From Candidatus Hydrogenedentota bacterium (GTDB lineage Bacteria > Hydrogenedentota > Hydrogenedentia > Hydrogenedentales > SLHB01): a stretch of DNA of 64,000 bases. Position 1 is the stretch's first letter. Every line of letters starts with the position of its first letter. Position numbers and translations under genes: made by a program. This document shows, one piece after another, positions 1-64,000 of this stretch. The notes beneath the pieces were generated by a model, which saw nothing but the letters and a program-made list of their open reading frames with translations, had not been told where the DNA came from and ran no database searches. The DNA lies in contig BTWA01000023.1 in the NCBI GenBank assembly GCA_045863295.1, forward strand, positions 1-64,000, written 5' to 3'.

Positions 1-3000
1 CCCCGACGACAAGATATACGTCACCGACGACAGCCTGAATCCCAATATTCAGGTGTTCGATACCGACGGAAAATTCCTCGCGAAATGGTCCGGATTGCAT
101 GGCACCGTCGCGGTCACTATGAATTCACCCACCGGCATCGCTGTCGGACCGGATGGGTTCATTTACGTTATTGCCGAGGACTTGTACCAAATCAGGAAAT
201 ACTCACCGGCCGGTGCACTCGTGACTACCTGGGGTAGCCAGGGACAAAGCCAAGGTCAGTTCTTGTCACCCCAGGACATCACAGTCTCGCCGGACAATCA
301 CGTATTCGTCGTAGACGGAAATTTGAATCGCGTACAAAAGTTCAACGCGTCCGGCGCCTATTTGGCGGATTGGGGCACGTTTGACAGCGACGAGCGAAAA
401 CTCAACTCGCCTACATGCATACAAGCTTCGGATGACCTGCTCCTGGTTTCGACTCTGGTAATCAATGCCGCTGGAAACTACTACGAAATAAAAGTGTTCG
501 ATACGGACGGAAATTTCATCAGAGAATGGGGGGAAGGCGCTTCGGCGGTAAACCGGCTTGGGCGTGTTACAGGAATAGAAGTGACAAAGTCCGGAAGTAT
601 TTCCGTGACGGACTATGCCAATAGCCGAATCGCCACATTCGCTCCGGATGGACAACTCACCGCATTCTGGCAAAGCTCCGGCCTGGCAAACGGATACTTT
701 CGTCAGCCGGAAGGTGTCGCCGTGGGCCCCACTGGCGACGTCTTTGTCGCGGACACTCAAAACAACCGGATCCAGAAATTTGGCCCCAACGGCAACTTCA
801 TTACCCAATGGGGACAGGCGGGGACCGCAAACGGCCAATTCAACAAACCAACCGATATCGCAGTCGGTTCGGACGGCACGGTCTACGTTGTGGACTCCCT
901 GAACCACCGAATTCAAAAATTCACCAGCGCCGGCGTATACAATACAAAATGGGGAAGTTCCGGTACCGGCAACGGACAATTCTTCGGCATCCGGTGTGTA
1001 GCCGTTGCACCCAATGGAAACGTCTTCACCGGAGAATCCGGCCTCCCAAGGGTTCAAGTATTCAACTCCAGTGCGACACATCTTCTAACCTTCAGCACGA
1101 ATGTACAAGGCGGAGATACTGGACAAGTATTCGACATCGCTGTTGATGCGTCAGGCAATCCACACATTCTTCGAAATTGGGGTGTGAAGAAATACAACAG
1201 TGCCGGAACGTTCGTTTCGCAATTCGGAAGTTTTGGCAGCGCCAACGGCCAGTTCAACACAAACGGCGGCGGAATCGCCTTCGGACCGGATGGAACCATT
1301 TTCGTCGCCGATTTGGGCAACCATCGGATTCAACAGTTCAACGCCGCGGGCAGCTTTCTCAAAGCCTTCGGCGGTAAAGGCACAAACTTTGGCCAATTGA
1401 ATTTTCCGGAAGATGTAGCTGTCAATTCCGCCGGTCAGGTTTACGTCGTGGAATACAGCAACAACCGTGTCCAGAAATTCAAACCCGTCACACTCACCCA
1501 AAACGCAAAAGCCATCGTCGTCGCGGGAGGCGGACCCTATCCCGGCAACTACCTTTGGGAAGCGACCCAAGCCTCCGCAAACTTCGGCTACCGCGCGATG
1601 AACTTTCAGGGCTTTACCAAGGATACAATCCAATACCTCACTGCGGATACACAACTCGATCTCGACGACAACGGAGTCACTGACGACGTCGACGGAGACG
1701 CGACCCTCGCCAACCTCCAGAATGCGCTCACCGTGTGGGCTCCGGCGCAACTGAACGGCCTGCCCACCGGCGATGTCGTGCTCTATCTCGTCGATCACGG
1801 CGGCCCGGGAACGTTTCGCATGAGCGGCTCGGAAACGCTGGACGCCGCCACGCTCGCCGGTTGGCTCAATACACTTCAGGCAGGTATCCAAGGCAAGCTC
1901 ATCGTCGTATACGACGCATGCGAGTCCGGCAGTTTCATGACCGCGTTGTCCGGTTTTCCTGGCGATCGCATTGTCATTGCCAGCACCTCCGCCAATGAGC
2001 AGGCCTACTTCGTCAGCACTGGCACGGTCTCGTTCTCAAACTACTTCTGGACGCAGGTGTTCAATGGGCTCACTGTCCAGGAATCGTTCGACGCAGCCGT
2101 CGATGCCCTCGGGCAAACTTTCCAGTTCCAGACCCCGCTGCTCGATGACAACGGAAACGGCGCGGGCAACGACGCCGGCGACGGCGCGGCCGCGTCCACA
2201 ACCCACATCGGCAACGGAACACAATTGTTCTGGGAAGGCCCAACTATTGGATCCGTCTCGCCCACACAAACGATCGACGGCACCGCCACGGCCGCGCTCT
2301 GGGCCGATCCCGTCACGGACAGCGACGGTGTCGCGCGTGTTTGGGCCGTGATCCGCCCGCCGAATCTCCTGACCGGCGATTCGTCTAAACCAGTGACCGG
2401 GCTTCCAAGCGTGGACTTTGCACCCGCCGGCGGCAACCGGTGGGAGGCCGAGTACAGCGGATTCACGACCGAAGGCACCTACACCATCCTCGTCTACGCG
2501 CGCGACAGCGTCGGCAACACGTCCGCGCCGGTTCAGACGCAGGTGAACGTTCAAAACCCCCTGTCACGCAAGGCCCTGATCGTGGCGGGCGGAGACACCG
2601 CCGCCACCAACTGGCCCGCCGTGGAATCGGCGGCCATGGCCGTGTATTCAAGCCTGCGCTCCCAGGGGTACAGCGACGACGACATCTACTACCTCAGCCT
2701 GACCTCAACGGCCGGTGTCGACATCTTGACATCCAAAAGCAACATCGAATTCGCCGTCACGGACTGGACTTCAGCGGGCACCCAGGATTTCACGATGGCG
2801 ATCATTGGCCCCATGGTCCTTGGCGGGTGCCAATTGACTCCATCGGAATTCCTGCCTTGGAGCGAACTGGACGGCCGACTCGACCAATTGCAGACCACGT
2901 TGCCTGGTGTCGTGACCGTAGTCGCCGACGGCGACACTTGCGGCACCATCATCCCTCTGCTGCGCCCTGAAACCGGCAAGAAACGCATCCTGATCGCCAG

Positions 3001-6000
3001 CGCCTACGCAGGCCAATGCACAGGCGATTTCGCGGACGGCAACGCAAGCTTCACCCGTTTCTTCTTTGGCCAGGTCGCCAACGGAGCCACTGCCGGACAG
3101 GCCTTCGGCTTCGCCGCGCAGGCCATGCGCTTTGCCAACGGCCAGGAAGCCGCTCTCGACGATAACGGCGACGGCGTCTATCTGCCCGCGCAAGACGGCG
3201 CATTCGCGCGCAACTACTACATCGGCAACGGGATGCTCACCGCCGGCGATGAACCGCTCATCGGTTCCATTGTCGGAGATCAAACCTTGACTGGCCAAAC
3301 CACCGCGGAAATCTGGGTGGAACAAGTAAGCACTACCGGGACAATTGACCGCGTGCTGGCGCTCATCACGCCTACCGGCGGATGCTATTCCGTTCCCGTG
3401 GAATTGACCGCCGACGGCAACGGCCGTTACACAGGCGTATACGCCGGATTCGGACAAATCGGCACGTACAACGTAAGCGTCACCGCCATTGATACGAAAG
3501 GTCAGGAGTCGCAGCCCGCCGAAACCATCGTGACCCAGACCTCCGGCCCCGCAAACGCAAATCCCGATGACTACGAAACCGACGATACCCCTGCCCAGGC
3601 ACAATGGATCGGGGTCGATGCGTGGCCGGATCAACAACACAATCTTCACCAGTCCGGCGATGAGGATTGGGTCCAGTTTGCAGGAACCGCCGGCGCTTCC
3701 ATCACCATTGAAACCAACTATCTTGGCGTCAACAGCGACACGCTCGTGGAACTCTACCGGCCGGATGGCGTCACCCTGATCGATTCTAACGACAATCGAG
3801 GCGCGGGGGATGTCTCATCCCACCTGACGTGGACCGTCGATATCACTGCCAACTACTTCGTGCGTGTGCGATTCTCGCCCGATGGCCTCGGAGCGGGGTT
3901 CGGAGCGGCCACCGAGTACAGCCTGCGCGTCTGGCGCGAGGCGGGCCCCTCGTTGCCGGGCAATCTGCACGTGGCAGTGGTGAACAGCGCAATAGCACCG
4001 GTCCCGGGCGCCTCGATTGCACTCGTCAATCAATCCACCTTCATCAGCGTCCAGCTTGCCGCGTTTGCGAACGGCACCTACTACTTCGCGGGCCTCGACG
4101 CAGGTCTCTACACGCTTTCGGCCACGGCGTCCGGCTACCAACCGTCCGCGCCCGCCTCTATCAACATTACAAGCGGATTGACGATCAACCAACAGATCAC
4201 CCTGCAACTCACTACCGGCTCCATCCAGACTACCCTCACACCCGCCGGCGCGAACACGGCGGGGGCGCAATGGCGCGTGGACAGCGGGGCGTGGCAGAAC
4301 AGCGGCACCAGCGTATCCGGGCTAAATCCCGGCTCATACACGGTGTCGTTCAAAGACGTCAGCGGCTGGATCACGCCCGCAAGCCAGAACGCTATTGTAA
4401 CGGCGGGCAACACCACGAACGTGAACGCGACGTACGTGGAAACTGGATCCGTGCAGGTGACCATTGAACCCTCCGGCGCGGTGACGGCCGGCGCGCAATG
4501 GCGCGTGGACGGCGGATCATGGCAGAACAGCGGCACAACCGTGAACAACCTCGCGCCCGGCGCGCACACGATTTCCTTCGGCACCATCGCCGGCTGGAAT
4601 ACGCCCGCGGATCAGAACGTGACCGTGGTTTCCGGGGAGACCGCGCAAACGACCGGCACGTACACCTTGAAGGTGGGTGCGCTGAGCGTGACCATTGCTC
4701 CCGCAGGCGCGATAGCGGCGGGGGCGAAGTGGCGCGTGGACGGCGGCGCCCCGCAGGACAGCGGCGCAACGGTGAGCGGCTTGCCCATCGGCGATCACAC
4801 GCTCTCGTTCGACGCCCTCGCGAATTGGGACGCCCCCGCAAACAAGACGGTAACCATCAGCGAAGGCGCCACCAGCAACGACTCCGGCACCTACATACGG
4901 CACACCGGATCGATTCAAATCACGATCGAACCGGCAGAGGCCGCGGCGGCAGGCGCACAGTGGCAGGTAAACGGCGGCACATTCTTCAATAGTGGAGATT
5001 CTTTCGCCGGTTTGGCCGTGGGACAGCACAATGTCGACTTTAGTTCAGTCGTCGGTTGGGCAAAACCTGGAACGATAACGGTCACGATTGTTAGAGACGA
5101 ACTTACGAGTGAGACAGGTATATACGCTAAAAACAGGGGCTCGATCACAACGATTATCGAGCCCGCGGGGGCGGTCACGGCGGGTGCGCAGTGGCGCGTC
5201 GACGGCGGGGCTTGGCAAAACAGCGGCTCGACGCAATCCGATATCGCGCCTGGCAGTCACATCGTGCAGTTCAAACCGGTGACGGACTGGACCACGCCTG
5301 ATGATCAGAACGTCACGGTTACGTCCGGTGAAGACGAACCGGTCACCGGCGTCTACGCGCAACACACCGGCTCGATACTCGTAAATATTACACCCGCCGA
5401 AGCGGTAAGCGCGGGCGCGCAATGGAAGCTCGACGATGAATCCACATGGCGCAACAGCGGCACCACCGCCACCGGCGTGACGGTGGGCAACCACGCCGTC
5501 TCGTTCAAATCCGTCGACGGCTGGGTCACGCCCACGGTGCAACTCGCCACCGTGACCAAGGACCAGGTGTCCACGAATGGTGGAACCTACGTGCGCGCCA
5601 CGATTGCCAAGCCCACGAATCTCCAAGCCAGCGACGGCACGTTCACGGACAAGGTGCAACTCACGTGGACCGGCGTCGCCGGCGCGACCAGCTACAGAAT
5701 CTTCCGCGCAAGCACGTGGGACGGCGGTGAAGCCACCACCATAGGCACCACAAGCGGCACCACCTACGACGACTTCACGGCGGCTCCGCCCACGACGACG
5801 CCTCCGCCCAGCGGCGGATGCGGCGGCAGTGGCGGCCCCGGCGAAACGAACTACGTGCTCTACATTTACTGGGTGCAGGCCCTCGGTGCGGGCGGCATCG
5901 AAAGCGATTGGTGCGATCCCAATGACGGCTACCGAGGCGGCACGGCCAAGCTCAACGACTGGTTCGACGCGCCAATACTCACGGTTTACGAACGCGCCCT

Positions 6001-6730
6001 GCCGTCGGCAATGCTGGACGACGGCACCCGTGCCGCACGACCCAACGACTCACTCGCGGTACGCATGCGCGCCGACGATGCCATCGATCCCGAATCACTG
6101 GCCGTGAGCATCGAAGGCGTGCGCGCGGACGACGTCACCGTCGAATGGATGCCGGTAGGCAACGAAGCCAACGATGGCTGGGCCGTCGTACGCCACACCT
6201 CCGAATGGCCCGTGGGTACAACTATTACCCTCAGCGCTGAAGCCACAACCGATGCGGGCGAAGTTCACCAAAGCGATACGATTACCTTCACCATCGTGCC
6301 GCAAGACACAGTGTTGTCCGATCCGCCTGCAATGGACAACGCCCTCGGCGAAACCTACATCACCGAAGCCACCGGCCCATTCGCCACTCCGTTGGAAATC
6401 CGCATCCCCGTGCCCGAGGGCCACGATCCAAGCACCCTCGCGCTCTACTACTACCTCGTTGATGGCGAGAATGCCGGCTGGCGCCCTGTCGAAAATGTAG
6501 TGGGATTGTTACAAGAACCGGCCACGGTGCAGCGGACAATCGATGATCGAGTATGGATACTCGGCACAATGCATGGCGGTTCATTGTGCATCGCACGGGT
6601 GCAAGCACTCGCTCCACCTGCCGCATCAGGCATGGCCATCCCAGGATTCACCGGCGGTGTCTTCGTATTGCTATGCGCGGCGGCGACACTAGTCGCACTT
6701 TCGACGAGGCGCAAACTGCCAGACTACTGA
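1..6730 (+). CDS. Large surface/secreted multidomain protein: NHL-repeat beta-propellers, two peptidase C13/caspase-like domains (first intact, second degenerate), PPC-like and Ig/FnIII-like repeats, C-terminal TM anchor; 5' end outside the window
   Basis: Frame is open from base 2. Repeated 'P.GVAVGP.G.V(F/Y)VAD..NNRIQKF' NHL units. His/Cys dyad motifs 'YLVDHGG' and 'YDACESG'. About 6 repeats of 'GS(I/V).V.I.P..A..AGAQW(R)VDGG.WQNSG'. Hydrophobic C-terminus followed by RRK. Confidence 0.85.
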   Translation, partial: PDDKIYVTDDSLNPNIQVFDTDGKFLAKWSGLHGTVAVTMNSPTGIAVGPDGFIYVIAEDLYQIRKYSPAGALVTTWGSQGQSQGQFLSPQDITVSPDNHVFVVDGNLNRVQKFNASGAYLADWGTFDSDERKLNSPTCIQASDDLLLVSTLVINAAGNYYEIKVFDTDGNFIREWGEGASAVNRLGRVTGIEVTKSGSISVTDYANSRIATFAPDGQLTAFWQSSGLANGYFRQPEGVAVGPTGDVFVADTQNNRIQKFGPNGNFITQWGQAGTANGQFNKPTDIAVGSDGTVYVVDSLNHRIQKFTSAGVYNTKWGSSGTGNGQFFGIRCVAVAPNGNVFTGESGLPRVQVFNSSATHLLTFSTNVQGGDTGQVFDIAVDASGNPHILRNWGVKKYNSAGTFVSQFGSFGSANGQFNTNGGGIAFGPDGTIFVADLGNHRIQQFNAAGSFLKAFGGKGTNFGQLNFPEDVAVNSAGQVYVVEYSNNRVQKFKPVTLTQNAKAIVVAGGGPYPGNYLWEATQASANFGYRAMNFQGFTKDTIQYLTADTQLDLDDNGVTDDVDGDATLANLQNALTVWAPAQLNGLPTGDVVLYLVDHGGPGTFRMSGSETLDAATLAGWLNTLQAGIQGKLIVVYDACESGSFMTALSGFPGDRIVIASTSANEQAYFVSTGTVSFSNYFWTQVFNGLTVQESFDAAVDALGQTFQFQTPLLDDNGNGAGNDAGDGAAASTTHIGNGTQLFWEGPTIGSVSPTQTIDGTATAALWADPVTDSDGVARVWAVIRPPNLLTGDSSKPVTGLPSVDFAPAGGNRWEAEYSGFTTEGTYTILVYARDSVGNTSAPVQTQVNVQNPLSRKALIVAGGDTAATNWPAVESAAMAVYSSLRSQGYSDDDIYYLSLTSTAGVDILTSKSNIEFAVTDWTSAGTQDFTMAIIGPMVLGGCQLTPSEFLPWSELDGRLDQLQTTLPGVVTVVADGDTCGTIIPLLRPETGKKRILIASAYAGQCTGDFADGNASFTRFFFGQVANGATAGQAFGFAAQAMRFANGQEAALDDNGDGVYLPAQDGAFARNYYIGNGMLTAGDEPLIGSIVGDQTLTGQTTAEIWVEQVSTTGTIDRVLALITPTGGCYSVPVELTADGNGRYTGVYAGFGQIGTYNVSVTAIDTKGQESQPAETIVTQTSGPANANPDDYETDDTPAQAQWIGVDAWPDQQHNLHQSGDEDWVQFAGTAGASITIETNYLGVNSDTLVELYRPDGVTLIDSNDNRGAGDVSSHLTWTVDITANYFVRVRFSPDGLGAGFGAATEYSLRVWREAGPSLPGNLHVAVVNSAIAPVPGASIALVNQSTFISVQLAAFANGTYYFAGLDAGLYTLSATASGYQPSAPASINITSGLTINQQITLQLTTGSIQTTLTPAGANTAGAQWRVDSGAWQNSGTSVSGLNPGSYTVSFKDVSGWITPASQNAIVTAGNTTNVNATYVETGSVQVTIEPSGAVTAGAQWRVDGGSWQNSGTTVNNLAPGAHTISFGTIAGWNTPADQNVTVVSGETAQTTGTYTLKVGALSVTIAPAGAIAAGAKWRVDGGAPQDSGATVSGLPIGDHTLSFDALANWDAPANKTVTISEGATSNDSGTYIRHTGSIQITIEPAEAAAAGAQWQVNGGTFFNSGDSFAGLAVGQHNVDFSSVVGWAKPGTITVTIVRDELTSETGIYAKNRGSITTIIEPAGAVTAGAQWRVDGGAWQNSGSTQSDIAPGSHIVQFKPVTDWTTPDDQNVTVTSGEDEPVTGVYAQHTGSILVNITPAEAVSAGAQWKLDDESTWRNSGTTATGVTVGNHAVSFKSVDGWVTPTVQLATVTKDQVSTNGGTYVRATIAKPTNLQASDGTFTDKVQLTWTGVAGATSYRIFRASTWDGGEATTIGTTSGTTYDDFTAAPPTTTPPPSGGCGGSGGPGETNYVLYIYWVQALGAGGIESDWCDPNDGYRGGTAKLNDWFDAPILTVYERALPSAMLDDGTRAARPNDSLAVRMRADDAIDPESLAVSIEGVRADDVTVEWMPVGNEANDGWAVVRHTSEWPVGTTITLSAEATTDAGEVHQSDTITFTIVPQDTVLSDPPAMDNALGETYITEATGPFATPLEIRIPVPEGHDPSTLALYYYLVDGENAGWRPVENVVGLLQEPATVQRTIDDRVWILGTMHGGSLCIARVQALAPPAASGMAIPGFTGGVFVLLCAAATLVALSTRRKLPDY

Positions 6731-7434
6731 AAAGACACACCTTCTCCCTGGGTGCGTAAACTCTTTATGGCAGCACGTGTTCGCGCCTGAACCAGGTAAA
6801 ATGCCCAACCAATGCCAGCGCCGAAACCAAGTCCGTAACATGCGCCCCACAGCGTGTGGGCCAGTAAGCTCCGCGATTCGTTCGAGAGGGGAAGCCCATC
6901 GGCGCGCAATACCGCCGCGTCAACGGCGCCCCCGGCAAAATAGCCGGCGGCATTCATCCCAAAAAGAACCACGATAATCCGAAACCCACATTGTAGATTG
7001 TCGAAGGCGTACGCAATGATCAATCCCATCAAGACGGTGCCCGCCACCAATCCAACAAGACTGCCCACATGCCCCTGCAAGGATACCCATGCAAGTATCC
7101 AAGCTGCCGAATACACCGTGAAGGCTATGGAAAACACACCATAGAACCGGATAAGCGCGCCAGGACCGATGATCAGGCGGTGCATGACTGCACCGGAACC
7201 CGCCACAAACACCCCCGCGCACACAACGTACAGTCCCGCTTCACCAAGGTGCCGGTAGAGTGGCGCGCCAAAAACGGCCCACGGTGCAAAACCCAACACG
7301 CTGACCACGGTAAATCCTAAAGCGCCCCTAAAAATCGAACTGAAAAGACTGGGTGCCGCCACAGGAACGCCCGCGCTTCTAGTGCGCTGAACCACGCTCT
7401 CTGTATCCAATTGAATCCGACGCATCGCTCGCAT
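6724..7434 (-). CDS. Hypothetical multi-pass membrane protein
   Basis: 236-aa ORF with about 6 hydrophobic segments; converges on and overlaps the stop of the preceding gene. Confidence 0.7.
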   Translation of the reverse strand: MRAMRRIQLDTESVVQRTRSAGVPVAAPSLFSSIFRGALGFTVVSVLGFAPWAVFGAPLYRHLGEAGLYVVCAGVFVAGSGAVMHRLIIGPGALIRFYGVFSIAFTVYSAAWILAWVSLQGHVGSLVGLVAGTVLMGLIIAYAFDNLQCGFRIIVVLFGMNAAGYFAGGAVDAAVLRADGLPLSNESRSLLAHTLWGACYGLGFGAGIGWAFYLVQARTRAAIKSLRTQGEGVSFQ

Positions 7435-7525
7435 TTGCCGTCCTCATGAATGCGATCCACACACGCGAATCCCTCACACCTCGTGCATCCAGGGAAACCT
7501 CATTGAGGGAACTCCGCGATTCCGA

Positions 7526-8812
7526 CTACGCGCTCCAATTCCGCGCAGGCCGACGGCGAAGCCCGTTGGCCTCCTCATCCCCCACAAAAGTTTCGGTCAC
7601 CGGATCTAACGTCAGTGTGCGATTCAACAGCCAGGATAGCGACGCGGCATGACACGCGATATGGGAGCGCCGCATCACTTCCGCGTTGGCCACGGTAGGC
7701 GTGCGAGAACGAATGCAATCGTAAAAATTGCGGGCATGCTCAAACACATCGAGCCCCGATCCGGCTTCCGGCAACGATGGCAACTCTTTTCGCAACGCCT
7801 CAGAGGAAACCTCAATCCCGCCGCTGTCACCCACCTCTACCCAGCCCTCGTCGCCCTCAAAACGCACGGGACACGTTCCCAGATGCTGTATCCACCCTGG
7901 ACGCGCCTCAAAAGGCGTCTCTAAAAAATGAATCTTCAGCATAACGCCACTTGCGTAGGTCGCCGTAATGCCGGTCTCCCCGGGAACAAACTCAATCGGC
8001 ATCGTATCGTCGGACTTGCCGGCCCACTGGCAAAGGTCGATCGTATGCGCGCCCCAATCCAACAGTCGTGCACCCGACTCAAAATCGTAGTGTGCCCGCC
8101 ATCCGCCATCCACGTACTGTTTGTTGTATGGGCGCCAAGGCGCAGGACCCAACCACAAATTCCAATCCACCACGTCCCGGTTGGGCGTCGGCTCTCCAGG
8201 CAGCCACTCCGTCTTGAATTCCGGCCGATACACACTGGCGTGCAAGGTATGGATTCTTCCCAGCTTTCCTGAATGCGCCAACCCGACCGCCGCCTTAAAG
8301 TTGGCCACACTTCGCCGTTGCGTGCCCGCTTGGAATATACGCCCTGTACGCTGGATCGTAGCAGACAGATCCTGGCACAACCCGATCGTCAACCCGCACG
8401 GTTTTTCGCTGTACACGTCTTTTCCAGATTCCGCGGCCAGCATCGACGCCGTCGCATGCCAACGATCGCCCGTCGCAATCAACACCGCATCTATGTCGTC
8501 TCGCGCGAGCAACTCCCGAAAATCCCGGTACTCAGCGCAATCTGCCGTACCGTACTTCTCATCGACAAATTTCTTGCCCGCCGCCCGCCGTTCCGCCTGC
8601 ACGTCGCATACCGCCACACACTGCACATCCGCATGCTCCATCATCGCAGGCAACACATACCGGCACCGCGGCCCCAGTCCAATCACCCCGAGTGCAATGC
8701 GGTCGTTTGGTGTTGCCGCGCTCGTAACTATATTCAACCCCGGGGCTAATGCTCCCGCCGCAATCGCTTGGCGAGCAAAGTACCTCCGCGTGATTGGTAC
8801 ATGTGACAGCAT
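7526..8812 (-). CDS. Gfo/Idh/MocA family oxidoreductase, Tat-exported
   Basis: 'TRRYF' twin-arginine motif; 'GVIGLG', 'DAVLIATGDRWH', 'DVYSEKP', 'GTQRRS', 'DWGAH'. Confidence 0.92.
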   Translation of the reverse strand: MLSHVPITRRYFARQAIAAGALAPGLNIVTSAATPNDRIALGVIGLGPRCRYVLPAMMEHADVQCVAVCDVQAERRAAGKKFVDEKYGTADCAEYRDFRELLARDDIDAVLIATGDRWHATASMLAAESGKDVYSEKPCGLTIGLCQDLSATIQRTGRIFQAGTQRRSVANFKAAVGLAHSGKLGRIHTLHASVYRPEFKTEWLPGEPTPNRDVVDWNLWLGPAPWRPYNKQYVDGGWRAHYDFESGARLLDWGAHTIDLCQWAGKSDDTMPIEFVPGETGITATYASGVMLKIHFLETPFEARPGWIQHLGTCPVRFEGDEGWVEVGDSGGIEVSSEALRKELPSLPEAGSGLDVFEHARNFYDCIRSRTPTVANAEVMRRSHIACHAASLSWLLNRTLTLDPVTETFVGDEEANGLRRRPARNWSA

Positions 8813-9009
8813 GGAAATGCCCCCTTGTATAAAACGCCATTGTTACCAGTTTCCGCACACTCAGACTAAGGAGGGGACCGAGGGAATGCAAACGCCGGTT
8901 ACCGGCTGACTGTGTTACCATTCGTCGTCAATTTGCGAAATCATGAGCAAAAAGAACATGCTCTCACTGGATGGAATCGGGGACCATCGTTGCATTGGGG
9001 GAAATACGC

Positions 9010-11505
9010 ATGAAGTACGCGGCCGCTGTCGGAATGTTGGCCTTCCTGAATCTGCAATCAGCCGCGGTCCTCGTACCCGGCGGAATGGAAGACTGGGCCA
9101 TCGTGGTGGCTGCTGACGCGATCCCAAGCGAGCGATACGCCGCCGCAGAATTCCAATCTCTGTTCCAAAGACTGACCGGCCACACACTTCCTGTCGCGGA
9201 AACGGCCCCCAGTAGCGGACACACCATATATATCGGTTCCGGCGCTGCCCTCCGTGCCCCTGAAATCGCTTTCGATACCAATGGCATGCCGGACGAAACC
9301 CTGCGCATTCGGTCCAATGATAGCACCATAGCCATCGCAGGGGGCGGCCCTCGTGGTACCCTTTACGGCGTCTACGAGTTTTTTGAACGTTTCTGCGGAG
9401 TTCGCTTTCTTACTGCCGATCACACGGCCTTTCCAGATTCCGGAAGAATCGCCCCTCTCGAAAACATTGACTTCACATACAACCCGCCGTTCTCATTCCG
9501 ATGGAGCTACTACAAGGCAAATGCCGACCACCCGGATTTTGCCGCGCGCCTCCGTGTCAACACGATTACCAAGGAGGAACGCCTCGGAGGAATGACGGGC
9601 CAAACCCTCATCGGGCACAGCTATGCCAGATGGATCAATCCGGATAAATATGGCAAGGATCACCCCGAATACTTTGCCTTCATTGGCGGCGAGCGAAAAT
9701 CCAATATCCCGGCCGCCGCCACTGAACCCTGCGTCACCAATCCCGAGGTCATCGACATCATCACCGAGAACGTGCTCGCGGAAATCGCGGCCAACCCCTC
9801 CATGGAAAACATTGCAGTAAGTCAGAATGACAATGATGCCTACTGCCGTTGTCCCGAATGTTCGGCCATCAATGATCGCGAAGGCACGCCCATGGGATCC
9901 AACCTCGCCCTCGTCAACGCGGTCGCCGAGCGTGTTGAAAAAGTTTATCCCCATGTCAAAGTCGGCACCCTGGCCTATTGGTACACGCGCAAAGCCCCCA
10001 AGACCATCAAGCCCCGCACCAACGTGCAAATCCAACTTTGCAGCATCGAATGCTGCGAACTGCATCCGATTAGTGACCCCAATTGCCCGAAGAACGTCGC
10101 ATTCTATCAAGACCTCCAAGACTGGAAAGCCATCTGCAACGATGTCTGGATCTGGAACTACAACACCAACTTTTCCTACTACGATCTGCCTTTTCCAAAT
10201 CTACGAGTCATCGGACCCAACGTTCGCCTTTTCCGCGATAGCCACGCCCGCGGCGTGTTCATGCAAGCCAACGCCATGGGTGACGCCGGCGAAATGTGCG
10301 ATCTCCGCAATTACGTCATGGCGCGTACTCTTTGGAACCCCGACCTGGAAAGCTGGCCCCTGGTTGAGGAGTTCTGTGCGTTGCACTACGAAGACGCCGC
10401 GCCGGCCATCCTTGATTACCTCCGATTGGCAGAGGAAAATGCAGAGACTCATGGCAATCACCCCGATTGTGGCGCATTTCCCGTCGAGTTGGGCCTCACC
10501 CCCGAAAGCGTGGAAAAGGGCTACGACATCTTCCAGAAGGCCTTGGCCTTGGCGCCGAACGACACCATTCGCACCCGGGTGGAAATGGCCTCCATCCCCG
10601 CTTACCGCGCCCTCATCGTGGCGAATGGCCGGCCGTGGAAGAACGAGAACGGCACAGTCACACGCGATCTTCCTGATCGTTTTGCATCAGTTATTCCCGA
10701 CTACATTGCTCTATGTAAGAAGTATGGCATGACCTATGTAGCGGAAGGCCGCCAGTCCAGCATTTACTTCGATCAATTGCAGAAAATGGCAGCCATGCCC
10801 GCGGTATCCCTGGAAAATGACGTTTGGCGCCTTACCGTCCTCCCGGAACAGAACGGCAAAATGATCGAGCTGCTTCACAAACCGTCCGGACATTTCATGC
10901 TCAACGCCATCAACCACGACAATATTCTCCAAGGCTGCCTCGACGAAGTCGGCCAGGCAGGCTTTACTTCCGAGGCCTTTTCTCCCTTCACCGCCACAGT
11001 CGAAGCAAGCGCCATCCATCTCCTCCGCACGCTTGAAGATGGCAGCATTGTCAATCGTACCATCGCATTCAAACCCGATGAACCCGGAGCCATCGTATGC
11101 ACCGGACGCGTCACCAACAAGAGTCCGGAACCGAAACTCTTTCAGTTCCGTACACGCCCGGAGTTCAACGCCTTCAGCACTACCAATGACGACGAAATTC
11201 TTGCGGCCTACGTGAAGGCCGGCAATTGGGTCCAATTCAATCGCGAATGGAAGGAAAGCACCGGACCCGATATCGACACACTGCTCAATGCTCACGGAGG
11301 CGGTATGGCCTACTTTAATCACGAAGCGCAATGCGGCATTGCAATGGCCTACGACCCCGCCGTCGTCAAATACCCGCGCCTACGTTGGTACCCGGAATTC
11401 CAACAGGTAAACCTCGAGCTATTTTCGAACGACCGCGAACTCAAACCCGGCGAAACCCTCGAAATGGCGTACACGCTGCGCTACATCGCCGAACCGCCCA
11501 AGTAA
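9010..11505 (+). CDS. DUF4838-like secreted protein with alpha-glucuronidase-like N-terminal domain (putative carbohydrate-active enzyme)
   Basis: Signal peptide from ATG 9010; 'GGGPRGTLYGVYEF', 'HPEYFA', 'SQNDNDAYCRCPEC', 'YVMARTLWNP'. Confidence 0.75.
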   Translation: MKYAAAVGMLAFLNLQSAAVLVPGGMEDWAIVVAADAIPSERYAAAEFQSLFQRLTGHTLPVAETAPSSGHTIYIGSGAALRAPEIAFDTNGMPDETLRIRSNDSTIAIAGGGPRGTLYGVYEFFERFCGVRFLTADHTAFPDSGRIAPLENIDFTYNPPFSFRWSYYKANADHPDFAARLRVNTITKEERLGGMTGQTLIGHSYARWINPDKYGKDHPEYFAFIGGERKSNIPAAATEPCVTNPEVIDIITENVLAEIAANPSMENIAVSQNDNDAYCRCPECSAINDREGTPMGSNLALVNAVAERVEKVYPHVKVGTLAYWYTRKAPKTIKPRTNVQIQLCSIECCELHPISDPNCPKNVAFYQDLQDWKAICNDVWIWNYNTNFSYYDLPFPNLRVIGPNVRLFRDSHARGVFMQANAMGDAGEMCDLRNYVMARTLWNPDLESWPLVEEFCALHYEDAAPAILDYLRLAEENAETHGNHPDCGAFPVELGLTPESVEKGYDIFQKALALAPNDTIRTRVEMASIPAYRALIVANGRPWKNENGTVTRDLPDRFASVIPDYIALCKKYGMTYVAEGRQSSIYFDQLQKMAAMPAVSLENDVWRLTVLPEQNGKMIELLHKPSGHFMLNAINHDNILQGCLDEVGQAGFTSEAFSPFTATVEASAIHLLRTLEDGSIVNRTIAFKPDEPGAIVCTGRVTNKSPEPKLFQFRTRPEFNAFSTTNDDEILAAYVKAGNWVQFNREWKESTGPDIDTLLNAHGGGMAYFNHEAQCGIAMAYDPAVVKYPRLRWYPEFQQVNLELFSNDRELKPGETLEMAYTLRYIAEPPK

Positions 11506-11539
11506 TCCGGGTTCCCGCTATACCGGTGCGAAATGAGTA

Positions 11540-11584
11540 AGGCCGCACAGGGACCGGTTCTTAACACCGAACCCTGCGCGGCCT
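11540..11584. terminator. Long GC-rich stem-loop between convergent genes (terminator or structured 3' UTR)
   Basis: AGGCCGCACAGGG...CCCTGCGCGGCCT inverted repeat; the single mismatch becomes a G-U pair on the minus strand. Confidence 0.55.
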
Positions 11585-11673
11585 CTTCCCCAAACCCCCG
11601 CCCGAACCGTGCGCAAAAATATTTCGATAATGCCTGATGTCACGCACTCGCCGCGGTTCGCCGAACCAGTTGC

Positions 11674-11859
11674 TTACGCAGCCACGCGATCCATTTCCGG
11701 CTCGTTCGACTGTTTGATGGCGCGGCAATACGATTCCATTTCCAATTTCAGCGTACTCAACACGAACATGATCTCGTTCGCCGGGGCGTTACCCTTTTCA
11801 AGCTTGCGTTCCAGGTCTTTCGCCGCTACATACAAACGAAGTTTCTGACTGTTGCTCAT
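11674..11859 (-). CDS. Small (61 aa) helical hypothetical protein, probable sigma54-dependent target
   Basis: AGGAGGA RBS (11873-11867) 7 nt before ATG 11859; lies downstream of a consensus sigma54 promoter. Confidence 0.75.
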   Translation of the reverse strand: MSNSQKLRLYVAAKDLERKLEKGNAPANEIMFVLSTLKLEMESYCRAIKQSNEPEMDRVAA

Positions 11860-11931
11860 CCTCAAATCCTCCTGCTGATTGTCAGCCTTGGTTTTTCGCT
11901 ACGCTCGCAACCGCGAGCATGCAACTCAATG

Positions 11932-11948
11932 AGCAACGCCCGTGCCAA
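11932..11948 (-). promoter_or_regulatory. Sigma54 (-24/-12) promoter
   Basis: Minus strand reads TTGGCACGGGCGTTGCT, matching TGGCAC-N5-TTGC(W) with exact GG-N10-GC spacing; adjacent to a divergent sigma54 activator gene. Confidence 0.85.
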
Positions 11949-12101
11949 CTTCGAAGGTGACTTCCGTATTCGCGCCTTCAATAGAGAAGCCGAACCCGTA
12001 AGCTGTTTACTGGCAATACCTTACGAATTCAAATTAATACACATGCATAATTGTGCAAAAATCCGATATCATGATGCGCGGTCGTGGATGTTGTCTCGCA
12101 G

Positions 12102-12151
12102 TATAGTGCGTTCTTGATAGGCCGTGGGGGCTCTATCAAGAAAACTTGATA
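12102..12151. promoter_or_regulatory. Putative tandem enhancer/operator sites (bEBP UAS)
   Basis: Perfect palindrome TATCAAG-N4-CTTGATA (12134-12151) and a degenerate copy TATAGTG-N4-CTTGATA (12102-12119) offset by 32 bp. Confidence 0.6.
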
Positions 12152-12170
12152 CCCAGTAAGGACAGCACCC

Positions 12171-14231
12171 GTGCCGAAAGCCCTCTTGTTCTACCTCGAC
12201 GACGATGCGCACCCTTGGGCGGCCATCGAAGACCATGGAGAACCGTTTTCCATTCGAATCGGACGGAGTCCCGATAACGACATTGCCATCCCGCTCTCCG
12301 TCCCGCAGCACGTTCGCAATACCGTCTCGCGCGTCCATGCGCGGATATTTGCCAACCGGGGCCAGGTTTGGATTGAAGATTTGGGCTCGAATAACTTCAC
12401 ATTCCTTGGCGGGCGCGTCCTTATCGGCCCAAAACAATTGCGTTTCCCGTGCAGCGTTCGCCTTGGAAAACAAAAGATCCGAATCGAATCGGGGGAGCTG
12501 TCCCGGCGCCAACTGCGAAAGTATTCGTCAGAAGGTCTGGAGAAACCGCTCTCCAACGAATCCGCGGGCACGCTGACCGGGTCACTGTCCGTTTCACTCG
12601 ACAATCACTATCTGCGCGAATTGCAGACGCGCCTGCGATGGGTGGCGGCCATTGTCGATGTCGCCGAGATAGTAAGCCGCGGGTGTTCCGCGCGCCGAAT
12701 CGAAAACTTGCTGGAAACCACCCTTCAGACTCACTTCAACGCCGAACACTTCGAACTCGTGCTCGATCTCGCGCTCGCCGATTTTTCCGATCTTCTGTCT
12801 ACCGCGCACGTGCAGCCAACCGCGCGGACAAAGATCGAAAAAGGCATCGCCACGCTCAAAGAGAGCAAACCGTTCACGCGCGTTGTCGATCCTGAATCGA
12901 ATCTCGTTGCGTGGGTACTGCTGAATCCGTCGACGATGAAAGGCACGCTTTCCGCAATCGTCATGCAAACGAACGCCGACAACAGGGCCATTGCCGAAAC
13001 CGAGGAGGCCGATGCCGTCGTCGTTATTGCGCTCAAGATGGCCACCGCCGTGGTGCATGCCACACGGAGGTTTGAATCGCTCGAGGCCTCGGTGCATGAA
13101 TCCGTATCCCACGAACCAAGCGACCGGTTTGCGAATTTCTGCCGAGGCATGGGCATATGGGGTTCATCGCCCGCCTACAGGCAGAGCATTTACGCCGCCG
13201 AACAGGCAGCCACCCGTTATCTCAGCATGGCGATGCCCTCCGGAAAACTCTCCGGCGTATTTATCCTCGGCGAGACCGGCACCGGAAAAAGCAGCCTCGC
13301 GGAAGTAATCCACAAAACTTCGAATCATAAAGACGGACAATTCCAGGCGCTCAACTGCGCGAACGTTCCCGTCGAATTGGCCGAATCCGAACTCTTTGGC
13401 TATGAAAAAGGAGCCCACGCAACCGCGTTCGCGCGAAAGGCCGGCTTTTTCGAATCCGCCAACGGAGGCACCATCTTCCTCGACGAAATCGGAAAAACGT
13501 CCACTGCGTTTCAAAGCAAACTTCTCAAAGTGTTGGACACGGGACGATTCACACCCTTGGGATCCACGAGCCAGCAACGCACAAATTGTCACGTCATTCT
13601 TGCTGCGAGCGAGGATCCCGCGGAACTCATCAAAGACGGACAATTGCTCGCCGAGCTATGGTTCCGGGTTGGCGCATTTACAATTTCGATGCCGCCACTC
13701 CGGGACCGTGGCGACGATATCGTCTACATCGTCGATCAGCAACTCGAACGCTTCAACAATGCGCAATCGCCCAGCCGTCCAAAGAGCCTGTCGGAAGATG
13801 CCCGCTCGCTTGTCTTTCAATACAGCTGGCCGGGAAACGTCCGCGAGCTTATCGAATGTCTCCGTGTCGCCTATGCGATGACGCCCGAAGACAGCGAAAT
13901 CATCGATGTCGATTGCCTGCCGGTTCACGTGCGCGGCGGGCGCGATCGGATTCCCGCGCCGTCACCCACGATTATCAGCAGGCCGTTGTCCACCTTGGAC
14001 CAATTTACCGCGGAACGCGAACGCGAGTATCTCGCGCGCATCATCAACGAATGCGGCGGAAACCTCTCCGAAGCCGCGAGACGCGCCGGCCGCTCCTATC
14101 CGGCGCTCCACGCGCGCGTCAAGGAATTCCGCGCATGGGCGCGCGAATGCAACGACTCCTCGGCTGTCGCCGAGCGCGCGATTCTCCAACAACTGGCCGG
14201 TTCGCAGTGGCACGTGATTGAAAAGGAGTGA
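12171..14231 (+). CDS. FHA-domain sigma54-interacting (Fis/NtrC-type) transcriptional regulator
   Basis: FHA motifs 'IGRSPDNDI', 'VSRVHA', 'EDLGSNNFT'. AAA+ motifs 'GETGTGKS', 'ESELFG', 'FLDEIG', 'WPGNVREL'. C-terminal HTH 'GGNLSEAARRAG'. GAFTGA loop reads GAHATA. Confidence 0.92.
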   Translation: MPKALLFYLDDDAHPWAAIEDHGEPFSIRIGRSPDNDIAIPLSVPQHVRNTVSRVHARIFANRGQVWIEDLGSNNFTFLGGRVLIGPKQLRFPCSVRLGKQKIRIESGELSRRQLRKYSSEGLEKPLSNESAGTLTGSLSVSLDNHYLRELQTRLRWVAAIVDVAEIVSRGCSARRIENLLETTLQTHFNAEHFELVLDLALADFSDLLSTAHVQPTARTKIEKGIATLKESKPFTRVVDPESNLVAWVLLNPSTMKGTLSAIVMQTNADNRAIAETEEADAVVVIALKMATAVVHATRRFESLEASVHESVSHEPSDRFANFCRGMGIWGSSPAYRQSIYAAEQAATRYLSMAMPSGKLSGVFILGETGTGKSSLAEVIHKTSNHKDGQFQALNCANVPVELAESELFGYEKGAHATAFARKAGFFESANGGTIFLDEIGKTSTAFQSKLLKVLDTGRFTPLGSTSQQRTNCHVILAASEDPAELIKDGQLLAELWFRVGAFTISMPPLRDRGDDIVYIVDQQLERFNNAQSPSRPKSLSEDARSLVFQYSWPGNVRELIECLRVAYAMTPEDSEIIDVDCLPVHVRGGRDRIPAPSPTIISRPLSTLDQFTAEREREYLARIINECGGNLSEAARRAGRSYPALHARVKEFRAWARECNDSSAVAERAILQQLAGSQWHVIEKE

Positions 14232-14289
14232 CATTGCATGTCCGCCGCACGGTGATTTCCGCGGCCGTTCGTGCAAGCGTCCCGAATCA

Positions 14290-15129
14290 TCAATCGAACC
14301 AAAAGTACTTCCAATGCGGCGCCGGTCCTTCGTGCGCTGCATACCATCCCTGATGCCGTTTCAATTTTTCGAACGGCCAGATGAGAACCCAACTTGCATG
14401 ACTCGGGATCACGTGTTCGTCCCGGGGGTTATACACCACTATCTCGCGCGTGCCGAAGTTGCCGATCAAAAATGTCGGCAGCTCAAAGAACAGGTTGTAT
14501 GCTTCTCCGCTCCGCGCGTAGCGGTACCGCTCAATTCCCACAACGCCCGGCTTGTAATCCGGCCACACGCCGCCCATCGAAGGCGGATACGAGCCAAAAT
14601 CCGTATGATGCTTTTCGATGGCTTCGATCAGTTCCGCGCTTTGTTCGATTGCATGTCGCCGGCCAAGTGCCGTCACCTCATCCATGAACGGAATCTGCAA
14701 TGCCACGATCCCCGGCGCTACGGCGGCCAAATAATAGGGAGCAACTGCCGGGCCGCCGTCCTTTCCGCGCCGCCACCGAAATCCGCTCAAACCCGCGCCC
14801 GCCAGCAACACGATTGTCAGCATTCCCAACACCGCGCCCGACATCATGACCGCGACCAGTGTCACTGCCGAGGCCAGCAACACCAGCAGCAGCAGCGCTA
14901 GCAAGCCAAGCCCCCGCCGCCACCGCTTGCGCGAACTGAGCCGTTCATACGCGATCCACACGATGCCCAACGGCGCCAGCAGGCACCCCAATGCTCCCGC
15001 CGTCTGCGCCATCATCGACACGGCCATGGCCAATCCGTCGTACTGGCCGGGTAGAAGCGGATAGAACACGCACAATTCCGCCAATCCGATCAGCAACGCC
15101 ATCACGGCCAGATGAAGTGCAATTCGCAT
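14290..15129 (-). CDS. Hypothetical membrane protein
   Basis: GAGG RBS before ATG 15129; 4-5 TM segments followed by a soluble C-terminal domain. Confidence 0.7.
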   Translation of the reverse strand: MRIALHLAVMALLIGLAELCVFYPLLPGQYDGLAMAVSMMAQTAGALGCLLAPLGIVWIAYERLSSRKRWRRGLGLLALLLLVLLASAVTLVAVMMSGAVLGMLTIVLLAGAGLSGFRWRRGKDGGPAVAPYYLAAVAPGIVALQIPFMDEVTALGRRHAIEQSAELIEAIEKHHTDFGSYPPSMGGVWPDYKPGVVGIERYRYARSGEAYNLFFELPTFLIGNFGTREIVVYNPRDEHVIPSHASWVLIWPFEKLKRHQGWYAAHEGPAPHWKYFWFD

Positions 15130-15284
15130 CGTAATTCCTCTCGTGCCGCCACTATGCCAGGTTCCTCCCGGCCCAACCGCCCGGTATTGCATGGCGCCGT
15201 TCCGGCTCTTGTAGTTCCCCCGCCGTTCGTAGGATACTGCCTTCCGGAGCCGCCCATTTTCTGGGCGAAAGGGGAAAACAGCAC

Positions 15285-16613
15285 ATGAACACCAATCGCA
15301 GGACCTTTCTCAAAACCACGGCCCTCGCCGCCGCGCCTTTCATACTGCCGTCCACCGTGTGGGCCGCCAAAACCAAACCCAGCGACAAGATCGTGATGGG
15401 TTTCATCGGCATGGGCAAACAAAGCCGCGGTCTTCTCGGCACGTTTCTTCGCTTTCCCGAAGTGCGTGTCGTCGCGGTATGCGACGTCGACACGACCCGG
15501 CGCAACGACGCCCAGGCCAAGGTCAACGAGTACTATACGGCCAACCCGGCCCAAGGTTCCGCTGACTGCGCCGCCTACAACGACTTTCGCGAACTCATCG
15601 CGCGGGGCGACATCAATGCGGTCTGCATCGCCACGCCCGACCACTGGCACGCCATCCCCACCATTGCGGCGCTTGAAGCGGGCATGGATGTCTACTGCGA
15701 AAAACCGTTGACCCACAACATCCACGAAGCCATTGCCGTCATGGATGCCGTTAAGAAAAACAAAGGCGTCCTTCAAACCGGGTCCATGCAACGATCCAGC
15801 AAAGAATTTCGCATCGCCTGCGAACTCGTCCGCAACGGCGTCATTGGAAAAATCCGCCACGTCGACGTCAGCTTCGGCCCTCCCGGCGTTCCCTGCAACC
15901 TCCCCGAAGAACCCATGGAGCCCGGCCTTGACTGGGAAATGTGGATTGGCCCCGGCCCGATGCGCCCCTACAGTTCCGTGCTCAGCCCGCGCGGCATGCA
16001 CGACCATTTCCCCGACTGGCGCAGTTACAAAGAATACGGCGGCGGCATGGTCTGCGATTGGGGCGCCCACCACATCGACATCGCCCAATGGGGCCTCGGC
16101 ATGGATAACAGCGGTCCCGTCAAGGTTCAAGCGCCCGACGATCCCAATGCCGTCAACGGCGCCATCATGACGTACAAGAATGGCGTCACCGTCAAACACG
16201 TTGACGGGTTCGGCGCCGAATTCTTCGGCAGCGACGGCGAAGTCAAAGTCAATCGCGGCCGCATCGAGTTCTACCTCAACGGTAAGAAGATCGCCGGTTT
16301 CGTCGATCGCGCCGACGGATCCCTCGGCGACACCTTGCGCACCATCGAAGAAGAATACCTCAAGAACGCTCGCGTTCAGCTTTACCGCAGCGACAATCAT
16401 CTGCGCGATTTCATTGACTGCGTCAAGTCCCGCAAGAAACCCATCACCAGCGAAATCGTGGGCGGCCGCACCGCCATCTGCTGCCACCTCATGAACCAGG
16501 CCTACTACAACCACACTACGATCGAGTGGAAACCCAAGCGCATGGAATTCGCCAAGGGCAGCGGCAACCCCGCCTGGCTCACGCGCGATTACCGCGCGCC
16601 GTGGAAGGTGTGA
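15285..16613 (+). CDS. Gfo/Idh/MocA family oxidoreductase, Tat-exported
   Basis: 'NRRTFLK'; 'GFIGMG', 'IATPDHWH', 'DVYCEKP', 'GSMQRS', 'DWGAHH'. Confidence 0.93.
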   Translation: MNTNRRTFLKTTALAAAPFILPSTVWAAKTKPSDKIVMGFIGMGKQSRGLLGTFLRFPEVRVVAVCDVDTTRRNDAQAKVNEYYTANPAQGSADCAAYNDFRELIARGDINAVCIATPDHWHAIPTIAALEAGMDVYCEKPLTHNIHEAIAVMDAVKKNKGVLQTGSMQRSSKEFRIACELVRNGVIGKIRHVDVSFGPPGVPCNLPEEPMEPGLDWEMWIGPGPMRPYSSVLSPRGMHDHFPDWRSYKEYGGGMVCDWGAHHIDIAQWGLGMDNSGPVKVQAPDDPNAVNGAIMTYKNGVTVKHVDGFGAEFFGSDGEVKVNRGRIEFYLNGKKIAGFVDRADGSLGDTLRTIEEEYLKNARVQLYRSDNHLRDFIDCVKSRKKPITSEIVGGRTAICCHLMNQAYYNHTTIEWKPKRMEFAKGSGNPAWLTRDYRAPWKV

Positions 16614-16639
16614 GCACGCTATACGATTGACCGTTCGCG

Positions 16640-16669
16640 ACGGCCTCGGTGAAAGCCGAGGCCGTTTTT
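16640..16669 (+). terminator. Rho-independent terminator
   Basis: ACGGCCTCGGT-GAAA-GCCGAGGCCGT followed by TTTT, just after the stop at 16613. Confidence 0.85.
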
Positions 16670-16711
16670 CGTTTGCGCCGGATCGTGAAGCCTGATCGTT
16701 TTGGTGGCAAG

Positions 16712-18289
16712 TCATTCGCGATCGTCCTCCATCTGGCTCTTGCTTTCAGATTGTGAGTGAATGGCATGCGGCCGACGTGTAGAAGCGATTTCCAACCGTT
16801 CTTGAATCGATTGCCCCTGCTTCGAGTCCGTTTTTGTCTCTACAGAAAACTCGTCTGGTTTGATTGCGCCACTTGTTGTCGGTTGTTGCGCTTGATCGTT
16901 GCATTGCGATTCAGGCGTGAAGCCGGTGCCCTGTGCGGGCAGGCCCACTCCACGCGGAAACGCCTCCGGCTGTACTTTGCCGTCTTTGATGGCTTGTTCG
17001 TACGTGGTAAGGATTTCAGACAGGGGATCCTGGGTTGGGGGTGTTTGGTTGGGCGTGCGCTTTTCATCACTCCGAGTCAAGGATGGAGCGGGTCTTGTTG
17101 ATTTCTTGTTTGCTCGGTAGCAGGCGAGGATGTGGTCTCGGTGGCTTTGGGCGTAGGGTTGGTCGAGGAGGGTGGCGTTGTCGAAGGCTTGGCACATTTC
17201 GATGTCGCGGCCTTGGCCGGCGGCTTGGATGGCTTGTTGGATGTAGGCTTTGGCGTGGGTCTGGGGGGATTGGGGCGGGAGTTGGAGGGCTTGGAGTGTG
17301 GCGGGGTCGAGGCTGGTGTCGTGTTGCATGCGGTGGGCGTGGCGGAGGATGCCTTCGGGGGTTGGGGGTGCGGGGGTGTGTTTTTGACGGTTCAAGGGGG
17401 TATGGGCTGGGGCGTGGAGGGTGCGGAGGGAGGCCCTAAGTTCGCGCATGAGACGGACATAGGCGGTGATCATGGCGGGGGTGTCGGGGGACCATGGGGT
17501 GGCGGCGTTTGCGACAGTGGTGGCGGCGGCGTTGGCGAGGACTTGGAGCATGGCGACGTTGTGGGCGGTGTGGAGTCCCATGGGGTTGGGGTGGGGCTGG
17601 GTTTCGACGACGGCGAGGGCGTCGGTGAGGACGGTGTTGTATTCGAGGCGTTGGTAGGGGCAGGGGGCTTCGCCAGGCTGTAGACTGTAGGCTGCAGGCT
17701 GTAGGGGGGATGGGGATGGGAAGGACTGCAAGGACATTCTGGACGGATCCTCCTTCGCTGAAGCTACGGAGGACAGGCCCTCCTTCGCTGAAGCTTCCTC
17801 CTTCGTTAAAACTACGGAGGATGAGTCGGGGGACCAGATGGGGCCCTCCTTCGCCGAGGCTTCCTCCTTCGTTAAAACTACGGAGGACGAGACGGCGGCG
17901 TGGGGGCAGGTTTGGTGGTGGGGGCAGGTGGTGGTGCAGGTTTTTAGGCGGCGGGAGTAGAGGCCGTGGATGGTGTGGTTGCGGTTGCCTTTGGGGGCGC
18001 CGGTTTGGTTGAAGCCGCCGTGGTGGGGGCAGCGGCCTGAGGGGTGGTTGGAGGGGTTGGTGCAGGGGGTGGCTTCCTCCTTCGCTGAAGCTACGGAGGA
18101 CGAGCCCTCCTTCGCTGACGCTTCCTCCTTCGTTAAAACTACGGAGGACGAGTCGGAGGAGGGGGCGGGGGTGCGGGCGCCGCAGATTCGGTGGTTTAGT
18201 TGTTTTTCTTTGGCTTCGACTATGGCGATCCATTCTGGGGTCCAGGATCGGGCGCAGGGGGTGCCGAGGGTGGTGGTATGGGTAGGCAT
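16712..18289 (-). CDS. HGGxSTG-domain-like (phage small-terminase-like) protein interrupted in frame by repeat elements
   Basis: 'ICGART...TPC...GRCPHHGG...GAPKGNRNHTIHG' zinc-knuckle signature; AAGGA RBS upstream; the SSVVLTKEE and SSVASAKE(E) peptides are encoded by DNA palindromes. Confidence 0.6.
   Translation of the reverse strand: MPTHTTTLGTPCARSWTPEWIAIVEAKEKQLNHRICGARTPAPSSDSSSVVLTKEEASAKEGSSSVASAKEEATPCTNPSNHPSGRCPHHGGFNQTGAPKGNRNHTIHGLYSRRLKTCTTTCPHHQTCPHAAVSSSVVLTKEEASAKEGPIWSPDSSSVVLTKEEASAKEGLSSVASAKEDPSRMSLQSFPSPSPLQPAAYSLQPGEAPCPYQRLEYNTVLTDALAVVETQPHPNPMGLHTAHNVAMLQVLANAAATTVANAATPWSPDTPAMITAYVRLMRELRASLRTLHAPAHTPLNRQKHTPAPPTPEGILRHAHRMQHDTSLDPATLQALQLPPQSPQTHAKAYIQQAIQAAGQGRDIEMCQAFDNATLLDQPYAQSHRDHILACYRANKKSTRPAPSLTRSDEKRTPNQTPPTQDPLSEILTTYEQAIKDGKVQPEAFPRGVGLPAQGTGFTPESQCNDQAQQPTTSGAIKPDEFSVETKTDSKQGQSIQERLEIASTRRPHAIHSQSESKSQMEDDRE
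17675..17705. repeat. Heptamer tandem repeat (AGRCTGY x4)
   Basis: aggctgt agactgt aggctgc aggctgt agg. Confidence 0.7.
17748..17898. repeat. Cluster of five 30-bp palindromic elements, including two nested pairs
   Basis: Units at 17748-17777, outer 17778 with inner 17796-17825, and outer 17844 with inner 17862-17891; consensus TCCTCCTTCGYTRAARCTACGGAGGAYGAG. Confidence 0.92.
18075..18160. repeat. Cluster of three 30-bp palindromic elements, including one nested pair
   Basis: Unit at 18075-18104; outer 18105-18160 with inner 18123-18152. Confidence 0.92.
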
Positions 18290-18350
18290 GGTGGGGGTGT
18301 CCTTTTGTTGTAGTGGTCCTTATTTATTTAGGGCGGGGTGTTGCAGTTGC

Positions 18351-18560
18351 AGGCCGGAGGCGGGAGGCTGGAGACCGGAGGGATTAATTGTGAGAAGGTG
18401 AGAACGCGGGGAGGGGAGTCGTCCACAGATTGCACGGATTTTCACAGATAATAAGCGAAGTGGGGATGTGGGAATGGTGGTGGGTTTGGCATCTGGCAAG
18501 GGTCGCTATTTGGAGTGCGCTGGCAGAGCCCGCTTAGGCGGGCGGCGACGGCGCTTTGGC
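18351..18560. repeat. Intergenic patchwork of short repeats and palindromes
   Basis: Heptamers aggccgg/aggcggg/aggctgg/agaccgg (18351-18378); CAC(A/G)GAT x3 (18424-18449); hairpin GCCCGC-TTAG-GCGGGC (18528-18543) within a longer imperfect palindrome. Confidence 0.6.
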
Positions 18561-18796
18561 TCTTTGGAAAATGGGGTGGCGAGGTTTGTTGTGGCGTTTG
18601 GTTTGCAGGGCGGAGTCTGTACTTCGAGAGCAAGAAACTGTGTCTTGGCTTTCGCAAAGCTTCAACTAAGACTCAACGAAGACTCTTTCTTGGAGGATGG
18701 TGGTTCAATATTGATTGGACTTTGGTAACGGATCACCGAGTAAACTTAGGCAATGCCATTTTGATATACTTATCATAGACAGGTAGGAGATGAACT

Positions 18797-19594
18797 ATGG
18801 GACTCTGGCCCAGCGACGCGTTCAAGAAGGGAGTTGCGAGTAGTATCGTGGTATTCGCACTAATCGTTGGTGTGGCCTTGTACTTTATAGATCAAATATA
18901 CAAGCTCAAGGATGAGCAACGACAAATGATTGAGACAGAACTTACGAACATGACAACTCGGGCCGACGACCTTAGCCAGCAACTGGCGGAACTTATCAGT
19001 CAAAAATGGCGCGAAAAATATGAAGCCGAACGACTTCAAGTTGAAACCTTGTCGGAGGAAGCATCACTTATTAGGAAGCAATATGAAGATCAAATTAAGG
19101 AATTGACTGCTGGGTTCAAGGGGACTGCACAGCCAGACACGGCAAGCCTGATTTCTGGTATTGCCCAGTTGCGGCGAGAAAAGGAGATTCTAGTGGAAAA
19201 GCTTGAGCTTGCCAACTCAGAGCTCTCTCGACTTCGCGAAATATATACTAAGTCTCCATCTCTCTTTTTGCCTTCGGGCGGTCTCGAAGCAGCTACCAAG
19301 AGTATCCATGGAACTAATTCAATCGAAGTGAAGCGAGGTGAGGGATGGTCTAGTCCAGATGGAATTGTTACGTTTGGGGTTGAGGGAATAAGCGTCAATC
19401 GTGCACGGCCAGGAATATCGGCAAGCCACAACGCCGATGTAAAAGTGTTTGGCGAACGTCAAAAGGCGCAAGCCGGTTCCACATTCTCTAAAGAAATTGA
19501 AGGTCAGGTCTATCGTGTCAATGTGATAGGCATAAATGCGACCGATCAAACAGTGACCATAGTATACGCGGGACCAGTAGGTAATCCCAAGTAG
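18797..19594 (+). CDS. Hypothetical protein: N-terminal TM, coiled coil, C-terminal beta-rich domain (lower GC)
   Basis: AGGAG RBS; single TM segment then an E/L/Q/K heptad-rich region. Confidence 0.8.
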   Translation: MGLWPSDAFKKGVASSIVVFALIVGVALYFIDQIYKLKDEQRQMIETELTNMTTRADDLSQQLAELISQKWREKYEAERLQVETLSEEASLIRKQYEDQIKELTAGFKGTAQPDTASLISGIAQLRREKEILVEKLELANSELSRLREIYTKSPSLFLPSGGLEAATKSIHGTNSIEVKRGEGWSSPDGIVTFGVEGISVNRARPGISASHNADVKVFGERQKAQAGSTFSKEIEGQVYRVNVIGINATDQTVTIVYAGPVGNPK

Positions 19595-19749
19595 CTTATG
19601 GGTTCGAGCGATTCGATTCAGCCTCGAAATGTGTGAAAGTTCTGGCATGCTTATGGGTTGTGGGCCGCTTGATTTGCGGCCCGTTACTGGACTGCTTGCA
19701 GAGAATCAAGTGGTCAATAGATTTCTCATTTGAGAGGCGAGTTTACCAT

Positions 19750-20973
19750 ATGGTGTTCTTGTTGGGCCTTCTTGCAGCAATTTGTTCGGTATGTGCAGCA
19801 TCATTCACGTTCTTGGCCAAAATACAAAGGGACGACGAAAAAAAAGCGACAAAGCGCTTATTTCTTACCGGCTGGACAAGCTTACGCAATGCACCATGGA
19901 GAAACCTTCCTTATGACGTTGCCGTTTGGTTCGTAGGCAAAAAGGTTAGTATTGCGGGCGTATTTGACAAGTTAATGGATGGAAAACGGGGGTATATCCA
20001 TGTATTTGGTGTACCCATTTTGTCGGGGATTGGAATGTGGCTTTGGTTGGGCGCGGTGCCGGCAATTTACGTTTCTTTGGTTGCTGCGGCCGGGGCAGTC
20101 GGGGATTATTTCATCCAAACAAGGAGACTCGGTCTCGAATATGGCTATACCCACTGGCGGAATCTTCTGGATACGGCTGTTTATGGGTCTCTTGGTACCT
20201 CGTGGGTGTTTTGTGGGATAGCTTGGACGGTAGTACTGACTAACATGACACCAATTCATGCAGCGTTTTTGGCGACCGTTTTGGCGCCTTTCGTTTCCAT
20301 TCAGATTGCGTTTCCAAGTTCTGTAGCGCTCCGTGTCTCACAACTACTCTTGGGGCGTGTATCTATCACGTTTTCTGACATTTTTGACCGGGAGTGGAAG
20401 CTTTTTACTTTGTCAGGTTCGTTTAGTTACGTACTGACTTTCTATGCTCTGGCATTGGGTGAGATCACCTCCGCAATTATTGCAGAGGAGGTCACGATTC
20501 AGTTTATAGTATCAAATGTCTTTTTTGATGCGTTGACAGTAATAGTCTCGTTGTTTACTTTGGGATTTGCGACGGGTCCGTCGGGGCGTCGTCTGTGGGT
20601 ACCGCTTGTTTTTCTAGCTGAGATTGTACTTGCTTCTGTTTTTGCGTGCCTTTCCGTGTTTGTTGGACTGTATGGCACTACTCAGCAACTTTCTTTTCGC
20701 CAAGTAGCTCACATATTGCTCGCCAGGTCCGCAGATGGGGGTAGTTTTGAACTGTCTCCCTATTTTTGGTCGATGCACACGACATTTATTCCTGTTGTGT
20801 TGTTGTTCTTGATCGTGTGTGTGGCTTGGATTGGCCGAATGGGTCTAGTTGCTGTTGAATGGTTCACTGGCCGAGGCAAAGATTCAGAAGAGCCCCTGGC
20901 GCTTGTCTCGGCCCTATTTACGCTTTTGGCCGTTGTTTTCGGTACATTTGCTTATCTATTCGGAAAAGGTTAA
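19750..20973 (+). CDS. Hypothetical polytopic membrane protein (lower GC)
   Basis: About 10 hydrophobic segments; ATG 19750 is preferred over GTG 19633, but the start is uncertain. Confidence 0.75.
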   Translation: MVFLLGLLAAICSVCAASFTFLAKIQRDDEKKATKRLFLTGWTSLRNAPWRNLPYDVAVWFVGKKVSIAGVFDKLMDGKRGYIHVFGVPILSGIGMWLWLGAVPAIYVSLVAAAGAVGDYFIQTRRLGLEYGYTHWRNLLDTAVYGSLGTSWVFCGIAWTVVLTNMTPIHAAFLATVLAPFVSIQIAFPSSVALRVSQLLLGRVSITFSDIFDREWKLFTLSGSFSYVLTFYALALGEITSAIIAEEVTIQFIVSNVFFDALTVIVSLFTLGFATGPSGRRLWVPLVFLAEIVLASVFACLSVFVGLYGTTQQLSFRQVAHILLARSADGGSFELSPYFWSMHTTFIPVVLLFLIVCVAWIGRMGLVAVEWFTGRGKDSEEPLALVSALFTLLAVVFGTFAYLFGKG

Positions 20974-21092
20974 TCGCGTTAAGGCGTTCAAAGTTTTAGC
21001 GTTAGGCAGTTGTCTCGCCAGTATGACATTGGGCTGCTGAGCAGCTTCGAACGTTTCCAGCATACAATAATTGGGATTCCTGAAGTCAGGGG

Positions 21093-22115
21093 CTATTTTG
21101 ACAGATAGTCTTTTATCATTGGACCCAAGAATCCGCCAACTATGAGTAACAACAACGCCCAAAATATGTAGACCAAGATCGCAAAACGGCTATAGCTAGC
21201 TCTTAAATCGTCCAGTCTATTTCCATGCTCTTTTCCTGTCTCTGCCATCTTATCGCCGTCCTTCTTCACTGATGCGACGTCCTGTGTAAGTATAAGGACA
21301 TTGCGACTCACTTCCGAGATTTGCTTTGCATTTTCGGTGGTCAGGTTTTCCAGTCTTGTAACCTGATTACTGACCAAGGAAATTGTGCCGGAAAGCTTGT
21401 CCACATCTTGTGAAACACGTTCCACGTTACCAGTCAGCGTCTTGATCGGCTCTATGACATTTTCGTACTTGCTTCGCAGGTCAAGGATCTGTTGAGTAAT
21501 ACTATCGATTTTTTTGACATGTTCACTAAGTTGATGCCAGGAAAGAACCTCCATATTTGCCATGAAGTCGACAAATCCGGCAGGAAACTCACCTTTATAC
21601 AGATAAGGATCTTTGCCTTTCGGGTGTTCCACGGGCTGGCCAAGAGTCTCGAACACGAGACTACATAGAGGTTCCCCTTTTCCCAAAACCACCCGCTTCG
21701 ATGATGCGTTGTAAAACCCAAAGAGCAGATGGCCCTCGTACCCCGGATCGACTTGCGCGCCCGTCAGCAACGCAATGCCTTTGTACGAGAAGGAGCGCTT
21801 CGTATTGATGCGGACCAACATATCCGCTGGAACGCGTATTCGCTCCAACGAGACTACCGCAGCGTAGCATCCCGGGGTTAACTCAAGACGTGATTGGTTT
21901 AGATCTATTTCTGTACCGCTGCCTCCAATCACTGCTCTGCTGCCGATGCGGACATCGTAGGAGCAGGAGTCTAGGCCTCTATCATCGAAGCCATTGGCAT
22001 CTATAAGTGTACCCATTCGCACCAGATCACGAATTTGCGAGTCAAGTAAGACGACGCCGGGCTGTAGCTTTTCTGTAAACAAACGGAGCTGAGTATCGTG
22101 GTTTTCTGACATCAT
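21093..22115 (-). CDS. dCTP deaminase/dUTPase-fold protein fused to a coiled coil and C-terminal TM helix
   Basis: 'LLDSQI', 'SYDVRIG', 'VDPGYEG', 'FYN' resemble Dcd; then roughly 110 aa of heptads and 'FAILVYIFWALLLLIVGGFLG'; GAGGGG RBS. Confidence 0.82.
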   Translation of the reverse strand: MMSENHDTQLRLFTEKLQPGVVLLDSQIRDLVRMGTLIDANGFDDRGLDSCSYDVRIGSRAVIGGSGTEIDLNQSRLELTPGCYAAVVSLERIRVPADMLVRINTKRSFSYKGIALLTGAQVDPGYEGHLLFGFYNASSKRVVLGKGEPLCSLVFETLGQPVEHPKGKDPYLYKGEFPAGFVDFMANMEVLSWHQLSEHVKKIDSITQQILDLRSKYENVIEPIKTLTGNVERVSQDVDKLSGTISLVSNQVTRLENLTTENAKQISEVSRNVLILTQDVASVKKDGDKMAETGKEHGNRLDDLRASYSRFAILVYIFWALLLLIVGGFLGPMIKDYLSK

Positions 22116-22328
22116 GCCCCCTCACAAACCGGAAGTACTTTAGTATACTCCTTGCAAGGTGATTGTGAACGGTAATTGTGGCTTATTCAACTTTAATTGC
22201 GTCGCCGGTGGGCGCGGTCGACTGGCGTAAGAGGTTGACCTTGCTTTGGCTGCGGCAGGCGAGTGCAACAAGCTGGTCTTTAAAGGATGGAGGGGTGTGT
22301 TTGGTTTTTTTGAGATTGGAGGTTTTGT

Positions 22329-23816
22329 GTGATGGTGCCGTTGGTGGATTTGTTTAATGCGTTGATGGTGGAGCGGGTTGGGTCGGGGGATGTTGCCGAG
22401 GCTGGGGCTGGCGTAGAGGCTGAGGCGTGGGAGGATTTGGGGTCGCGGGTGGGGTTTGCGAACCGGTTTTTGCGGGATCGGGGTGGGGCGGCTTGGGTGC
22501 CGCGGTGGTATCAGCATCGGTCTTTGGATTCGGTGGCGGAGCGCAAGGTCCATTGCGACGGTCGCGATGTTGGGAAGACTTCTGAGATCGAGATCATTGC
22601 GGCGTGGGCTTCGGTGGCGCGGCCGAATTCGGAGATGTTGATTGCGACGCAGTGTGAGAATCATTTGTTTCCGTTGATGGATCGGATTGTGCGGGTGTTT
22701 GAACGGAATCCTGCGTTCAGCGGGACGTTGGTTGATATTAAGCGCACGCCTTCGTGGTGTTTGCGGTTTTCGAATGGGTTTGTGTTGTGGGGGCGGATTG
22801 CGGGGCCGCATGGGATGAATTTTCAGGGGTTGCATGTGGATTGGCAGATTGTGGATGAGGCACAGGAGATGACGGATGCGGCGTGGGAGGAGTTGTTTCA
22901 GGCGTTGAATGGGGGCGGGATGCGGTGGGTGTATGGGGTGCCGAATGGGTTGCGGAACACGTTTTACCGGATGACGCAGGATCCGAAGCCGGAACAGTAT
23001 TCTTGGCCGTCGTCGCTGAATCCGGAATTCACGGCGGAGAAGGATGCGGAGTTGGCGCTGTTGTATGGCGGGCGGGATTCGGCGGGGTATGTGCATCGGG
23101 TGTTGGGGCAGCATGGATCGCCTGCGTATGCGGTGTTCGATCTGGAGGCGTCGGGGGCGGGCGGGGCGGCGGGGGCGGCGTCCGGGTCGGGGGCGCGGGG
23201 GGCGGCGGAGGGGGCGGCGGCGGGGGGGGGGGGGGCGCGGGGGGAGTATTACCTGGGTTGCGATTTGGGGTATGTGCGCGATCCTTCTGAGTTTGTGATC
23301 TATCGGTGGGATGCGCCGGATTTGGTGAATGTGGGGCGGGTGCAGTTGCGGGGGGTGAATTATCATCGGCAGCAGGGGATCATCGAGGCGTTGGATCGGG
23401 CGTATGATTTTCGGGTGGTGGGCATTGATGCGGGGAGCAATGGGAGTGCGGTGGCGCATAACCTGAAGGCGATCGATCGGTTGTGGCATGAGAAGGTGAT
23501 GGCCTTTGCGTTCGGGGGCATGACGGAGGTGGGGGAATTTCCGGATGGGGGATCGGATCGGCGGCCGACGAAGTTGTTTATGACGGAGTTGCTGCAGCGG
23601 CGGATGGCGGATCGGACGATTGTGTTTCCGGTGTTGGCGGATCGGGAGTCGCAGTATGCGGGGCACACGTATAGCTGCGGGTTGCGCAATCAGATCCTGT
23701 TCGACAAGGGCAATGATCACATCATCGATGCGGATCGGTGCGCGGTGTTGGCGCATTACTTGGATACGCAGGACCGCGGGACGTATTGCCGGCCGCTGGT
23801 GATCGAAACGTTTTAA
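22329..23816 (+). CDS. Phage terminase large-subunit-like protein (ATPase + RNase H-like nuclease)
   Basis: Walker A 'GRDVGKT', Walker B 'IVDEAQ', 'GVPNG'; nuclease motifs 'LGCDLG..RDPS', 'GIDAGSNG', 'NDHIIDA'; GGAGG RBS. Confidence 0.85.
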   Translation: MMVPLVDLFNALMVERVGSGDVAEAGAGVEAEAWEDLGSRVGFANRFLRDRGGAAWVPRWYQHRSLDSVAERKVHCDGRDVGKTSEIEIIAAWASVARPNSEMLIATQCENHLFPLMDRIVRVFERNPAFSGTLVDIKRTPSWCLRFSNGFVLWGRIAGPHGMNFQGLHVDWQIVDEAQEMTDAAWEELFQALNGGGMRWVYGVPNGLRNTFYRMTQDPKPEQYSWPSSLNPEFTAEKDAELALLYGGRDSAGYVHRVLGQHGSPAYAVFDLEASGAGGAAGAASGSGARGAAEGAAAGGGGARGEYYLGCDLGYVRDPSEFVIYRWDAPDLVNVGRVQLRGVNYHRQQGIIEALDRAYDFRVVGIDAGSNGSAVAHNLKAIDRLWHEKVMAFAFGGMTEVGEFPDGGSDRRPTKLFMTELLQRRMADRTIVFPVLADRESQYAGHTYSCGLRNQILFDKGNDHIIDADRCAVLAHYLDTQDRGTYCRPLVIETF

Positions 23817-26281
23817 TGGGCGACGTCGATCTGATGTCCGCAGGCATTCACGATGTCCCAGGCGGCTTCTTCGGCGCTGTTGATGTCGCCGTCGTTTGAG
23901 GTGACGGCGACGACCATCTTTTTTTCGGGGACGAATGCGACGAGTGCATACCACATGGTGTTCGAGCCGTTGTGCCAGTAGACCGTGTGGCGCAGGCGCG
24001 CGCCGCCTTCGTCTTTCACCCAGCCGCAGGCGTAGTCGTCGAGTTCGGGTGTGTGCAGGCGCTGGTAGGAATCCGCATTGAGGATCGTGCCCTCGCCGAG
24101 TTCGCCGCGCATGTGTTCCGTTGCGTAGGTGCAGAGATCCTGGAGCGACATGTGCGCGGTGCCTGCGGGTCCGATGATCGGGGTGTTGTCGGCGTCTTCG
24201 CCCACGCCGATTTTCAATCCCATGATTCCGTTGTGGCCTTGGGGTTGTTCGATGGGCTTGTCCTTGCTTTTGGGCGGGCCGAAACCGGCGCTGGTCAGGT
24301 TCAGCGGTTCGAACACTTCGCGCGTGACGAGGTCTTCCCAGGGTTGGCCGGCGGCCGCTTCGGCCATCGCGCCGGCGATGGTATAGCCGGCGTTTGAGTA
24401 GGCGTGGTGCGTTCCGGGCGTGTGGTCCGGTTTGTGAGCGAGGAGCTTCAGCACTGTTTCCCGGCGCGCGTCGACGCGTTCAGCACCGGGCGCGGGATTC
24501 TGCAGTTGTGTTCCGCGCGGAAAATTCGCCGGGGCGCCGGAGGTGTGCGTCAATAGGTGCCGGAGCGTGGCCGATTTCCATTCTTCGTTCACGGACGCCT
24601 CGGGGAAGTACGTGCCGATGGTGTCGGTCCATTGCATTTTACCGGATTCGATCAAGCGGGCGATCATGGTCGCGGTGATCGATTTGGTGATGGAGCCGAG
24701 GTGCCATTGGTCCGTGATCTCGATGGGTACGCCGCTGCGCGCCTTGCGTTGGCCGTCCGCGGCGGAAGCGATTACGCGGCCGTCGATCATGACCATCGCA
24801 GCGAGACCCACGAGATTCTTCTCGTCGCGCAGGCGTGGGATCTTCTCCGCGACCAAAGTCTGCGCGCCTTCGACGGGGACGGTGTTCTCCGTAGTTTTCC
24901 ATTCATCGAGGCGTTCGCGCATTTGGTTTGCATCGCGCAACTTTTCGCGGTTCTCTCGGGTCATGGGCACGTTGTCGAGGGTGCGCGGAGTGGCGGAGCC
25001 GCGCGGAAGCACGACCAGACGCACGGTATTGCCGGGTTTGTGGCCCATGCGCGTGAGTACTTCGACGAGGTCTTCCTCAAAGCGCTTCCGCCACTTTGCC
25101 TCATAGTTTTCCTGGCAGAAGATGACGATGTCCGACGCGGGGATATCGTTCAGCGAGAGGAGCATGTACCATTCCTTCTCCACACGGACTTCGGGATGGA
25201 GATCCTGCCAGCGCACGGTGGCAAACGGGGTCTTCACGGCATGGTCGACGACCTGCGGAACGAGCGATCCGAAAGGTAGCAGGACCAGCCGCAGGGTTTC
25301 GCCGGGAGTGTGTCCCATCCCGGTGAGAACGTCGCCGAGATTCGTTTCGAACTGCTTGCGCCACTCGTCGCCGTAGGTTTTCTGGCCGTACGCCACAATG
25401 TCTTCGATGGGGAGTGTGTTCACACCCGCGAGGGTGAACCACTCTTCGCCCACAAGGATGTCGGGGCGGGGTTTCTGCCATCGGACAGCGGAGAAGGGTG
25501 CTATCTTCGGGTACTCGTTTTCAAACCACTTAATTGCGAAGTAGGCTCCAATACCAATCAAGAAGATCACTGCGGCAGCGACAACCGCGCCAAAGATTTG
25601 CTTGCGCGGGGAAGGTATCTGCAAGACCGGGCTGTTCAGGAGTATGGGATATTCGCCGAGCACTTCGCGGGAATCGGCGCCGCCGAGGCTGGCGAGCAGC
25701 GCGAGCAATTCGCGGCGCCTGGGTTCGTGGCGCGTGCGGATGTTGTTTCGGGTCGTATAGTACGTGAAGCCGTAGACACCGAGGACAATGCCGGCGAAGA
25801 GTGTGCCGGATACCGCGGCTTCGAACCAGTTTTTGGAGGACAGCCACGTGACGTGAGAGAAGAACACGAACATGGCCGCGGCGCAGGGCAGTTGCGTCCA
25901 CCGAAATATTCTGCGCTCCATCCAGATTTGGTGATCGAGCAGGGCCACCGAGGCTTTGATTCCGCCGGTAATCGAGTCATCGGTTACGCGGGGTAATCGC
26001 TTGATGCGGGTACGATGGAAGAGTTTGAATGCGATGCTCCACAGCAATGCAGGGGCCATGAGATAGATTGTCCATGGAGATCCCAGGATGAATCCGCCCA
26101 CGATGAAAACGAGCACCAGGATTAGTTCGATGACAATGGCGCCCACGTCGCCCCAGAGCACGACGGTTCGCAGTTCACGCTGATTCCGTTGCACGGCCTC
26201 CCGCAACAAGTTCGCGTCAATGGTGACGTGCGTTTGCGCGGTGTGCGACTTCCACGCCTGCTGAAATTCGTCAGGGCTCAT
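23813..26281 (-). CDS. Membrane protein with anti-sigma-like N-terminus, duplicated ~90-aa domain and C-terminal serine hydrolase (beta-lactamase/class C-like) domain
   Basis: SxxK 'GSITKS', 'LLTHTSG', 'YSN', 'HNGS'; about 5 N-terminal TMs; overlaps the ECF sigma stop codon. Confidence 0.85.
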   Translation of the reverse strand: MSPDEFQQAWKSHTAQTHVTIDANLLREAVQRNQRELRTVVLWGDVGAIVIELILVLVFIVGGFILGSPWTIYLMAPALLWSIAFKLFHRTRIKRLPRVTDDSITGGIKASVALLDHQIWMERRIFRWTQLPCAAAMFVFFSHVTWLSSKNWFEAAVSGTLFAGIVLGVYGFTYYTTRNNIRTRHEPRRRELLALLASLGGADSREVLGEYPILLNSPVLQIPSPRKQIFGAVVAAAVIFLIGIGAYFAIKWFENEYPKIAPFSAVRWQKPRPDILVGEEWFTLAGVNTLPIEDIVAYGQKTYGDEWRKQFETNLGDVLTGMGHTPGETLRLVLLPFGSLVPQVVDHAVKTPFATVRWQDLHPEVRVEKEWYMLLSLNDIPASDIVIFCQENYEAKWRKRFEEDLVEVLTRMGHKPGNTVRLVVLPRGSATPRTLDNVPMTRENREKLRDANQMRERLDEWKTTENTVPVEGAQTLVAEKIPRLRDEKNLVGLAAMVMIDGRVIASAADGQRKARSGVPIEITDQWHLGSITKSITATMIARLIESGKMQWTDTIGTYFPEASVNEEWKSATLRHLLTHTSGAPANFPRGTQLQNPAPGAERVDARRETVLKLLAHKPDHTPGTHHAYSNAGYTIAGAMAEAAAGQPWEDLVTREVFEPLNLTSAGFGPPKSKDKPIEQPQGHNGIMGLKIGVGEDADNTPIIGPAGTAHMSLQDLCTYATEHMRGELGEGTILNADSYQRLHTPELDDYACGWVKDEGGARLRHTVYWHNGSNTMWYALVAFVPEKKMVVAVTSNDGDINSAEEAAWDIVNACGHQIDVAH

Positions 26282-26792
26282 GCGTGTCCCCTTTCATCAG
26301 AGTGCTCAATGCTTTTTTGGCGCGGTTCAGTTTGACGCCCACGTTGCTTTCGGAGATGCCGAGGATTTCCGCCATTTCGCGGTAGCTGAGTTCGTCGAGA
26401 TAGAGCAGGACCAGCGCCGTGTCGGCTTTGGGCAGCTTATGAATGGCCTTGTAAAGTTGATCGACGGTGTCTCTGTGCTGCACTTGTTCGGCTGTGCTTG
26501 GGGCTTCGGCTTCCATGTGCACTTCCAGCAGCGGTTGCTGAAACGAGCGGCGGGGTTTGTCTTTCCTGTGCCAATTCATGGCGGTATTCAGCGCCACGCG
26601 ATAGAACCATGTGGCGGGGCTGGAGTTTCCCTGAAACGCAGGCAGCGATTGCCATGTTTGTAGCAGGATTTCCTGGGCGAGGTCCTGGCACTCTTCGTTC
26701 GTAAGCGTATAGGCGCGCGCCACTTTCATAATGGCCGCGCCGTGCTGGCGCAGCCATTCCATGTACAACATGTGTTGATCGCGGTGTGTCAT
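26271..26792 (-). CDS. ECF-type RNA polymerase sigma factor
   Basis: 'DLAQE', 'TWFYRVALN', 'LSYREMAEILGISESNVGVKLNRAK'. Confidence 0.95.
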   Translation of the reverse strand: MTHRDQHMLYMEWLRQHGAAIMKVARAYTLTNEECQDLAQEILLQTWQSLPAFQGNSSPATWFYRVALNTAMNWHRKDKPRRSFQQPLLEVHMEAEAPSTAEQVQHRDTVDQLYKAIHKLPKADTALVLLYLDELSYREMAEILGISESNVGVKLNRAKKALSTLMKGDTHEP

Positions 26793-26863
26793 AGTTTCGC
26801 CTTCGGAGATATTGGTACCTCGTGCGGGCGCGTTCTTACAACGAATTCTGCAGGAGACACGAA

Positions 26864-26896
26864 GGGGGCACTTGCGCTTGCCGCGAAAGTGCCCCC
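26864..26896 (-). terminator. Stem-loop downstream of the DUF1080 gene (probable terminator)
   Basis: GGGGGCACTT...AAGTGCCCCC 10-bp inverted repeat; weak U-tract. Confidence 0.5.
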
Positions 26897-26921
26897 GGGA
26901 TAGTCGTACGTCAGGTTGGCC

Positions 26922-27560
26922 TCAGGGTTTGCTGAGGTCGCGGTAGAAGAGGTCCTTGGCCTCGACGGTCATTTGGTCGTTGTGACATTGAAGCGCGATG
27001 AAGCCGGTTTTGTAGTCGCTGTCGTGCCAGTCGGTGACTTGCTTGTCGTTCACCCATATGGTGATGTGATCGCCTTCGGCCTTAACGCGCATGGTGAACC
27101 ACTCGCCGTCTTTCGTGAGCAGTTCGGAGGCTTTGCCGGTGGGGGTGCCGGGTTTCCAGAGCCAGCCGGTAAAGGCGTCGTGCGTGTTGCACAGTTGGGC
27201 TTCGTAGCCGTTGGGGTAACCGTCTGGATTGTCTTCCGGCGGATTGGATCGGAAGTAGAGTCCGCTGTTCGCGCTCTTTCCGTGACTGGTAAGGCGGAAT
27301 GTGCCCTTGACCTCGAGGTCGGTTAGTTTGGGGGCGGCGTAGAGGTGTCCCTGGCCGCCGGGCGATTCGCCGATGATGACGCCATTTTCGAGGCGCCAGT
27401 TGGCCTTGCCACGGACAGTCCAGTTGTCGAGGGTATCGCCGTTGATGAGAGGCGTCCAGCCGCCTTCTTCTTCCGATTTGGCAGTGTCGGCGTAGGGCTG
27501 GCTCATGGCCAACAGCATGGTTGTAACGACGGTGCAAAGTACATAGCGTGCAGCGTGCAT
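26922..27560 (-). CDS. DUF1080 (3-keto-disaccharide hydrolase family) protein
   Basis: Signal peptide; 'W..L.NG..L..W', 'NSGLYFR', 'GYEAQL', 'GFIALQCH'. Confidence 0.88.
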   Translation of the reverse strand: MHAARYVLCTVVTTMLLAMSQPYADTAKSEEEGGWTPLINGDTLDNWTVRGKANWRLENGVIIGESPGGQGHLYAAPKLTDLEVKGTFRLTSHGKSANSGLYFRSNPPEDNPDGYPNGYEAQLCNTHDAFTGWLWKPGTPTGKASELLTKDGEWFTMRVKAEGDHITIWVNDKQVTDWHDSDYKTGFIALQCHNDQMTVEAKDLFYRDLSKP

Positions 27561-27752
27561 GGCGTAACTCCCCGGTATAAGCGCGTTGCCCAATAAGAGA
27601 TCTGAAGCCGGTACTATACACTTTGGCGGGGCCGGCTGAAAATCGAACCGTGGCGCACGGAGATGACAGTGGAAAAGGTATGTAGAATCGCGATAGATTG
27701 CGCAGCAGGATCGCCGGTGATTCAATCGTTGTTAAATGCCGTGGAGTAGCGT

Positions 27753-29198
27753 ATGCGAATTTCTCAGATGATGCATTCTCGCCCCGCCATCGTCGTGGGC
27801 CTTGCTTTGATGCTGTGCAACGTTGGCGTTCCGGAGAGCAGCGGACCCATTGCGCTGCACCCGGACAATCCTCATTACTTTCTCTACGAAGGCAAGCCGA
27901 CGATTCTCATTACGTCCGCGGAACATTACGGCGCGGTGCTGAACATGGATTTTGACTATGTGCGCTACTTGAAGGAGTTGGAGAGTCACCATCTCAATCT
28001 CACGCGCACATTCTCTGGAACGTATCGGGAGTTTCCGGGAGATTTTGGCATCACGGACAACACGCTTGCGCCGAAGCCGATGCGTTATCTGGCGCCATGG
28101 GCCCGGAGCAATACGCCGGGCGCTTCCGATGGCGGCAACAAATACGACTTGAGCCAGTGGAACCCGGCCTATTTCGAGCGCTTGAGGGATTTCCTGGCCG
28201 AGGCGGAGCGGCGGGGCGTTGTGGTGGAGCTTACATTGTTCTGTACGATCTACAAGAATGCGCAGTGGGAAGCTTCCCCCATGAATGCGGCGAACAACAT
28301 TAACGGCATCGGAGATTGCACGCGGCACGAGGTATTCAAATTGATGCACGACACGCTGACCGAAGTGCAGACGGCCTTCGCACGAAAAATAGCTCAGGAA
28401 TTGAAAGACTGCGATAATCTCATCTATGAGGTGTGTAACGAACCGTATCTGGAGAATTGTGTGACCGTGGAATGGCAGCGGCGCATTGTCGAGACGCTGG
28501 TCGATGAAGAGAGCAAGCTGGGCGTTCGCCATCTCATCTCGATGAACATTGCCAATGGGCGTGCCAAGGTTGAAGATCCGGTTCCCGGCGTGTCCGTATT
28601 CAATTTTCACTATGCCTATCCCCCGGTTGCCGTGGCGATGAATTATGATCTCAACATGGTGATTGGCGAGAACGAAACGGGCTTTCGTGGAAAAGAGGAT
28701 ATTCTGTACCGAACGGAAGGCTGGGATTTCATCCTCGCGGGCGGCGGGCTTTTTAACAGCCTCGATTGGTCATTTATGACAGCGCACCCCGAGGGAGATA
28801 CCGTGGAATACGATTCGCCGGGCGGCGGCAGCCGCGTACTGCGAAAGCAGATGAGCATACTGCGGAAATTCATCGAAGGGTTTGATTTTCTACGCATGGC
28901 GCCGAGTGCGACGCTGATAGAAGAGGTATCGCCAGGCGTATCCGCACAGATTCTGGCCGAGCCGGGCGTGTCCTATGCCGTATACCTGCGCATTGCAGAT
29001 GTCAAAAGTGAAAACAAGAGCGTGGCTGACGGCTGGATTGCAATTGCTTTGCCCGAGAATTCGTATGCTATCCAATGGCTGAACCCGAAAACGGGAGATG
29101 CTGTTGGAGACGAGACAATTCAGCATAAAGGCGGACCGTATCGTTTGCAGGTTCCTCGATTTGACGAAGACATTGCCTTGTCCATTCGGCGGTTGTAG
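27753..29198 (+). CDS. Secreted glycoside-hydrolase-like (clan GH-A TIM barrel) protein with C-terminal beta domain
   Basis: 'EVCNEP' acid/base-like motif, 'NETG' nucleophile-like motif, 'WLNPKTG' C-terminal motif. Confidence 0.7.
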   Translation: MRISQMMHSRPAIVVGLALMLCNVGVPESSGPIALHPDNPHYFLYEGKPTILITSAEHYGAVLNMDFDYVRYLKELESHHLNLTRTFSGTYREFPGDFGITDNTLAPKPMRYLAPWARSNTPGASDGGNKYDLSQWNPAYFERLRDFLAEAERRGVVVELTLFCTIYKNAQWEASPMNAANNINGIGDCTRHEVFKLMHDTLTEVQTAFARKIAQELKDCDNLIYEVCNEPYLENCVTVEWQRRIVETLVDEESKLGVRHLISMNIANGRAKVEDPVPGVSVFNFHYAYPPVAVAMNYDLNMVIGENETGFRGKEDILYRTEGWDFILAGGGLFNSLDWSFMTAHPEGDTVEYDSPGGGSRVLRKQMSILRKFIEGFDFLRMAPSATLIEEVSPGVSAQILAEPGVSYAVYLRIADVKSENKSVADGWIAIALPENSYAIQWLNPKTGDAVGDETIQHKGGPYRLQVPRFDEDIALSIRRL

Positions 29199-29315
29199 GC
29201 GGAATTCGCAACCGGGCATATGACGCGCGTCACAGCGGACAGACGTACCATGACATTGAAGTGTCGAATTCTATGGGATAACTTCCGGCCGTGACGCTGC
29301 AAGAGTGAGAAGAGA

Positions 29316-29768
29316 ATGAAACCCAAGAAGGCCACCGTTCCCAAGAGCAAACCTAATTCCACGAAGCCGATTTTGCTTGCTGGAGGCAACCCGCAAATTG
29401 CAAAGGCGGACGGCGATGCGCCGGTGCAGGCGTATATAGCAGCCATGCCCGATTGGAAGCAGGATGCCGGCCGCCGTCTGGATGCGTTGATTGTGCGCAC
29501 GGTGCCGGACGTGCGCAAGGCCGTGCGTTGGAATACACCGTTTTACGGCGTAGAAGGCAAGGGTTGGTTTCTCGCGTTCCATTGTTTTACCAAGTACATC
29601 AAGGTCACGTTTTTGCGGGGCGTGTCGTTGATTCCGTTGCCGCCGGTGGCATCCAAAGATCCCAACACGCGTTATTTCCATATTTACGAAGGCGAGCAGA
29701 TCGACGAGGCCCAGTTGACGGATTGGATCCGGCAGGCATCGGCGTTGCCCGGCGAAGCGTTGTTTTAG
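29316..29768 (+). CDS. DUF1801 domain protein
   Basis: 'VQAYIAAMPDWK', 'AVRWNTPFYG', 'WIRQA..LPG'. Confidence 0.85.
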   Translation: MKPKKATVPKSKPNSTKPILLAGGNPQIAKADGDAPVQAYIAAMPDWKQDAGRRLDALIVRTVPDVRKAVRWNTPFYGVEGKGWFLAFHCFTKYIKVTFLRGVSLIPLPPVASKDPNTRYFHIYEGEQIDEAQLTDWIRQASALPGEALF

Positions 29769-29799
29769 CGCTGACGGCTACAGCAAGGGAAATCAAAGC

Positions 29800-30387
29800 A
29801 TGAGCGGCAAGAATCCCAAAGTGGATGGATACATCAGGAACACGAAAGCGTGGCAGGCGGAAGTCACTGCGCTCCGGGCAATCGCGCTGGACTGCGGATT
29901 GACCGAGGAGTTTAAGTGGGGCAGTCCGTGCTACACGTTTCAGAACGGCAATGTCGTGTTGATACATACATTCAAAGCGTATTGCGCGCTTTTGTTTTTC
30001 AAAGGTTCCTTGTTGAAAGACCCCAAAAGCATTCTTGTCCAGCAAACGAAAAACGTTCAGGCGGCGCGGCAGATCCGGTTTAGCCGTGTTCAGGACATTG
30101 AGAAAATGGAGATTGCCCTGAAGTCTTACATACGGGAAGCCATCCGAGTGGAAAAGGCCGGCCTGAAAGTCGAATTGAAAACGACCTCCGAATTCGAAAT
30201 GCCCCCGGAGTTTCAACAGGCATTGGATGAGAGCCCTGCCTTGAAGGATGCGTTCGACGCTCTCACACCGGGCCGGCAGCGGGCATACCTGCTTCATTTC
30301 TCCGCGCCCAAGCAGTCGAAAACACGGAGCGCCCGAGTGGAAAAATGCGTTCCCCGGATTTTTGACGGCATGGGTTTGAACGATTAG
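29800..30387 (+). CDS. YdeI/OmpD-associated family protein (DUF1801 N-terminus)
   Basis: 'EEFKWGSPCY', 'FFKG.LLKDP', 'AFDALTPGRQRAY', 'TR.ARVEK'. Confidence 0.88.
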   Translation: MSGKNPKVDGYIRNTKAWQAEVTALRAIALDCGLTEEFKWGSPCYTFQNGNVVLIHTFKAYCALLFFKGSLLKDPKSILVQQTKNVQAARQIRFSRVQDIEKMEIALKSYIREAIRVEKAGLKVELKTTSEFEMPPEFQQALDESPALKDAFDALTPGRQRAYLLHFSAPKQSKTRSARVEKCVPRIFDGMGLND

Positions 30388-30418
30388 TGCGCCTACCGGA
30401 TCCCGCCCCAAGCGGACG

Positions 30419-32311
30419 CTATTCGAAGTAGGGCTGTACCTGAAAGAAAGTCCAGAGTAATTCTTCACCGGCCGGACCTCCCGCTGTCTGTTGGGATTGC
30501 CAATCGGTTAACACCAGTCCGGCCGTGTTCTCGCGTGCACGAAATACCCGCTGGTGATAGTTGATCCAATACGGGTTACCCGCATTAAACGCGCCATAGG
30601 AGTGCCAATGCGCGCATTGGACCACGGCTTGAAATCCCTTATCCGCCACTTCTTCCACACCTTCCAGGGCGATTGAAACTGCATGCTGCCGGGGCGTGGA
30701 CTGTCCGGCAGCCAATTCCAGGTAATCGCCGGTGATCATTCGTAGCGAATACAGTTTGCCCGCTTGCAGATTGCGAATGGATTGAGAGATGCGGTTGGGA
30801 GAAGCACCGCTTCGACGCGTCCAGATTGCGGTATCGCCCGTACCCTCCGGTCCGTGGTACCTGGCCTGCAGCACGCCAAATCCCGGCACCGTTTTGATGG
30901 CAATGCTTGGAACGTCGTGTTCCGCCGGCGCGAGAGTCCATCCCGAATCGCCATTCGATAGATCCGCGTTCTCCAGGTGAAGCAAGACATAGGGATCGTC
31001 CAGGAGCCGCGTCGTTTTGCCTTCAATTGCATAGTGGCGTATTAATTGCGCAAAGAGCCGGGTCTGTTCCTCGCCGCAATAGCTGGAGAGGTAGCCTTGC
31101 AGGCCGCGTATTCCGAAGAACGAGGGATCGGTGGCTATAAACTGAAGCTGGCAATCCAGGAACACATTGAAATCATAGTTGGGAAACAAATCGCCGGATT
31201 CCCATCCCGGCTCAGACAACAGCGACACCACGACCATGCGGTTTGAGGCCGCGCCTGGGCTGGCCTGTTCGAAGGAGGCCCTGGTGGCTTGCTCCCAACC
31301 GGGACTAAACTCGGCCCACAGATCGCCGGTTTCCGCAATGGTCCGGCCCGGTCGCGAGTGTCCTTCGGGAAGATACCACTCCGGTGCATACCGGTATCCG
31401 AGGTCCATAATGGCGTGAAAGAAGGGATACATTTGTTCAAATCGATCCGCAGGCAACAAACGAGAGGGACCATAGGCAACAAAAGTCCGGCCCGCAAGAG
31501 CGGGGTTTGCATGCAGCCTGCGAAGGGCCTCGATCCAGATGGGATACATATCCGCCGTATACTTCCCGTACTTCTCGCCGACGCCAAACTCATCCGCCCA
31601 GATGCCGCTCATCAAGGGATGGCGCATGCCCAATGCATTGGACCAACGCTCATAGGCTTCATCCGCCGTCTCGACGTCGTATGGCACTTCTTCGCTGGTG
31701 TACCAACGCTTGCCCTCAGCCGTCCACTCGCGAATTTCGTCCTCCTGTGTGTCCGCGCTGGACATACCAATGATGCCGTTGTAATGATCAAGGCAATGTT
31801 CGCGCAGAAAGTCCCACGTGTAAACGCCCATCTCCGCAATATGCGGATTGAGCCCATACGTCGCATACACCAAATCACCGATTGCGCGCACTTCAAGTCG
31901 CTTAGCCGGCGCGTGGCACCGAATAGTGTGCGCGCCTTCAGTCAAGTAGCGCATGGCCTCAATATGATTGTCCACAGCCTTGAGAGCCGCAACGTCATCG
32001 TCAAGCTGAACCGCACTCGGGCCGTTGCCACCCTCACGTTCAACACGCACATACACCCAGCCCTCGCGCGGATTGTGAAACGCATGAGAATCTGTTCCGG
32101 GCGATTCCACGTTCAGAAGCTCGAATACCAAATTGTTCAGCGGCTTAACCCCAGCTTCCAGTGAAAATCGCGCCTCCCCTTCAGGTGACCGAAAACCACC
32201 CTCCGGCACGTCGCCCAGCGCGGCATTCACCGAAGGACTGAAGACAACCGCCAGCAACAAGAGGAAAACCATGCGAAGAATCGCAGGAGAATTTATCAAG
32301 GGTTTTTTCAC
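30419..32311 (-). CDS. Hypothetical secreted protein
   Basis: GGAGG RBS before GTG 32311, signal-peptide-like N-terminus, long ORF with normal composition. Confidence 0.7.
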   Translation of the reverse strand: MKKPLINSPAILRMVFLLLLAVVFSPSVNAALGDVPEGGFRSPEGEARFSLEAGVKPLNNLVFELLNVESPGTDSHAFHNPREGWVYVRVEREGGNGPSAVQLDDDVAALKAVDNHIEAMRYLTEGAHTIRCHAPAKRLEVRAIGDLVYATYGLNPHIAEMGVYTWDFLREHCLDHYNGIIGMSSADTQEDEIREWTAEGKRWYTSEEVPYDVETADEAYERWSNALGMRHPLMSGIWADEFGVGEKYGKYTADMYPIWIEALRRLHANPALAGRTFVAYGPSRLLPADRFEQMYPFFHAIMDLGYRYAPEWYLPEGHSRPGRTIAETGDLWAEFSPGWEQATRASFEQASPGAASNRMVVVSLLSEPGWESGDLFPNYDFNVFLDCQLQFIATDPSFFGIRGLQGYLSSYCGEEQTRLFAQLIRHYAIEGKTTRLLDDPYVLLHLENADLSNGDSGWTLAPAEHDVPSIAIKTVPGFGVLQARYHGPEGTGDTAIWTRRSGASPNRISQSIRNLQAGKLYSLRMITGDYLELAAGQSTPRQHAVSIALEGVEEVADKGFQAVVQCAHWHSYGAFNAGNPYWINYHQRVFRARENTAGLVLTDWQSQQTAGGPAGEELLWTFFQVQPYFE

Positions 32312-32398
32312 GATTGAGCCTCCAAGCAATTTGGCATTCGGACTCCGCTGGTCCATTCCCATGGCGTATAATTGCCCCAACCCGGAGAGGAAATCACC

Positions 32399-33205
32399 AT
32401 GGACACATCCGCTGGCATCAGCTTGGGGCCCTCGGCGACAATACTCTGCGTTCTCAACGGCGGCAACCCGCGCGTGGCCGCGCGCGCGAGAGGGTACCGC
32501 GACATAACTGGTCACCTCGCCGAACCGGAACCTGAGCCGCACAAGCGTGGCGGCCTGGCGGGCCTTTTCGGAAAACTTGCCGGCGGCAGGCGCCCTCAGG
32601 AAGCATGCAATTCTCCTTTTCCCTTTGCCCGTGCGTGCGACTTGCTTGGGGAGTTGCTGTCCGTGACACCGTCCGATGTACCCCGTCGTGTTTGCATTGC
32701 CGTGCCTGCCTGGGCCAACGACGTTCAGCGTCAGCAGGTGGCCACTGGGGCGCGCGACGCGGGGTGGGAATTGATTGCGCTATGCAACGAACCCACCGCC
32801 GCGGCCATGGCTTCCGGCCTTCTTCGCGATGGCGACGGTATCGCCCTCGTCTATGACCTGTCCTTCGACCGTTTCGAGGTCAGCGTTGTGGCGATCCGGG
32901 GCACCGGCTTCGAGATCTTCGCTGCTGACGGCATTGCAAATCAGAACGCGCACCTTTCCCTACCGCAACGGCTTTGCGAGACGGAAGCCCCTTGCAAGCG
33001 GGCTCTCACGCATGCCGGTCTCGATGCCTCGAACATTGATCATCTGGTGCTTGTTGGTGAAGCGACGCGGAACGAACAGACTTCGGCGTTTGTGCAAGGG
33101 TTGTTTGGAATGGAGCCTTTCAGCCGTTTCGACCCGGAAGAAGTGACCGCCATCGGCACGGCGGTGCATGCAAGCATTCTCGAAGCGCGCAAGGCGCAGG
33201 GATAG
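32399..33205 (+). CDS. Truncated/degenerate Hsp70 (DnaK) nucleotide-binding-domain-like protein
   Basis: 'AVPAW.NDVQRQ', 'NEPTAAA', 'VYDL', 'LVGEATR', 'PEEVTAIG'; no substrate-binding domain. Confidence 0.8.
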   Translation: MDTSAGISLGPSATILCVLNGGNPRVAARARGYRDITGHLAEPEPEPHKRGGLAGLFGKLAGGRRPQEACNSPFPFARACDLLGELLSVTPSDVPRRVCIAVPAWANDVQRQQVATGARDAGWELIALCNEPTAAAMASGLLRDGDGIALVYDLSFDRFEVSVVAIRGTGFEIFAADGIANQNAHLSLPQRLCETEAPCKRALTHAGLDASNIDHLVLVGEATRNEQTSAFVQGLFGMEPFSRFDPEEVTAIGTAVHASILEARKAQG

Positions 33206-33266
33206 ATCCTCCAAAAGACGGTGCCGTCAACCCATGGCCGGATCGGACGTTGTCCATTCTCCCGTT

Positions 33267-35396
33267 TCAACGCGGCCCGCGAAGAGGTAGCAGGTGTCCA
33301 ACGCGCGTGCGGTATGAATCCTCATACAGCCCAATATCGTCAAAGGGTATATCGGCCAGCCCCACCGCCGCGGCTTCATCCGCGGACCAAACGATTCTCC
33401 CGTCAGGCCCTTCGCGAAACGCGGTGCTTTCGCGGTGGTCAACATTTTCCACCGGTTGAACCGTTTGTGGCAGGCGAAGAAACAATTCGCCACAACGAAT
33501 TGCAACGTTGGAGCGGACCGTATTCACATTCGGGCCGTCGGCCAATTGCGCCAGCGATGGATAACGTGCCACGTACAATTCCTTGTCGATCGCCGCATCG
33601 TCCAATGCCGCCGCGGTGAAGGTCTGCCAACGTTCTTCGCTCCACGGAGAGAAGCTAACCACCGCGCCGCAATCGACAAACAGATTCGACTCAACGATGT
33701 TTTCCTTGCCGCCATGGATCTGGACACCGCCGAAATGCGTAGGCGCATCGGCACAGCGCTGAAAAATGTTGCCGTGAATCAGCACGCCGCAAATCGCATC
33801 ATCCAGCCGAATTCCCGCCCGTTGCGGCCGCTCGGCGTCGCCATGCAATCCCGGACTCCCCAGATGATGCCAGTAATTGTAGCGGTACACATTCCCGCGA
33901 TACGTGGGGTTGCCGAACATATCCACCGCGCCTTGATCGTCGGATTCCATCACGACGCGGTACGCCTCGTTCAGTTCAATGACGTGATCGTTTCCTTCGA
34001 CCCGCATGGCGCTGCTGGCGATATCGTGAAAGAGATTGTGCCGGATGCGATTACCCACACCGTCGAGCCAGACGCCCGGCGTATACGTGTGATCAATGCG
34101 CGACAAATGGTGGATGTGACAGTTCTCGATGAGGTGATTACCGGGTGTTAATGTCTTGCGATTGCCGCCGGCCATCGCAATTCCGGCGCGGCCCATGGTG
34201 TGGATGTCGCACGACATTATCGTGTGGTTTTTGCCGCCACTGATTTCGACGCCGGTGCCCGCCATCTTGCGGATCGTGCACCCTTCCAAGCGTACTCCTT
34301 CGCCGCCGCGAACGACAATGCCGTCCGCCGAGCCGCATTCCCACAGGAGTTCCTGGAAGTGCACATGTGACGTGTTGTTGAGTTCGAGCAACGCGAAAGG
34401 CGCGGCTGACAACTCGACCACGGCATCCGTCAGTGGCTTTGTGGGGTAGAGATAGATTTTCCCATTCGTGCGATCGAGGTACCATTCGCCGGGGACGTCG
34501 AGTTCGCTGAGGATGTTGACGGCGTAGAATCGGTTGCCCTGTTTGTATCCATATTTGTGCCACGGTTGTGACAGCACAATCTCGCGCGTTGCAGGATCGA
34601 TGTGCTCAATCTTTTCGTACGAGTCGGCCCAATTCCAATACCAGTAACCATACAGCCACGGATCCGGCTCGCCCGCCCAACGAGCAATGCGATCGTTGTC
34701 GAATCGAAAGCGCCCTTCGGGCGATCCCGGTTTGTTGTCCCACCCTTTGAGCGTCAATGGCCCCAGAATCTCGCCAGTCTCGGCAAAGCCTTCATTGGGC
34801 CAGCGCGCCAGCGTCATGGGAACGTCATCGACAAACAACTCCATGGCGGGATGGGTCTGCGCGCCGCGGCCGCTGGCGAATCCGCCCCGTTCAAATGGAG
34901 AGAGTTTCGGAACAGCGGTAAGGTCCGCTTCAAAAACAGAAGAGCGTACTTCTTCCGCTAGCCGTTCAAGCACGGCAGCATCGGCAACGGGCCTGAAGTC
35001 CCGGAGGCGAACGGCCCCGCTGAATCGCGGTGATTCTTCACCTGTTGACCTATAGATGATGGGCTTATCGGAGGCGCCGGAATCTGCCGCAGTCAACGTA
35101 AACGTCTGGCGCACGGCATACGCGCCCGTGTGCACGATGACCAAGACACCGCCCGGAGGTAACCCAGCCGAAGTTTTGGCACCCCGAATGGCATCGCGCG
35201 CCTTTTCCAAAGTGGCGAATGGGCTGCCTTCCGCACCGTCATTCGCATCATCGCCCTCAGGCGACACGTGAAAGGTCAATCCCGGCTCAGCCGCGGCCTT
35301 CCCTTCGCTCGCGAAGGCTGAAGAGTCTATGACCCCCGCAGACAACACCAAGGCGAGAATCGCGCGAACAGCAATGACCGAACGCTGGAATATCAT
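33267..35396 (-). CDS. Secreted right-handed parallel beta-helix protein
   Basis: 'VSPEGDDANDG...PFATL..A', 'ARWPN', 'ELDVPGEWY', Asn/Gly-rich beta-helix repeats. Confidence 0.85.
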   Translation of the reverse strand: MIFQRSVIAVRAILALVLSAGVIDSSAFASEGKAAAEPGLTFHVSPEGDDANDGAEGSPFATLEKARDAIRGAKTSAGLPPGGVLVIVHTGAYAVRQTFTLTAADSGASDKPIIYRSTGEESPRFSGAVRLRDFRPVADAAVLERLAEEVRSSVFEADLTAVPKLSPFERGGFASGRGAQTHPAMELFVDDVPMTLARWPNEGFAETGEILGPLTLKGWDNKPGSPEGRFRFDNDRIARWAGEPDPWLYGYWYWNWADSYEKIEHIDPATREIVLSQPWHKYGYKQGNRFYAVNILSELDVPGEWYLDRTNGKIYLYPTKPLTDAVVELSAAPFALLELNNTSHVHFQELLWECGSADGIVVRGGEGVRLEGCTIRKMAGTGVEISGGKNHTIMSCDIHTMGRAGIAMAGGNRKTLTPGNHLIENCHIHHLSRIDHTYTPGVWLDGVGNRIRHNLFHDIASSAMRVEGNDHVIELNEAYRVVMESDDQGAVDMFGNPTYRGNVYRYNYWHHLGSPGLHGDAERPQRAGIRLDDAICGVLIHGNIFQRCADAPTHFGGVQIHGGKENIVESNLFVDCGAVVSFSPWSEERWQTFTAAALDDAAIDKELYVARYPSLAQLADGPNVNTVRSNVAIRCGELFLRLPQTVQPVENVDHRESTAFREGPDGRIVWSADEAAAVGLADIPFDDIGLYEDSYRTRVGHLLPLRGPR

Positions 35397-35593
35397 ATCA
35401 GTCCTTCCTTGGGGGGCGGGGTGCGCAGACTCACCAAATCACTATGTGATGGCGGAGCGCAAACGAATTGTATAACCCGGCGCGGTCAATTGCGAATAGC
35501 GTCGATTTGTCAACCGTCGGCGCCTCATCCACAATACGCATCGCGCCACGTTCGAAACAGGTCGCCAGTGCCGATGCACCAATGGAGAAGCGC

Positions 35594-35992
35594 ATGGAAA
35601 TTGCAAAAGTAGGATCAATCCCGACACAGCCTGGGCCCGCCGATTGGTTCACAGGCTCCGTGCGAATAGACCCGCTGTTTAGCGCCAAAGATCCGTCGCG
35701 GGTCGCCGGGGCTACAGTCACATTCGCACCCGGTGCACGAACGGCATGGCACACCCACCCGCTCGGCCAACACATCGTCATTACCGCGGGCGTCGGCCGG
35801 GTGCAGCAGGATGGAGGCCCAATACAGGAGGTAACGCCGGGAGACGTGGTCTGGTTTCCGCCCGGGGAAAAACACTGGCACGGCGCATCACCCACGACCG
35901 GGATGACGCACATCGCCATTCAGGAAACTCAGAACGGCAGTTCTGTGAACTGGTTGGAAAAAGTCACGGACGACCAATACAACGCGCTATAG
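35594..35992 (+). CDS. Cupin domain protein
   Basis: '[14 protein letters not shown]', '[10 protein letters not shown]'; GGAGA RBS. Confidence 0.92.
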
Positions 35993-36041
35993 TATTGGCC
36001 GAGACGTGTACCCGACGGATCCGGGGCCGTTCGATGGCGCA

Positions 36042-36506
36042 TCATGCGCCGTCGGGGATCTCCGGTTCCACCAATTTCGCGAGTTGTGCGAGCGATTCCT
36101 GCCAGCCAAGGTAGCACATTTCCGCGGGAATCGCGGCCGGAATCCCTTCCTGCACGATGTTTACCTCGGTGCCGCACATTACTTTGCTGAACGTGTATGT
36201 CGTTCGCATTTCGCCTGGCAGATTGGGATCGTCAAACACGTCCGTCGCAACAATGCGTTCGCCCGGAACCAACTCAACGTACTTGCCGCCGAAGGTGTGT
36301 CCATTTCCCGTGGAGAAATTGGTGAAGGACATTTTGTACGTGCCTCCCACCTTCGCTTCAAGATGGTGGACCGTGCAGGTAAAGCCGTACGGCGGAAGCC
36401 ACTTGCAATTCGCCGCCGGATCGAGCACCGCTTTGTAAATGCGTTCGGCGGGCGCTTTAAAGACACGGTGAAGCCGGACAGTGCCCGTATCTGCTTTGAC
36501 AGTCAT
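36042..36506 (-). CDS. SRPBCC/AHSA1 family protein
   Basis: 'LHRVFKAPAERIYKA', 'WLPP', 'GWQESLAQL'. Confidence 0.9.
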   Translation of the reverse strand: MTVKADTGTVRLHRVFKAPAERIYKAVLDPAANCKWLPPYGFTCTVHHLEAKVGGTYKMSFTNFSTGNGHTFGGKYVELVPGERIVATDVFDDPNLPGEMRTTYTFSKVMCGTEVNIVQEGIPAAIPAEMCYLGWQESLAQLAKLVEPEIPDGA

Positions 36507-36640
36507 GGTTGTGCTCCTTAATAATTCGCAGCTGATGCGTTGTCATCGAACTTGTTTGATAGCGCGCCGCCGGGAGCGGACTTGCATTTGCCTTGCGTAT
36601 GGAATAGTACAGGTTCTGGCCGGTGGGAGATCAAGTTGGG

Positions 36641-36997
36641 TCATGGAATCGGTTCGGCAATTTCCATGGAATTGCCATCGGGGTCGAGCAGCACGCAGTC
36701 TTGAAGACCCCAGGGCTGGTTTTTTAGAGGTTGTTTAAACAGTACGCCGTTTGCGGCAAGTGAGGTCACCTAGTTGGCGAGGTCCTCGACCATGATGTGG
36801 CAGTGGCCTTGGCCGGCGCGTTGTGGGTTGACAGCGAGGTGCACTTCCGCGGCGTCGCGCCGAACCACGGCGAAGACTGCCGGTTCTCTGTTGGTGTAAG
36901 CGATTTGAAATCCGAGCGGGCCGGCCCAGAATGTGAGGGCACGCGAATGATCCCTGATATAAAAAGTGGGTGCGACGCGGCCGAGTTTTGTGGGCAT
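36641..36997 (-). pseudogene. VOC/glyoxalase/bleomycin-resistance family gene with an internal in-frame TAG
   Basis: After TAG at 36772-36770 the same frame continues VTSLAANGVLFKQPLKNQPWGLQDCVLLDPDGNSMEIAEPIP*, a canonical VOC C-terminus. Confidence 0.85.
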
Positions 36998-37056
36998 GGG
37001 GGGATCCTCAGCGTTGGTGCAACGGTTGCTATTCTAACTTCGTCTGTTGTTCTCGT

Positions 37057-38589
37057 CTAACTTTCGTTCTTGATCAAATCCGCCGCCCGCTCGGCAAGCA
37101 CTGTTATCACCGCTTGCGGATGGCCGCGCGGAACTTGCGGTATCACCGACGCGTCGACAATGCGCAGCTTTTCAATTCCATGCACACGCAAATCGCAATC
37201 CACAACCGACGCCGCATCCGTGCCCATTTTGCAGGTGCCCACGGGATGAAAGAGGGTCTCAGCGACGCCCCGGGCGTATCCGTCGGGATCGGTGATGGGA
37301 TCCGGTGCTCCGTTCCATTCGATGAAGCCGCCGGCAAATTGGGCGAGGGGAGGGGATTGCGCGAGCCTCAAGGCCATTTCTATTCCGGTACGCATTGCGC
37401 TGAGATCGGCGGCTTCGGTAAAGAAGCGGAGATCGATTTCGGGCGCGTCGTGCGGATCGTTGGTTGCGAGTTGTACGGTGCCCACGCTTTGTGGTGTCAG
37501 GTGGATCACGCCGATACTGAATCCGTGGTCCGTGCTGGTTTGCGAGGTGTCGAAGATTGCGGGGCAAAAGATAAGTTCGATATCGGAAGTGGGCATTTCC
37601 ATGGTCGATTTGATGAAGGCGTAGACCTCCGCGAGGTTCGAGGTCATGGGCCCTCGGTGGAGTACGAGGAATTGGAGCAAGTTCGCGAGGGTCTCCGCCG
37701 ATGCCATGGAAATGGGTTGCAGGGTGCGGTAGCGTAGCCCCACGACGGCATGGTCTTGATAGTTTCTGCCGACGCCTTCGAGCGCATGAACTATAGGGAT
37801 GCCTTTGGATTTCAGGTGTTCGGCGGGCCCTATCCCCGACAGCATCAACAATTGGGGAGTATTGAATGCCCCGCCGCAAAGGATGACTTCGCGGGTTGCG
37901 CGGATTTCTTCCCGATTGGTGCCGCGCAGGACTGTTACGCCGGTCGCGATGCCGCGTTCCACGTGTATGTGTGTGACCAGCGCGTCGCATTCGACGGTCA
38001 GATTCGGGCGGTGCAGGACGGGTTGAATGTAGGCGCGGGCGGCGCTACAGCGGCTCGCGCGTTTGTGCATAACCGGTACGGCCGCCACGCCGGCCATGTC
38101 CTCGGCTTCAATGCTGTCGCGCAGTTCGATGGCACAATGCGAACAGGCTTCGATAAACGCCTTCGAAAGCGGATGCAGGTAGGCACGGCGTTCGACCGAG
38201 AGTCCGTTGGGCCCTGTTGCGCGTTCGAAATAGGGTTTAAGCCGCGCATACGACCAATCGCTGTTGGGCCCCGCCCAAGCGTCGTAATCTTCGCGGGCAC
38301 ACCATTGAAACATCTGCGCGTTCATGGCGCTCGATCCGCCCAGCATTCGCCCTCGCGGCAGGTACACCTGCCGGCCGGCCAGCGACTCCTGCGGCACGGA
38401 CATATAATTCCAGTCCCGATCCGTGCGGAAGAGTTTTGGAAACGCCGCCGGAATCCGCACGTGCAGCGAATCCTTCGGTGGCCCGGCTTCGATCAAGATG
38501 ACGCTTCGCGCCGGATCGGCGGAAAGGCGGTTTGCCAGGACGCAGCCGGCGGCGCCGCCTCCGACAATGACATAATCAAAGTGCCTCAT
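37057..38589 (-). CDS. GMC family FAD oxidoreductase (choline dehydrogenase-like)
   Basis: 'DYVIVGGGAAG', 'GRMLGGSSAMN', 'TPQLLMLSGIG', 'HPVGTCKMG'. Confidence 0.93.
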   Translation of the reverse strand: MRHFDYVIVGGGAAGCVLANRLSADPARSVILIEAGPPKDSLHVRIPAAFPKLFRTDRDWNYMSVPQESLAGRQVYLPRGRMLGGSSAMNAQMFQWCAREDYDAWAGPNSDWSYARLKPYFERATGPNGLSVERRAYLHPLSKAFIEACSHCAIELRDSIEAEDMAGVAAVPVMHKRASRCSAARAYIQPVLHRPNLTVECDALVTHIHVERGIATGVTVLRGTNREEIRATREVILCGGAFNTPQLLMLSGIGPAEHLKSKGIPIVHALEGVGRNYQDHAVVGLRYRTLQPISMASAETLANLLQFLVLHRGPMTSNLAEVYAFIKSTMEMPTSDIELIFCPAIFDTSQTSTDHGFSIGVIHLTPQSVGTVQLATNDPHDAPEIDLRFFTEAADLSAMRTGIEMALRLAQSPPLAQFAGGFIEWNGAPDPITDPDGYARGVAETLFHPVGTCKMGTDAASVVDCDLRVHGIEKLRIVDASVIPQVPRGHPQAVITVLAERAADLIKNES

Positions 38590-38794
38590 TAATCCGGCTC
38601 CTCTTGCACGCAGAAAAGCGGCCCCCCGGTCTGCGCGTTGCAGCGTATGAGAATACTTCGGAGTCACAGACCAAGACCAGCGATTTTTCACGGCCTCGAG
38701 ACGCAATTGCGCCGATGCCCATCATGCACTCCACCCGCGACATGTGGCACACTGCCACCCAACACACCTGATACAAAGAGAGGAGGATGCCGCA

Positions 38795-40459
38795 GTGTCC
38801 GATCACAAACCGTTTCGCGTCCCCCGGCGTGGCTTCATGGGAACCGTGGCTGGCGGCGTCATGGCCGCCGCCACATCAAACAGCCTCGCACAGGAGTCCA
38901 TTGGTGTAAGCCGTCCGCGCAAGCCGAATGTCCTGTTTGTCATGACCGATCAGCAACGCGCGGATACCATCGCCGCGCTGGGCAATCCGGACATCTATTC
39001 ACCCAACTTCGACCGACTCGTTGCGCGGGGCGTCTCCTTCTCCAACGGGTACAGCGCGTGCCCCGTGTGCGTGCCGGCGCGCTACAACATCCGCACCGGC
39101 CGCGAAATGCCCACCACCGGCGTCTATCATAACGGCGCCCCGAATCTGGTGGAAGGCCAATCCGAAAACATGGAAGAACGATGCGGCCCGTACCTCGCAC
39201 GCACCATGGCGGCCAACGGATATCGCACCTTCGGCGTGGGTAAATTTCACACGATGCCCCGGTTCGAAGATGTTGGCTACCACGTGCACCTCCACAGCGA
39301 AGAGATCTACGGCACGCCGGAAGACCGCGCCAACGACGCGTTCGCACAATACATCGCCCGCGTATGCCCGGCCTACGATTTTCAAGAAGGCCTCATGGGC
39401 GAGCGCACCGAGATGTACTACATGCCGCAGATGAGCGCCATGCCCGCCGAACACACCGTCGAAGCATGGGCAGCGGCGCGCGCCGTCGAACAAATCCGGC
39501 GGCACGACGACGACCGCCCCTACTTCGGATTCGTATCATTCGTCGGACCCCATCCGCCCTTCGCGCCACCCATCCCGTTCAATCGCATGTACGACCCCGA
39601 CCGCATGCCCAACCCCGTGCGCGGCGATCGCAATCTCGATCTCATGGATGAGCAACTCCGCTGGATGAACCACGCCATCTTCGCCGATGACATCAGCGAT
39701 TCGCACGCGCGGGTGTGCCGCGCGCGGTACTACGGCGAGCTAACCTACATCGACCACTGCCTCGGAATGATCCTGGACGCGGTCGATGCGCGCGACGACG
39801 CCGACAACACGCTGATCTGCTTCTACTCCGACCACGGCGATCACCTTGGCGATCATCACGCATGGCAAAAGGAAAGTTACTTCCAGCAGTCCTGCAACGT
39901 GCCGTTCCTGCTGAGTTGGCCAGAGCGGTTGCCCGCGGGAACGCGCCGTGAGGACCTCGTCTCGCTGACCGACCTCTTCGGCATCGCCACCACCGCCGCG
40001 GGCGCACAAGAACTGCGCGACGGCGTGGACGTGATCGGCGCCATCGAAGGCAACGCGCAACCGCGCGAGCACCTCTTCGGATACTACGGCATCCCCGGCA
40101 CCGCAAGGTTCAAAATCATGGTGCGCAGCGGCGATTGGAAATACATCTTCATGGCCAACGGCGGCCAGGAACAGTTGTTCAACCTCGCCGAAGACCCGCA
40201 AGAACACAAACAACGCATCCACGACGCGCCAGACATCGCCGAGCGCCTGCGCACCGCCGCCCGAAAAGCCCTCAATCAACCCAACGCCAACCGCGCCCTC
40301 ACACCAGACGGCGATCTGTTACACCTCCCACAAGAAGACCGCCCCCTACGCCGCATCTACCAATTCGACGCCTCACGCGGCGTACGTGGCTTCCCGGAAA
40401 AACCAGAGCAAGTGGCAGGACTCGACACGCTTTGGTTCGACAAGATCAAAGGCGTGTGA
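38795..40459 (+). CDS. Sulfatase (formylglycine-dependent), Tat-like signal
   Basis: 'TDQQR', 'CVPAR' (CxPxR), 'GKFH', 'SDHG'; AGGAGG RBS before GTG 38795. Confidence 0.93.
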   Translation: MSDHKPFRVPRRGFMGTVAGGVMAAATSNSLAQESIGVSRPRKPNVLFVMTDQQRADTIAALGNPDIYSPNFDRLVARGVSFSNGYSACPVCVPARYNIRTGREMPTTGVYHNGAPNLVEGQSENMEERCGPYLARTMAANGYRTFGVGKFHTMPRFEDVGYHVHLHSEEIYGTPEDRANDAFAQYIARVCPAYDFQEGLMGERTEMYYMPQMSAMPAEHTVEAWAAARAVEQIRRHDDDRPYFGFVSFVGPHPPFAPPIPFNRMYDPDRMPNPVRGDRNLDLMDEQLRWMNHAIFADDISDSHARVCRARYYGELTYIDHCLGMILDAVDARDDADNTLICFYSDHGDHLGDHHAWQKESYFQQSCNVPFLLSWPERLPAGTRREDLVSLTDLFGIATTAAGAQELRDGVDVIGAIEGNAQPREHLFGYYGIPGTARFKIMVRSGDWKYIFMANGGQEQLFNLAEDPQEHKQRIHDAPDIAERLRTAARKALNQPNANRALTPDGDLLHLPQEDRPLRRIYQFDASRGVRGFPEKPEQVAGLDTLWFDKIKGV

Positions 40460-40583
40460 GCGTCCAGTTCTTAAGGGGAGAGTGGGCGCAAGGAACTGCT
40501 AAAAATGGGTTGAGGTTGTAGCAGCTCGACTGCAAGCATTTTGGCCGGAAATTGGGCCCGTTTTGGATCCGCGAGATTACCCC

Positions 40584-43500
40584 CTAAGTGTTTGACTCTT
40601 GATTTGCTGGTGAACGGCATTTCCTGAGATCAACACGAAATGTCCGTGCGTCGAGTGAATCGTCTGGAATTTCGCAATATCGAGTAATCGTAACTTCATT
40701 GGCATCGTCAGCCGATAGATGTTCGACGTTCCACAATTCCCAGCGGTATGACCGCTTTTGGAGATACTCCTTGTACTGCCTGCTTGTAATCTCAACAATG
40801 GTCGCGCGGCCTGTGTGTGTTTTTACCTCTACGCGAAGTTCTTCGCCGTTCCCAAATGCCCGAAGGTCAAAGCCGGGATTCAATTGTGACATCTTTTCCA
40901 CCGAATAGCCAAAGTCGTGCAGTGCTTTTTCGGCAAAACATCGGCCCGCTTCCTCCAACTCGGCTTTTTCCTGTTCCGTAAGCACAGATCCCTCATGTTC
41001 AGTTCGTGCACCTCCTGCGCCGCCGCTACCGAGCGAGGGTTGTGCCTCTTGATGATTCGCTAATTCGTATTGGGACGCGCTGGGATCCTTGAGCCGGAGA
41101 GGCCGCTTCGCAGACGAACTCGGTCCAGTTGACCCACCAGGCCCGCCGTCATTTTGGCCTCGTACAGAGAATTCGTCTTGCGTAGGTTTCGTGCCACCAC
41201 CGAAAAGTGGTTTTCCAACATCATTGCTTGAATTCTTCTCGCTGTTCCCCTGCGCCTGCGAATGCGCTTGGGCGGCGTTACTGACTGAGGCCCCTCCGAC
41301 TGATTCATCGCGTCCATCCTCATGATCTTCATCGAAGACGCGTCCGCCATAATCGCGGAGGCGGCTCTCCACCTCGGCGGCAGCAATGCCTTTACTTACA
41401 AGCTTCTCCATGCGCTGCGCGTCGCTGTTGCAGCGAAGGAGGTTCTCGTAAAAGTCAGCTTCCGACTTGGCGTCAACGAATTTCGCTACGGCTTGTCCCA
41501 ATTCTACTTCGTTCGCATGGTCTGCATGGATGTATATCTTATCTTCGTTTACATGCCAGCGTCGCGGGACCTCGCGCTGCGCGTTCTCCAGAGTCAATTT
41601 CGCGTTCAGCGTCGCCACAACTACACCATTTAATTCCTGTAGGCGAGCCGATAGATTCTCAGTAATCTGCTTGCTCCGCGTTGACCTCCAGGCATATACG
41701 TACCCCAAGGACTCTCTTAATCGCACCTGCAACTCTTCCGGGAGGCTGGACTCCTGAACCTCCATATTAACTTGTTCTTCGACTGACTCAGCGAGAGACA
41801 AGACATCGAAGTACTTCTTAGCAGCAGAACGCGAGTTAGAACTGATATGGAAAAGCCATACGTCATGCGCAAATGCGTTTACTAATGTGTTGTCATCGTC
41901 AAGATATCGCCGTTCCTTTGCAACGTACTTCCATGAGTCTCCCTTGCGGCAAAGTAGTGGACACGATGCGAAAGCACCGGGTAAGAGGTTCTCATCATTG
42001 ACTACCTCTTCGAGGCACGCAGTATACCATTTTACTATTCTGTCACGGACTTGTTCGTCCGATGCAACGCGATCGATCGGGGCCATTTCCGGTATGCGAT
42101 TCGACAGTATGGCTTTCCAATCATCTAGAGTTGTTTCACCGATTCGCTTACGAAGAGGGTGAGGAACGTCATTGCTAAGCCAGTTACGGACAACATTCTC
42201 GTCTTCGCCAAAAACACTAAGATCAATGACGGGAAGAAGATCCCCAATTGATTGCTGAGTTCGCTTGTCAGGAATCCAGTGTGAGGTGAGCGGAATGTGA
42301 TCCCTACGGTCATCACGCCTCGGTATAGGAAGTCTCTCGCAGACATCCCACCACCACTTTGCATTGACTTGCCATTGCCTGTAGTTCTGCTCCCTGCCTT
42401 TAGACCCCTTAGCCTTGATCTCTATATAGTTGCAATAGTACCTTGCCCAGTGCCTTGCTAGCAGACGGATTACCAATGTTGCCTTGCCCAGGTCGAGGCT
42501 AGCCAATGATAGCCTATCCAGATTGGTTACGCAGGCAACCCGGGCAACAAACCGCCCCTCATTGTCTTGCACAGTACTGAGGTAACTCTTCCACTCCCCG
42601 CAGTCCTCGGGTAACTGCCGAATGGCGGTCTCTTGGCGTTCCTCCACAACACGGGGATAGTCAGTGACGCCGAGCCAATTCAAGACTTGACGCTGCTGCT
42701 CCCTTTCATCTCCTAAACCATCGAAAGCGACCCAAGCCATGCCCTCCACTTCAGCGTAAAGTCTCTCTAAGAGTTCGTTTTCCCAGTCACGCCCGAAGTA
42801 AGCCAATCTCGCCTCACACCACATATTTTCTTCCACTAGCTGCGAAAGCGGGACGGGACATCGTTTTAGAGCCTCTGTCGCCTCCAATGTCTCATGCCAG
42901 TCCTGCTCAAGAATGAAACGAAGAAACCGCCCCGGATCGCCACGTTTGTCTTTCCAGTACTGCACGATTGCCTGGCCGACAGCACGCTGTATAACATTGT
43001 CGTCCGGCCCGTCGATGCCCAACTCTTTACAGAGTTTCTTGACAGGATGGTCCAGCTCGGTCAAACTCCGGATTCTGTCTCGGAACCAGTCTTTCACGAA
43101 AACCAGCGGCAGCCAATCGGGTAGACAGTCCACCCCAGCTTTCGGTGTCCATGTCACAATACGACCTGCGAGATCTGCACCTTTCAGCAGCTTACCGTCG
43201 ACAGGCACAACGGGTAACTTTTTAACATCCGCCACGCGCTTCTTATGTTCATCTCCGTAAGGCCTTTCCGCGACCCAGGCACTAAGCCACTCCCAACAAG
43301 TCCAGATCCATTCTGGGTCATCGATGTGCGAGTTGGCATTCTTACCGATGGCTGTCAACAACTCCTGATCGGCGATACTCTTACAGCCCAACTCCCTGAG
43401 CGCCTCTCGTGCTTCTATATTCTCGTCAAAGGTGGAATGCAGCAATTCTCCTCGGGCATCGGTGGCATCGAGCAAGGTCCGCCCCAAGTCGGAGTGCACG

Positions 43501-44732
43501 CTAACCGAGATCAGTCTAGCTTTGTCAATGGACAGGTGCTGGTTGCCGTCGACGTCGGCGAGTCGGAGGTCCGTAATCGCCTTTTCTGCAATGCGTTGCC
43601 AGAGATCTCGGGCGACTGGGTGGGAGTCCCTGCCATCGAACGGAGCTAGAAGCGCCACATGACTACTCGGCGCTTCGGGGCGGTACATAGCGTTCACAAA
43701 CTTGCAAACGTGGGAAGCAAGTCTGTCCGCAACCCATGCATTAAAGGGGCTGCCATCGAAGTGTATGAGGGCGGTTCGGTCACTCTTGACGAAGAATTCG
43801 GCATGAAGGAGCAGGCGTAACGGACCTTTCTGCTCCGTGGGGTAGAAAACGTGTATGGGAAGGTAGTCGGTTGTCGGTACAAAACTACCGTCCTCACGTG
43901 GTGTGGCAATAAGAAAGCTCACGCCACCCGAAGAGATGCCACTGCGCTCATCACCACTCAAATTCTTTAGCAGGTCGCCTGGTGGAATTTCAGCATATCT
44001 ATAGACCTGCCACTCATTCGGAGTAACCCCTCGGGTGTCGCTTATCGACCATACCCCGTTTCCCTCAGTTAGGATAATCTCCAGTTCAGGTGCTTCTATT
44101 CGTCGTACGTTTCGAAAGGCAAAAAGAGAATGAGGGGGCCACTCTTTAAGTAGTTGCCCCGCAGCCCGCATCTTTTCCGCCTGAATGCCACGAAGGACAA
44201 CAACTGTTTTGCAGCTGGAGAACGTCTCGAGATCGGAGTCGAGTTCTAGCGCCTTATCCCACAAGATAGGGAATGGAATCCATTGATAGGGTACATGCTC
44301 ACCATCGAATCCATTCGATTTCAGCCAGTCTTTGGCCTTACATACGTCGAACTCAATACCTTCTCCATTCACAGTGAGCACTTGGGGGTTGCGGGATACG
44401 TCGTAGACCGACTTAAATCCCACGCCTTTACGACCGATCATTCCGGCAGACTTATCCGAATAGTCGGTGCCGCAAATGGCGCTCACAGCTGAAGGGCAAA
44501 GACCTACTCCACTATCCGCCACGTATATGGCGTTGTTATTGAAGTGTATTCGAACTTCCGTGGCCTTGGCGTCATCGCAATTCTGTAGAAGTTCGAACAA
44601 CCATCGTCCTACGTGGTCTTTGGTCGCACGTTCTGCACTCCGCGCATCACGCACAATCTGCCCCGCATCGACCTTATAGACATCGAGGCGTTTCTCTCGG
44701 AAATATTCTATTGCGTCCCATATAGCACCCAT
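40584..44732 (-). CDS. Sacsin-like N-terminal GHKL ATPase + C-terminal DUF3883 (PD-(D/E)xK) nuclease-like protein, lower GC
   Basis: 'ELLQNCDDA', 'DSGVG', 'GRKGVGFKSV'; C-terminal 'NPGFDL...VEVK...ITSRQY'. Confidence 0.85.
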   Translation of the reverse strand: MGAIWDAIEYFREKRLDVYKVDAGQIVRDARSAERATKDHVGRWLFELLQNCDDAKATEVRIHFNNNAIYVADSGVGLCPSAVSAICGTDYSDKSAGMIGRKGVGFKSVYDVSRNPQVLTVNGEGIEFDVCKAKDWLKSNGFDGEHVPYQWIPFPILWDKALELDSDLETFSSCKTVVVLRGIQAEKMRAAGQLLKEWPPHSLFAFRNVRRIEAPELEIILTEGNGVWSISDTRGVTPNEWQVYRYAEIPPGDLLKNLSGDERSGISSGGVSFLIATPREDGSFVPTTDYLPIHVFYPTEQKGPLRLLLHAEFFVKSDRTALIHFDGSPFNAWVADRLASHVCKFVNAMYRPEAPSSHVALLAPFDGRDSHPVARDLWQRIAEKAITDLRLADVDGNQHLSIDKARLISVSVHSDLGRTLLDATDARGELLHSTFDENIEAREALRELGCKSIADQELLTAIGKNANSHIDDPEWIWTCWEWLSAWVAERPYGDEHKKRVADVKKLPVVPVDGKLLKGADLAGRIVTWTPKAGVDCLPDWLPLVFVKDWFRDRIRSLTELDHPVKKLCKELGIDGPDDNVIQRAVGQAIVQYWKDKRGDPGRFLRFILEQDWHETLEATEALKRCPVPLSQLVEENMWCEARLAYFGRDWENELLERLYAEVEGMAWVAFDGLGDEREQQRQVLNWLGVTDYPRVVEERQETAIRQLPEDCGEWKSYLSTVQDNEGRFVARVACVTNLDRLSLASLDLGKATLVIRLLARHWARYYCNYIEIKAKGSKGREQNYRQWQVNAKWWWDVCERLPIPRRDDRRDHIPLTSHWIPDKRTQQSIGDLLPVIDLSVFGEDENVVRNWLSNDVPHPLRKRIGETTLDDWKAILSNRIPEMAPIDRVASDEQVRDRIVKWYTACLEEVVNDENLLPGAFASCPLLCRKGDSWKYVAKERRYLDDDNTLVNAFAHDVWLFHISSNSRSAAKKYFDVLSLAESVEEQVNMEVQESSLPEELQVRLRESLGYVYAWRSTRSKQITENLSARLQELNGVVVATLNAKLTLENAQREVPRRWHVNEDKIYIHADHANEVELGQAVAKFVDAKSEADFYENLLRCNSDAQRMEKLVSKGIAAAEVESRLRDYGGRVFDEDHEDGRDESVGGASVSNAAQAHSQAQGNSEKNSSNDVGKPLFGGGTKPTQDEFSVRGQNDGGPGGSTGPSSSAKRPLRLKDPSASQYELANHQEAQPSLGSGGAGGARTEHEGSVLTEQEKAELEEAGRCFAEKALHDFGYSVEKMSQLNPGFDLRAFGNGEELRVEVKTHTGRATIVEITSRQYKEYLQKRSYRWELWNVEHLSADDANEVTITRYCEIPDDSLDARTFRVDLRKCRSPANQESNT

Positions 44733-44929
44733 AATTAATCTCGTGCCCTCTTTGTCGCATCAACAGCGAAGCCACCACCCAGAATCAGCATCACATTATA
44801 AGTTCTCACCAACACTTGTGCATACTTCACCTGTCTCCTGGAAGTGAGACGCATCAAGGCAGATTATTTCTAAATAGATTCGTTACTTAAGCTGATGTGA
44901 GTATCTTAGCAAGAACATCTATTTCCGAT

Positions 44930-45060
44930 TCATCCTACCGCAAACGCGTGCCCTGAAGCGGATTTAAGTTAACGCTCGAAGTCCACCGCTTTGTCCTTGC
45001 ATTGTCTCAAGTCTTGAGTCACGGTGAGGCAGAATTTGGACATGACGCAATTCCCCTTTT
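44930..45060 (-). pseudogene. Decayed GIY-YIG nuclease gene fragment
   Basis: Minus strand 44998-44930 translates as KDKAVDFER*LKSASGHAFAVG*, against KEKAVAFERYFKSGSGHAFANK in the intact gene at 46074-46316. Confidence 0.8.
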
Positions 45061-45068
45061 ATTTTCGC

Positions 45069-45113
45069 CTCATTCTTCGCTCCCTTCTTCAACAAGGCTA
45101 TTAAGGGCGGGAA
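45069..45113. repeat. Degenerate nested 30-bp palindromic element
   Basis: ...TTCTTCGCT[CCCTTCTTCAACAAGGCTATTAAGGGCGGG]AA has the same junctions as the copies at 46407 and 46563. Confidence 0.8.
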
Positions 45114-45231
45114 CCAATTGGCCGATAATGAAGTAGGATACCGCCAGACATCCGGCGGGGTCCGGCCACCATGGTCATGCCAGTCGCCGATGGGAGAATG
45201 ACCCCGGATACCTGGTAACGAAAGGCGCCCC

Positions 45232-46005
45232 ATGCATCTTGAGCCCATTGGAACATTCCACTGCGAGGCGCAGTACCCTTACGACGCCGCGCGGCAGCCG
45301 GCTATGGCAGAGCCAACGGGTGGGCATATCGTGTTGGAAAAAGGCCACAACTACGAGCAAGCGTTGCAGGATATCGAGCGCTTCTCGCATATCTGGCTAC
45401 TTTACGTCTTTCACCACAACCCGCATTGGAAGCCCATGGTCCGGCCACCACGCGCGTCCAGCAAGGTGGGCGTCTTCGCCAGCTGCGCGCCCTACCGTCC
45501 CAACCCCCTTGGCCTCTCCTGCGTGGAACTGATCGCAGTCCAAGGCCTGATCTTAACTGTTGGTCCGCACGACCTCCTCGACGGTACGCCCATCCTTGAC
45601 ATAAAGCCCTACCTTCCCTATGCCGACAGTGTTCCCGAAGCGACGTGCGGCTGGGTCGAGGAGGTGGCAGAGGACGCGTGGGAAGTGTGTTTTGCCTTGG
45701 AAGCCGAGCGGCAACTCGCTTGGCTGGAACGAGCAGGGGTTCAGGCAATCCGCGCGTTCCTGCGTCAGCAACTCAGCGAACTCCCCTTCGACCAACAGCG
45801 CAAACGCATCCGGCCGCTAGCCGGCGCACAGTGGGAAATCGCGTACCGCACATGGCGGATCGAGTACGGCGTAGACGAAGCGGCGAGGAAGGTGGTGGTA
45901 CAGCAGGTTCGCTCCGCATACACCGAAGAGGACTTGCTGAGCGTGGAAGATAGATACCAGGACAAGGCGGCGCACCGGGCGTTTCGCAACGCATTTCGCA
46001 CGTGA
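45232..46005 (+). CDS. trmO: tRNA (t6A37-N6)-methyltransferase TrmO/TsaA
   Basis: 'FSHIWLLYVFH', 'VRPPR', 'GVFA...PYRPNPLGLS', 'DLLDGTPILDIKPY'. Confidence 0.92.
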   Translation: MHLEPIGTFHCEAQYPYDAARQPAMAEPTGGHIVLEKGHNYEQALQDIERFSHIWLLYVFHHNPHWKPMVRPPRASSKVGVFASCAPYRPNPLGLSCVELIAVQGLILTVGPHDLLDGTPILDIKPYLPYADSVPEATCGWVEEVAEDAWEVCFALEAERQLAWLERAGVQAIRAFLRQQLSELPFDQQRKRIRPLAGAQWEIAYRTWRIEYGVDEAARKVVVQQVRSAYTEEDLLSVEDRYQDKAAHRAFRNAFRT

Positions 46006-46006
46006 A

Positions 46007-46062
46007 CCCTTCTTCGCCGAGGCTTCGAAGGGCATGCCCTTCATAGCCTTGGCGAAGAAGGG
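46007..46062. repeat. Inverted doublet of the palindromic element (REPIN/BIME-like)
   Basis: CCCTTCTTCGCCGAGGCTTCGAAGGGC (46007-46033) and an inverted copy at 46036-46062 (rc CCCTTCTTCGCCAAGGCTATGAAGGGC). Confidence 0.9.
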
Positions 46063-46073
46063 CGTGCCTTTGC

Positions 46074-46316
46074 CTACCAAAGCCGCTTGTTCGCGAATGC
46101 ATGCCCCGAACCGGATTTGAAGTAGCGCTCGAAGGCTACCGCCTTCTCCTTATCCGAAATGGCAACGTAAGTAATCAACTGCCATGGGATGTACTTTGAA
46201 GTGTGAGACGAGCGGCCAGCGTTATGGTCGATAATGCGTTGCTCAAGATTGTCCGTAACCCCGGCATATCGCTGCTTGGGATTGGATTCGCTGACGATGA
46301 GGTAGACGTAGGTCAT
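46074..46316 (-). CDS. Stand-alone GIY-YIG nuclease (80 aa)
   Basis: 'YVY...YAG.T..L..R...HN.G...T', 'A..FE...K'; the catalytic Tyr/Arg/Glu pattern appears intact. Confidence 0.92.
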   Translation of the reverse strand: MTYVYLIVSESNPKQRYAGVTDNLEQRIIDHNAGRSSHTSKYIPWQLITYVAISDKEKAVAFERYFKSGSGHAFANKRLW

Positions 46317-46340
46317 GTATGATGTGGCCCCCCGATCATA

Positions 46341-46650
46341 CCCTACGTCGCCAAGGCTACATAGGGCATGAAGCTCGTTCACACAATAGACCGGCTCTTC
46401 TGCGCTCCCTTCTTCGCTGAAGCTACGAAGGGCGGGAATGCTATGAAGAGCACCACCATTCGGCTTACTCGCTACGCTCGAGCAAATCTAGCCTTCATCC
46501 TGCAAGAATTACCGGTTTGCCATCCGAAGCTCGTTCATACCAGCGACTGGCCCTTCTTCGCTCCCTTCTTCGCTTAAGCTACGAAGGGTGGGAAAGCTAC
46601 GAAGGGCACCATCCTTCGCTTAACTCGCTACGCTCGAGCGAAGGATGGTG
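46341..46650. repeat. Palindromic-element cluster: one single unit, then two 114-bp direct repeats each holding a nested pair, ending in a 14-bp hairpin
   Basis: Unit at 46341-46367; direct repeats 46370-46483 and 46526-46639; inner units 46407-46436 and 46563-46592; hairpin arms 46607-46620 and 46637-46650. Confidence 0.9.
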
Positions 46651-46667
46651 GAGGCGGCCGCAATTGA
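46646..46667 (-). other. 3'-end fragment of tmRNA (ssrA)/tRNA-like gene, probable att remnant
   Basis: Minus strand TCAATTGCGGCCGCCTCCACCA has a T-loop half, CGCCTCC acceptor strand and ACCA; the 5' T-stem and the rest of the gene are absent. Confidence 0.5.
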
Positions 46668-47113
46668 GGCCTGTGGAGACTAGTTTTGCAGGTCATTGCA
46701 CGCCTGCTATCTACAGTGCACCCAGTGATTCAACACGAATTGGGTTGGCCTCAGCTTTTATTACAATTTATCCGCAATTGCGCACGATTTTGCAGAAAAT
46801 TACTCCCGTTTTGCTACCCTGAAAGCAAGCGCTGACTGACGCGCAAAAGGCTTCCTCGCGAATTCTGATCCATGCAAACACGTTGACCCAAGCAATGTCC
46901 CGTTGGAACTTGGCCGGGTGGGGTAACGAGCACTCAGATTCAAGCCCCGTCCATTCCGTGCCCTAAGCGATGATCGCGAGTATCAGTAAACCAGGCGGCG
47001 CGCGCGACCTACTCGTTCTCTTCTCCCGATCCAGTTTCCGCGGGTTTCAAACAAAGGAGATTTGCCAACTGACCTGAATCCACTGTGGCGGCAATTGGAT
47101 TTGTATGTTCAGA

Positions 47114-48571
47114 TCACTTCCCTTCCGCCGCCCAAGCCTTCATTTGGGCGATGTTCTCCTGGAAAATCCGGGTGCGTTCCGGTTCCCCTTTTCGTGATTC
47201 GAGGTAAAGCGCCATATCGGCGTCGTAGACTGCTTCGGCTTCCGGCGTTTGGCCCTTGTCACCCGTCGCTCGGATCCATGTATCGAGGATGCCGCGCATC
47301 TCGACAAGCGTTTCCACATAGGCGGAATTATCGGCGAGATTATTCAGTTCCCAAGGGTCAGTCTTTCGGTCGTACAGCTCCTCCTTGGGCCGAGGTGTGA
47401 CGAACATGCTCTCCGCCGGATGGCCTGCCAGCTTGCCCTGCGCATACAACTCGCGCAGGCGGATCAAGGTCTCCTTGTCATCCTTGTAGGCGTTTGGCTG
47501 GAGGTGGGGTCGGTGGGTATAGAAATTCCGGATGTAGGTGTAGCGGCCTTTTCGGACGCTACGGAGGCGTTCCACCGTCTCGTCACATCTATCGCGCGCC
47601 GAGATCACGTAATCCCGGGGCCGGGCCTCCGGCCCGAAAAGTGGCCGGCTTTCCAAGTGCTTGGGGATCGGTATGCCGGCAAAATGCATGGACGTGGCGG
47701 CCATGTCGATGTGAGCCACCAAATCATGGCGCGTCGTCCCGCCGGGGACGCGACCGGGAGCCCAGACAATGAAGGGGATTCGCACACCCTCTTCATAAAC
47801 GAATTGCTTGCCCCGTGCGTGGGTGACACCGTGGTCGGTGATGAAGAGGACCACAGTGTTTTCCGCCAACCCCTCCATCTCCAAACGGGCCATAATCTCA
47901 CCCACTTCTCGATCGACGTTCAGGACGGAATTCAGGTACCGTGCCCAATCCTCCCGCATGACCGGATCGTCCGGATAATATGGCGGCAACGTAACCGTCT
48001 CCGGGGAGACTGGATTCTCCACAATCGCCCCGCGCCTCTTGCCACCGCGCAACTGGAACTGCATGAAGAAGGGCTGGTCCGGGTCACGTCCCGACCAATT
48101 GCTCCCGTCGTAGAGGTCGTCCGGGTAGTTGAAGTTGTAATCCGTCTTGCCCGGTTCGTCAGCGTCCGGCCCGGCGCCATTGCAGACATAATAACCGGCC
48201 TCTTTAAAGTACTCGGGAATCGTGCGCACGGGGGCGGGAAGGTCGTGCTTGATCTCCCCGCGGAAGCTTCGGTGGTTGTGCGCGCCGATGGTCGTCTGGT
48301 ACATGCCAGTAATCAGGGCCGACCGGCACGGCGAGCACACCGGACAGGTCACGTAGGCCGAGTCAAAAACCACCCCTTCCCGGGCCAATCGATCCACGTT
48401 TGGCGTCTTTATGGTGGTTTCGCCCTGGTAGCTGAAATGGCAGGACATGTCTTCCGCCACGATCCAGACGATGTTCGGGCGCTGTTGTTCCGCGGCCGCC
48501 CCGCCGGTCGTGCTGCTGAACAGAGACAATGCCCCCGCGCCGCTCGCTTTCAGGAATGATCTTCTACGCAT
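47114..48571 (-). CDS. Sulfatase, Tat-exported
   Basis: 'RRRSFLK', 'CSPCR', 'TDHG'. Confidence 0.93.
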
Positions 48572-48600
48572 GGTCCTTTGTTTCTCCTTGGGAACTTGCG

Positions 48601-50037
48601 TCACGCTTGCTGCCAGTGAGACTTCCATTGCTCCACGAGAGCCGTTGCGGTTTGGTCCCCTGCCTTCGTCGCCCACACCGTCATTCGGGCTGCCAGGTCG
48701 CGTGCCGCTGCAATCGTTTCAGATTTTCCAAACACGTTGTGTGTATCGGGATCCGGACTCTGACGGTCGTAGAGTTCTGGCGGCCGTGTTGTATTCAGGA
48801 TCAATTTCCATTCTTTGGTGACGACGCACCGCTCTCGCATGTCTGGGTCTTTTCCCTGCGGTTGTTTCTCACCTGAGCCTGTTTTGCCCGAGCCGGTATA
48901 GGGTAGGTTCTGGATGAGAGCGTCATCCCGCCATTGAGAGGCGTTCCCGGACAACAACGATTTCATCGTCTCTCCGTGGAGGCCGTCTGGGGGATTGATT
49001 CCGCATACGTCCAGAATGGTCGGACACAAATCGGCGATGCTGACCACGCTGTCTATGCGAACCCCCTCCGGGAGCGTCCCGGGCATGCTCATGAGGAGTG
49101 GCACATTAGCCGACTGATCATAGCAGAGCCGCTTGTAGTGATCGTTCCAGCGAAAAGGGAAATTCTCGCCGTGATCCGACGTAAATACAACCAGGGTATT
49201 CTCGCGCAATTCCAATTCGTCAAGGAGCGCGAGGAGCCTTCCGATATTCCAGTCCAATCGGTTCACCATAGCGTGATAAACCGCTTGATCATCCGGCTCA
49301 ATTACACCTCGGTAGATCGCGATGTTCTCTTCGGGAGCGTCTTTGGTGGTATGGGGGGGATAGAAAGAAAGCCAGCAAGCGAATTTGCGCTCTTTGTTCT
49401 TACGAATGAAGTCCAGGGCGTAATCGGTCTCCACATCGGGGCGGTACTTCCCGACGACGCTTTCCACTTCATTGGTCACGGTCGGATTGCCGGCGATTCG
49501 TTCCCTGAACTTGCTGTCCATCTCACCAGGCGCCGCGAAGAGGGGCTCTTCTTCAATCCAATGCGGCCAACCCGTGTGATACCCGCGCCACAGGTCAAAA
49601 TAATCAGGGACCGGCTCGACTCCCAAATGCCACTTGCCGATGTAGGCCGTCCTATATCCAGACTCACGCAGTGCGCGCGGCCACGCGAACAAGCCGGGCG
49701 GCAGCGGAATGTTGTTTTCCACCACAGTGGTCGCATTTGGGAACAGTCCGGTCACCATGCTGGATCGGCAAGGGGAACATACCGGCTGGGTCACGTAGCA
49801 CGAGGTGAAGAGCGCACCCCGTTTGGCCAGCGCATCCAAGTGTGGTGTCTGAACGCGATTGTTGCCATAGCAGCCGAGCGTATCCGTTCTCTGCTGGTCC
49901 GTGTTGATAAACACTACATTGGGCGCGGTGTCCGGCGTCTCGGGCTTTTCAAGTGCCTCTGCCTGCCGGCAAGATAGGCCCAGCAAAGTCGCGGTTGTTG
50001 ACCCCAAGAAATAGCGCCTGTTCAATTGAACATCCAT
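48601..50037 (-). CDS. Sulfatase, Tat-exported
   Basis: 'NRRYFL', 'TDQQR', 'CSPCR', 'GKWH', 'SDHG'. Confidence 0.93.
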
Positions 50038-50243
50038 TGCTTCAATCCCTCCAAGCCCAATATTATCTATTCGCCCCTTAGCATGCATTTATTGCTCGAA
50101 AGTGCGTTGGACCAGCGGAAGACCGGCTGGTCTGATACGCGAAATGGTCTCGTCTGAGCATAGGAAAAGTGATGAGCATGCGAGGCATGAAAAACAATAT
50201 CGCTTTGTCTTGCGCACGCAAAGCCATAACAAGGATAAACGAA

Positions 50244-51656
50244 ATGACGAACAAAGCTCTAACGCGTAGGGATTTCCTGGGGCTGTCCGCAGCGGCGGCC
50301 AATTTGGCCATTCCAACGCTTTATGGAGATGCCTCCGCCGGCTCAACAGGTGCGATTCAAAAACCAAATATCATATTCATCATGGCGGACGATTTGGGCT
50401 ATGCGGATCTGGGCTGTTATGGTCAGCCCAAAATAAAGACGCCGCATATCGACCGCCTGGCAGCCGAGGGGATGCGGTTCACGCATTGTTACGCGGGGGC
50501 GTCCGTGTGCGCGCCGAGCCGATCCGTGTTAATGACTGGTTTGCATGGCGGCCATACGACGGTACGCGACAATCATGGCGTAAACGCGCCCACACACGAT
50601 GGGGAAGAGGGCCGGATCCCTCTGAAAGAGGACGATGTGACCGTGGCCGAGGTGCTTAAAGAGGCAGGGTATGCCACGGGCATCACGGGCAAGTGGGGCC
50701 TGGGCGAGCCTGGCTCTACGGGCGTTCCAAATGATCAAGGATTTGATGAATGGTTCGGCTACCTGAATCAGTCTCATGCGGCCGACTATTTCACTGACCA
50801 CCTCTGGCGAAACAAGAACCTTCAAACCATTGAAGCAAACGAAGACGGGCGGCGCGGCGCTTATTCCTGCGATCTTTTTTCCGAATTCAGCCTGGACTTC
50901 ATCCGAAAGAACCAGGCGAATCCATTCTTCTTGTATGTGGCCACTACCATTCCCCACAAGAAGCTCGAGGTTCCGGACTTGGAAATCTACACGGAGAAGC
51001 CCTGGCCCGATGAAGCGAAGGTATTTGCGGCGATGGTCACCCGGATGGACACTCATGTGGGGCAGATCATGGACTTGCTCAAGGAACTCGGCCTCGACGA
51101 GAAAACGATTGTCTTCTTCACCTCCGACAACGGTTCGGCCGAGGGCTGGGAGGGGATGTTCGATAGTAGCGGCCCGCTGCGCGATAAGAAGTTCTCCCTC
51201 TACGAAGGAGGCATCCGCTGCCCCATGATTGCACGATGGCCCGGACGGATCCCCGCCGGCGAGGTGAGCGATGCTGTATGGCACTTCGCGGATATCCTGC
51301 CGACCGCCGCCACTCTCGCGGGCGCCCGCGTGCCGAACCGCGTGGACGGCACTAACGTGGCGCCCATTCTCCTTGGCGAAACGGATTCGTTACCCAATAG
51401 ATTCCTTTACTGGGAAAAGCATCGCGACGAACCTGTGCGGCTGGAACAGGCCGTACGCTGGGGCGATTGGAAGGGCATCCGGCTCGGCCTCGACAAGCCT
51501 CTGGAATTGTACAATCTGAAAGATGACATTGCTGAAGAGAACGATGTGTCGTCAAGGCATCCCGATATCGTGTCACATATCGAAAGCTACCTCAATACGG
51601 CCCGGACGCCGTCACCGTATTGGCCTGTGCCGAACGAAACGAAGGAACATCCATGA
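50244..51656 (+). CDS. Arylsulfatase-family sulfatase, Tat-exported
   Basis: 'TRRDFL', 'ADDLG', 'CAPSR', 'SDNG', 'YEGGIR.P'. Confidence 0.93.
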   Translation: MTNKALTRRDFLGLSAAAANLAIPTLYGDASAGSTGAIQKPNIIFIMADDLGYADLGCYGQPKIKTPHIDRLAAEGMRFTHCYAGASVCAPSRSVLMTGLHGGHTTVRDNHGVNAPTHDGEEGRIPLKEDDVTVAEVLKEAGYATGITGKWGLGEPGSTGVPNDQGFDEWFGYLNQSHAADYFTDHLWRNKNLQTIEANEDGRRGAYSCDLFSEFSLDFIRKNQANPFFLYVATTIPHKKLEVPDLEIYTEKPWPDEAKVFAAMVTRMDTHVGQIMDLLKELGLDEKTIVFFTSDNGSAEGWEGMFDSSGPLRDKKFSLYEGGIRCPMIARWPGRIPAGEVSDAVWHFADILPTAATLAGARVPNRVDGTNVAPILLGETDSLPNRFLYWEKHRDEPVRLEQAVRWGDWKGIRLGLDKPLELYNLKDDIAEENDVSSRHPDIVSHIESYLNTARTPSPYWPVPNETKEHP

Positions 51657-51868
51657 CGAACAACATGCGCAATTTCGTCTTCTTCTTCGGAGAGAATTTG
51701 GGCAGGTAAACGTTGCGGTTCACGAGATTTTCAGGCGTGAAAACACCCCAAGCTGAATAGAGGCTGCGTTACCGAACGAGGTATGCCATTCCGTCGTTGG
51801 GTGTAGAAATTATTGCATAGAGCCAATCATCGCTTTTGGTGCACTCCACACCGCCGCCCTTCGCGATT

Positions 51869-53368
51869 TCATTCCGTGTCGAGGTCGGGATTTCGGACAT
51901 CATCCAGCGCAATGGGAACACGCTGATTGACACTGCGCGGGACCACGCGGAAACTGCGAACAACAAGACCGTCAACATGGCGCGCAAAAAGGGCGTACGC
52001 TGGCAAATCGCCAAAGTTGTTGAATTCGGGATAGCCGTCTTCAAGTTCAGGAATGGGCGATTGGATGTTGAGAACTTCCGGAGCTTCCCGGTAAGAGACA
52101 TCAAAGTTCTCAAGACGCACATTACGGATAAGAAGGCCGGGAATGCCGCTTACGATTGCAGGCGACTCCACGTTGTAGGCGGTAACATCCGATACAGTGA
52201 TGTCTTCCAACTTGCCCATTCTGTTTTTGGTGTCCCATCGGTTGCGATTTCCCAGGCGTATGAACAGGGGTGTCATGACGTTTCGGGCTTTGATTCCTTT
52301 GACAGTCACCTTGCTCACGTGCGCGCCGTCGACACTCTCGATGGCTACGGCAGACAGCGACCAAGGCCAGACTTCCTCCGTGAAGAGTTCGCAGTCGGAG
52401 ATATGAACATTGGAAATGTCTGCCCACGTTTCAGTGCCTATCTTTATGCCGTTTGCGGCACTTCGGATCGCACAATCACGCACCTGGACGTTTTCCATAG
52501 GCCGGCTCTTATCTCCATTGAAACCGTTCTTGAGCACGATGCCATCGTCGCCTGTCGAAATGAAACAGTGGGAAACCAGCACGTTACTTGAAGCAACGAT
52601 GTCAATGCCGTCCGTATTCTCGCCGTGGTAATTGTTGTTGATCACCACGTTTTCTACGTTGACCCGGTCGCACAAATGCAGCAAGAGCGTCCAACCAGGG
52701 GAGTTTTCGATAATCAAGTTATCCAGGCGAATATCCGCCGATTCCTGAAACCGGATCAATGGCGATATACGGTACTCCTTCTTCTTGCGTTTGGCATGGC
52801 CGTGCATACGCATCGTTTCGCTCAGATTGAAGGGCTCAGGCGGCGTCACAGGGGGGTGGGCGCGAGGGGGCTGCCACCAGCTGTGGCCATCCCCCGCAAT
52901 CCTTCCGGGGCCCTTAATTCGGACGTTGTGGGAGTCCTCGCAATAGATGAAATGCATTGGATCGTAATGCGCGCGGTCCTGGCTGGCTCTTAAAACGGCA
53001 TTTTTCGCAATGTGCAGCGTGACATTACTCTTAAGGAGAACGGTGCCGCTGACAAAATCTCCCCCCGCAACGCTGACCGTGCCTCCCCCGGCGCGGTGCG
53101 CTGCAAGAATCGCATCATTGATAGCTGTCGTATTGATGGACTTGCCATCACCGACCGCGCCAAAATCTCTAATGTCGTATACTTTGTCATGCAACGTATC
53201 GTCATCAAAGTCAATATACAAATCGTAGGGAACATGGCTCAGAAACTCGCCGGGGGACGGGGTGAAAGGGGGCGTGACCTGGGCGTTGCTTTCTCGCCAA
53301 ACGGAAATTGCAAGAAGACATAGCATGGTAGCCATACAACGCCTCTGTATGAGAATAAGGCTTTGCAT
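51869..53368 (-). CDS. Glycoside hydrolase family 28 (polygalacturonase-like) protein
   Basis: 'DFGAVGDG', 'NTDGID', 'GDDGI.LK', 'IKIG'. Confidence 0.9.
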   Translation of the reverse strand: MQSLILIQRRCMATMLCLLAISVWRESNAQVTPPFTPSPGEFLSHVPYDLYIDFDDDTLHDKVYDIRDFGAVGDGKSINTTAINDAILAAHRAGGGTVSVAGGDFVSGTVLLKSNVTLHIAKNAVLRASQDRAHYDPMHFIYCEDSHNVRIKGPGRIAGDGHSWWQPPRAHPPVTPPEPFNLSETMRMHGHAKRKKKEYRISPLIRFQESADIRLDNLIIENSPGWTLLLHLCDRVNVENVVINNNYHGENTDGIDIVASSNVLVSHCFISTGDDGIVLKNGFNGDKSRPMENVQVRDCAIRSAANGIKIGTETWADISNVHISDCELFTEEVWPWSLSAVAIESVDGAHVSKVTVKGIKARNVMTPLFIRLGNRNRWDTKNRMGKLEDITVSDVTAYNVESPAIVSGIPGLLIRNVRLENFDVSYREAPEVLNIQSPIPELEDGYPEFNNFGDLPAYALFARHVDGLVVRSFRVVPRSVNQRVPIALDDVRNPDLDTE

Positions 53369-54153
53369 TGATATACCTTTCGAGAATTGTCCCCACTAGG
53401 ATTTTTCGTACTCACTTCGCGGTCACGTTGGTCAATAATACATCGCTAAAGGCGGTCGATACATTATCGCGCCGTCGACAGAGGGTCTCGAAGTGGTTTA
53501 ACACGGCCTAGAACAGATCTTCGGCAATCCAAGCCGCCGGCCTCTTGTTTGCGTTTTTGGTCGCATTGTTGGTGGCAGGGTAGCGCAAATAGCGCTGAGC
53601 TGGGTTCGGTATACACAGACGCCGCCGCCTACACTGCTCAATCCAACGCCAAGGGTTTAACAGGGCGGACAGAATGCGTCAGGGCCTCTCCCAGTTCGAT
53701 GCCCACTACTCCAGGGAGCGCAATCATCAAGGTCTCGGAAATCGTCTCACTACACCGGGCGAGGAACTCGGCTGCACCGAAGGTCAAATCGCTTGCCGTA
53801 ATCTCATCAGCGGTAGGCTCCGCTACTACTACCCGCAGGCACCATGCTCGCCCCTCCTCGCGCTTTCTGTTTCATAAGCGAACGATGCCTACGCCATGCG
53901 TCCAATGGCAGCGGCGCAAACGCACCAAATCACGATCGAGTAACAAGCCAACAATCGGCCTTAGGCGGTCCGTCTCACAAGGCTGTGATCATCGACTGAA
54001 ATTACTTGCCATACATCTTGCTCAAACCACTCCAGAACGCGTACATTATTCTCTGCGGACGCTACACCTTTACACCCCCCCGCGTCACTTTTGGGCCGCT
54101 ATTAACAGATTGACATCTCGTCGACGGGGTGCAACAACCAGAGGTCTCAGCCA

Positions 54154-55788
54154 GTGCATAAATCCTCAGCGCTCTCAAGAAGGCAATTCGTTGCGCTGGG
54201 CGCGGGACTCGCGGCGGGCGCCGTAACTACGGGCGCGAAAGAGCCTTCCCCACTGAAAACAGCCGACGTGTGCGTGTACGGCGCAACGGCAAGCGGAATT
54301 ATGGCGGCCCTCGCGGCATCGCGGGAAGGTTGCACGGTCATCGTGGTAGAGCCCAGCCGCTGGCTCGGCGGCATGACTGGGGGCGGCATCAGCAAGATTG
54401 ACTGGGGACGCGAGGAGGCTGTCGGGGGCACAGCGCGCACCATTCTCGAGCATCAATACAACAACGCCCAGTACCGCGACGCATTTCAGGCGCTTGTGGC
54501 GGAGCACGGCATAGAGGTTGTCTTCGAGCACCGTCTCAATTCCGTTCGCCGCGACGGCGCGCGCATTACACAAATCACGTTCGATTATGCGCCTCCCGAT
54601 AAGCTCGGCTGTCCCCCGCCGCTGCCGAAAGAACGCGAATCCGCTGTGGTGCAGGCATCCGTATTTATTGACTGCTCCTACGAAGGCGACGTGATGGCGG
54701 CGAGCGGGGTCGACTACACATACGGGCGCGAGTCAGTTGAACAATATGGCGAATCCCTGGCGGGCGTGCGGCCGAATCTGTGGGTATACGACATCGATCC
54801 CTATGTGCGGCCGGGCGAGCCCGCGAGCGGCCTGCTGCCCTGTATTCAGGATCGCGAAATGCCCCCCCTTGGCGCCGCCGACAAACTCACCATGGGCTAC
54901 TGCTTTCGCTACAAGCTTGACCTTTCAGGCAAAGGCTTGCCCATCGAGCCCACGGATACCTATGACCCTGCTCAGTTCGAGGTCTATCGCAGGGGGCTTG
55001 CGCAGGGCATGGATCTGCAGCGCTCGCGCAAGATGCCGCGCCTCGGCGAGATTGTCGAGGGCAATGGCCATGTCTACAGGGAGGGGCAGGGGAACACGTA
55101 TCGGGCCTTGTTGACGACTACGGTTTTCGGTAGCAATGCCGAGTATCCCGACGGGAATTGGGAGACGCGCGCGCGAATCTGGAAGTTTCACCAGGACTTC
55201 TTCCGGAACCTCACCCAATTCCTGCGAACCGATCCAGTCGTGCCTGAAGCGCTGAAAGAGCTGGCTTTGCGCGCGTCGTTTCAACGCGGCATCTTCGACG
55301 ATACGCAGGGCTGGCCGCATCAGCTGTACGTGCGCGAGGCGCGGCGCATGGTTTCCGAATACGTTGTTGCGCAGAAGGACCTCGAAGGCAAAACCGACCC
55401 CGAGCGCTCAATCGGCCTGGCATCGTACGGCGTAGATGACTGGCCCTACGCAACCATCGCCGTCGACGGCAAGGTGGCCTTTAGCGGCGGCGAGTTTTCC
55501 ATTCTCTATCTGGACGAGAAGCACAGGGGCATCTACAAGATTCCCTACGACGCGATCACGCCCCGGCGCGGTCAATGCGAAAACCTGCTTGTGCCTGTCT
55601 GCTGCTCCGCGAGCCATATTGCGATGACTTCCCTGCGCATGGAACCGGTCTGGATGATTCTCGGTGAATCAGCGGGCGTGGCGGCGGCCCTTGCATCGCG
55701 CGAGCGCATGAGTGTGCAAGACGTTTCCTACAGCACGCTGCGCGAAAAGCTGCTCGCGCTGGGACAATGGCTCGAGCGTCCGGCGTAG
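54154..55788 (+). CDS. FAD-dependent oxidoreductase, Tat-exported
   Basis: 'SRRQF', 'VYGATASG', 'LGGMTGGG', 'IDCSYEGD', 'YVREARR', 'SLRMEP'. Confidence 0.88.
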   Translation: MHKSSALSRRQFVALGAGLAAGAVTTGAKEPSPLKTADVCVYGATASGIMAALAASREGCTVIVVEPSRWLGGMTGGGISKIDWGREEAVGGTARTILEHQYNNAQYRDAFQALVAEHGIEVVFEHRLNSVRRDGARITQITFDYAPPDKLGCPPPLPKERESAVVQASVFIDCSYEGDVMAASGVDYTYGRESVEQYGESLAGVRPNLWVYDIDPYVRPGEPASGLLPCIQDREMPPLGAADKLTMGYCFRYKLDLSGKGLPIEPTDTYDPAQFEVYRRGLAQGMDLQRSRKMPRLGEIVEGNGHVYREGQGNTYRALLTTTVFGSNAEYPDGNWETRARIWKFHQDFFRNLTQFLRTDPVVPEALKELALRASFQRGIFDDTQGWPHQLYVREARRMVSEYVVAQKDLEGKTDPERSIGLASYGVDDWPYATIAVDGKVAFSGGEFSILYLDEKHRGIYKIPYDAITPRRGQCENLLVPVCCSASHIAMTSLRMEPVWMILGESAGVAAALASRERMSVQDVSYSTLREKLLALGQWLERPA

Positions 55789-55834
55789 AAAAGCAAGGAT
55801 CCCATCCTGTGGCAGGAAATTGAAAGGAGAAGCC

Positions 55835-57319
55835 GTGAGGAAAGTCCTCCTGCTGGCGACAACTGTGGCCGTGCTCGCTCTGCTTACGCAGCGTGCTCAA
55901 GCCCAGGCAAAAACAGGAACAATTGAAGGGGACTTGCAGAGCAATCTTTCCCTTCTGAACCTTTTTGGAGAACAGCCGGAACCAGTACAGCAACTGTACT
56001 CGGCCGCGTACGCCGTGCTGGCTTCGAAACCACACGCGAACTTCGCGGACGTCGCGGGTGATCCGGAGGTCCGCCGCATTTGCGAAGAAAACGGCATCTT
56101 AAGCTTCGGCGGCCCCATGCTTGGTTCGATTGCGCCGGACGGCGCAAAGATCTGGGTGCGGACCACAGCGCCGGCTAGGGTGGAGGTCCGGGTCATTGTA
56201 GATGGCGAGGAAAAGTCCTATGGACCCGTGATGTCATCGGATGAAACTGATTTGACGGCGGTTGTGCCCGTAACCGGCCTGGCGCCGGCCACCCGATACC
56301 CTTACGGCGTGCTGATTGACGGTGCGCCCATCGACATTCCTGGGCACGCTGTCATCAGTACGGCCCCGGAGCCGTCCAAAACAGGCAAAGTACGGATCGC
56401 CTTCGGTAGCTGCTTTCACCGTTGGGGATTGGGCAACAACGCCTTCGCCGACCGTATCCGCGGCCGCGATCCCGCCGCGCTGCTGCTGATGGGCGACATC
56501 GCCGTACAGGATAGAAACAATCATCTCGGACTGCACCGGGCCGACTACCTGCTGCGGGATTTCCATCCGGCATGGCGGAGCCTCGTCGCCTCAGTCCCGG
56601 TGTACGCGACTTGGGACGATCACGACTATTTCGACAACGACAAAGCCGGTATTCCTTCAGAATTCAGCGCAAAGGACCGGGACGACGTTCGCCGCGTGTT
56701 TGAGCAAGCCTGGAACAACCCCACCTACGGATTCTCCGATGATCGGGGCGGCATCTTCCTCCGTACACGCATCGGCTCCTGCGATGTCATCATGCTCGAC
56801 AACAGGTACTTCCGGACAGGGCAGAAGGGGTCCTTTCTGGGCGAGGAACAGATGCAATGGCTTGAAAAGCAACTGCTCGACTGCCAAGGCCCTTTTATCA
56901 TACTGTCGTGCGGTACCATGTGGAGCGACTATGTCTCCGGCGGCAAGGATTCCTGGGGGATTTGGGATCCGGACGGGCGCGAACGAATCTTCGGACTCAT
57001 CGAGAAGAATCGCATTGGCGGAGTGTTGCTCATCTCCGGCGACCGGCATGGCGCGCGGGTTTTCACCATCCCGCGGCCTTCGGGCTACAAGTTTTATGAA
57101 TTCGAGCCCGCAAGTCTGGGTGGCCGCGGCGACGGACCACCCGCTACCGATCCTGAGTGGAAGACACAACTCTCTGGTGTGATAGGCGAATATGCCTTTG
57201 GCGAGTTTACGCTTGATGCTACCGTCCCGGACCCCGTGGCCGTGTACCGGCTCGTCCGATATGACGGTGAGGTGCTCTATAGTATTGAACTTACCCGGAG
57301 CAAATTGACCCCTCCGTAG
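55835..57319 (+). CDS. Alkaline phosphatase D (PhoD) family protein
   Basis: 'IAFGSC', 'GD', 'WDDHD', 'LDNRYFR', 'SGDRH'; AGGAG RBS before GTG 55835. Confidence 0.9.
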   Translation: MRKVLLLATTVAVLALLTQRAQAQAKTGTIEGDLQSNLSLLNLFGEQPEPVQQLYSAAYAVLASKPHANFADVAGDPEVRRICEENGILSFGGPMLGSIAPDGAKIWVRTTAPARVEVRVIVDGEEKSYGPVMSSDETDLTAVVPVTGLAPATRYPYGVLIDGAPIDIPGHAVISTAPEPSKTGKVRIAFGSCFHRWGLGNNAFADRIRGRDPAALLLMGDIAVQDRNNHLGLHRADYLLRDFHPAWRSLVASVPVYATWDDHDYFDNDKAGIPSEFSAKDRDDVRRVFEQAWNNPTYGFSDDRGGIFLRTRIGSCDVIMLDNRYFRTGQKGSFLGEEQMQWLEKQLLDCQGPFIILSCGTMWSDYVSGGKDSWGIWDPDGRERIFGLIEKNRIGGVLLISGDRHGARVFTIPRPSGYKFYEFEPASLGGRGDGPPATDPEWKTQLSGVIGEYAFGEFTLDATVPDPVAVYRLVRYDGEVLYSIELTRSKLTPP

Positions 57320-57433
57320 AGGGGGACCTGGCAAGGGCTGGATTCGAACCCGCGAAGTTCGGTACTTGCACAGCAAGGTCGAAAGCTATGAAGCAAGTAC
57401 CTATCCGCGAATATATCACCGGTCCGACGGTGG

Positions 57434-58957
57434 CTACCGGTAGTCGGCGCCGGTGAGGCTCTTCACAACGGACTGCTGCCAGTCTCGAAGTTCGCCTTCC
57501 AGCCTTTTGGCAACCTCAAGTTTCGCACCAATGATGTTTTTCTCCTCGGCCGGATCACTGCCCACATCGAAAAGTTCCTTGGTATCGCCATTCGTCGGCT
57601 GACCATCAACCACGAGCTTGTGACGTCCATCCAGAATGGCTCTGGGGCCGGCAAAGTCTTCCTCCGTGACGGTCGCGTGATGAAAGTTGCGGAAGCTGCG
57701 CGTTGAGCTGCCGCGCATCAGTTTGACCAGCGGGGTGGTCCCTTGCTGAAGCGTAGGTTCGATATAGGGCTGTCCGTTCAGTGACTCACGTCCCGCTTCG
57801 AAGCTCCAGAAGCATATCGGTTTGGGTCGATCCGTCATACTGCCTTCGATCAGGGTTTTCAGGCTAATGCCGTCTAAAGGGCGGTCCGGGACGGGTTGTC
57901 CCGCCAAATCGCAAATGGTAGGAAGCATGTCGCTGGTGACGGTGTTCACGTCCGTCACGCGTGGTGTGGAAATCATCTCCGGCCATTCGATAATACCCGG
58001 AACTCGTATCCCGCCCTCATATACGTGCGCTTTTTGGCCACGGAATGGTGTCGCCACAGTGGCTTCAGGGGGAACGCCATTGTCACCGCAGTACCAAAAG
58101 AGGGTGTTCCGTCGAAGGCCCTCGCTGTCAAGATGCTGCCGCAATCGTCCAATTGCGCGGTCCATGGCAGTGATCTCGGCGTAGCGCTCTTGCAGGACCT
58201 TGTGAAGGGGGCGCCGAACAGTAAGTCCGGTGTCCATGGAAGTCACGTCCACAAAGCGCTCCTGGTACTCTTGGGGAAGCTTTTCATAGAGGGCCAGATC
58301 TTTATCCAAACCGCTGTACGGCTCGTGAGGTGAGCCGAACCACACAACGGTAAAGAAACTTCGTCCACTTTGCTTTGCTTTGTCTATGAATCGAATCGTT
58401 TCTTCAATGACAATCTCTGAGCCTTCACCTCGAAACTGCTCAGGAGGGCCGCCGTTGCGCGAAAGATATGGGTTCATCTCGAAAAAGTTGTCGTGTGAAA
58501 GCCACTCGTCGAAACCCATCGCACCCGGATTGGTGGGAGAGCCGGCTTTCACAGGCCCCAAGTGCCACTTGCCGAAGTGGCCACACGTGTAACCCGCTTT
58601 GCCCAGGATGTGGGCGATGGTGGTCTCCTCTGGCCGAATGGACCAATTGGCGGAAAACGTTCCGTAACGGTTGGGGTGGCGGCCGGTGAGAACGCTGCCA
58701 CGGGTGGGTGAACAGACCGGGGAAGCCGAGTAGAAACGGTTCAAGCGAAGGCCGCTGGCGGCCATCTCGTCAAGCACGGGTGTTCGCAGATAGGGGTGGC
58801 CATTGTAGGCCGTCTCATCCCAGCCGTGATCATCACCCATGCAGAGGATGATATTGGGCGGCTGCTCGCCTTGCGCCGGGGCACTCGCCGCCGTGAGGGC
58901 ACAAGAGAGCCCGCCGACGCGCACCACGAATTGCCGCCGTGTTATCGATTGGCTCAT
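57434..58957 (-). CDS. Sulfatase, Tat-exported
   Basis: 'TRRQF', 'GDDHG', 'CSPTR', 'GKWH', 'GDNG'. Confidence 0.93.
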   Translation of the reverse strand: MSQSITRRQFVVRVGGLSCALTAASAPAQGEQPPNIILCMGDDHGWDETAYNGHPYLRTPVLDEMAASGLRLNRFYSASPVCSPTRGSVLTGRHPNRYGTFSANWSIRPEETTIAHILGKAGYTCGHFGKWHLGPVKAGSPTNPGAMGFDEWLSHDNFFEMNPYLSRNGGPPEQFRGEGSEIVIEETIRFIDKAKQSGRSFFTVVWFGSPHEPYSGLDKDLALYEKLPQEYQERFVDVTSMDTGLTVRRPLHKVLQERYAEITAMDRAIGRLRQHLDSEGLRRNTLFWYCGDNGVPPEATVATPFRGQKAHVYEGGIRVPGIIEWPEMISTPRVTDVNTVTSDMLPTICDLAGQPVPDRPLDGISLKTLIEGSMTDRPKPICFWSFEAGRESLNGQPYIEPTLQQGTTPLVKLMRGSSTRSFRNFHHATVTEEDFAGPRAILDGRHKLVVDGQPTNGDTKELFDVGSDPAEEKNIIGAKLEVAKRLEGELRDWQQSVVKSLTGADYR

Positions 58958-59456
58958 CGGCAATAACTCCTTAGTTCGAAAAAGAACATTTTCAAGGATG
59001 TGAGAGACCGTTTCCAGCATCACGCAATCAAGACAGACATTGGTAATCCTGCAGAAAGGAACGACCTCCTGACGTCGCAGTATACTTTCGCTGACACGGG
59101 GTTTCGAGCGTCCACGTCTGTCGTTCGCGTTCATTTGTACGCGACGACGGTTTTCGGAAGCAATGCGGATGTATCCCGGCGGGAATTGGGACACGCGTTT
59201 TTCATTCCGTCTCAATGGTTTACAGTGCACGCCCCTAATCCCACATGAGTTGGATTTGACTCAGGGTTTATTACGATTCATCGCGAGGACGCAAGATTTT
59301 TTGGAGAGTTGCTTCCGCTTTGTTCCGCGAAAGTCGGCGCTGACAACGGGCAAATCGGACGTTCGCAGGTGATTCTCTTGGTCAGCGCGCTCACCGAAGT
59401 AACGTAGTATCGGGGTGCTGCTGGGCGGCGCAGGAACGATTCTGACTGAAGTAGCG

Positions 59457-60407
59457 TCAGACCATTTTCTCTGACCATTGACCGGAGTATTCTTCAACGA
59501 TCATAGCGCACATTGCTTTCAATTGCGCAAGGTCCAACCCGATCACCTGGTGGTATAGCCTTTGGGCGATCGATAAAAATGTGCACAGGTACTGGGGATC
59601 AAAACTCTTGCCGTCTTCTTGTTGCATTACCTTGATCGCCTGCTCGAAAGGCATCGCATCTTTGTACGGCCGGGCGGACACGAGTGCGTCGAAAACATCC
59701 ACTATCGAGAAAATGCGGGCCTCAACGGGAATGTCTGCCGACTTCAGGCCGTATGGATATCCAGAACCATCAAATTTCTCGTGATGAAATCCGATTACTC
59801 GCGTTGCTTCTTGAAGCCAAACGGAGTTTGTGAGGATATCAACTCCATGCAGTACGTGCTTCTGCATTTCCCCTCTTTCGTCATCCGTAAGTGAACCCGG
59901 CTTGAGCAAGATGTTGTCGGAGACACCAATTTTTCCTATGTCATGCAGAAAAGCACCCGTGAATTGACCCAGCATTGATTGGGCATCCAGTCTGGCTGCC
60001 TCAGCAAGCTGGACCGCCATAATCGCGACCCGGAAATTGTGCTCTGCCGTGTCTTGGTCCCGCTTTGCAACAGTGTTTCCGAGGACAACCAATAGTTCCA
60101 AGTGTGCCATTTGAAGGTCGACCAGTAGGGCGAGCACATGCCGGACAGAAATAACGATTACGGGGCACAAGAGAAATGTAACGGCGAGGAAAATGGCGAA
60201 GGGCATTTCCGCAAAACGAGGGAGATAGAATTTAAGAGTTTCAAGCACCAAACACCCAGCTACTATGAATCCGAGAACTGCCACGCCAACCCGCCACAGA
60301 ATTCGCTTCCAAAGTCTGCGGTTGAGCGACCGCGTGAGCGTCGTCTGGATTCTCCGGGCAAGATACTCCTCATGAGTTGAGGAGCGGATAAGCTGCGTCG
60401 AGTCCAT
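59457..60407 (-). CDS. Membrane-anchored HD-GYP phosphodiesterase
   Basis: Two N-terminal TMs; 'LHDIGK', 'HHEKFDGSGYP', 'DVFDAL..RPYK'. Confidence 0.92.
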   Translation of the reverse strand: MDSTQLIRSSTHEEYLARRIQTTLTRSLNRRLWKRILWRVGVAVLGFIVAGCLVLETLKFYLPRFAEMPFAIFLAVTFLLCPVIVISVRHVLALLVDLQMAHLELLVVLGNTVAKRDQDTAEHNFRVAIMAVQLAEAARLDAQSMLGQFTGAFLHDIGKIGVSDNILLKPGSLTDDERGEMQKHVLHGVDILTNSVWLQEATRVIGFHHEKFDGSGYPYGLKSADIPVEARIFSIVDVFDALVSARPYKDAMPFEQAIKVMQQEDGKSFDPQYLCTFLSIAQRLYHQVIGLDLAQLKAMCAMIVEEYSGQWSEKMV

Positions 60408-60419
60408 GATATACGGTCC

Positions 60420-60698
60420 TTATCGTATGGTGCGCCCGTGATGTGACCCTGCGTCTCGCGTGTCCGTGGCGCAAACAACCTCAGCTTGGCCGCAGCTCAT
60501 GCCCAACTCGATACGTCCCCGGTCAGCAAGCCACGCAAGCGTTGCGGCGCAGTCTGCTCGGGACAATCCAAGGCATGAGCACAGGTCCACAGTCGAGGTC
60601 GCCCGGTGCTCTCGCAGGAATTGGTCAACTGTGATTGCCACTTCAAACAATGACTGTTCCACTGGTTGGCTCCTTGTTTCGAAAAGGTCACTGCACAT
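60420..60698 (-). CDS. Small hypothetical protein, possibly winged-helix
   Basis: Fills the gap between co-oriented genes; 'DLCSCLGLSRADCAATLAWLADRGRI' resembles a wHTH; start uncertain. Confidence 0.45.
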   Translation of the reverse strand: MCSDLFETRSQPVEQSLFEVAITVDQFLREHRATSTVDLCSCLGLSRADCAATLAWLADRGRIELGMSCGQAEVVCATDTRDAGSHHGRTIR

Positions 60699-60739
60699 TA
60701 CAGACACGCAAATGAATTCTGATGTAAGCGGACCATGCC

Positions 60740-62308
60740 TTACTTGAGCTTGCTCTCCACTTCGGACGGTTGCGAATCCAATATCTTTCCCCAGTCCGTA
60801 CGCAGCGCCATCTCCTCTTTTAGCGCGGAGGGGATGAAGTCGTTCCCAATCCTGATTGCCCAACCGCCGCCCAACGCCCTGTAAACGGCGACCAGGTTCG
60901 TGGCTACCGAGCCCGAAGTCGAGACAAAAGCATCTTGCGAGGAGGCCAATGCGCGCTGTGCGTCAAGAACGCGTTGATAGTCCACGAGGCCTTCCCGATA
61001 TTGCACCAGAGAGATTCTTACAGAACGTTCAGCGGCGGAGACGGATTCACGGAAGAAATCCTTTGCGTCGCTGGCCTGTATAAACCCGGCCAGTCCGTCC
61101 TCAACCTCCTGAACGGCTCTTAGTACGGTGTTCTGATAGTTGAGCTCTGTCTGCTGAAAGCGAGCGTCTTCAACTCGAACTCGATTCTTGATACGTCCGT
61201 AGTTAAAGATGTCCCAAGTGAAGCTTGGCCCGGCAAACCACTGAATGCTGCCGGACTTGAAGAGGTCGCCTATATCGATTCCGCTTGGCCCGCCAGGGAG
61301 CAAAGACTTCGTGTCGCTTGTTCGCAGGCCTATCGACCCGAAAAGGGAGAAGTGAGGATACAGGTCCGCCTCCGCCACCCCGATGAGAGCGCATTGCGAA
61401 GCAGCCTGCCGCTCCGCACGACGAATATCGGGCCGCCGGCGTAGCAGTTCGGCGGGAACACCGACGGCGACTTCCAAAGGGGCTGAAGGGATTGGCGCTG
61501 GCCCGCCGAGAAGCTCTTCCACCTGTTCCGGCAAGATACCCAGAAGCGTGGCGAGCGCGTTCTGCGACTGGCGGCGGCCAGCCTCGAGTGGCGGGATTGA
61601 GGCCTTCGAGGCGTACAAGAGATTTCTGGCCTGAAGCACATCGAGTTCAGTGACGAGACCGCCCTCAAACTGGGCCTCGGCAATTCGAAGGGTCTGCTCT
61701 TGCAAGTCCACGTTCGTGCGCGCCACATCAAGGCGGGCCTCGAACGTCCGGATGAGGGTGTACGCGCCCGCCACATTCGCCGTCAGGGAAACGAGGACAT
61801 CGTCATAGTTGGCGATGGTGCCCTCGAACGCCGCATTACTCGCTTCAATGCCGCGCCGGAACTTCCCCCAGAGGTCGATCTCCCACGCCGCGCCGAAACT
61901 GGCGGTCATGTCGTTATAGCTGAAGTCCAACGCGGAAAACGTGTTTGCGGAGTTCTCACTCAAGTTGGTGCTTGTAAAGCTCCCGCTCAGATTCTGTACC
62001 TGCGGATACTGGTTTCCAATGGCGATTGCCAATTGGGCGCGCGCCTCGAGGATGCGCATGCCTGCCATTTGAAGCGTCAGGTTTTGCTGGTAGGCCGTCT
62101 CGATGAGATTGTCCAATACTGGATCGTTGAAGACTTTCCACCACGCGCTCAGGTCTGTGGTCTCGCTCTTGACACGCGGGTCTTTCTCGAGCCACTCCTC
62201 GGGTTCCTGCGCCTTTGGCTTGACAAAGTCGGGGCCCACGGTCGCACAGCCGCCCAGTAGGAGTAGCATGGCTCCCAGTGCAACGGTTTTATACTTGGTC
62301 TGCATCAT
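60740..62308 (-). CDS. RND efflux outer-membrane lipoprotein (NodT/TolC family)
   Basis: Lipobox 'LGGC', 'VGPDF', 'WEIDLWG', 'LLRRRPDI', 'YRALGGGW'. Confidence 0.93.
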   Translation of the reverse strand: MMQTKYKTVALGAMLLLLGGCATVGPDFVKPKAQEPEEWLEKDPRVKSETTDLSAWWKVFNDPVLDNLIETAYQQNLTLQMAGMRILEARAQLAIAIGNQYPQVQNLSGSFTSTNLSENSANTFSALDFSYNDMTASFGAAWEIDLWGKFRRGIEASNAAFEGTIANYDDVLVSLTANVAGAYTLIRTFEARLDVARTNVDLQEQTLRIAEAQFEGGLVTELDVLQARNLLYASKASIPPLEAGRRQSQNALATLLGILPEQVEELLGGPAPIPSAPLEVAVGVPAELLRRRPDIRRAERQAASQCALIGVAEADLYPHFSLFGSIGLRTSDTKSLLPGGPSGIDIGDLFKSGSIQWFAGPSFTWDIFNYGRIKNRVRVEDARFQQTELNYQNTVLRAVQEVEDGLAGFIQASDAKDFFRESVSAAERSVRISLVQYREGLVDYQRVLDAQRALASSQDAFVSTSGSVATNLVAVYRALGGGWAIRIGNDFIPSALKEEMALRTDWGKILDSQPSEVESKLK

Positions 62309-62340
62309 GACAGTATCCCTTTCGTTCTTGATCGCGGAAT

Positions 62341-64000
62341 TCATACCGGTTGAGCAGTAGTGCTTGTCTCTGCGGGGGTGCGAGGATTCGCAGGGAGATA
62401 TGGGATACGAAACAAGATTGAATAGAGCACAGGCACCACAACGAGTATCAGAACCGTTCCAAAGCCCAGGCCAAACACAATGGAGACAGCCATGCCAGCA
62501 AAGAAAGCGTCCGAGAATAGCGGTATCATTCCCAGCATCGTGGTGGCGGAAGCCATGAGCACTGGCATAAAACGGCTCACACTCGAGTCCACTACGGCAT
62601 GGAACGGGTGCTTCCCCGAAGAGAGCTGCGCGCCAATCTCGTCGATGAGCACGATGGCGCACTTGATTAACATGCCGGAGAGGCTAAGCAGCCCCAGGAG
62701 TGACATGAAGCCAAAGGGTTGATTGCACGCAACAAGGCCGACGGTCACTCCAATGATCGAGGTAGGTACAGTCAGCCAGATGGCAAGTGTCTTGCGGATC
62801 GAGCCGAACAACAAAATCGAGATGAAAATCATCATGCTCAAGACAGGTGGAAAGCCTGCTGCGAGGTTCGCCTGCGCGGTGGCCGAATCTTCCGCCTCGC
62901 CGCCCCAGGCCATGTAATAGCCCGGCATATCTTTCAGGGGCAAAAGATAGTCTTCCTTAACCGGAATCGTTTTGAAGGTGTGCGTCGACGGCACCGTCCC
63001 CAGCGCCTGCGCTAAATCAACATTCAAAGCCTTCTCGACTTTAACTTTGACGTCCTGGAATAGCTCACTCGCGAGTCCAGATTTTGGATCGGCGAACACG
63101 GTGATCGTCTTCGACCGTTGCCTACGCCAGATGTAAGGATTCTCGAACTCTGTCGCGAACCCGGTTACGACTTGATCCATGGAAATCATTTGTTGGGCCG
63201 CCGGACTCCAGACCTGCACGGATCCCAGATCGCCCAAGCTCAAGCGCTCGTCTTCCGGCGACCGTGCAATGATTGGCAGCAACTCGTCTTCTTCACGGTA
63301 AACGCCAGTAACAGTCCCTTCCACAGCCGCCTCGAACGCCCGGGCCACATCAAGCCGGTCGATTCCCAAGGTTCTTGCCTGAGACTCTGCCATTTGGGGC
63401 CGGAGTTCTTTCGTTTTGGTGCGCCAGTCAGTCCGCACCCCCTTTGCCCTTGGGCTCGCCGCCAAAATCGCCTCAGCCCGTCCAGCAAGTTCACGCAGAA
63501 CCTCAGGGTCTGGTCCCGTGATTCGCACGCGTACCTTTCCTGGTCCGCCCGGTCCGAGCTTGAACATCTGGCCGGAGATGGTGGAATCGGGAAACAAGGT
63601 GCTTAATTCTTCTTGAGCTTCAGAGATCAGTGCAGGAATGTTGTGATAGTCGTCCACGTCGACCAGGCACTGCGCGTAGGTATCCCAAGGCTTTTCGGGC
63701 GTGTAGACCACCAGGAAGCGTGTATGCGGACCGCCCACCGAGGCCGCCACGCCGATCACCCCTTCCATCTGCCGTAGATATTTCTGTGCCTGTTCGAGGC
63801 GTTGGTTCGTTTCCTCGAGGCGCATCCCCTCGGGAAACCAGAAATCGACCATGAACTGAGCCCGAGTTGAATCTGGAAAGAAGCTCTGCTTGACTGTTGT
63901 GAAGCTGGCAAGGGACGCGAGTAACATCCCCACAACTACAGCCACGGTCACCCAACGGAAGCGGATGCAGATTATTAGGAATCCCCGGTATACCCGGTAG
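62341..64000 (-). CDS. RND efflux permease (AcrB/AcrD/AcrF family), 5' part outside the window
   Basis: 'FFPDS', 'GMLIKCAIVLID', 'SRFMPVLMASATT.LGMIPL'; frame is open to the window edge. Confidence 0.92.
   Translation of the reverse strand, partial: YRVYRGFLIICIRFRWVTVAVVVGMLLASLASFTTVKQSFFPDSTRAQFMVDFWFPEGMRLEETNQRLEQAQKYLRQMEGVIGVAASVGGPHTRFLVVYTPEKPWDTYAQCLVDVDDYHNIPALISEAQEELSTLFPDSTISGQMFKLGPGGPGKVRVRITGPDPEVLRELAGRAEAILAASPRAKGVRTDWRTKTKELRPQMAESQARTLGIDRLDVARAFEAAVEGTVTGVYREEDELLPIIARSPEDERLSLGDLGSVQVWSPAAQQMISMDQVVTGFATEFENPYIWRRQRSKTITVFADPKSGLASELFQDVKVKVEKALNVDLAQALGTVPSTHTFKTIPVKEDYLLPLKDMPGYYMAWGGEAEDSATAQANLAAGFPPVLSMMIFISILLFGSIRKTLAIWLTVPTSIIGVTVGLVACNQPFGFMSLLGLLSLSGMLIKCAIVLIDEIGAQLSSGKHPFHAVVDSSVSRFMPVLMASATTMLGMIPLFSDAFFAGMAVSIVFGLGFGTVLILVVVPVLYSILFRIPYLPANPRTPAETSTTAQPV

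Follow-up and report, generated by a model that had tools for sequence, protein, structure and literature searches.

A covarying purine-loop hairpin is the signature of a tiny GIY-YIG nuclease cassette found behind tRNA and tmRNA genes

Results

A 26-nt hairpin occurs at two loci

The window analyzed here is a 64,000-nt stretch of contig BTWA01000023.1 from a Candidatus Hydrogenedentota bacterium. It carries, both on the minus strand, a 525-aa ORF of a multi-copy gene family (16712..18289) and a gene for a single-domain GIY-YIG nuclease of 80 aa (46074..46316 with the stop codon; Pfam PF01541, E 7.9e-15). At both loci we found a 26-nt hairpin, hereafter H, in which a G-N-A/G-N-A purine internal loop separates an outer stem of 6 bp from an inner one of 3 bp. 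The window contains seven perfect and four degenerate copies of H, and the rest of the genome contains none. All copies named in a sequence-only reading of this DNA are present on the minus strand, and three additional ones, described below, had escaped it. Features lie on the minus strand unless stated otherwise.

The 525-aa ORF harbors two H blocks in frame, whose five perfect copies are all sense, share one reading frame and are translated. Their outer stem is TCCTCC/GGAGGA throughout, the inner stem being either GCT/AGC or GTT/AAC. The first block lies in a clean 90-nt in-frame insertion (residues ~42-71) that is absent from eight homologues, and comprises the copies at 18075..18100 (GCT/AGC) and 18123..18148 (GTT/AAC), the latter abutted by a partial H (18106..18122). 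Neither a target-site duplication nor a precise empty site could be delineated. The second block, in a length-variable linker, comprises the copies at 17748..17773 (TCCTCC-GTA-GCT-TC-AGC-GAA-GGAGGA; 44.8 bits), 17796..17821 (GTT/AAC; 45.8 bits) and 17862..17887 (GTT/AAC; 47.9 bits). The latter two are again abutted by partial copies: that at 17778..17795 (repeat family D1) retains the inner stem, GAA and the 3′ arm and lacks a 5′ arm of its own, and that at 17844..17861 is of the same type.

At the GIY-YIG locus, one H copy (46341..46366; CCCTAT-GTA-GCC-TT-GGC-GAC-GTAGGG; 39.6 bits) ends 24 nt 5′ of the start codon; in agreement with the sequence-only reading, the sixth pair of its outer stem reads T.G on the minus strand but C.A on the plus strand. 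Further upstream, a 117-nt module in which a palindrome and a nested H are combined with a GAGCTTC segment occurs twice (46370-46486 and 46526-46642, together spanning 46370..46642; 85% identical; direct repeat D1). In the nested hairpin at 46395..46450, the outer, degenerate H (CTCTTC...GAAGAG, a stem variant already listed in that reading) contains a perfect H in its loop (46407-46432; 49.1 bits). In the nested hairpin at 46551..46606 (inverted repeat I5), an outer H of the form CCCTTC-GTA-GCT...AGC-GAA-GAAGGG likewise encloses a perfect H (46563-46588). The outer stem of both enclosed copies is CCCTTC/GAAGGG, and two stem types, TCCTCC and CCCTTC, do coexist in the window as had been proposed.

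The three additional copies lie on the other side of the gene. Directly after its stop codon is an H in the opposite orientation (46037..46062, plus strand; ATA/GAA; 45.5 bits), with a copy having a GAA/GAA loop further downstream (46007..46032; 42.5 bits). The third, a degenerate H (45082..45107; CCCTTA-ATA-GCC-TT-GTT-GAA-GAAGGG; 39 bits), is located upstream of the remnant of a second GIY-YIG gene (44939..44998; 20 aa, 75% identical, with an in-frame stop).

The locus also includes palindrome P1 (46607..46650; 14-bp arms CACCATCCTTCGCT/AGCGAAGGATGGTG; inverted repeat I8), joined to a 13-nt copy of the tmRNA 3′ end (GCCGCCTCCACCA; 46646..46658). In relatives, P1 is the first hairpin of the cassette described below, and the junction between GCCGCCTCCACCA and P1 is identical to the arrangement behind their intact tmRNA genes. 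There is no tRNA or tmRNA gene within the window, and the genome's own tmRNA gene has a tyrosine integrase gene directly behind it. The window's GIY-YIG locus resembles the original tmRNA flank, which would have been displaced from the tmRNA gene by an island that carried an integrase and inserted into the tmRNA 3′ end.

H stands out from chance and is confined to the window

Taken alone, the GTA-N8-GAA pattern is not enriched in the window (22 observed versus 16.0 +/- 4.5 in shuffles). The whole 6.3-Mb genome has 2476 such sites, exactly seven of which have all six outer and all three inner pairs, and all seven fall inside the window; simple independence predicts ~0.01 fully paired sites. Of the 59 N-free genomic 26-mers in which both stems are perfect, seven have the H internal loop and any other loop pair occurs at most twice. 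A covariance model built from the 11 copies matched those 11 only in the genome at E < 0.1. In its own genome, H is limited to two loci and 11 copies; genome-wide spread was not seen.

Stems covary around a symmetric purine loop

Conservation of H extends across phyla: the stems covary and the G-N-A/G-N-A purine loop is fixed. In alignments to the covariance model, which biases pair counts toward the structure, 93.1% of cells were paired among 48 distinct copies from relatives (set A3), compared with 41-63% for slid partners, and 90.5% among 115 distinct copies from across phyla (set A5), compared with 32-47% in slid controls. In neither set did any of 500 shuffles reach the observed covariation score, and 7 of 10 pairs were altered on both sides. 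The claim of the sequence-only reading, compensatory stem changes with the purine loop kept, is borne out in these larger alignments (90-93% paired versus 32-63%).

The same reading had likened the loop to GUA/GAA loop-E pairing, which we reject: among the 115 copies, GAA/GAA is the commonest loop pair (73), with GTA/GAA in a minority (18) and GAA/GTA rarer still (8), and the loop is a symmetric 3x3 one whose middle position is not conserved. Asymmetries between the strands are small. G.T exceeds A.C by 7 to 1 in relatives and by 10 to 8 across phyla, a weak basis for the strand argument that had been drawn from the wobble in the 46341 copy, and the purine strand has a folding advantage of only ~1.2 kcal/mol over the other strand, whether RNA or DNA parameters are used. 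What stands of the earlier interpretation is the covariation, the two stem types and the oriented nature of the element, seen in the sense placement of H directly upstream of the gene at 68 of 80 GIY-YIG loci.

H precedes the nuclease gene behind tRNA and tmRNA genes

A species-representative genome collection contains at least 592 loci for the nuclease, with 56-69% identity and from hosts that include Alphaproteobacteria, Verrucomicrobia, Nitrospirae, Chloroflexia and Parcubacteria. Our cross-phylum hairpin and tRNA counts refer to the best 80 of these loci. At 68 of them, a sense-strand H precedes the start codon with its end at a distance of 0-115 nt (mode 5), and at 62 a same-strand tRNA or tmRNA gene ends within 500 nt upstream, mostly at 82-109 nt. 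Nearly all model matches (149/150) lie upstream of the nuclease gene, 86 of them sense and 63 antisense. The antisense matches that were inspected are P1-type hairpins, which carry the GAA/GAA loop of H on the opposite strand; P1 and H are thus an inverted pair. The cassette order is the 3′ CCA end of a tRNA or tmRNA gene, P1, H and the 80-aa Slx1-like GIY-YIG gene.

Where H ends no more than 12 nt before the start codon, its 3′ arm contains a Shine-Dalgarno-like tetramer at 33 of 46 loci. In the window's lineage, the distance from H to the start codon is 24 to ~130 nt and the nearest copy has lost such an arm, so a translational role is not general.

Presence and mobility among relatives

Among 101 relatives, H was found in 23 genomes and the gene in 18 (both in 10, H only in 13, gene only in 8). 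Seven of the eight genomes with a close homologue (>=50% identity) have hairpin matches, and in these seven, the window's own genome and six relatives, H lies within ~50-160 nt of the gene, which in the relative G082 is its second gene copy. Solo copies also occur, with up to 43 matches per genome among the 101 searched. Of ten genomes with at least eight matches, five lack this nuclease family at E <= 1e-5. The sole GIY-YIG domain is UvrC-sized in G011 (26 matches), G079 (13) and G041 (8), and in G087 (43 matches) GIY-YIG is present as a short fragment only. H therefore persists, and may multiply, where there is no resident nuclease.

At the 29 tmRNA loci of relatives, the gene is directly downstream of tmRNA at three, and a remnant palindrome is found at one more. 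In G008 and G071 a P1-type palindrome begins right after the tmRNA CCA; in G068, whose gene is 31% identical, the post-CCA sequence is unrelated. Cassettes start exactly after the CCA of tRNA or tmRNA genes and are present or absent at the same site among related genomes; a small, horizontally spreading cassette is the best explanation. H is also found singly, in tandem arrays, as hairpins nested within hairpins and as in-frame insertions in genes. The arrays, in G087, consist of 40-nt units, and in one relative the linker of a TPP enzyme contains an in-frame H. Most solo copies are intergenic, often in low-complexity DNA. Among Pfam-confirmed genes of relatives, one contains H and three have it upstream, each time in sense orientation; two uncertain cases are antisense.

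A predicted Slx1-like fold

The predicted model of the 80-aa protein has a pLDDT of 94.5 and a Slx1-like fold, and the invariant residues of the family are present in the sequence. The solved folds closest to the model are At-HIGLE (7wme), the plant homologue of Slx1, Slx1-Slx4 (7cq2/7cq3/6sei) and BH0048 (1zg2; UPF0213), at TM 0.57-0.75 and 24-29% identity. Sequence matches are weak (1zg2, E 0.015; a SLX1 homologue, E 0.57). In hhalign, the family matches a second small GIY-YIG type, which we take to be the Ssn type, with 97.7% probability and 32% identity over 69 columns.

Discussion

The closest known system is that of the Ssn ssDNA nucleases with their NTS/SRM hairpin repeats, exemplified by SsnA of Neisseria meningitidis (Chenal et al. 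2025, PMC11893778). These enzymes are described there as binding a directional hairpin solely as ssDNA and cutting upstream of it. In both systems, the GIY-YIG protein is a single domain of 80-95 aa and lacks a DNA-binding domain; its gene is flanked by short directional hairpin-forming repeats, which are also dispersed in the genome, and the distribution is wide and patchy, some repeat-rich genomes lacking the gene. By sequence comparison, the window's nuclease belongs to a sister family of Ssn. Its C-terminal half has an FERYLKSGSG motif, where the type taken as Ssn has REKQIK. Two Mesorhizobium species with the cassette gene are tabulated as lacking an SsnA homologue by tblastn, with a cd10448 match at a loose threshold only (PMC11893778); in one of them, the cassette gene is the only small GIY-YIG gene that we found. 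The internal loop of H is a 3x3 one of purines, a CGTC tag is absent, and the published SRM pattern had 0 matches in the window and any match at 1 of 80 cassette loci. Cassette hairpins lie upstream only (149/150 matches), whereas Ssn repeats are described on both sides. The fixed tRNA/tmRNA position is a further difference, neither word occurring in the main text of PMC11893778.

Other systems share single traits. REP/REPIN elements and their RAYTs resemble the H system in their short imperfect palindromes, recognized there as ssDNA hairpins, in a single enzyme gene flanked by repeats, in inverted hairpin pairs, and in clusters, arrays and dispersed solo copies. They differ in that RAYTs are tyrosine (Y1) HUH transposases and not GIY-YIG nucleases; H has no GTAG or CGTC tag at the palindrome end and instead carries G-N-A-G inside the stem, its copy number is low (<=43 matches per genome in 101 genomes), and its cassette is bound to tRNA/tmRNA 3′ ends. 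Slx1 and UPF0213 (YhbQ-like) proteins, which are structure-specific GIY-YIG nucleases, give the best structural matches of the predicted nuclease, and Slx1 cuts branched and stem-loop DNA; the mini-nuclease lacks a RING/PHD domain and a Slx4 partner, and we know of no hairpin repeats linked to Slx1 or UPF0213 proteins. Rickettsia palindromic elements, like H, sit in frame inside genes that stay open, but they measure ~100-150 bp, are unrelated to H in sequence and, to our knowledge, have no associated nuclease.

Several readings of H can be weighed against these data. It is possible, if rather unlikely, that H is mainly an RNA element, a 5′-leader stem-loop that masks the ribosome-binding site and limits a potentially harmful nuclease, whose mRNA is perhaps co-transcribed with the tRNA or tmRNA; solo copies would then be debris or occasional ribosome-binding-site donors to other genes. 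Loops of purines flanked by G.A are stable in RNA, H is in sense orientation and mostly ends 5 nt before the start codon (68/80 loci), and its 3′ arm resembles GGAG, GAGG or AGGA, with a complementary 5′ arm, at 33 of 46 close loci. The five of five copies in the window's ORF are also sense, as are those inside one and upstream of three Pfam-confirmed genes of relatives, with two uncertain antisense cases. However, the arm is not Shine-Dalgarno-like at 13 of the 46, the start codon is far away in the window's lineage, and P1 has the same loop on the opposite strand, which is superfluous for an mRNA element; tandem arrays, nests, intragenic insertions and gene-less multi-copy genomes are left unexplained. 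The RNA-element and DNA-level readings can both hold.

We consider it improbable that H is a host-maintained, REP-like repeat (a host-factor site, mRNA stabilizer or recombination site) that lies near GIY-YIG genes secondarily, the nuclease targeting something else such as a tRNA 3′ end. This would fit the multi-copy genomes that have no nuclease gene, the mostly intergenic solo copies, often in low-complexity DNA, and a cassette insertion point that is always the CCA end and never an H copy. Yet H accompanies the cassette at 68 of 80 loci across phyla of wholly different host background, a link with the gene rather than with a host, and the only copies of the window's genome away from the cassette sit in one gene. 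The idea of a protein-coding peptide repeat draws on the shared, translated reading frame of all five copies in the 525-aa ORF; the same sequence occurs in intergenic DNA and in both orientations, and the 40-nt tandem unit is not a multiple of 3. Like a chance low-complexity palindrome, it is also at odds with stems that covary at the nucleotide level and a chance expectation of ~0.01 copies, and we regard either as very improbable.

The best explanation overall, to which we give about an even chance, is that H belongs to a spreading nuclease cassette and is recognized as ssDNA by the mini-nuclease. The analogy with the Ssn nucleases makes it plausible that the GIY-YIG protein recognizes H: the protein would bind single-stranded H on one DNA strand, with the mismatched purines and a conserved Y-G 5′ flank as specificity marks and the stems as mere scaffold, which would be why the stems covary. 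The nuclease may then nick near H, again as in Ssn, and repair or copying at the nicks could spread both the cassette and solo H, comparable to the dependence of REP/REPIN elements on RAYT. In the mRNA of the canonical cassette, where the H 3′ arm would present the Shine-Dalgarno-like sequence, H probably also throttles translation of the nuclease. For the family as a whole, H is the signature hairpin of a very widespread, tiny nuclease cassette whose usual place is immediately after a tRNA or tmRNA gene.

A conserved, oriented hairpin beside a GIY-YIG gene

The 26-nt hairpin H, with its 6-bp outer stem, purine loop and 3-bp inner stem, belongs to a tRNA/tmRNA-linked mini GIY-YIG cassette, in which it is conserved and has a fixed orientation, and it also acts as a small dispersed repeat. 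Every stem variant listed in the sequence-only reading is present, in numbers far above chance. The perfect form, N6-GTA-N3-N2-N3-GAA-N6 with full pairing of both the 6-bp and the 3-bp stem, occurs in seven copies on the minus strand of the window, five of them at 17748-18148 and one each at 46407-46432 and 46563-46588. Degenerate copies lie at 46341-46366 (minus strand, GTA/GAC loop, with a T.G pair that exists on the minus strand only), 46007-46032 (GAA/GAA loop), 46037-46062 (opposite orientation) and 45082-45107. Across the whole 6.3-Mb genome, both stems are perfect in exactly 7 of 2,476 GTA-N8-GAA sites, all seven being the window copies, and among the 59 N-free 26-mers of the genome with both stems perfect, other loop pairs occur at most twice each. 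A search of the genome with R1, a covariance model built from the window's 11 copies, returned only these copies at E < 0.1. The bare GTA-N8-GAA pattern showed no enrichment and is enriched only together with the stems. Chance was rejected as an explanation of the repeat, the copies being far beyond it, as was a coding repeat.

Rfam gave no match in the window at the gathering score, and none in 17500-18400 at E <= 1. At the latter threshold, 44800-46800 gave two sub-threshold matches to eukaryotic families (MIR476 and a trypanosomatid snoRNA), which we regard as chance.

Covariation of the stems and nature of the loop

The compensatory stem changes noticed in the sequence-only reading held up in larger alignments, where covariation was assessed by pair counts, shuffles and slid controls. 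In two alignments that were both fitted to the model, and hence are biased towards structure, 48 distinct copies from relatives had 93.1% of cells paired (slid controls, 41-63%) with both sides changed in 7 of 10 pairs, and 115 distinct copies from the cross-phylum loci had 90.5% paired (slid controls, 32-47%) with 7 of 10 pairs covarying; the covariation score was reached by 0/500 shuffles in either case, and for two count measures in the 115-copy alignment the observed value was reached by 10/500 and 23/500 shuffles. The inner G-C and C-G pairs beside the loop were invariant (115/115 and 114/114 cells). Throughout the hairpin alignments A1-A5, only a Y-G is conserved 5' of the stem, and a G-N-A-G sits between the outer and inner stems.

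The loop had been read as GTA/GAA with loop-E-like noncanonical pairs, a reading that did not survive the larger sample. A loop E or sarcin-ricin motif places G-U-A opposite G-A-A, with an invariant U.A, asymmetry and a bulged G. Here, the loop is a symmetric 3x3 arrangement of G-N-A opposite G-N-A, and since GAA/GAA (73 of 115 copies) is far more frequent than GTA/GAA (18) or GAA/GTA (8), the U.A required by such a motif is not conserved: of the 115 distinct copies, 19 have U-A as the middle pair and 8 have A-U, and in 84 the two bases do not pair, most of these being A.A. The hairpin is thus not a loop-E motif.

The strand asymmetry has three components: the purine loop, which turns into a set of pyrimidine mismatches on the other strand; the orientation of the hairpin, which is fixed relative to the gene; and a small gap in mean folding energy between the purine strand and the other (-10.1 versus -8.9 kcal/mol as RNA, -4.7 versus -3.4 as DNA). 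Neither this energy gap nor the wobble counts (G.T versus A.C, 7 to 1 in relatives and 10 to 8 across phyla) were decisive.

Anatomy of the locus and its nuclease

The gene encodes an 80-aa GIY-YIG protein (46074-46316, minus strand; Pfam PF01541, residues 2-69, E 7.9e-15) and has hairpins on both sides. In the direction of the gene, locus B (44.9-46.7 kb) opens with a 13-nt tmRNA 3'-end copy, followed by the perfect palindrome P1 with its 14-bp arms. Next come a hairpin nested within the loop of another hairpin, a repetition of the module (second copy 85% identical), a proximal hairpin 24 nt upstream of the ATG, the GIY-YIG gene and two hairpins in inverted orientation. About 1 kb from the gene, beyond trmO, lies a decayed second cassette (44939-45107) with a 20-aa GIY-YIG remnant, an in-frame stop and a degenerate hairpin, and trmO is thereby bracketed by two cassettes. 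Contigs of four DNA runs, compared with 44500-47500, gave no joints. A 23-kb contig from a related organism (~87% identical) matches trmO only (45120-45998) and is unlike the window at both ends, which is suggestive, although the divergence of this contig is too great for it to pass as an empty site.

An AlphaFold model computed from 80 sequences is compact (pLDDT 94.5), and the top 10 hits of a fold search all belong to Slx1, HIGLE or UPF0213. The best solved neighbors were At-HIGLE, yeast Slx1-Slx4 and the UPF0213 protein BH0048 (TM 0.57-0.75, 24-29% identity), with UvrC and I-TevI far behind; sequence matches were weaker (1zg2, E 0.015; an SLX1 homologue, E 0.57), and no NCBIfam model matches the protein. 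The 80 sequences share invariant R27, H31 and E63, with Y3, Y5, Y17, G19 and N32 conserved in at least 90%. The protein is accordingly modeled with an Slx1-like GIY-YIG fold that has Tyr, Tyr, Arg, His/Asn and Glu at the expected positions, and we take the conserved Tyr, Arg, His/Asn and Glu to be catalytic. The genome also holds a second small GIY-YIG gene, with a REKQIK motif, at G000 C17:35008-35217 (L145).

The cassette recurs behind tRNA and tmRNA genes in many phyla

In a scan of one genome per species, the nuclease is encoded at at least 592 loci. The best 80 of these, from Alphaproteobacteria, Verrucomicrobia, Nitrospirae, Chloroflexia, Parcubacteria, Binatia and others, encode proteins 56-69% identical to that of the window, and such identity across phyla points to horizontal spread. 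No relative of the nuclease was found in a plasmid collection at E <= 1e-10.

The surroundings of the gene are as regular as its sequence. At 68 of the 80 loci, R1 has a match on the sense strand whose end lies 0-115 nt ahead of the start codon (mode 5). At 62 of the 80, a tRNA or tmRNA gene on the same strand terminates no more than 500 nt upstream, usually at 82-109 nt; by type, these are Ser 29, Tyr 7, Leu 5, Val 5, tmRNA 4 and others 12. R1 matches fell upstream of the gene in 149/150 cases and downstream in 1/150. In the canonical leader, the CCA of the tRNA is succeeded by a TTC/TTC-loop hairpin, then by a stretch that complements the first arm perfectly, and then by H, ~5 nt and the ATG; on the other strand, the TTC/TTC hairpin is of the G-A-A/G-A-A type, which accounts for the 63 antisense matches. 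In the leaders of L065-L144 (cassette loci), the first arm after the CCA can pair either with a near, imperfect (TTC/TTC) partner or with a distal, perfect one just before H, a choice that resembles a switch or nested insertions.

Where the hairpin lies at most 12 nt before the start codon (46 loci), an SD-like tetramer falls within its 3' arm in 33, and therefore the hairpin in an mRNA would pair the ribosome-binding site with its CCUCC-like 5' arm. This anatomy, together with the precedent of the Ssn nucleases, suggests that H probably has a second role as a translational operator.

Hairpin and gene in related genomes

Among 101 related genomes (our own included), 23 gave R1 matches to the hairpin, with a maximum of 43 matches per genome, and the nuclease gene was present in 18 of 101 (E <= 1e-5). 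Both occurred in 10 genomes, the hairpin only in 13, the gene only in 8 and neither in 70, a tally given with no P value as kin among the 101 genomes are not independent. Close homologues (at least 50% identity) are present in 8 genomes, 7 of which have hairpin matches. In the six relatives among these, and in our own genome, a hairpin stands no more than roughly 50-160 nt away from the gene; for G082, the second gene copy is the one concerned.

At least eight matches were found in each of 10 genomes, five of which lack a gene of this nuclease family at E <= 1e-5, and this speaks against a hairpin strictly dependent on the gene. G011 (26 matches), G079 and G041 have only a UvrC-sized GIY-YIG domain, and G087 (43 matches) has only a short fragment. 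Solo copies keep the Y-G dinucleotide 5' of the stem, and in three relatives the hairpin lies in sense orientation upstream of Pfam-confirmed genes, the orientation being resolved for only a few Pfam-domain ORFs. Also seen in G087 were tandem arrays of a 40-nt unit, composed of the 26-nt hairpin and a 14-nt spacer (C198:1-170 and C277:420-490; L170, L171), in a genome where an intact small GIY-YIG gene is absent. Short low-complexity tandem repeats with units of 6-9 nt often adjoin the solo hairpins of relatives (L004, L018, L020, L030).

Copies within reading frames

Five copies at locus A lie within a 525-aa ORF (16712-18289, minus strand), all in sense and in one reading frame. An alignment with 8 homologues from relatives revealed the first hairpin block as a clean insertion, 30 residues or 90 nt long, into a Cys-rich region that is conserved, and the second as falling in a length-variable linker; the same comparison defined no target-site duplication at the 90-nt insertion. 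The ORF belongs to a multi-copy family: the genome has 13 matching segments, and 26 of 101 relatives have many each. Its Cys-rich N-terminus is conserved, and NCBIfam gave only a sub-threshold match to HGGxSTG; the ORF may be part of a mobile element. A second intragenic insertion case is the TPP enzyme of a relative, where a longer-loop hairpin, in sense and in frame, separates the middle domain from the C-terminal one (L014:1501-1536). As a separate observation, the GC skew flips sharply near 16000, from -0.12 in the 12-16 kb bin to +0.22 in the 16-20 kb bin.

The tmRNA junction

Among 29 tmRNA loci of relatives, the gene lies downstream in 3 and a remnant palindrome in 1, the other 25 being without such a cassette; the cassette varies between presence and absence at a single orthologous site. 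A P1-type palindrome begins immediately after the CCA in G008 and G071, and unrelated sequence follows the CCA in G068 (31% identity).

How a 13-nt tmRNA end came to stand in the window can be viewed in two ways. At the window junction, this end is followed by TCCTTCGCTCGA, and G008 has almost the same junction after its intact tmRNA. At G000 C19:312-1888 (L190), the tmRNA gene of the present genome stands directly before a gene for a 391-aa tyrosine integrase (Phage_integrase, E 3.4e-33), and an island thus sits in the tmRNA 3' end. Probably, this island entered the tmRNA 3' end and displaced the old flank along with the cassette. Alternatively, the cassette could have traveled with part of the tmRNA end.

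Relation to Ssn nucleases and REP elements

According to the main text of Chenal 2025 (PMC11893778), Ssn proteins are single-domain GIY-YIG nucleases (CDD cd10448) whose target is NTS/SRM, a directional hairpin repeat that they recognize exclusively in ssDNA, cleaving on its upstream side; their genes are flanked by NTS/SRM, and 81% of repeat-rich genomes carry the gene. The present cassette, whose nuclease would be expected to bind and cut in like manner, agrees on every point of anatomy that could be checked: its 80-aa protein falls into the single-domain size class (~80-100 aa), and its gene is flanked by hairpins of its own that are also dispersed (upstream at 68/80 loci; in 23/101 relatives). 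However, the SRM pattern including the 5' GTC tag had 0 matches in the 64-kb window and any match in only 1 of the 80 loci, and the main text of PMC11893778 contains no mention of tRNA or tmRNA. Two Mesorhizobium species in a table of that paper, M. tianshanense and M. temperatum, carry the present nuclease gene; they are tabled as tblastn NO, cd10448 psiblast YES and CDD score > 100 NO, with no SRM enrichment (0.75-0.83 fold; PMC11893778). In the representative genome of M. tianshanense, the GIY-YIG matches are this family and a UvrC-sized ORF only.

Small GIY-YIG proteins of the REKQIK type also occur in genomes tabled there as tblastn-positive, and this type is probably the Ssn type proper; hhalign of the present family against it gave 97.7% probability, E 1.5e-12 and 32% identity. 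Because of the SRM mismatch, the lack of any tRNA or tmRNA mention in that main text, the Mesorhizobium rows and the distinct REKQIK type, we place the present nuclease beside Ssn, as a likely sister family that has a hairpin of its own. REP/REPIN-RAYT systems differ in having a GTAG/CGTC tetranucleotide at the palindrome end, which is absent here, and in that the flanked gene here encodes a GIY-YIG protein and not a Y1 HUH transposase. A full-text literature search returned no title or abstract opening describing a tRNA/tmRNA-linked GIY-YIG hairpin cassette.

A candidate nuclease/hairpin pair

Judging from the anatomy of the cassette and the Ssn precedent, the most likely mechanism is that the nuclease recognizes and nicks the single-stranded hairpin. 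The main evidence against such nicking comes from the multi-copy genomes without the gene. One may go further and view the ~340-bp unit of P1, H and gene as a new kind of autonomous mobile element, homing to tRNA and tmRNA CCA ends across bacterial phyla by hairpin-directed ssDNA nicking, with H serving as recognition site, translational operator and non-autonomous mini element that multiplies alone, nests in its own loop and enters genes in frame. We offer this larger scheme tentatively and think it somewhat more apt to be wrong than right; if true, the ~340-bp element would be among the smallest known.

For annotation, the hairpin creates spurious ORFs and in-frame inserts, which should be recognized as repeat insertions. 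If H is the cognate site of the nuclease, the two would form a second nuclease/hairpin pair alongside Ssn/NTS, very widespread, at no fewer than 592 species-representative loci from many phyla. This pair would follow a recognition logic of its own, with a purine 3x3 loop instead of a CGTC tag, and would bring a new specificity to the toolbox of site-specific ssDNA nucleases. It would have a fixed home behind tRNA and tmRNA genes, accounting for a common unnamed feature of tRNA flanks, and would provide a testable model for the spread of a 240-bp gene and of short palindromic repeats between phyla.

What the first reader, a model, noticed from the sequence alone, without database searches (positions are those of the whole stretch)
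17748..18160. Eight copies of the element sit in frame inside a protein-coding gene, splitting its Cys motifs
Seen: the 525-aa ORF stays open despite 8 copies in two clusters, three of them nested pairs. The inner units are exactly 30 bp (10 codons) and follow GCT, giving the peptides SSVVLTKEE and SSVASAKE(E). One cluster falls between 'CGART' and 'TPC...GRCPHHGG', the other between 'CTTTCPHHQTCPH' and 'CPY'. Deleting them restores compact zinc-knuckle-like spacing. Established: Rickettsia palindromic elements insert in frame in genes. Inference: the 3n length and a stop-free frame let the element colonise proteins and add peptide loops.
Basis: partly seen in the sequence, partly recalled or inferred. 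Interest (0 to 1): 0.75.

Follow-up and report, generated by a model that had tools for sequence, protein, structure and literature searches.

The report
Hairpin mini-repeats translated inside a gene
Eight copies of a 30-base hairpin-forming selfish DNA repeat, of a kind that elsewhere sits beside a tiny nuclease gene, lie in frame inside a real bacterial gene and add two floppy loops to its protein; this is a clear example of a phenomenon already known from Rickettsia and other bacteria.

Summary
ORF 16712-18289(-) is a real, conserved Hydrogenedentota gene. It carries eight 30-nt hairpin units: five intact, and three split by a nested unit. All eight are in one reading phase. The N-terminal block is a clean 30-residue insertion, absent from all 14 aligned homologues. 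The second block sits in a hypervariable linker.

A covariance model built only from hairpins next to small GIY-YIG nuclease genes of other phyla finds nine significant sites in the window: five in this gene and four around the window's own GIY-YIG gene at 46.1 kb. The exact 26-nt core occurs in at least 120 stretches across many phyla. In 9 of the 80 stretches examined it lies well inside Pfam-recognisable genes.

Each unit is 10 codons, and four of its six frames are open. AlphaFold gives low confidence exactly at the inserts.

The closest known things are intragenic REPs and Rickettsia palindromic elements, and the Ssn nuclease/SRM hairpin system. The published SRM motif does not match.

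This scan has met the same unit before on other DNA (e1-2026855 and related notes). I class it as a new variant of a known kind. The nested, same-position insertions are the most interesting detail.

The parts
16712..18289 (-). Host gene: 525-aa Cys-rich protein of an unnamed multi-copy Hydrogenedentota family. It matches no Pfam family. It has a weak likeness to phage small-terminase profiles and to the HGGxSTG domain.
   Evidence: ORF and translation. Homologues: 38. Same-genome paralogues: 4 shorter ones. Pfam: 0 families. phrog_9231 E 0.0025. NF041373 E 0.0029, below its cut-off.
18075..18164 (+). N-terminal insert block (protein residues 42-72), 90 nt, three units:
- intact unit A2, 18075-18104;
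- older outer unit O3, 18105-18122 plus 18153-18164;
- nested unit B3, 18123-18152.
The strand given is the hairpin-model orientation; the mRNA is the opposite strand.
   Evidence: Model R1 hits at 18075 (E 3.9e-6) and 18123 (E 6.4e-4). Clean 30-column gap in 14 homologues.
17748..17903 (+). Linker insert block (protein residues 129-181), 156 nt:
- A1, 17748-17777;
- outer O1, 17778-17795 plus 17826-17837, with nested B1, 17796-17825;
- 6-nt spacer, 17838-17843;
- outer O2, 17844-17861 plus 17892-17903, with nested B2, 17862-17891.
   Evidence: R1 hits at 17742 (E 1.9e-7), 17796 and 17862 (E 6.4e-4). The B units are 29-30 of 30 identical; the outer right arms are 6-8 of 12 identical.
17675..17720 (.). 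Other simple tandem repeats in the same linker: a 7-nt unit x4.4 and a 6-nt unit x2.5. They are also translated.
46074..46316 (-). 80-aa single-domain GIY-YIG nuclease gene. It is the candidate cognate enzyme of the hairpin family.
   Evidence: PF01541 E 7.9e-15. 38% identity over 66 residues, E 3e-9, to a 97-aa GIY-YIG gene flanked by published-motif SRM hairpins. 43-77% identical relatives in 80 loci of many phyla.
46001..46068 (.). Inverted pair of family hairpins just past the stop codon of the GIY-YIG gene. It folds as one long palindrome.
   Evidence: R1 hits 46001-46038(+) E 3.9e-10 and 46031-46068(-) E 1.8e-8. DNA fold -27.1 kcal/mol, z -6.8.
46340..46652 (+). Hairpins upstream of the GIY-YIG gene: a weak one at 46340-46369, then 46407-46432 and 46563-46588. 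The last two each lie inside the loop of a diverged outer copy. They belong to a 117-nt duplicated block.
   Evidence: (families D5, D6).
44939..45113 (.). Remnant of a second GIY-YIG gene (44939-44998, minus strand; residues 56-75, 75% identity) and a further diverged nested hairpin (45073-45113).
   Evidence: tblastn. Repeat family D6.

Best explanation
SHOWN.
- The eight units are copies of a 30-nt (10-codon) palindromic mini-element, inserted in frame into a functional gene.
- The same hairpin family forms an inverted pair directly upstream of small single-domain GIY-YIG nuclease genes. In many phyla those genes sit just behind tRNA or tmRNA genes. One such nuclease gene and a remnant of another lie 28 kb away in this window.
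- The family is a structured hairpin: an outer stem of 6-7 bp with compensatory changes, a conserved 14-nt loop and a small covarying inner stem. Read on the coding strand, it starts with a CGTC, TGTC or CATC tag.

INFERRED: why the copies are tolerated.
- One unit is exactly 10 codons.
- Four of the six frames are open.
- The frame in use gives hydrophilic Ser/Ala/Lys/Glu peptides.
- Both blocks lie where the protein accepts loops: between two Cys ligands, and in a hypervariable linker.

INFERRED: history.
- Three older, diverged units were each entered, at the same position in their loop, by a young and nearly identical unit.
- An 86-nt composite was copied between the two sites of the gene.

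INFERRED: mechanism (about 0.4).
- The hairpin extrudes in single-stranded DNA.
- An Ssn-like GIY-YIG nuclease binds it and nicks beside it.
- Copy-repair then adds units next to or inside existing ones. This would explain the tight clusters and the nesting.

My confidence is about 0.85 that these are true in-frame insertions of this family. The overall figure below includes the enzyme link.
For: Insertion and real gene:
- 30-column gap in 14 of 14 aligned homologues.
- Matches in 9 related genomes skip residues 42-71.
- All 29 invariant columns are kept.
- Model R1 gives 0 hits in 15 orthologue and paralogue loci, 48.5 kb.

Family identity:
- R1 was built from 35 hairpins of other phyla, with no window sequence.
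- With filters off it gives 9 window hits at E 3.9e-10 to 6.4e-4. All 9 are in the gene or at the GIY-YIG locus. The next best hit has E 0.36.
- In the whole 6.3-Mb genome it hits contig C23 only.

Structure:
- 98.5% of cells are paired, against 89.5% in shuffles.
- The inner pair 18-21, which I did not select for, reads CG 17, UA 16, UG 1, other 0.

Nuclease link:
- R1 hits 67 of 80 GIY-YIG loci, including 33 of the 46 loci not used for training.
- 117 of 118 hits are upstream of the gene, although the flanks are equal on both sides.
- 72 hits are on the opposite strand, at a median 13.5 nt from the start codon.
- A tRNA or tmRNA gene lies just upstream on the same strand in 45 of 60 loci.
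- The window's GIY-YIG protein is 38% identical (E 3e-9) to one flanked by published SRM hairpins.
- Ssn enzymes cut single-stranded DNA beside such hairpins (PMC11893778; sections 6, 7, 8, 10, 12 and 17 read).

Dispersal and in-frame tolerance:
- The exact core is in at least 120 stretches across many phyla, with unrelated flanks.
- 21 of 80 loci are spanned by ORFs of at least 150 aa, and 10 of those ORFs carry Pfam domains.
- 4 of 6 frames are open.
- pLDDT is low at the inserts.

Nesting:
- Removing each inner 30 nt leaves a 30-nt unit whose loop fits the family consensus, in 3 of 3 cases. Inner units are 29-30 of 30 alike; outer right arms are 6-8 of 12 alike.
- Nested copies also occur at the GIY-YIG locus and in locus L181.
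Against: - Copy number here is low: two loci in 6.3 Mb. There is no sign of current genome-wide mobility.
- Contigs of four metagenome runs show no allele without the inserts.
- I saw no consistent target-site duplication in the 84 listed flanks (inspected by eye only).
- Only 3 of 80 exact-core loci have this GIY-YIG family within 1.5 kb. The link between solo copies and the nuclease is therefore indirect.
- Five other genomes that carry the nuclease have only 0-3 hairpins each, though only 150 candidates per genome were scored.
- The published SRM search motif matches 0 sites in the window and 0 in the 80 loci.
- The window's nuclease found nothing in two Neisseria genomes.
- Whether the nuclease belongs to the Ssn clade (cd10448) could not be tested.
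- From my own knowledge, no GIY-YIG nuclease has been shown to carry out strand transfer.
- Whole-cluster DNA folds are no more stable than shuffles, z -0.24 to -1.78.
- One unit at the start of the second linker is shared in position with orthologue P0007 and, by its peptide only, with P0002. Part of that block may therefore be old.
Confidence: 0.7

Rival explanations
1. The repeats are home-grown. On this reading, a low-complexity linker expanded in place by replication slippage, and only by chance resembles repeats elsewhere.
For: - The second block lies in a linker that also holds 7-nt and 6-nt tandem repeats.
- That linker varies from 10 to about 110 residues among homologues.
- The 86-nt composite is duplicated within the gene at 94% identity, so local copying did occur.
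- L181 could be read as an 18-nt tandem duplication.
Against: - The exact 26-nt core occurs in at least 120 stretches of unrelated phyla, with unrelated flanks.
- A model trained only on other phyla finds the units.
- The N-terminal block is not in a repeat-prone linker. It lies inside a conserved Cys motif.
- The nested halves differ in sequence, which slippage would not produce.
Confidence: 0.05
2. The hairpins are REPs mobilised by a Y1 (RAYT/IS200-type) transposase and not by the GIY-YIG nuclease. On this reading the nuclease is only a neighbour that uses the hairpin as its own regulatory or landing site.
For: - The genome has 5 Y1_Tnp matches over the Pfam cut-off.
- REPs and REPINs are thought to be moved by RAYTs (PMC3116915 and PMC3337134, abstracts in the search listing only; PMC3733652, abstract and sections 6 and 15).
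- The A and B units contain GTAG on the coding strand.
- Solo copies are rarely near the GIY-YIG gene: 3 of 80.
Against: - No hairpin lies on the contigs that hold the Y1 genes (C2, C20, C32, C9). All model hits are on C23.
- GTAG here is inside the loop and not a 5' unpaired tag. In the gene-adjacent consensus it is mostly GAAG.
- 67 of 80 GIY-YIG loci carry the hairpin at a fixed place.
Confidence: 0.12
3. The blocks are an assembly artefact of a metagenome-assembled genome, caused by repeat-induced misjoins or a wrong unit count.
For: - The genome is a draft of 88 contigs.
- Short-read contigs break exactly at the 26-27-nt repeated cores, and none spans both clusters.
- One contig in the probable source run shows a 1019-nt skip (17401 to 18421) with only 21 letters on its shorter side.
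Against: - Contigs from three other studies reproduce each cluster with its flanks at 0 differences.
- The reading frame stays open and conserved on both sides.
- The unit count gives exact multiples of 30 nt.
Confidence: 0.03
4. The gene copy is a decaying paralogue that is no longer translated. On this reading the inserts are neutral junk and not protein loops.
For: - No RNA run was listed for the stretch (this is no evidence either way).
- The family has 4 other paralogues in the genome that could cover the function.
- This copy carries more repeat-derived sequence than any paralogue.
Against: - No stop or frameshift in 525 codons.
- All 29 invariant residues are kept.
- Conserved motifs remain up to residue ~455.
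- AlphaFold models the conserved parts with confidence.
- An identical allele occurs in runs of several studies.
Confidence: 0.1

Closest known systems
Rickettsia palindromic elements (RPE) and other intragenic REPs (Di Nocera, De Gregorio and Rocco 2013, PMC3733652; abstract and sections 6 and 15 read. Ogata et al. 2000 is recalled, not read.)
   Same: - Short palindromic repeats lie in frame inside functional genes and add 10-80 residues.
- They often occur as dimers or clusters, and sometimes twice in one gene.
- They are tolerated in surface loops.
- RPE-4 and RPE-6 are CGTC-tagged REPs. The units here also begin with CGTC, TGTC or CATC on the coding strand.
   Different: - The stem and loop sequences differ. 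The CGTC families have 8-9-bp stems that start with A/T pairs, 4-5-nt loops and a CCA tail. Here there is a 6-7-bp GC-rich stem, a 14-nt loop region with a 3-bp inner stem, and a YARR tail on the model strand.
- Copy number in this genome is very low (two loci), not hundreds.
- The exact 26-nt core is shared across many phyla.
- Units are nested inside each other's loops.
Ssn nucleases with NTS/SRM hairpin repeats (Chenal et al. 2025, Nat Commun, PMC11893778; sections 6, 7, 8, 10, 12 and 17 and Supplementary Data 4 read)
   Same: - A tiny single-domain GIY-YIG gene (80 aa here, 94 aa for SsnA) is physically tied to an oriented hairpin repeat.
- The repeat also occurs away from the gene.
- The window's protein is 38% identical (E 3e-9) to a GIY-YIG gene flanked on both sides by motif-matching SRMs.
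- Five of five species that hold close relatives of the window's nuclease are listed in Supplementary Data 4 with an SsnA or cd10448 homologue, though none shows SRM enrichment. The listed homologue may be another gene.
   Different: - The published SRM search motif finds 0 sites here and 0 in 80 related loci.
- The hairpins lie upstream of the gene only, as an inverted pair behind a tRNA or tmRNA gene. This is not the NTS-gene-NTS arrangement.
[quoted passage not shown] This family is often in frame inside genes.
- Enzyme activity is untested.
REPIN/RAYT system (Bertels and Rainey 2011, PMC3116915; abstract in the search listing only)
   Same: - Hairpin repeats occur as inverted doublets.
- One associated single-copy enzyme gene is flanked by them.
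- The proposed mobilisation goes through single-stranded hairpins.
   Different: - The associated gene here is a GIY-YIG nuclease, not a Y1 transposase.
- There is no 5' GTAG tag.
- The Y1 genes of this genome are not near the hairpins.

Membership tests
Intragenic palindromic repeats (RPE-like / intragenic REP) | Short repeated palindromic unit able to fold as a hairpin | tested here: met
   A 6-bp perfect outer stem in the 5 complete units. Family-wide covariation: 98.5% of cells paired, with compensatory changes in 6 of 10 pairs.
Intragenic palindromic repeats (RPE-like / intragenic REP) | Lies in frame in a functional ORF and is absent from homologues | tested here: met
   For the second block, one unit is shared in position with orthologue P0007.
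Intragenic palindromic repeats (RPE-like / intragenic REP) | High copy number dispersed in the same genome | tested here: not met
   Only two loci, both on contig C23, in a 6.3-Mb genome that is 96% complete.
CGTC-tagged REP families 1-4 (Di Nocera 2013) | Unpaired CGTC (or TGTC/CCTC) tag at one end | tested here: met
   Read on the coding strand, the 5 complete units begin with CGTC (3), TGTC (1) and CATC (1). This is derived from the unit tails. Most copies in other phyla have TGTC (tail CAAG or CAGG).
CGTC-tagged REP families 1-4 (Di Nocera 2013) | 8-9-bp stem starting with A/T pairs, 4-5-nt loop, CCA-like tail | tested here: not met
   The stem is GC-rich and 6-7 bp. The loop region is 14 nt with a 3-bp inner stem. 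There is no CCA tail (compared with section 6 of PMC3733652).
SRM (Ssn-related motif) | Matches the published degenerate search sequence | tested here: not met
   0 matches in the 64-kb window and 0 in 234,489 bases of 80 GIY-YIG loci. The same expression does find 3 sites around a Sphingopyxis GIY-YIG gene, so the test works.
Ssn nuclease family (cd10448) | Single-domain GIY-YIG protein of about 80-100 aa | tested here: met
   80 aa, with PF01541 covering residues 2-69 and no other family. The Tyr, Tyr, Arg, His and Glu positions align with those of the SRM-flanked homologue.
Ssn nuclease family (cd10448) | Gene physically associated with its own hairpin repeat | tested here: met
   67 of 80 loci, with 117 of 118 hits upstream of the gene. 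In the window itself, 4 significant hits lie within 320 nt of the gene.
Ssn nuclease family (cd10448) | Falls in the cd10448 clade of the GIY-YIG tree | tested here: inconclusive
   - No CDD tool was available here.
- 38% identity, E 3e-9, to one SRM-flanked protein.
- No match in two Neisseria genomes at E 0.01.
- The best PDB match is a UPF0213 protein at E 0.015.
- Supplementary Data 4 lists cd10448 homologues in 4 of 5 host species checked, two of them with low CDD scores.
Ssn nuclease family (cd10448) | Site-specific cleavage of single-stranded DNA beside the hairpin | not testable with these tools
   This needs a biochemical assay.
REP/RAYT (REPIN) | Y1 transposase gene flanked by the repeats; 5' GTAG tag | tested here: not met
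   The 5 Y1_Tnp matches lie on other contigs with no hairpin hits. GTAG is internal, and is replaced by GAAG in the consensus.
MITE | Terminal inverted repeats plus a target-site duplication | tested here: inconclusive
   The whole unit is one hairpin. I saw no consistent duplication in 84 flanks, but this was inspection by eye, not a formal test.
Any Rfam RNA family | Match to a curated covariance model | tested here: not met
   0 matches at gathering score in the window. 0 matches at E up to 1 in 17600-18300.

The most novel reading that the evidence does not exclude
The 30-nt unit may integrate site-specifically into the single-stranded loop of another copy of itself. All three nested units in this gene sit at the same loop position, directly after GCT. 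Nested copies at the nuclease locus also follow a GCT.

In addition, the same codon position of the second linker appears to have been hit independently in a different orthologue.

If both hold, this gene preserves direct footprints of how GIY-YIG-linked hairpins multiply: by targeting extruded hairpin loops in single-stranded DNA. That mechanism has not been shown for any REP, SRM or RPE family.
Probability: 0.25. Interest if true: 0.7.

Novelty: new variant of a known kind. Interest (0 to 1): 0.5.

Why it matters
How short palindromic repeats such as REPs, RPEs and Neisseria dRS3/NTS multiply, and why some end up translated inside proteins, is still unsettled. The Ssn work of 2025 tied one such repeat class to a tiny GIY-YIG nuclease but gave no route of spread.

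This gene offers a compact natural record of that process:
- old and young units of one family;
- nesting at a fixed loop position;
- a copied composite;
- a candidate nuclease gene 28 kb away.

All of this is in a genome with almost no other copies, so each event can be read.

It also shows that a 30-residue repeat-coded loop can sit between the first two cysteines of a conserved Cys/His motif without loss of the conserved residues. That bears on how proteins gain new loops.

The specific hairpin family has an exact 26-nt core shared across many phyla and often lies in frame in housekeeping genes. I found it in no paper. The searches were made, over open-access full text only. The scan itself has met the family several times.

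Tried and rejected
- Rfam: no match at gathering score over the window, and none at E up to 1 over 17600-18300.
- Published SRM motif: 0 matches.
- Protein search with the insert region (residues 135-185): only the query itself among 154 candidates of 288-919 aa. This is a limit of the word index and not an absence, since my own ORF scan found the same peptides in other loci.
- Literature search for six peptide strings coded by the unit: 0 papers.
- Broader literature searches gave only the Ssn and Di Nocera papers as relevant. The Minerva preprint mentions SsnA-associated NTS repeats only as a benchmark (passages only).
- RNA evidence: no RNA holder listed.
- Empty-site alleles: none seen in contigs of 4 runs.
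- The NTS-pair locus L216, which I hoped was an NTS-gene-NTS cassette, holds only repeats and no GIY-YIG ORF.
- Window nuclease against two Neisseria genomes: not found with this query.
- Whole-cluster folding: not more stable than shuffles.
- Context of the four paralogues: no phage or mobile-element neighbourhood was evident from the ORF lists. The neighbours were not scanned against Pfam.
- Phylogeny of the host family, 21 rows. L341 and L350 were left out. L352, L353, L355 and L362 were not added, as they duplicate proteins already included or are fragments. L357 and L358 are partial, and L358 sits on a very long branch. The three bearers of the linker hairpin peptide need at least 2 changes on well-supported branches. 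P0007's sister P0010 lacks the peptide, and P0001 and P0002 are unresolved. This favours recurrent gain but does not exclude one gain followed by several losses.
- P0002's DNA was not seen. Its unit is inferred from the peptide alone.
Full report
**What is there**

The ORF 16712-18289 on the minus strand encodes 525 residues. Between 17748 and 18164 it holds eight units of one repeat.

Five units are complete. Each has a 6-bp stem, 14 nt between the arms, and the complementary arm, 26 nt in all, followed by a 4-nt tail. They start at 17748, 17796, 17862, 18075 and 18123. The pattern search gave 5 matches against 0 expected in 100 shuffles.

The complete units come in two loop variants. Type A is at 17748 and 18075. 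Type B is at 17796, 17862 and 18123.

Three further units start at 17778, 17844 and 18105. Each is interrupted after its first 18 nt by one complete type-B unit of exactly 30 nt, and then resumes.

All eight units are in the same codon phase. Together they code 80 of the 525 residues. An 86-nt composite (A unit plus nested pair) is present at both sites at 94% identity.

**The gene is real and the blocks are insertions**

- The protein has 38 homologues in public data, the best at E 2.5e-112. The named ones are from Hydrogenedentota assemblies.
- The same genome has four shorter paralogues of 332-361 residues. They match query residues 5-42, 73-135 and 205-350, that is, everything except the two blocks.
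- In an alignment with 10 orthologues and 4 paralogues, the N-terminal block is a clean 30-column gap in all 14. It falls between CGAR(T/L)P and xxTPC, inside a conserved Cys/His motif.
- The second block lies in a linker between CP(H/L/C) and CPYQ. That linker is about 12 residues in the paralogues and 10 to about 110 in orthologues, where it is filled with other repeat-like peptides.
- In 41 related genomes, 10 (counting the window's own) have a match. Every match skips residues 42-71.
- The query keeps all 29 invariant columns of a 26-sequence alignment.
- AlphaFold2 on that alignment gives pLDDT 82-96 for residues 1-40, then 53-60 for 41-70, 80-86 for 71-90, about 40 for 141-205, and above 90 again from 211. 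The blocks therefore behave as floppy loops between folded parts.
- No domain library names the family. There is no Pfam match. The other hits are weak: phrog_9231 small terminase, E 0.0025, and NCBIfam HGGxSTG, E 0.0029 and below its cut-off.

**Assembly**

Logan contigs break at the repeated 26-27-nt cores, as short-read graphs do. No single contig spans both clusters. Even so, contigs from three studies other than the probable source cover each cluster with its flanks at 0 differences:
- X2: 17743-17893 and 17952-18145;
- X3: 17774-17888 and 18001-18149;
- X5: 17707-17886 and 18059-18283.

No contig showed a form without the blocks.

**What the repeat is**

In the whole 6.3-Mb genome the hairpin occurs at only two places, both in this window: the gene, and the region 45.0-46.7 kb. 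At the second place the stems differ but remain complementary.

That second region holds an 80-residue ORF, 46074-46316(-), which is a GIY-YIG nuclease domain and nothing else (PF01541, E 7.9e-15). It also holds a remnant of a second copy at 44939-44998.

I fetched 80 loci encoding relatives of this nuclease, 43-77% identical. They come from Alphaproteobacteria, Opitutaceae, Nitrospirota, Tectomicrobia, candidate-phyla bacteria and others.

- A simple scan (loop pattern plus at least 4 complementary stem bases) found 37 hairpins in 36 of the 80 loci, nearly all just upstream of the gene.
- I aligned 35 of these, dropping the two that had only a 4-bp stem.
- The outer stem shows compensatory changes in 5 of 7 pairs. 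My filter selected for the inner four of those pairs.
- The inner pair 18-21, which the filter did not constrain, reads CG 17, UA 16, UG 1 and nothing else.

A covariance model (R1) built from these 35 sequences includes no window sequence. Run over the window with filters off, it gave nine hits between E 3.9e-10 and 6.4e-4. Five are the complete units of the gene and four lie around the nuclease gene. The next best hit has E 0.36.

The repeat in the gene is therefore a member of the hairpin family that accompanies this nuclease.

**Anatomy of the nuclease cassette**

- R1 hits 67 of the 80 loci with 118 hits. That includes 33 of the 46 loci that gave no training sequence.
- 117 of the 118 hits are upstream of the gene, although the flanks are equal on both sides.
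- 72 hits are on the strand opposite to the gene, a median 13.5 nt from its start. 45 are on the gene's strand, a median 92 nt upstream. Together they form an inverted pair.
- In 45 of 60 loci scanned, a tRNA gene (mostly tRNA-Ser) or a tmRNA gene lies just upstream on the same strand.
- The window itself has no tRNA gene.
- Five other genomes that carry the nuclease have 0-3 hairpins each. Only 150 candidates per genome were scored.

**Dispersal and in-frame copies elsewhere**

They include Bacteroidota, Verrucomicrobiota, Lentisphaerota, Planctomycetota, many candidate phyla, Elusimicrobiota, Cloacimonadota, Gamma- and Deltaproteobacteria, and an isolate chromosome.

- In the 80 loci with flanks, the neighbouring sequence is unrelated. 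What is shared is the 26 nt plus a 4-nt tail, a 30-nt unit that reads SSFAKATEDK in one frame.
- One locus has a tandem array with a 30-nt period. By eye, several copies abut what look like tRNA genes; I did not confirm these with a tRNA finder.
- Only 3 of the 80 have this nuclease family within 1.5 kb.
- 21 of the 80 are spanned by an ORF of at least 150 residues with at least 30 residues on each side. 10 of those ORFs carry Pfam domains: Tgt, FtsK, PheS, a protein kinase, DNA polymerase I, an RNase H-like protein, GMP synthase, an Eco57I-type methylase and two methyltransferase-type hits, one of them near the N-terminus.
- Four of the six frames of a unit, and of each whole cluster, are open.

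**History within the gene**

- Taking out each inner unit leaves a 30-nt outer unit whose loop again fits the family consensus, in 3 of 3 cases.
- The inner units are 29-30 of 30 identical to each other. The outer right arms are only 6-8 of 12 identical, and their stems have decayed.
- The outer units therefore look old and the inner ones young, or homogenised.
- All three inner units sit at the same loop position, directly after GCT.
- Nested copies, also placed after a GCT, occur at the nuclease locus (46395-46450 and 46554-46600). One occurs in another genome (L181), though that one can also be read as an 18-nt duplication.

In the orthologue P0007 from another assembly, R1 finds one unit with a different but complementary stem (E 2.5e-4). 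It sits exactly after TCPL, the same codon position where the first outer unit starts here. P0002 has a matching peptide at that position, but its DNA was not seen.

On a tree of 21 family members, the three bearers need at least two changes on well-supported branches. P0007's sister (100/99 support) lacks the unit, and P0001 and P0002 are unresolved. This favours repeated hits at one site, without excluding one gain and several losses.

**Comparison with what is known**

Intragenic palindromic repeats are established.
- Di Nocera et al. (PMC3733652; abstract and sections 6 and 15 read) list REPs inside ORFs in several species. Dimers encode 20-30 residues and clusters up to 82.
- They equate Rickettsia RPE-4 and RPE-6, and Neisseria dRS3, with CGTC-tagged REPs.
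- Chenal et al. (PMC11893778; sections 6, 7, 8, 10, 12 and 17 read) showed that such hairpins (NTS/SRM) flank single-domain GIY-YIG genes (Ssn, cd10448). The enzyme cuts single-stranded DNA beside the hairpin.

How the present family compares:
- It has the same logic, and on the coding strand it carries a CGTC, TGTC or CATC start.
- Its stem, loop and tail do not fit the four CGTC families.
- The published SRM search motif finds nothing in the window or in the 80 loci. The same expression does find three sites around a Sphingopyxis GIY-YIG gene.
- The window's nuclease is 38% identical (E 3e-9) to that SRM-flanked protein. It found nothing in two Neisseria genomes.
- Supplementary Data 4 of the Ssn paper lists an SsnA or cd10448 homologue, without SRM enrichment (0.7- to 1.9-fold), in all five host species that I looked up. 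The listed homologue need not be the same gene.
- Membership in the Ssn clade therefore stays open.
- The five Y1 transposase genes of the genome are not near any hairpin.

**Verdict**

This is a translated, in-frame cluster of a GIY-YIG-linked hairpin mini-element: a new variant of a known kind. This scan has already met the same 30-nt unit in another genome (e1-2026855) and the tRNA-end nuclease cassette in others (e1-2093421, e1-1251047).

What this window adds:
- eight units in one gene;
- one block between ligands of a Cys motif;
- old and young units nested at a fixed loop position;
- an otherwise almost repeat-free genome with the candidate nuclease close by.

How the units are copied is not shown. 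Nicking by the nuclease at extruded hairpins, followed by copy-repair, is my best guess at about 0.4.

Noticed in passing
L009-L088 (loci of GIY-YIG relatives): In 45 of 60 loci scanned, a tRNA gene (mostly tRNA-Ser; also Leu, Tyr, Val, Gly, Glu, Ala) or a tmRNA gene ends 90-200 nt before the small GIY-YIG gene, on the same strand. A hairpin starts at or near the tRNA's 3' end. This looks like a cassette that lands behind tRNA and tmRNA genes.
   Followed up: partly
window 46001-46068: Two family hairpins in inverted orientation form a 62-nt near-perfect palindrome right after the stop codon of the GIY-YIG gene and of the convergent TrmO-like gene (45232-46005). The DNA fold has z -6.8. It may act as a bidirectional terminator.
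   Followed up: no
window 44939-45113: A remnant of a second GIY-YIG gene (residues 56-75, 75% identity) lies beside another diverged nested hairpin. It sits directly after the 1382-aa ORF 40584-44732(-), which I did not characterise.
   Followed up: no
window 17675-17720, and homologues P0003, P0006, P0007, P0008, P0010: The linkers of this protein family collect several unrelated repeat-coded peptides. Here they are 7-nt and 6-nt tandem repeats. In homologues they are peptides such as SAIRIPQ, SITSIQSIPSI, KSKIENPKS and ARASRPC. The linkers seem to be general sinks for small repeats.
   Followed up: no
mRNA strand of 16712-18289: Each of the eight units puts a strong Shine-Dalgarno-like GAAGGAGG inside the coding sequence, at nucleotides 159, 177, 207, 420, 438, 486, 504 and 534 of the CDS. 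Upstream of GIY-YIG genes, the same arm lies a few bases before the start codon and may serve as their ribosome-binding site.
   Followed up: no
L149 (Lentisphaeria chromosome) and L092: L149 has four exact cores at a 101-102-nt period next to a GIY-YIG gene. L092 has a tandem array of diverging units with a 30-nt period inside a 338-aa ORF.
   Followed up: no
L209-L288 (scan with the Neisseria NTS consensus): The exact 28-nt NTS consensus occurs in at least 129 stretches far outside Neisseria, including Dehalococcoidia, Planctomycetota, Nitrospirota and many Proteobacteria. It often occurs as inverted pairs. So exact cross-phylum sharing is not peculiar to the family studied here.
   Followed up: no
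window 4214-5235: Four to five copies of a 228-231-nt tandem repeat, 66-77% identical. This is probably a repeated protein domain (families D1, D4, D7).
   Followed up: no
G000 contigs C2, C20, C32, C9: Five Y1 (IS200/RAYT-type) transposase matches over the Pfam cut-off, one of them with an internal TAG. None is near the hairpin family.
   Followed up: partly

Follow-up and report, generated by a model that had tools for sequence, protein, structure and literature searches.

An 80-residue SLX1-like GIY-YIG nuclease gene with a hairpin leader at tRNA and tmRNA 3' ends, and a candidate mobile, self-nesting 30-bp unit

A stand-alone GIY-YIG nuclease gene of 80 codons, found with a group of palindromes in a 64,000-nucleotide stretch of Candidatus Hydrogenedentota DNA (contig BTWA01000023.1; hereafter the window), belongs to a small cassette that starts at the 3' CCA end of a tRNA or tmRNA gene. 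The preliminary description of this DNA had missed that anchor. Comparison of the window with homologous loci, related genomes and metagenomes leads us to favor, with moderate confidence, a selfish nuclease-hairpin cassette that resides at tRNA ends and is accompanied by a free, self-nesting 30-bp unit.

The hairpin copies, both nested 30-bp units and the nuclease gene had been placed correctly in the preliminary description (Table 1). The six copies of the hairpin family lie at 45082, 46007, ~46036 (inverted), 46341, 46407 and 46563. A search of both strands from 45000 to 46700 with up to four mismatches gave seven consensus matches, whereas 300 dinucleotide shuffles gave none. The strict pattern has nine occurrences in the 6.3-Mb genome, all of them within the window, four at the gene and five at 17748–18148. 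Both the unit at 46407–46436 and that at 46563–46592 are 30 nt long and preceded by GCT, and excision of 30 bp does restore an outer copy, as had been claimed: the flanks minus the unit form a hairpin of 28 nt whose outer stem has 7 bp. Both nested units are spanned, with zero differences, by contigs of two other studies, so the nesting is no assembly error. Because both nested pairs sit inside one duplication with a period of 156 nt (46370–46486 and 46526–46642, 85% identity), they may derive from a single insertion. Contigs from 4 of the 24 listed runs contained no joint skipping a unit, a result that is uninformative since contigs drop rare variants, and the exact nested pattern of the window had no match in viral contigs. 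Scans found no tRNA genes in the window, no promoter or terminator in 45900–47100, and no Rfam family in 44700–47200, where the single hit was at chance level (E 0.21). A second cassette, in decay, lies at 44939–45111. Adjoining it is a gene (40584–44732, minus strand) for a 1382-aa sacsin-like ATPase with a C-terminal NOV domain, possibly defense-related.

Table 1 Features of the nuclease cassette and of the 30-bp units in the window.
Feature	Position	Strand	Support
13-nt copy of tmRNA 3' end, ending in CCA; cassette left border, att-like	46646..46658	-	Final 13 nt of the genome's tmRNA are identical
14-bp inverted repeat starting within the tmRNA-end copy; contains left arm of leader hairpin A	46607..46650	-	Layout shared by homologous loci
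Outer hairpin B, split by nested unit	46550..46607	+	Unsplit in relative G008
Nested 30-bp unit after GCT	46563..46592	+	Exact 30-column gap versus orthologous G008 cassette; bridged by independent contig
Hairpin A right arm and TGGC tail able to pair with CCA	46519..46532	-	Aligned with relative
Second outer hairpin, with changes on both sides of its stem and a nested unit splitting it; within the 156-nt-period duplication	46394..46451	+	
Nested 30-bp unit after GCT	46407..46436	+	Fold of flanks; independent contig
Gene-proximal hairpin, usual family orientation	46340..46367	-	Orientation shared by 55 of 64 gene-proximal hairpins
Stand-alone GIY-YIG nuclease gene, 80 aa, SLX1-like fold, Y5/Y17/R27/H31/E63 intact	46074..46316	-	
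Inverted hairpin doublet immediately 3' of nuclease gene; unusual (downstream match in 1 of 80 homologues)	46007..46062	.	
trmO (tsaA), bystander between cassette and decayed second copy	45232..46005	+	Related strain has trmO with unrelated flanks
Diverged 30-bp unit (45082–45111) after GCT and half outer arm; leader of decayed second cassette	45073..45111	+	
Second GIY-YIG gene remnant, one stop	44939..44998	-	75% identical over 20 residues
In-frame group of three 30-bp units in ORF 16712–18289 (-), one of them nested after GCT	18075..18164	+	30 extra residues versus 7 of 7 aligned homologues
Five further 30-bp units, two nested after GCT, in variable linker of ORF 16712–18289 (-)	17748..17903	+	

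The product of the nuclease gene belongs to the GIY-YIG superfamily (Pfam PF01541, E 1.7e-14), and we take its CDD label to be cd10449 (SLX1-like). Residues Y17, R27, H31 and E63 are present in 66 of 66 homologues and Y5 in 64 of 66, and near-length homologues are mostly 80 aa long as well. A structure model (pLDDT 90) found its top matches in HIGLE and SLX1 (TM 0.73), with I-TevI far lower. The protein was also compared with four Ssn stand-ins, namely three NTS-adjacent proteins from viral contigs and one relative rather than SsnA itself; the best blastp match reached E 3.7e-8 over 64 residues, short of the E < 1e-10 and 75% coverage of SsnA used for the SsnA clade. The stand-ins form a separate branch (support 100/100), and the 80-aa protein is without the C-terminal extension seen in the NTS-adjacent proteins. 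The SRM consensus was found within 500 nt of none of 80 homologous loci (best 80 of 94), nor of the window gene. The genome encodes a second small GIY-YIG protein of a different clade (G000:C17:35005-35350, L082/L401; 84 aa, 31% identical), whose gene runs into an apparent decayed tRNA-Asn broken by other GC hairpins, and similar layouts occur at L245, L248 and L250. At L017 (2700–2740) a left-arm-like sequence lies in the last nuclease codons, which encode a highly conserved C-terminal helix; this may be chance.

The general layout of the cassette was derived from the best 80 of 94 homologous loci in species-representative genomes. By record titles, these come from Alphaproteobacteria, Verrucomicrobia, Deltaproteobacteria, Nitrospirales, Patescibacteria and others; many of the loci are kin (particularly from Mesorhizobium), so the counts do not represent independent events. 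With a structural hairpin model, 64 of these 80 loci gave a match in the 400 nt upstream of the gene, compared with a mean of 0.15 in shuffled sequences, which supports the suggestion that the repeat is enriched next to this GIY-YIG clade. Hairpin density was 3.7 per kb within 400 nt upstream versus 0.035 per kb beyond 1 kb. Downstream of the gene a hairpin was found at only 1 of the 80 loci. A gene flanked on both sides, as first described for the window, is therefore not the family layout; the hairpins form an upstream leader between the tRNA CCA end and the gene.

At 55 of the best 80 loci, the 500 nt upstream contain the end of a tRNA or tmRNA gene on the same strand, and each of the 64 tRNA calls shares the strand of the nuclease gene. 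The first hairpin arm begins no more than 6 nt from the tRNA or tmRNA 3' end in 53 of the 55. Nine classes of anchor are represented (Ser 32, Leu 6, Val 6, tmRNA 3, Gly 2, Tyr 2, Ala 2, Glu 1 and Pro 1). Another 13 of the best 80 loci have a CCA fragment and an arm, and at 12 both tRNA and CCA fragment are absent. Usually, CCA is followed in order by hairpin A with its tail, a short spacer, an inverted half copy, hairpin B and the start codon. A TGGC tail is present at 11 of the 55 tRNA-anchored loci and is fixed in all 11, five of which are at tRNAs with a non-pairing discriminator base. The left end of the cassette is exact; no conserved right end was seen in the displayed loci or filled sites, nor was a copy of the tRNA end seen by eye at the far border, either within 110 nt after the gene in the displayed loci or in filled sites. 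With the nuclease as its only gene, the cassette differs from integrative islands, which have their own integrase and a duplicated tRNA end. At L045, L055 and L062, hairpin A or the 3' end of the gene is repeated after the stop codon, suggesting tandem cassettes.

The cassette in the window borders on a copy of the tmRNA end, and two 23-nt copies in the same orientation lie further along the contig (G000:C23 73420 and 93510). The genome's tmRNA gene is directly followed by a gene for a 391-aa tyrosine integrase (G000:C19:312-1888). Islands integrating at the tmRNA probably moved the window cassette away from it at a later time; no overlap was found between the ends of the tmRNA contig and the window contig, which cannot be joined, so this link to islands is drawn from the att array only. 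The array itself suggests tandem islands, probably covering 46659–64000 of the window and beyond. In a genome of the same family (G008, protein 70% identical), the same cassette lies immediately after an intact tmRNA, and its hairpin B is short by exactly the 30 nt that are nested in the window. The G008 cassette is thus an empty allele for the unit, and the precise 30-bp presence/absence sought at an orthologous locus does exist.

Empty sites were also found for the cassette as a whole. Brevundimonas (25 loci fetched, 41 genomes searched) provided 20 evaluable loci, of which 17 were empty, one contained hairpins only and two were full, including the query. Sinorhizobium (25 loci, 31 genomes searched) provided 12, with 11 empty and the query filled; in the non-evaluable loci of both genera the tRNA or the anchor was missing from the DNA compared. 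In a Sinorhizobium relative (G082:C1:680531-687776), the nuclease gene has the same downstream anchor but is ~6 kb away from the tRNA, and is probably part of another cassette displaced by an island. The cassette thus has an observed architecture, borders, empty sites, a patchy spread and an intact active site, and we consider it very probable that it is mobile and targeted to tRNA genes.

Insertions of the 30-bp unit are found within coding sequences as well. ORF 16712–18289 (minus strand) contains eight units, and the three at 18075–18164 account for exactly 30 residues that are extra relative to 7 of 7 aligned homologues (chosen from 150 listed). This 3 × 30-nt gap and the gap in G008 bear out the earlier claim of a mobile unit that inserts precisely and for which alleles with an empty site exist. 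The ORF encodes a protein of 525 aa that has 169 relatives and no Pfam match. Its N-terminal domain is conserved and rich in Cys and His, and presumably resembles those of HGGxSTG type. Elsewhere, a unit lies in frame within a Pfam-matched stretch at 10 loci (127 frames scanned, 91 of 134 loci). Alignments to solved IleRS, RecR and HisH place gaps of 8, 11 and 7–10 residues at the unit, sizes that are approximate because the homologues are distant. At L238, where two copies stand in tandem, a 33-nt unit follows GCT in just one of them.

A metagenome scan yielded at least 120 distinct copies of the 30-mer in unrelated flanks. Among the matches listed, GCT precedes the unit at 20 of 120 junctions relative to a background of 1.6%, so a junction after GCT, although true of both nested units in the window, is not a strict rule. 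The two bases before the unit at these 120 listed junctions include CT (28), CA (18), GA (17) and AA (11); C at -2 was found in 58 of 121 and A or T at -1 in 93 of 121 among the matches listed. The target is a loose C[A/T] (CCA, GCA, GCT), compatible with the CCA of tRNA. Exact duplications of at least 4 nt flank 5 of 121 copies among the matches listed versus 1 of 242 controls, and near-duplications of at least 5 nt were found at 15 of 121 versus 5 of 242. The reported lack of target duplication therefore applies to both window junctions and is not absolute across the family. A strong preference for hairpin targets was considered and rejected, as structured targets (52 of 121 among the matches listed, versus 35% in local controls) showed no significant excess (MFE p = 0.18).

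The unit has a fixed length and a conserved stem with changes on both sides, as at stem pairs 2, 3 and 6, where C-G, G-C and T-A exchange. In 39 viral copies whose tail was unconstrained, C occupies +1 in 35 and G occupies +4 in 28; the commonest tails are CAAG (7), CAGG (6) and CGCG (5). Self-nesting at nt 18 was detected in 7 of 170 copies compared with 26 of 74,824 control positions, and it reaches a depth of four levels at L539. Dispersed copies are mostly single within the loci compared, with doublets in the leader and at 46007–46062. We have little doubt that the 30-mer is mobile on its own. Copies also occur inside other palindrome families, including NTS/SRM-like and TIR-like ones (L390, L315, L321, L373, L343, L253, L270, L272, L276, L280 and L541–L543). 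In viral contigs (L414, L223, L419, L438, L226, L429 and L431) many copies come right after TGA, frequently as part of ATGA or GTGA, where a stop codon may overlap a start codon.

The alternative that survives best, though we judge it unlikely, combines a SegB-like free-standing homing endonuclease that cuts dsDNA at tRNA 3' ends, hairpins that are an RNA leader or by-product, and a 30-mer generated by enzyme-independent template switching at stalled forks. T4 SegB is indeed a GIY-YIG enzyme that recognizes the tRNA T-arm and homes (PMC2330249, in the part available). Hairpin-rich genomes without the nuclease gene occur, and at L060 perfect fold-back palindromes take in the tRNA end. The protein, however, has 80 aa and no DNA-binding domain, its fold is like that of the structure-specific SLX1 with I-TevI far down the list, and an intact tRNA end in every host would be a target for a dsDNA cutter. 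As for template switching, copies do lie in simple repeats and in other palindromes, but slippage would not readily yield one fixed 30-nt length and a conserved tail in unrelated flanks.

The distribution of hairpin and nuclease among relatives of the host is uneven. Among 108 genomes, the strict hairpin was found in 12, the nuclease clade in 8 and both in 5. The preliminary description had expected repeat-rich genomes to carry the nuclease, an expectation partly contradicted by the 7 of 12 hairpin-bearing relatives, the repeat-richest included, in which none was found. Two such genomes are G138 (19 copies, 93% complete) and G011 (8 copies, 98% complete), the latter with a sole GIY-YIG frame of UvrC size. 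Hairpins in G138, which has no detected nuclease of the clade, include tandem arrays with a 40-nt period (L534, L535). Copies away from the gene were present in 4 of 8 nuclease-bearing versus 7 of 100 other genomes, an excess among genomes that are kin and draft assemblies. Among the metagenome matches listed, 1 of 120 30-mer loci had the nuclease within the surrounding 0.6–1 kb. Gene loss, transfer of marked DNA or another enzyme could account for hairpins without the nuclease.

An HUH transposase (RAYT/IS200-type) that moves the 30-mer in trans as a REP-like unit, with the GIY-YIG gene as passenger of one hairpin-bounded unit, seems to us improbable. RAYTs cleave at CT, the dinucleotide before 28 of the 120 junctions among the matches listed, and an HUH enzyme would be able to rejoin DNA. 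No RAYT is present at the locus, as previously stated, but five Y1-transposase genes lie elsewhere in the genome, and Y1 genes occur in all five genomes tested. The hairpin with its tetranucleotide and the inverted doublets resemble REP/REPIN (PMC3116915, as far as available), and copies are found nested within inverted repeats matching GGGGWSAS, a motif of tyrosine-transposase TIRs (PMC3733652, likewise). On the other hand, the hairpin was found at 0 of 28 Y1 loci in these five genomes (~1.5 kb, three mismatches allowed), in line with the expectation that no RAYT carries these flanks; a GTAG or CGTC tag is absent, and the hairpin tracks the GIY-YIG gene across phyla.

Slightly less probable again is a domesticated host module, in which the hairpins control processing or read-through of tRNA transcripts, the nuclease restricts incoming ssDNA or guards the tRNA att site, and dispersed copies amount to neutral debris. 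In its favor, SsnA reduces transformation with NTS-bearing DNA (PMC11893778, in the part available), the leader can pair with CCA and fold alternatively, and the site is an integration hotspot. Against it, a selfish element suits the patchy presence, the empty orthologous sites, the decay of second copies and the derivatives that consist of hairpins only, and the three att-like copies demonstrate island integration at this site.

We hypothesize, for the selfish cassette, that an element of ~330–600 bp, composed of the hairpin leader and the 80-aa SLX1-like GIY-YIG gene, would insert exactly after the CCA of tRNA and tmRNA genes and on their strand, and so could ride their transcription. The hairpin and its 4-nt tail (30 bp, or ~33 in the leader variant) would act as a free non-autonomous unit that inserts without regular target duplication and prefers C[A/T] (CCA, GCA, GCT); such a unit could therefore insert into its own arms and other hairpins, and into genes without breaking the frame. 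The nuclease would bind the hairpin once it has folded, either in a single strand or in a cruciform, and nick its 5' foot, as SsnA does beside NTS. Recognition of the hairpin by this nuclease is probable, and we infer that the nuclease may carry out cutting and mobilization. A GIY-YIG hydrolase cannot rejoin DNA, so host repair synthesis, primed by short homology, would have to copy the element in. Homology could be supplied by shared tRNA ends and by the unit's own arms, and such repair would explain why the cassette targets CCA, the unit nests in itself, regular duplications are missing and the right end is ragged. Capture of CCA could be assisted by the fixed TGGC arm found at 11 of 55 loci. 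The prevalence of C at +1 (35 of 39 copies) parallels the critical C after the NTS palindrome (PMC11893778, in the part available). It is conceivable, though we put it forward tentatively, that the cassette is among the smallest autonomous bacterial elements: a lone SLX1-like nuclease of 80 residues that, lacking an integrase, transposase or reverse transcriptase, targets any tRNA CCA end with the aid of an anti-CCA arm and sheds a self-nesting 30-bp unit adding 10-residue inserts to proteins (IleRS, RecR, HisH).

The spread of hairpins by small GIY-YIG nucleases has been only a hypothesis of Chenal et al. 2025 (PMC11893778, in the part available), and the exact empty and filled alleles, the defined 30-bp unit, its junction preference and the defined cassette target are the previously missing pieces for it. 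How REP-like repeats move without a transposase is an old question that can now be tested directly, given the 80-aa protein and a handful of oligonucleotides. The unit also accounts for a 10-residue insert that recurs in metagenome proteins, and the system may yield a new hairpin-specific ssDNA nuclease. If the proposed mechanism is true, precise spread of REP-like repeats would for the first time be directly attributable to a GIY-YIG hydrolase. No description of the hairpin, its peptides or a GIY-YIG cassette at tRNA ends was found in the literature, with subscription papers outside the scope of the search.

Very short palindromic units with in-frame insertions in genes have precedents. The Rickettsia palindromic elements are of this kind, and the small dispersed repeats of Nostoc (Elhai et al. 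2008) are reportedly so too. We know of no cognate GIY-YIG gene or tRNA anchoring for either, and the likeness drawn here is one of description. Phage T4 SegB resembles the cassette in being a free-standing GIY-YIG gene that spreads at tRNA genes, and the available part of PMC2330249 describes dsDNA cleavage at a 27-bp site in phage tRNA clusters without mention of a hairpin partner; unlike SegB, the 80-aa protein is too small for a DNA-binding domain. With REP/REPIN-RAYT systems the cassette shares a hairpin and 4-nt tag, copies in genes and clustering at the cognate enzyme gene (PMC3116915, PMC3733652, both as far as available), and inverted doublets may be a further likeness. It differs from them in that the cognate gene encodes a hydrolytic GIY-YIG enzyme instead of an HUH transposase, GTAG and CGTC tags are absent, sharp-ended singlets are common, and the enzyme cassette is patchy and tRNA-targeted.

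The analogy of a GIY-YIG system to REP/RAYT, drawn in the preliminary description, holds insofar as the hairpin is tied to this clade, but it had already been published for the sister clade Ssn/SRM, whose authors propose an IS200/RAYT-like mobile origin (PMC11893778). The available part of that source contains no description of the present clade, which its supplements could show as an SRM-negative branch; nor does it report a tRNA link or empty and filled alleles for Ssn. SsnA cuts 5' of NTS and needs a C after the palindrome (PMC11893778, in the same part). Like Ssn (SsnA, CDD cd10448), the cassette joins a small single-domain GIY-YIG gene to its own 28–30-nt hairpin, conserves C right after the stem and has the same kinds of catalytic residues; at 80 aa the protein is within the Ssn size range (single-domain GIY-YIG, <150 aa). 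Compared with Ssn as described in the part available, it belongs to another clade without the C-terminal extension, its hairpin has a 3x3 internal loop and no CGTC tag, its leader is upstream only, and it inserts at tRNA CCA ends with precise empty and filled alleles. Judged from sequence, the cassette thus appears to work like the Ssn/SRM pairs, yet to stand outside them as a separate SLX1-like clade without the SRM motif.
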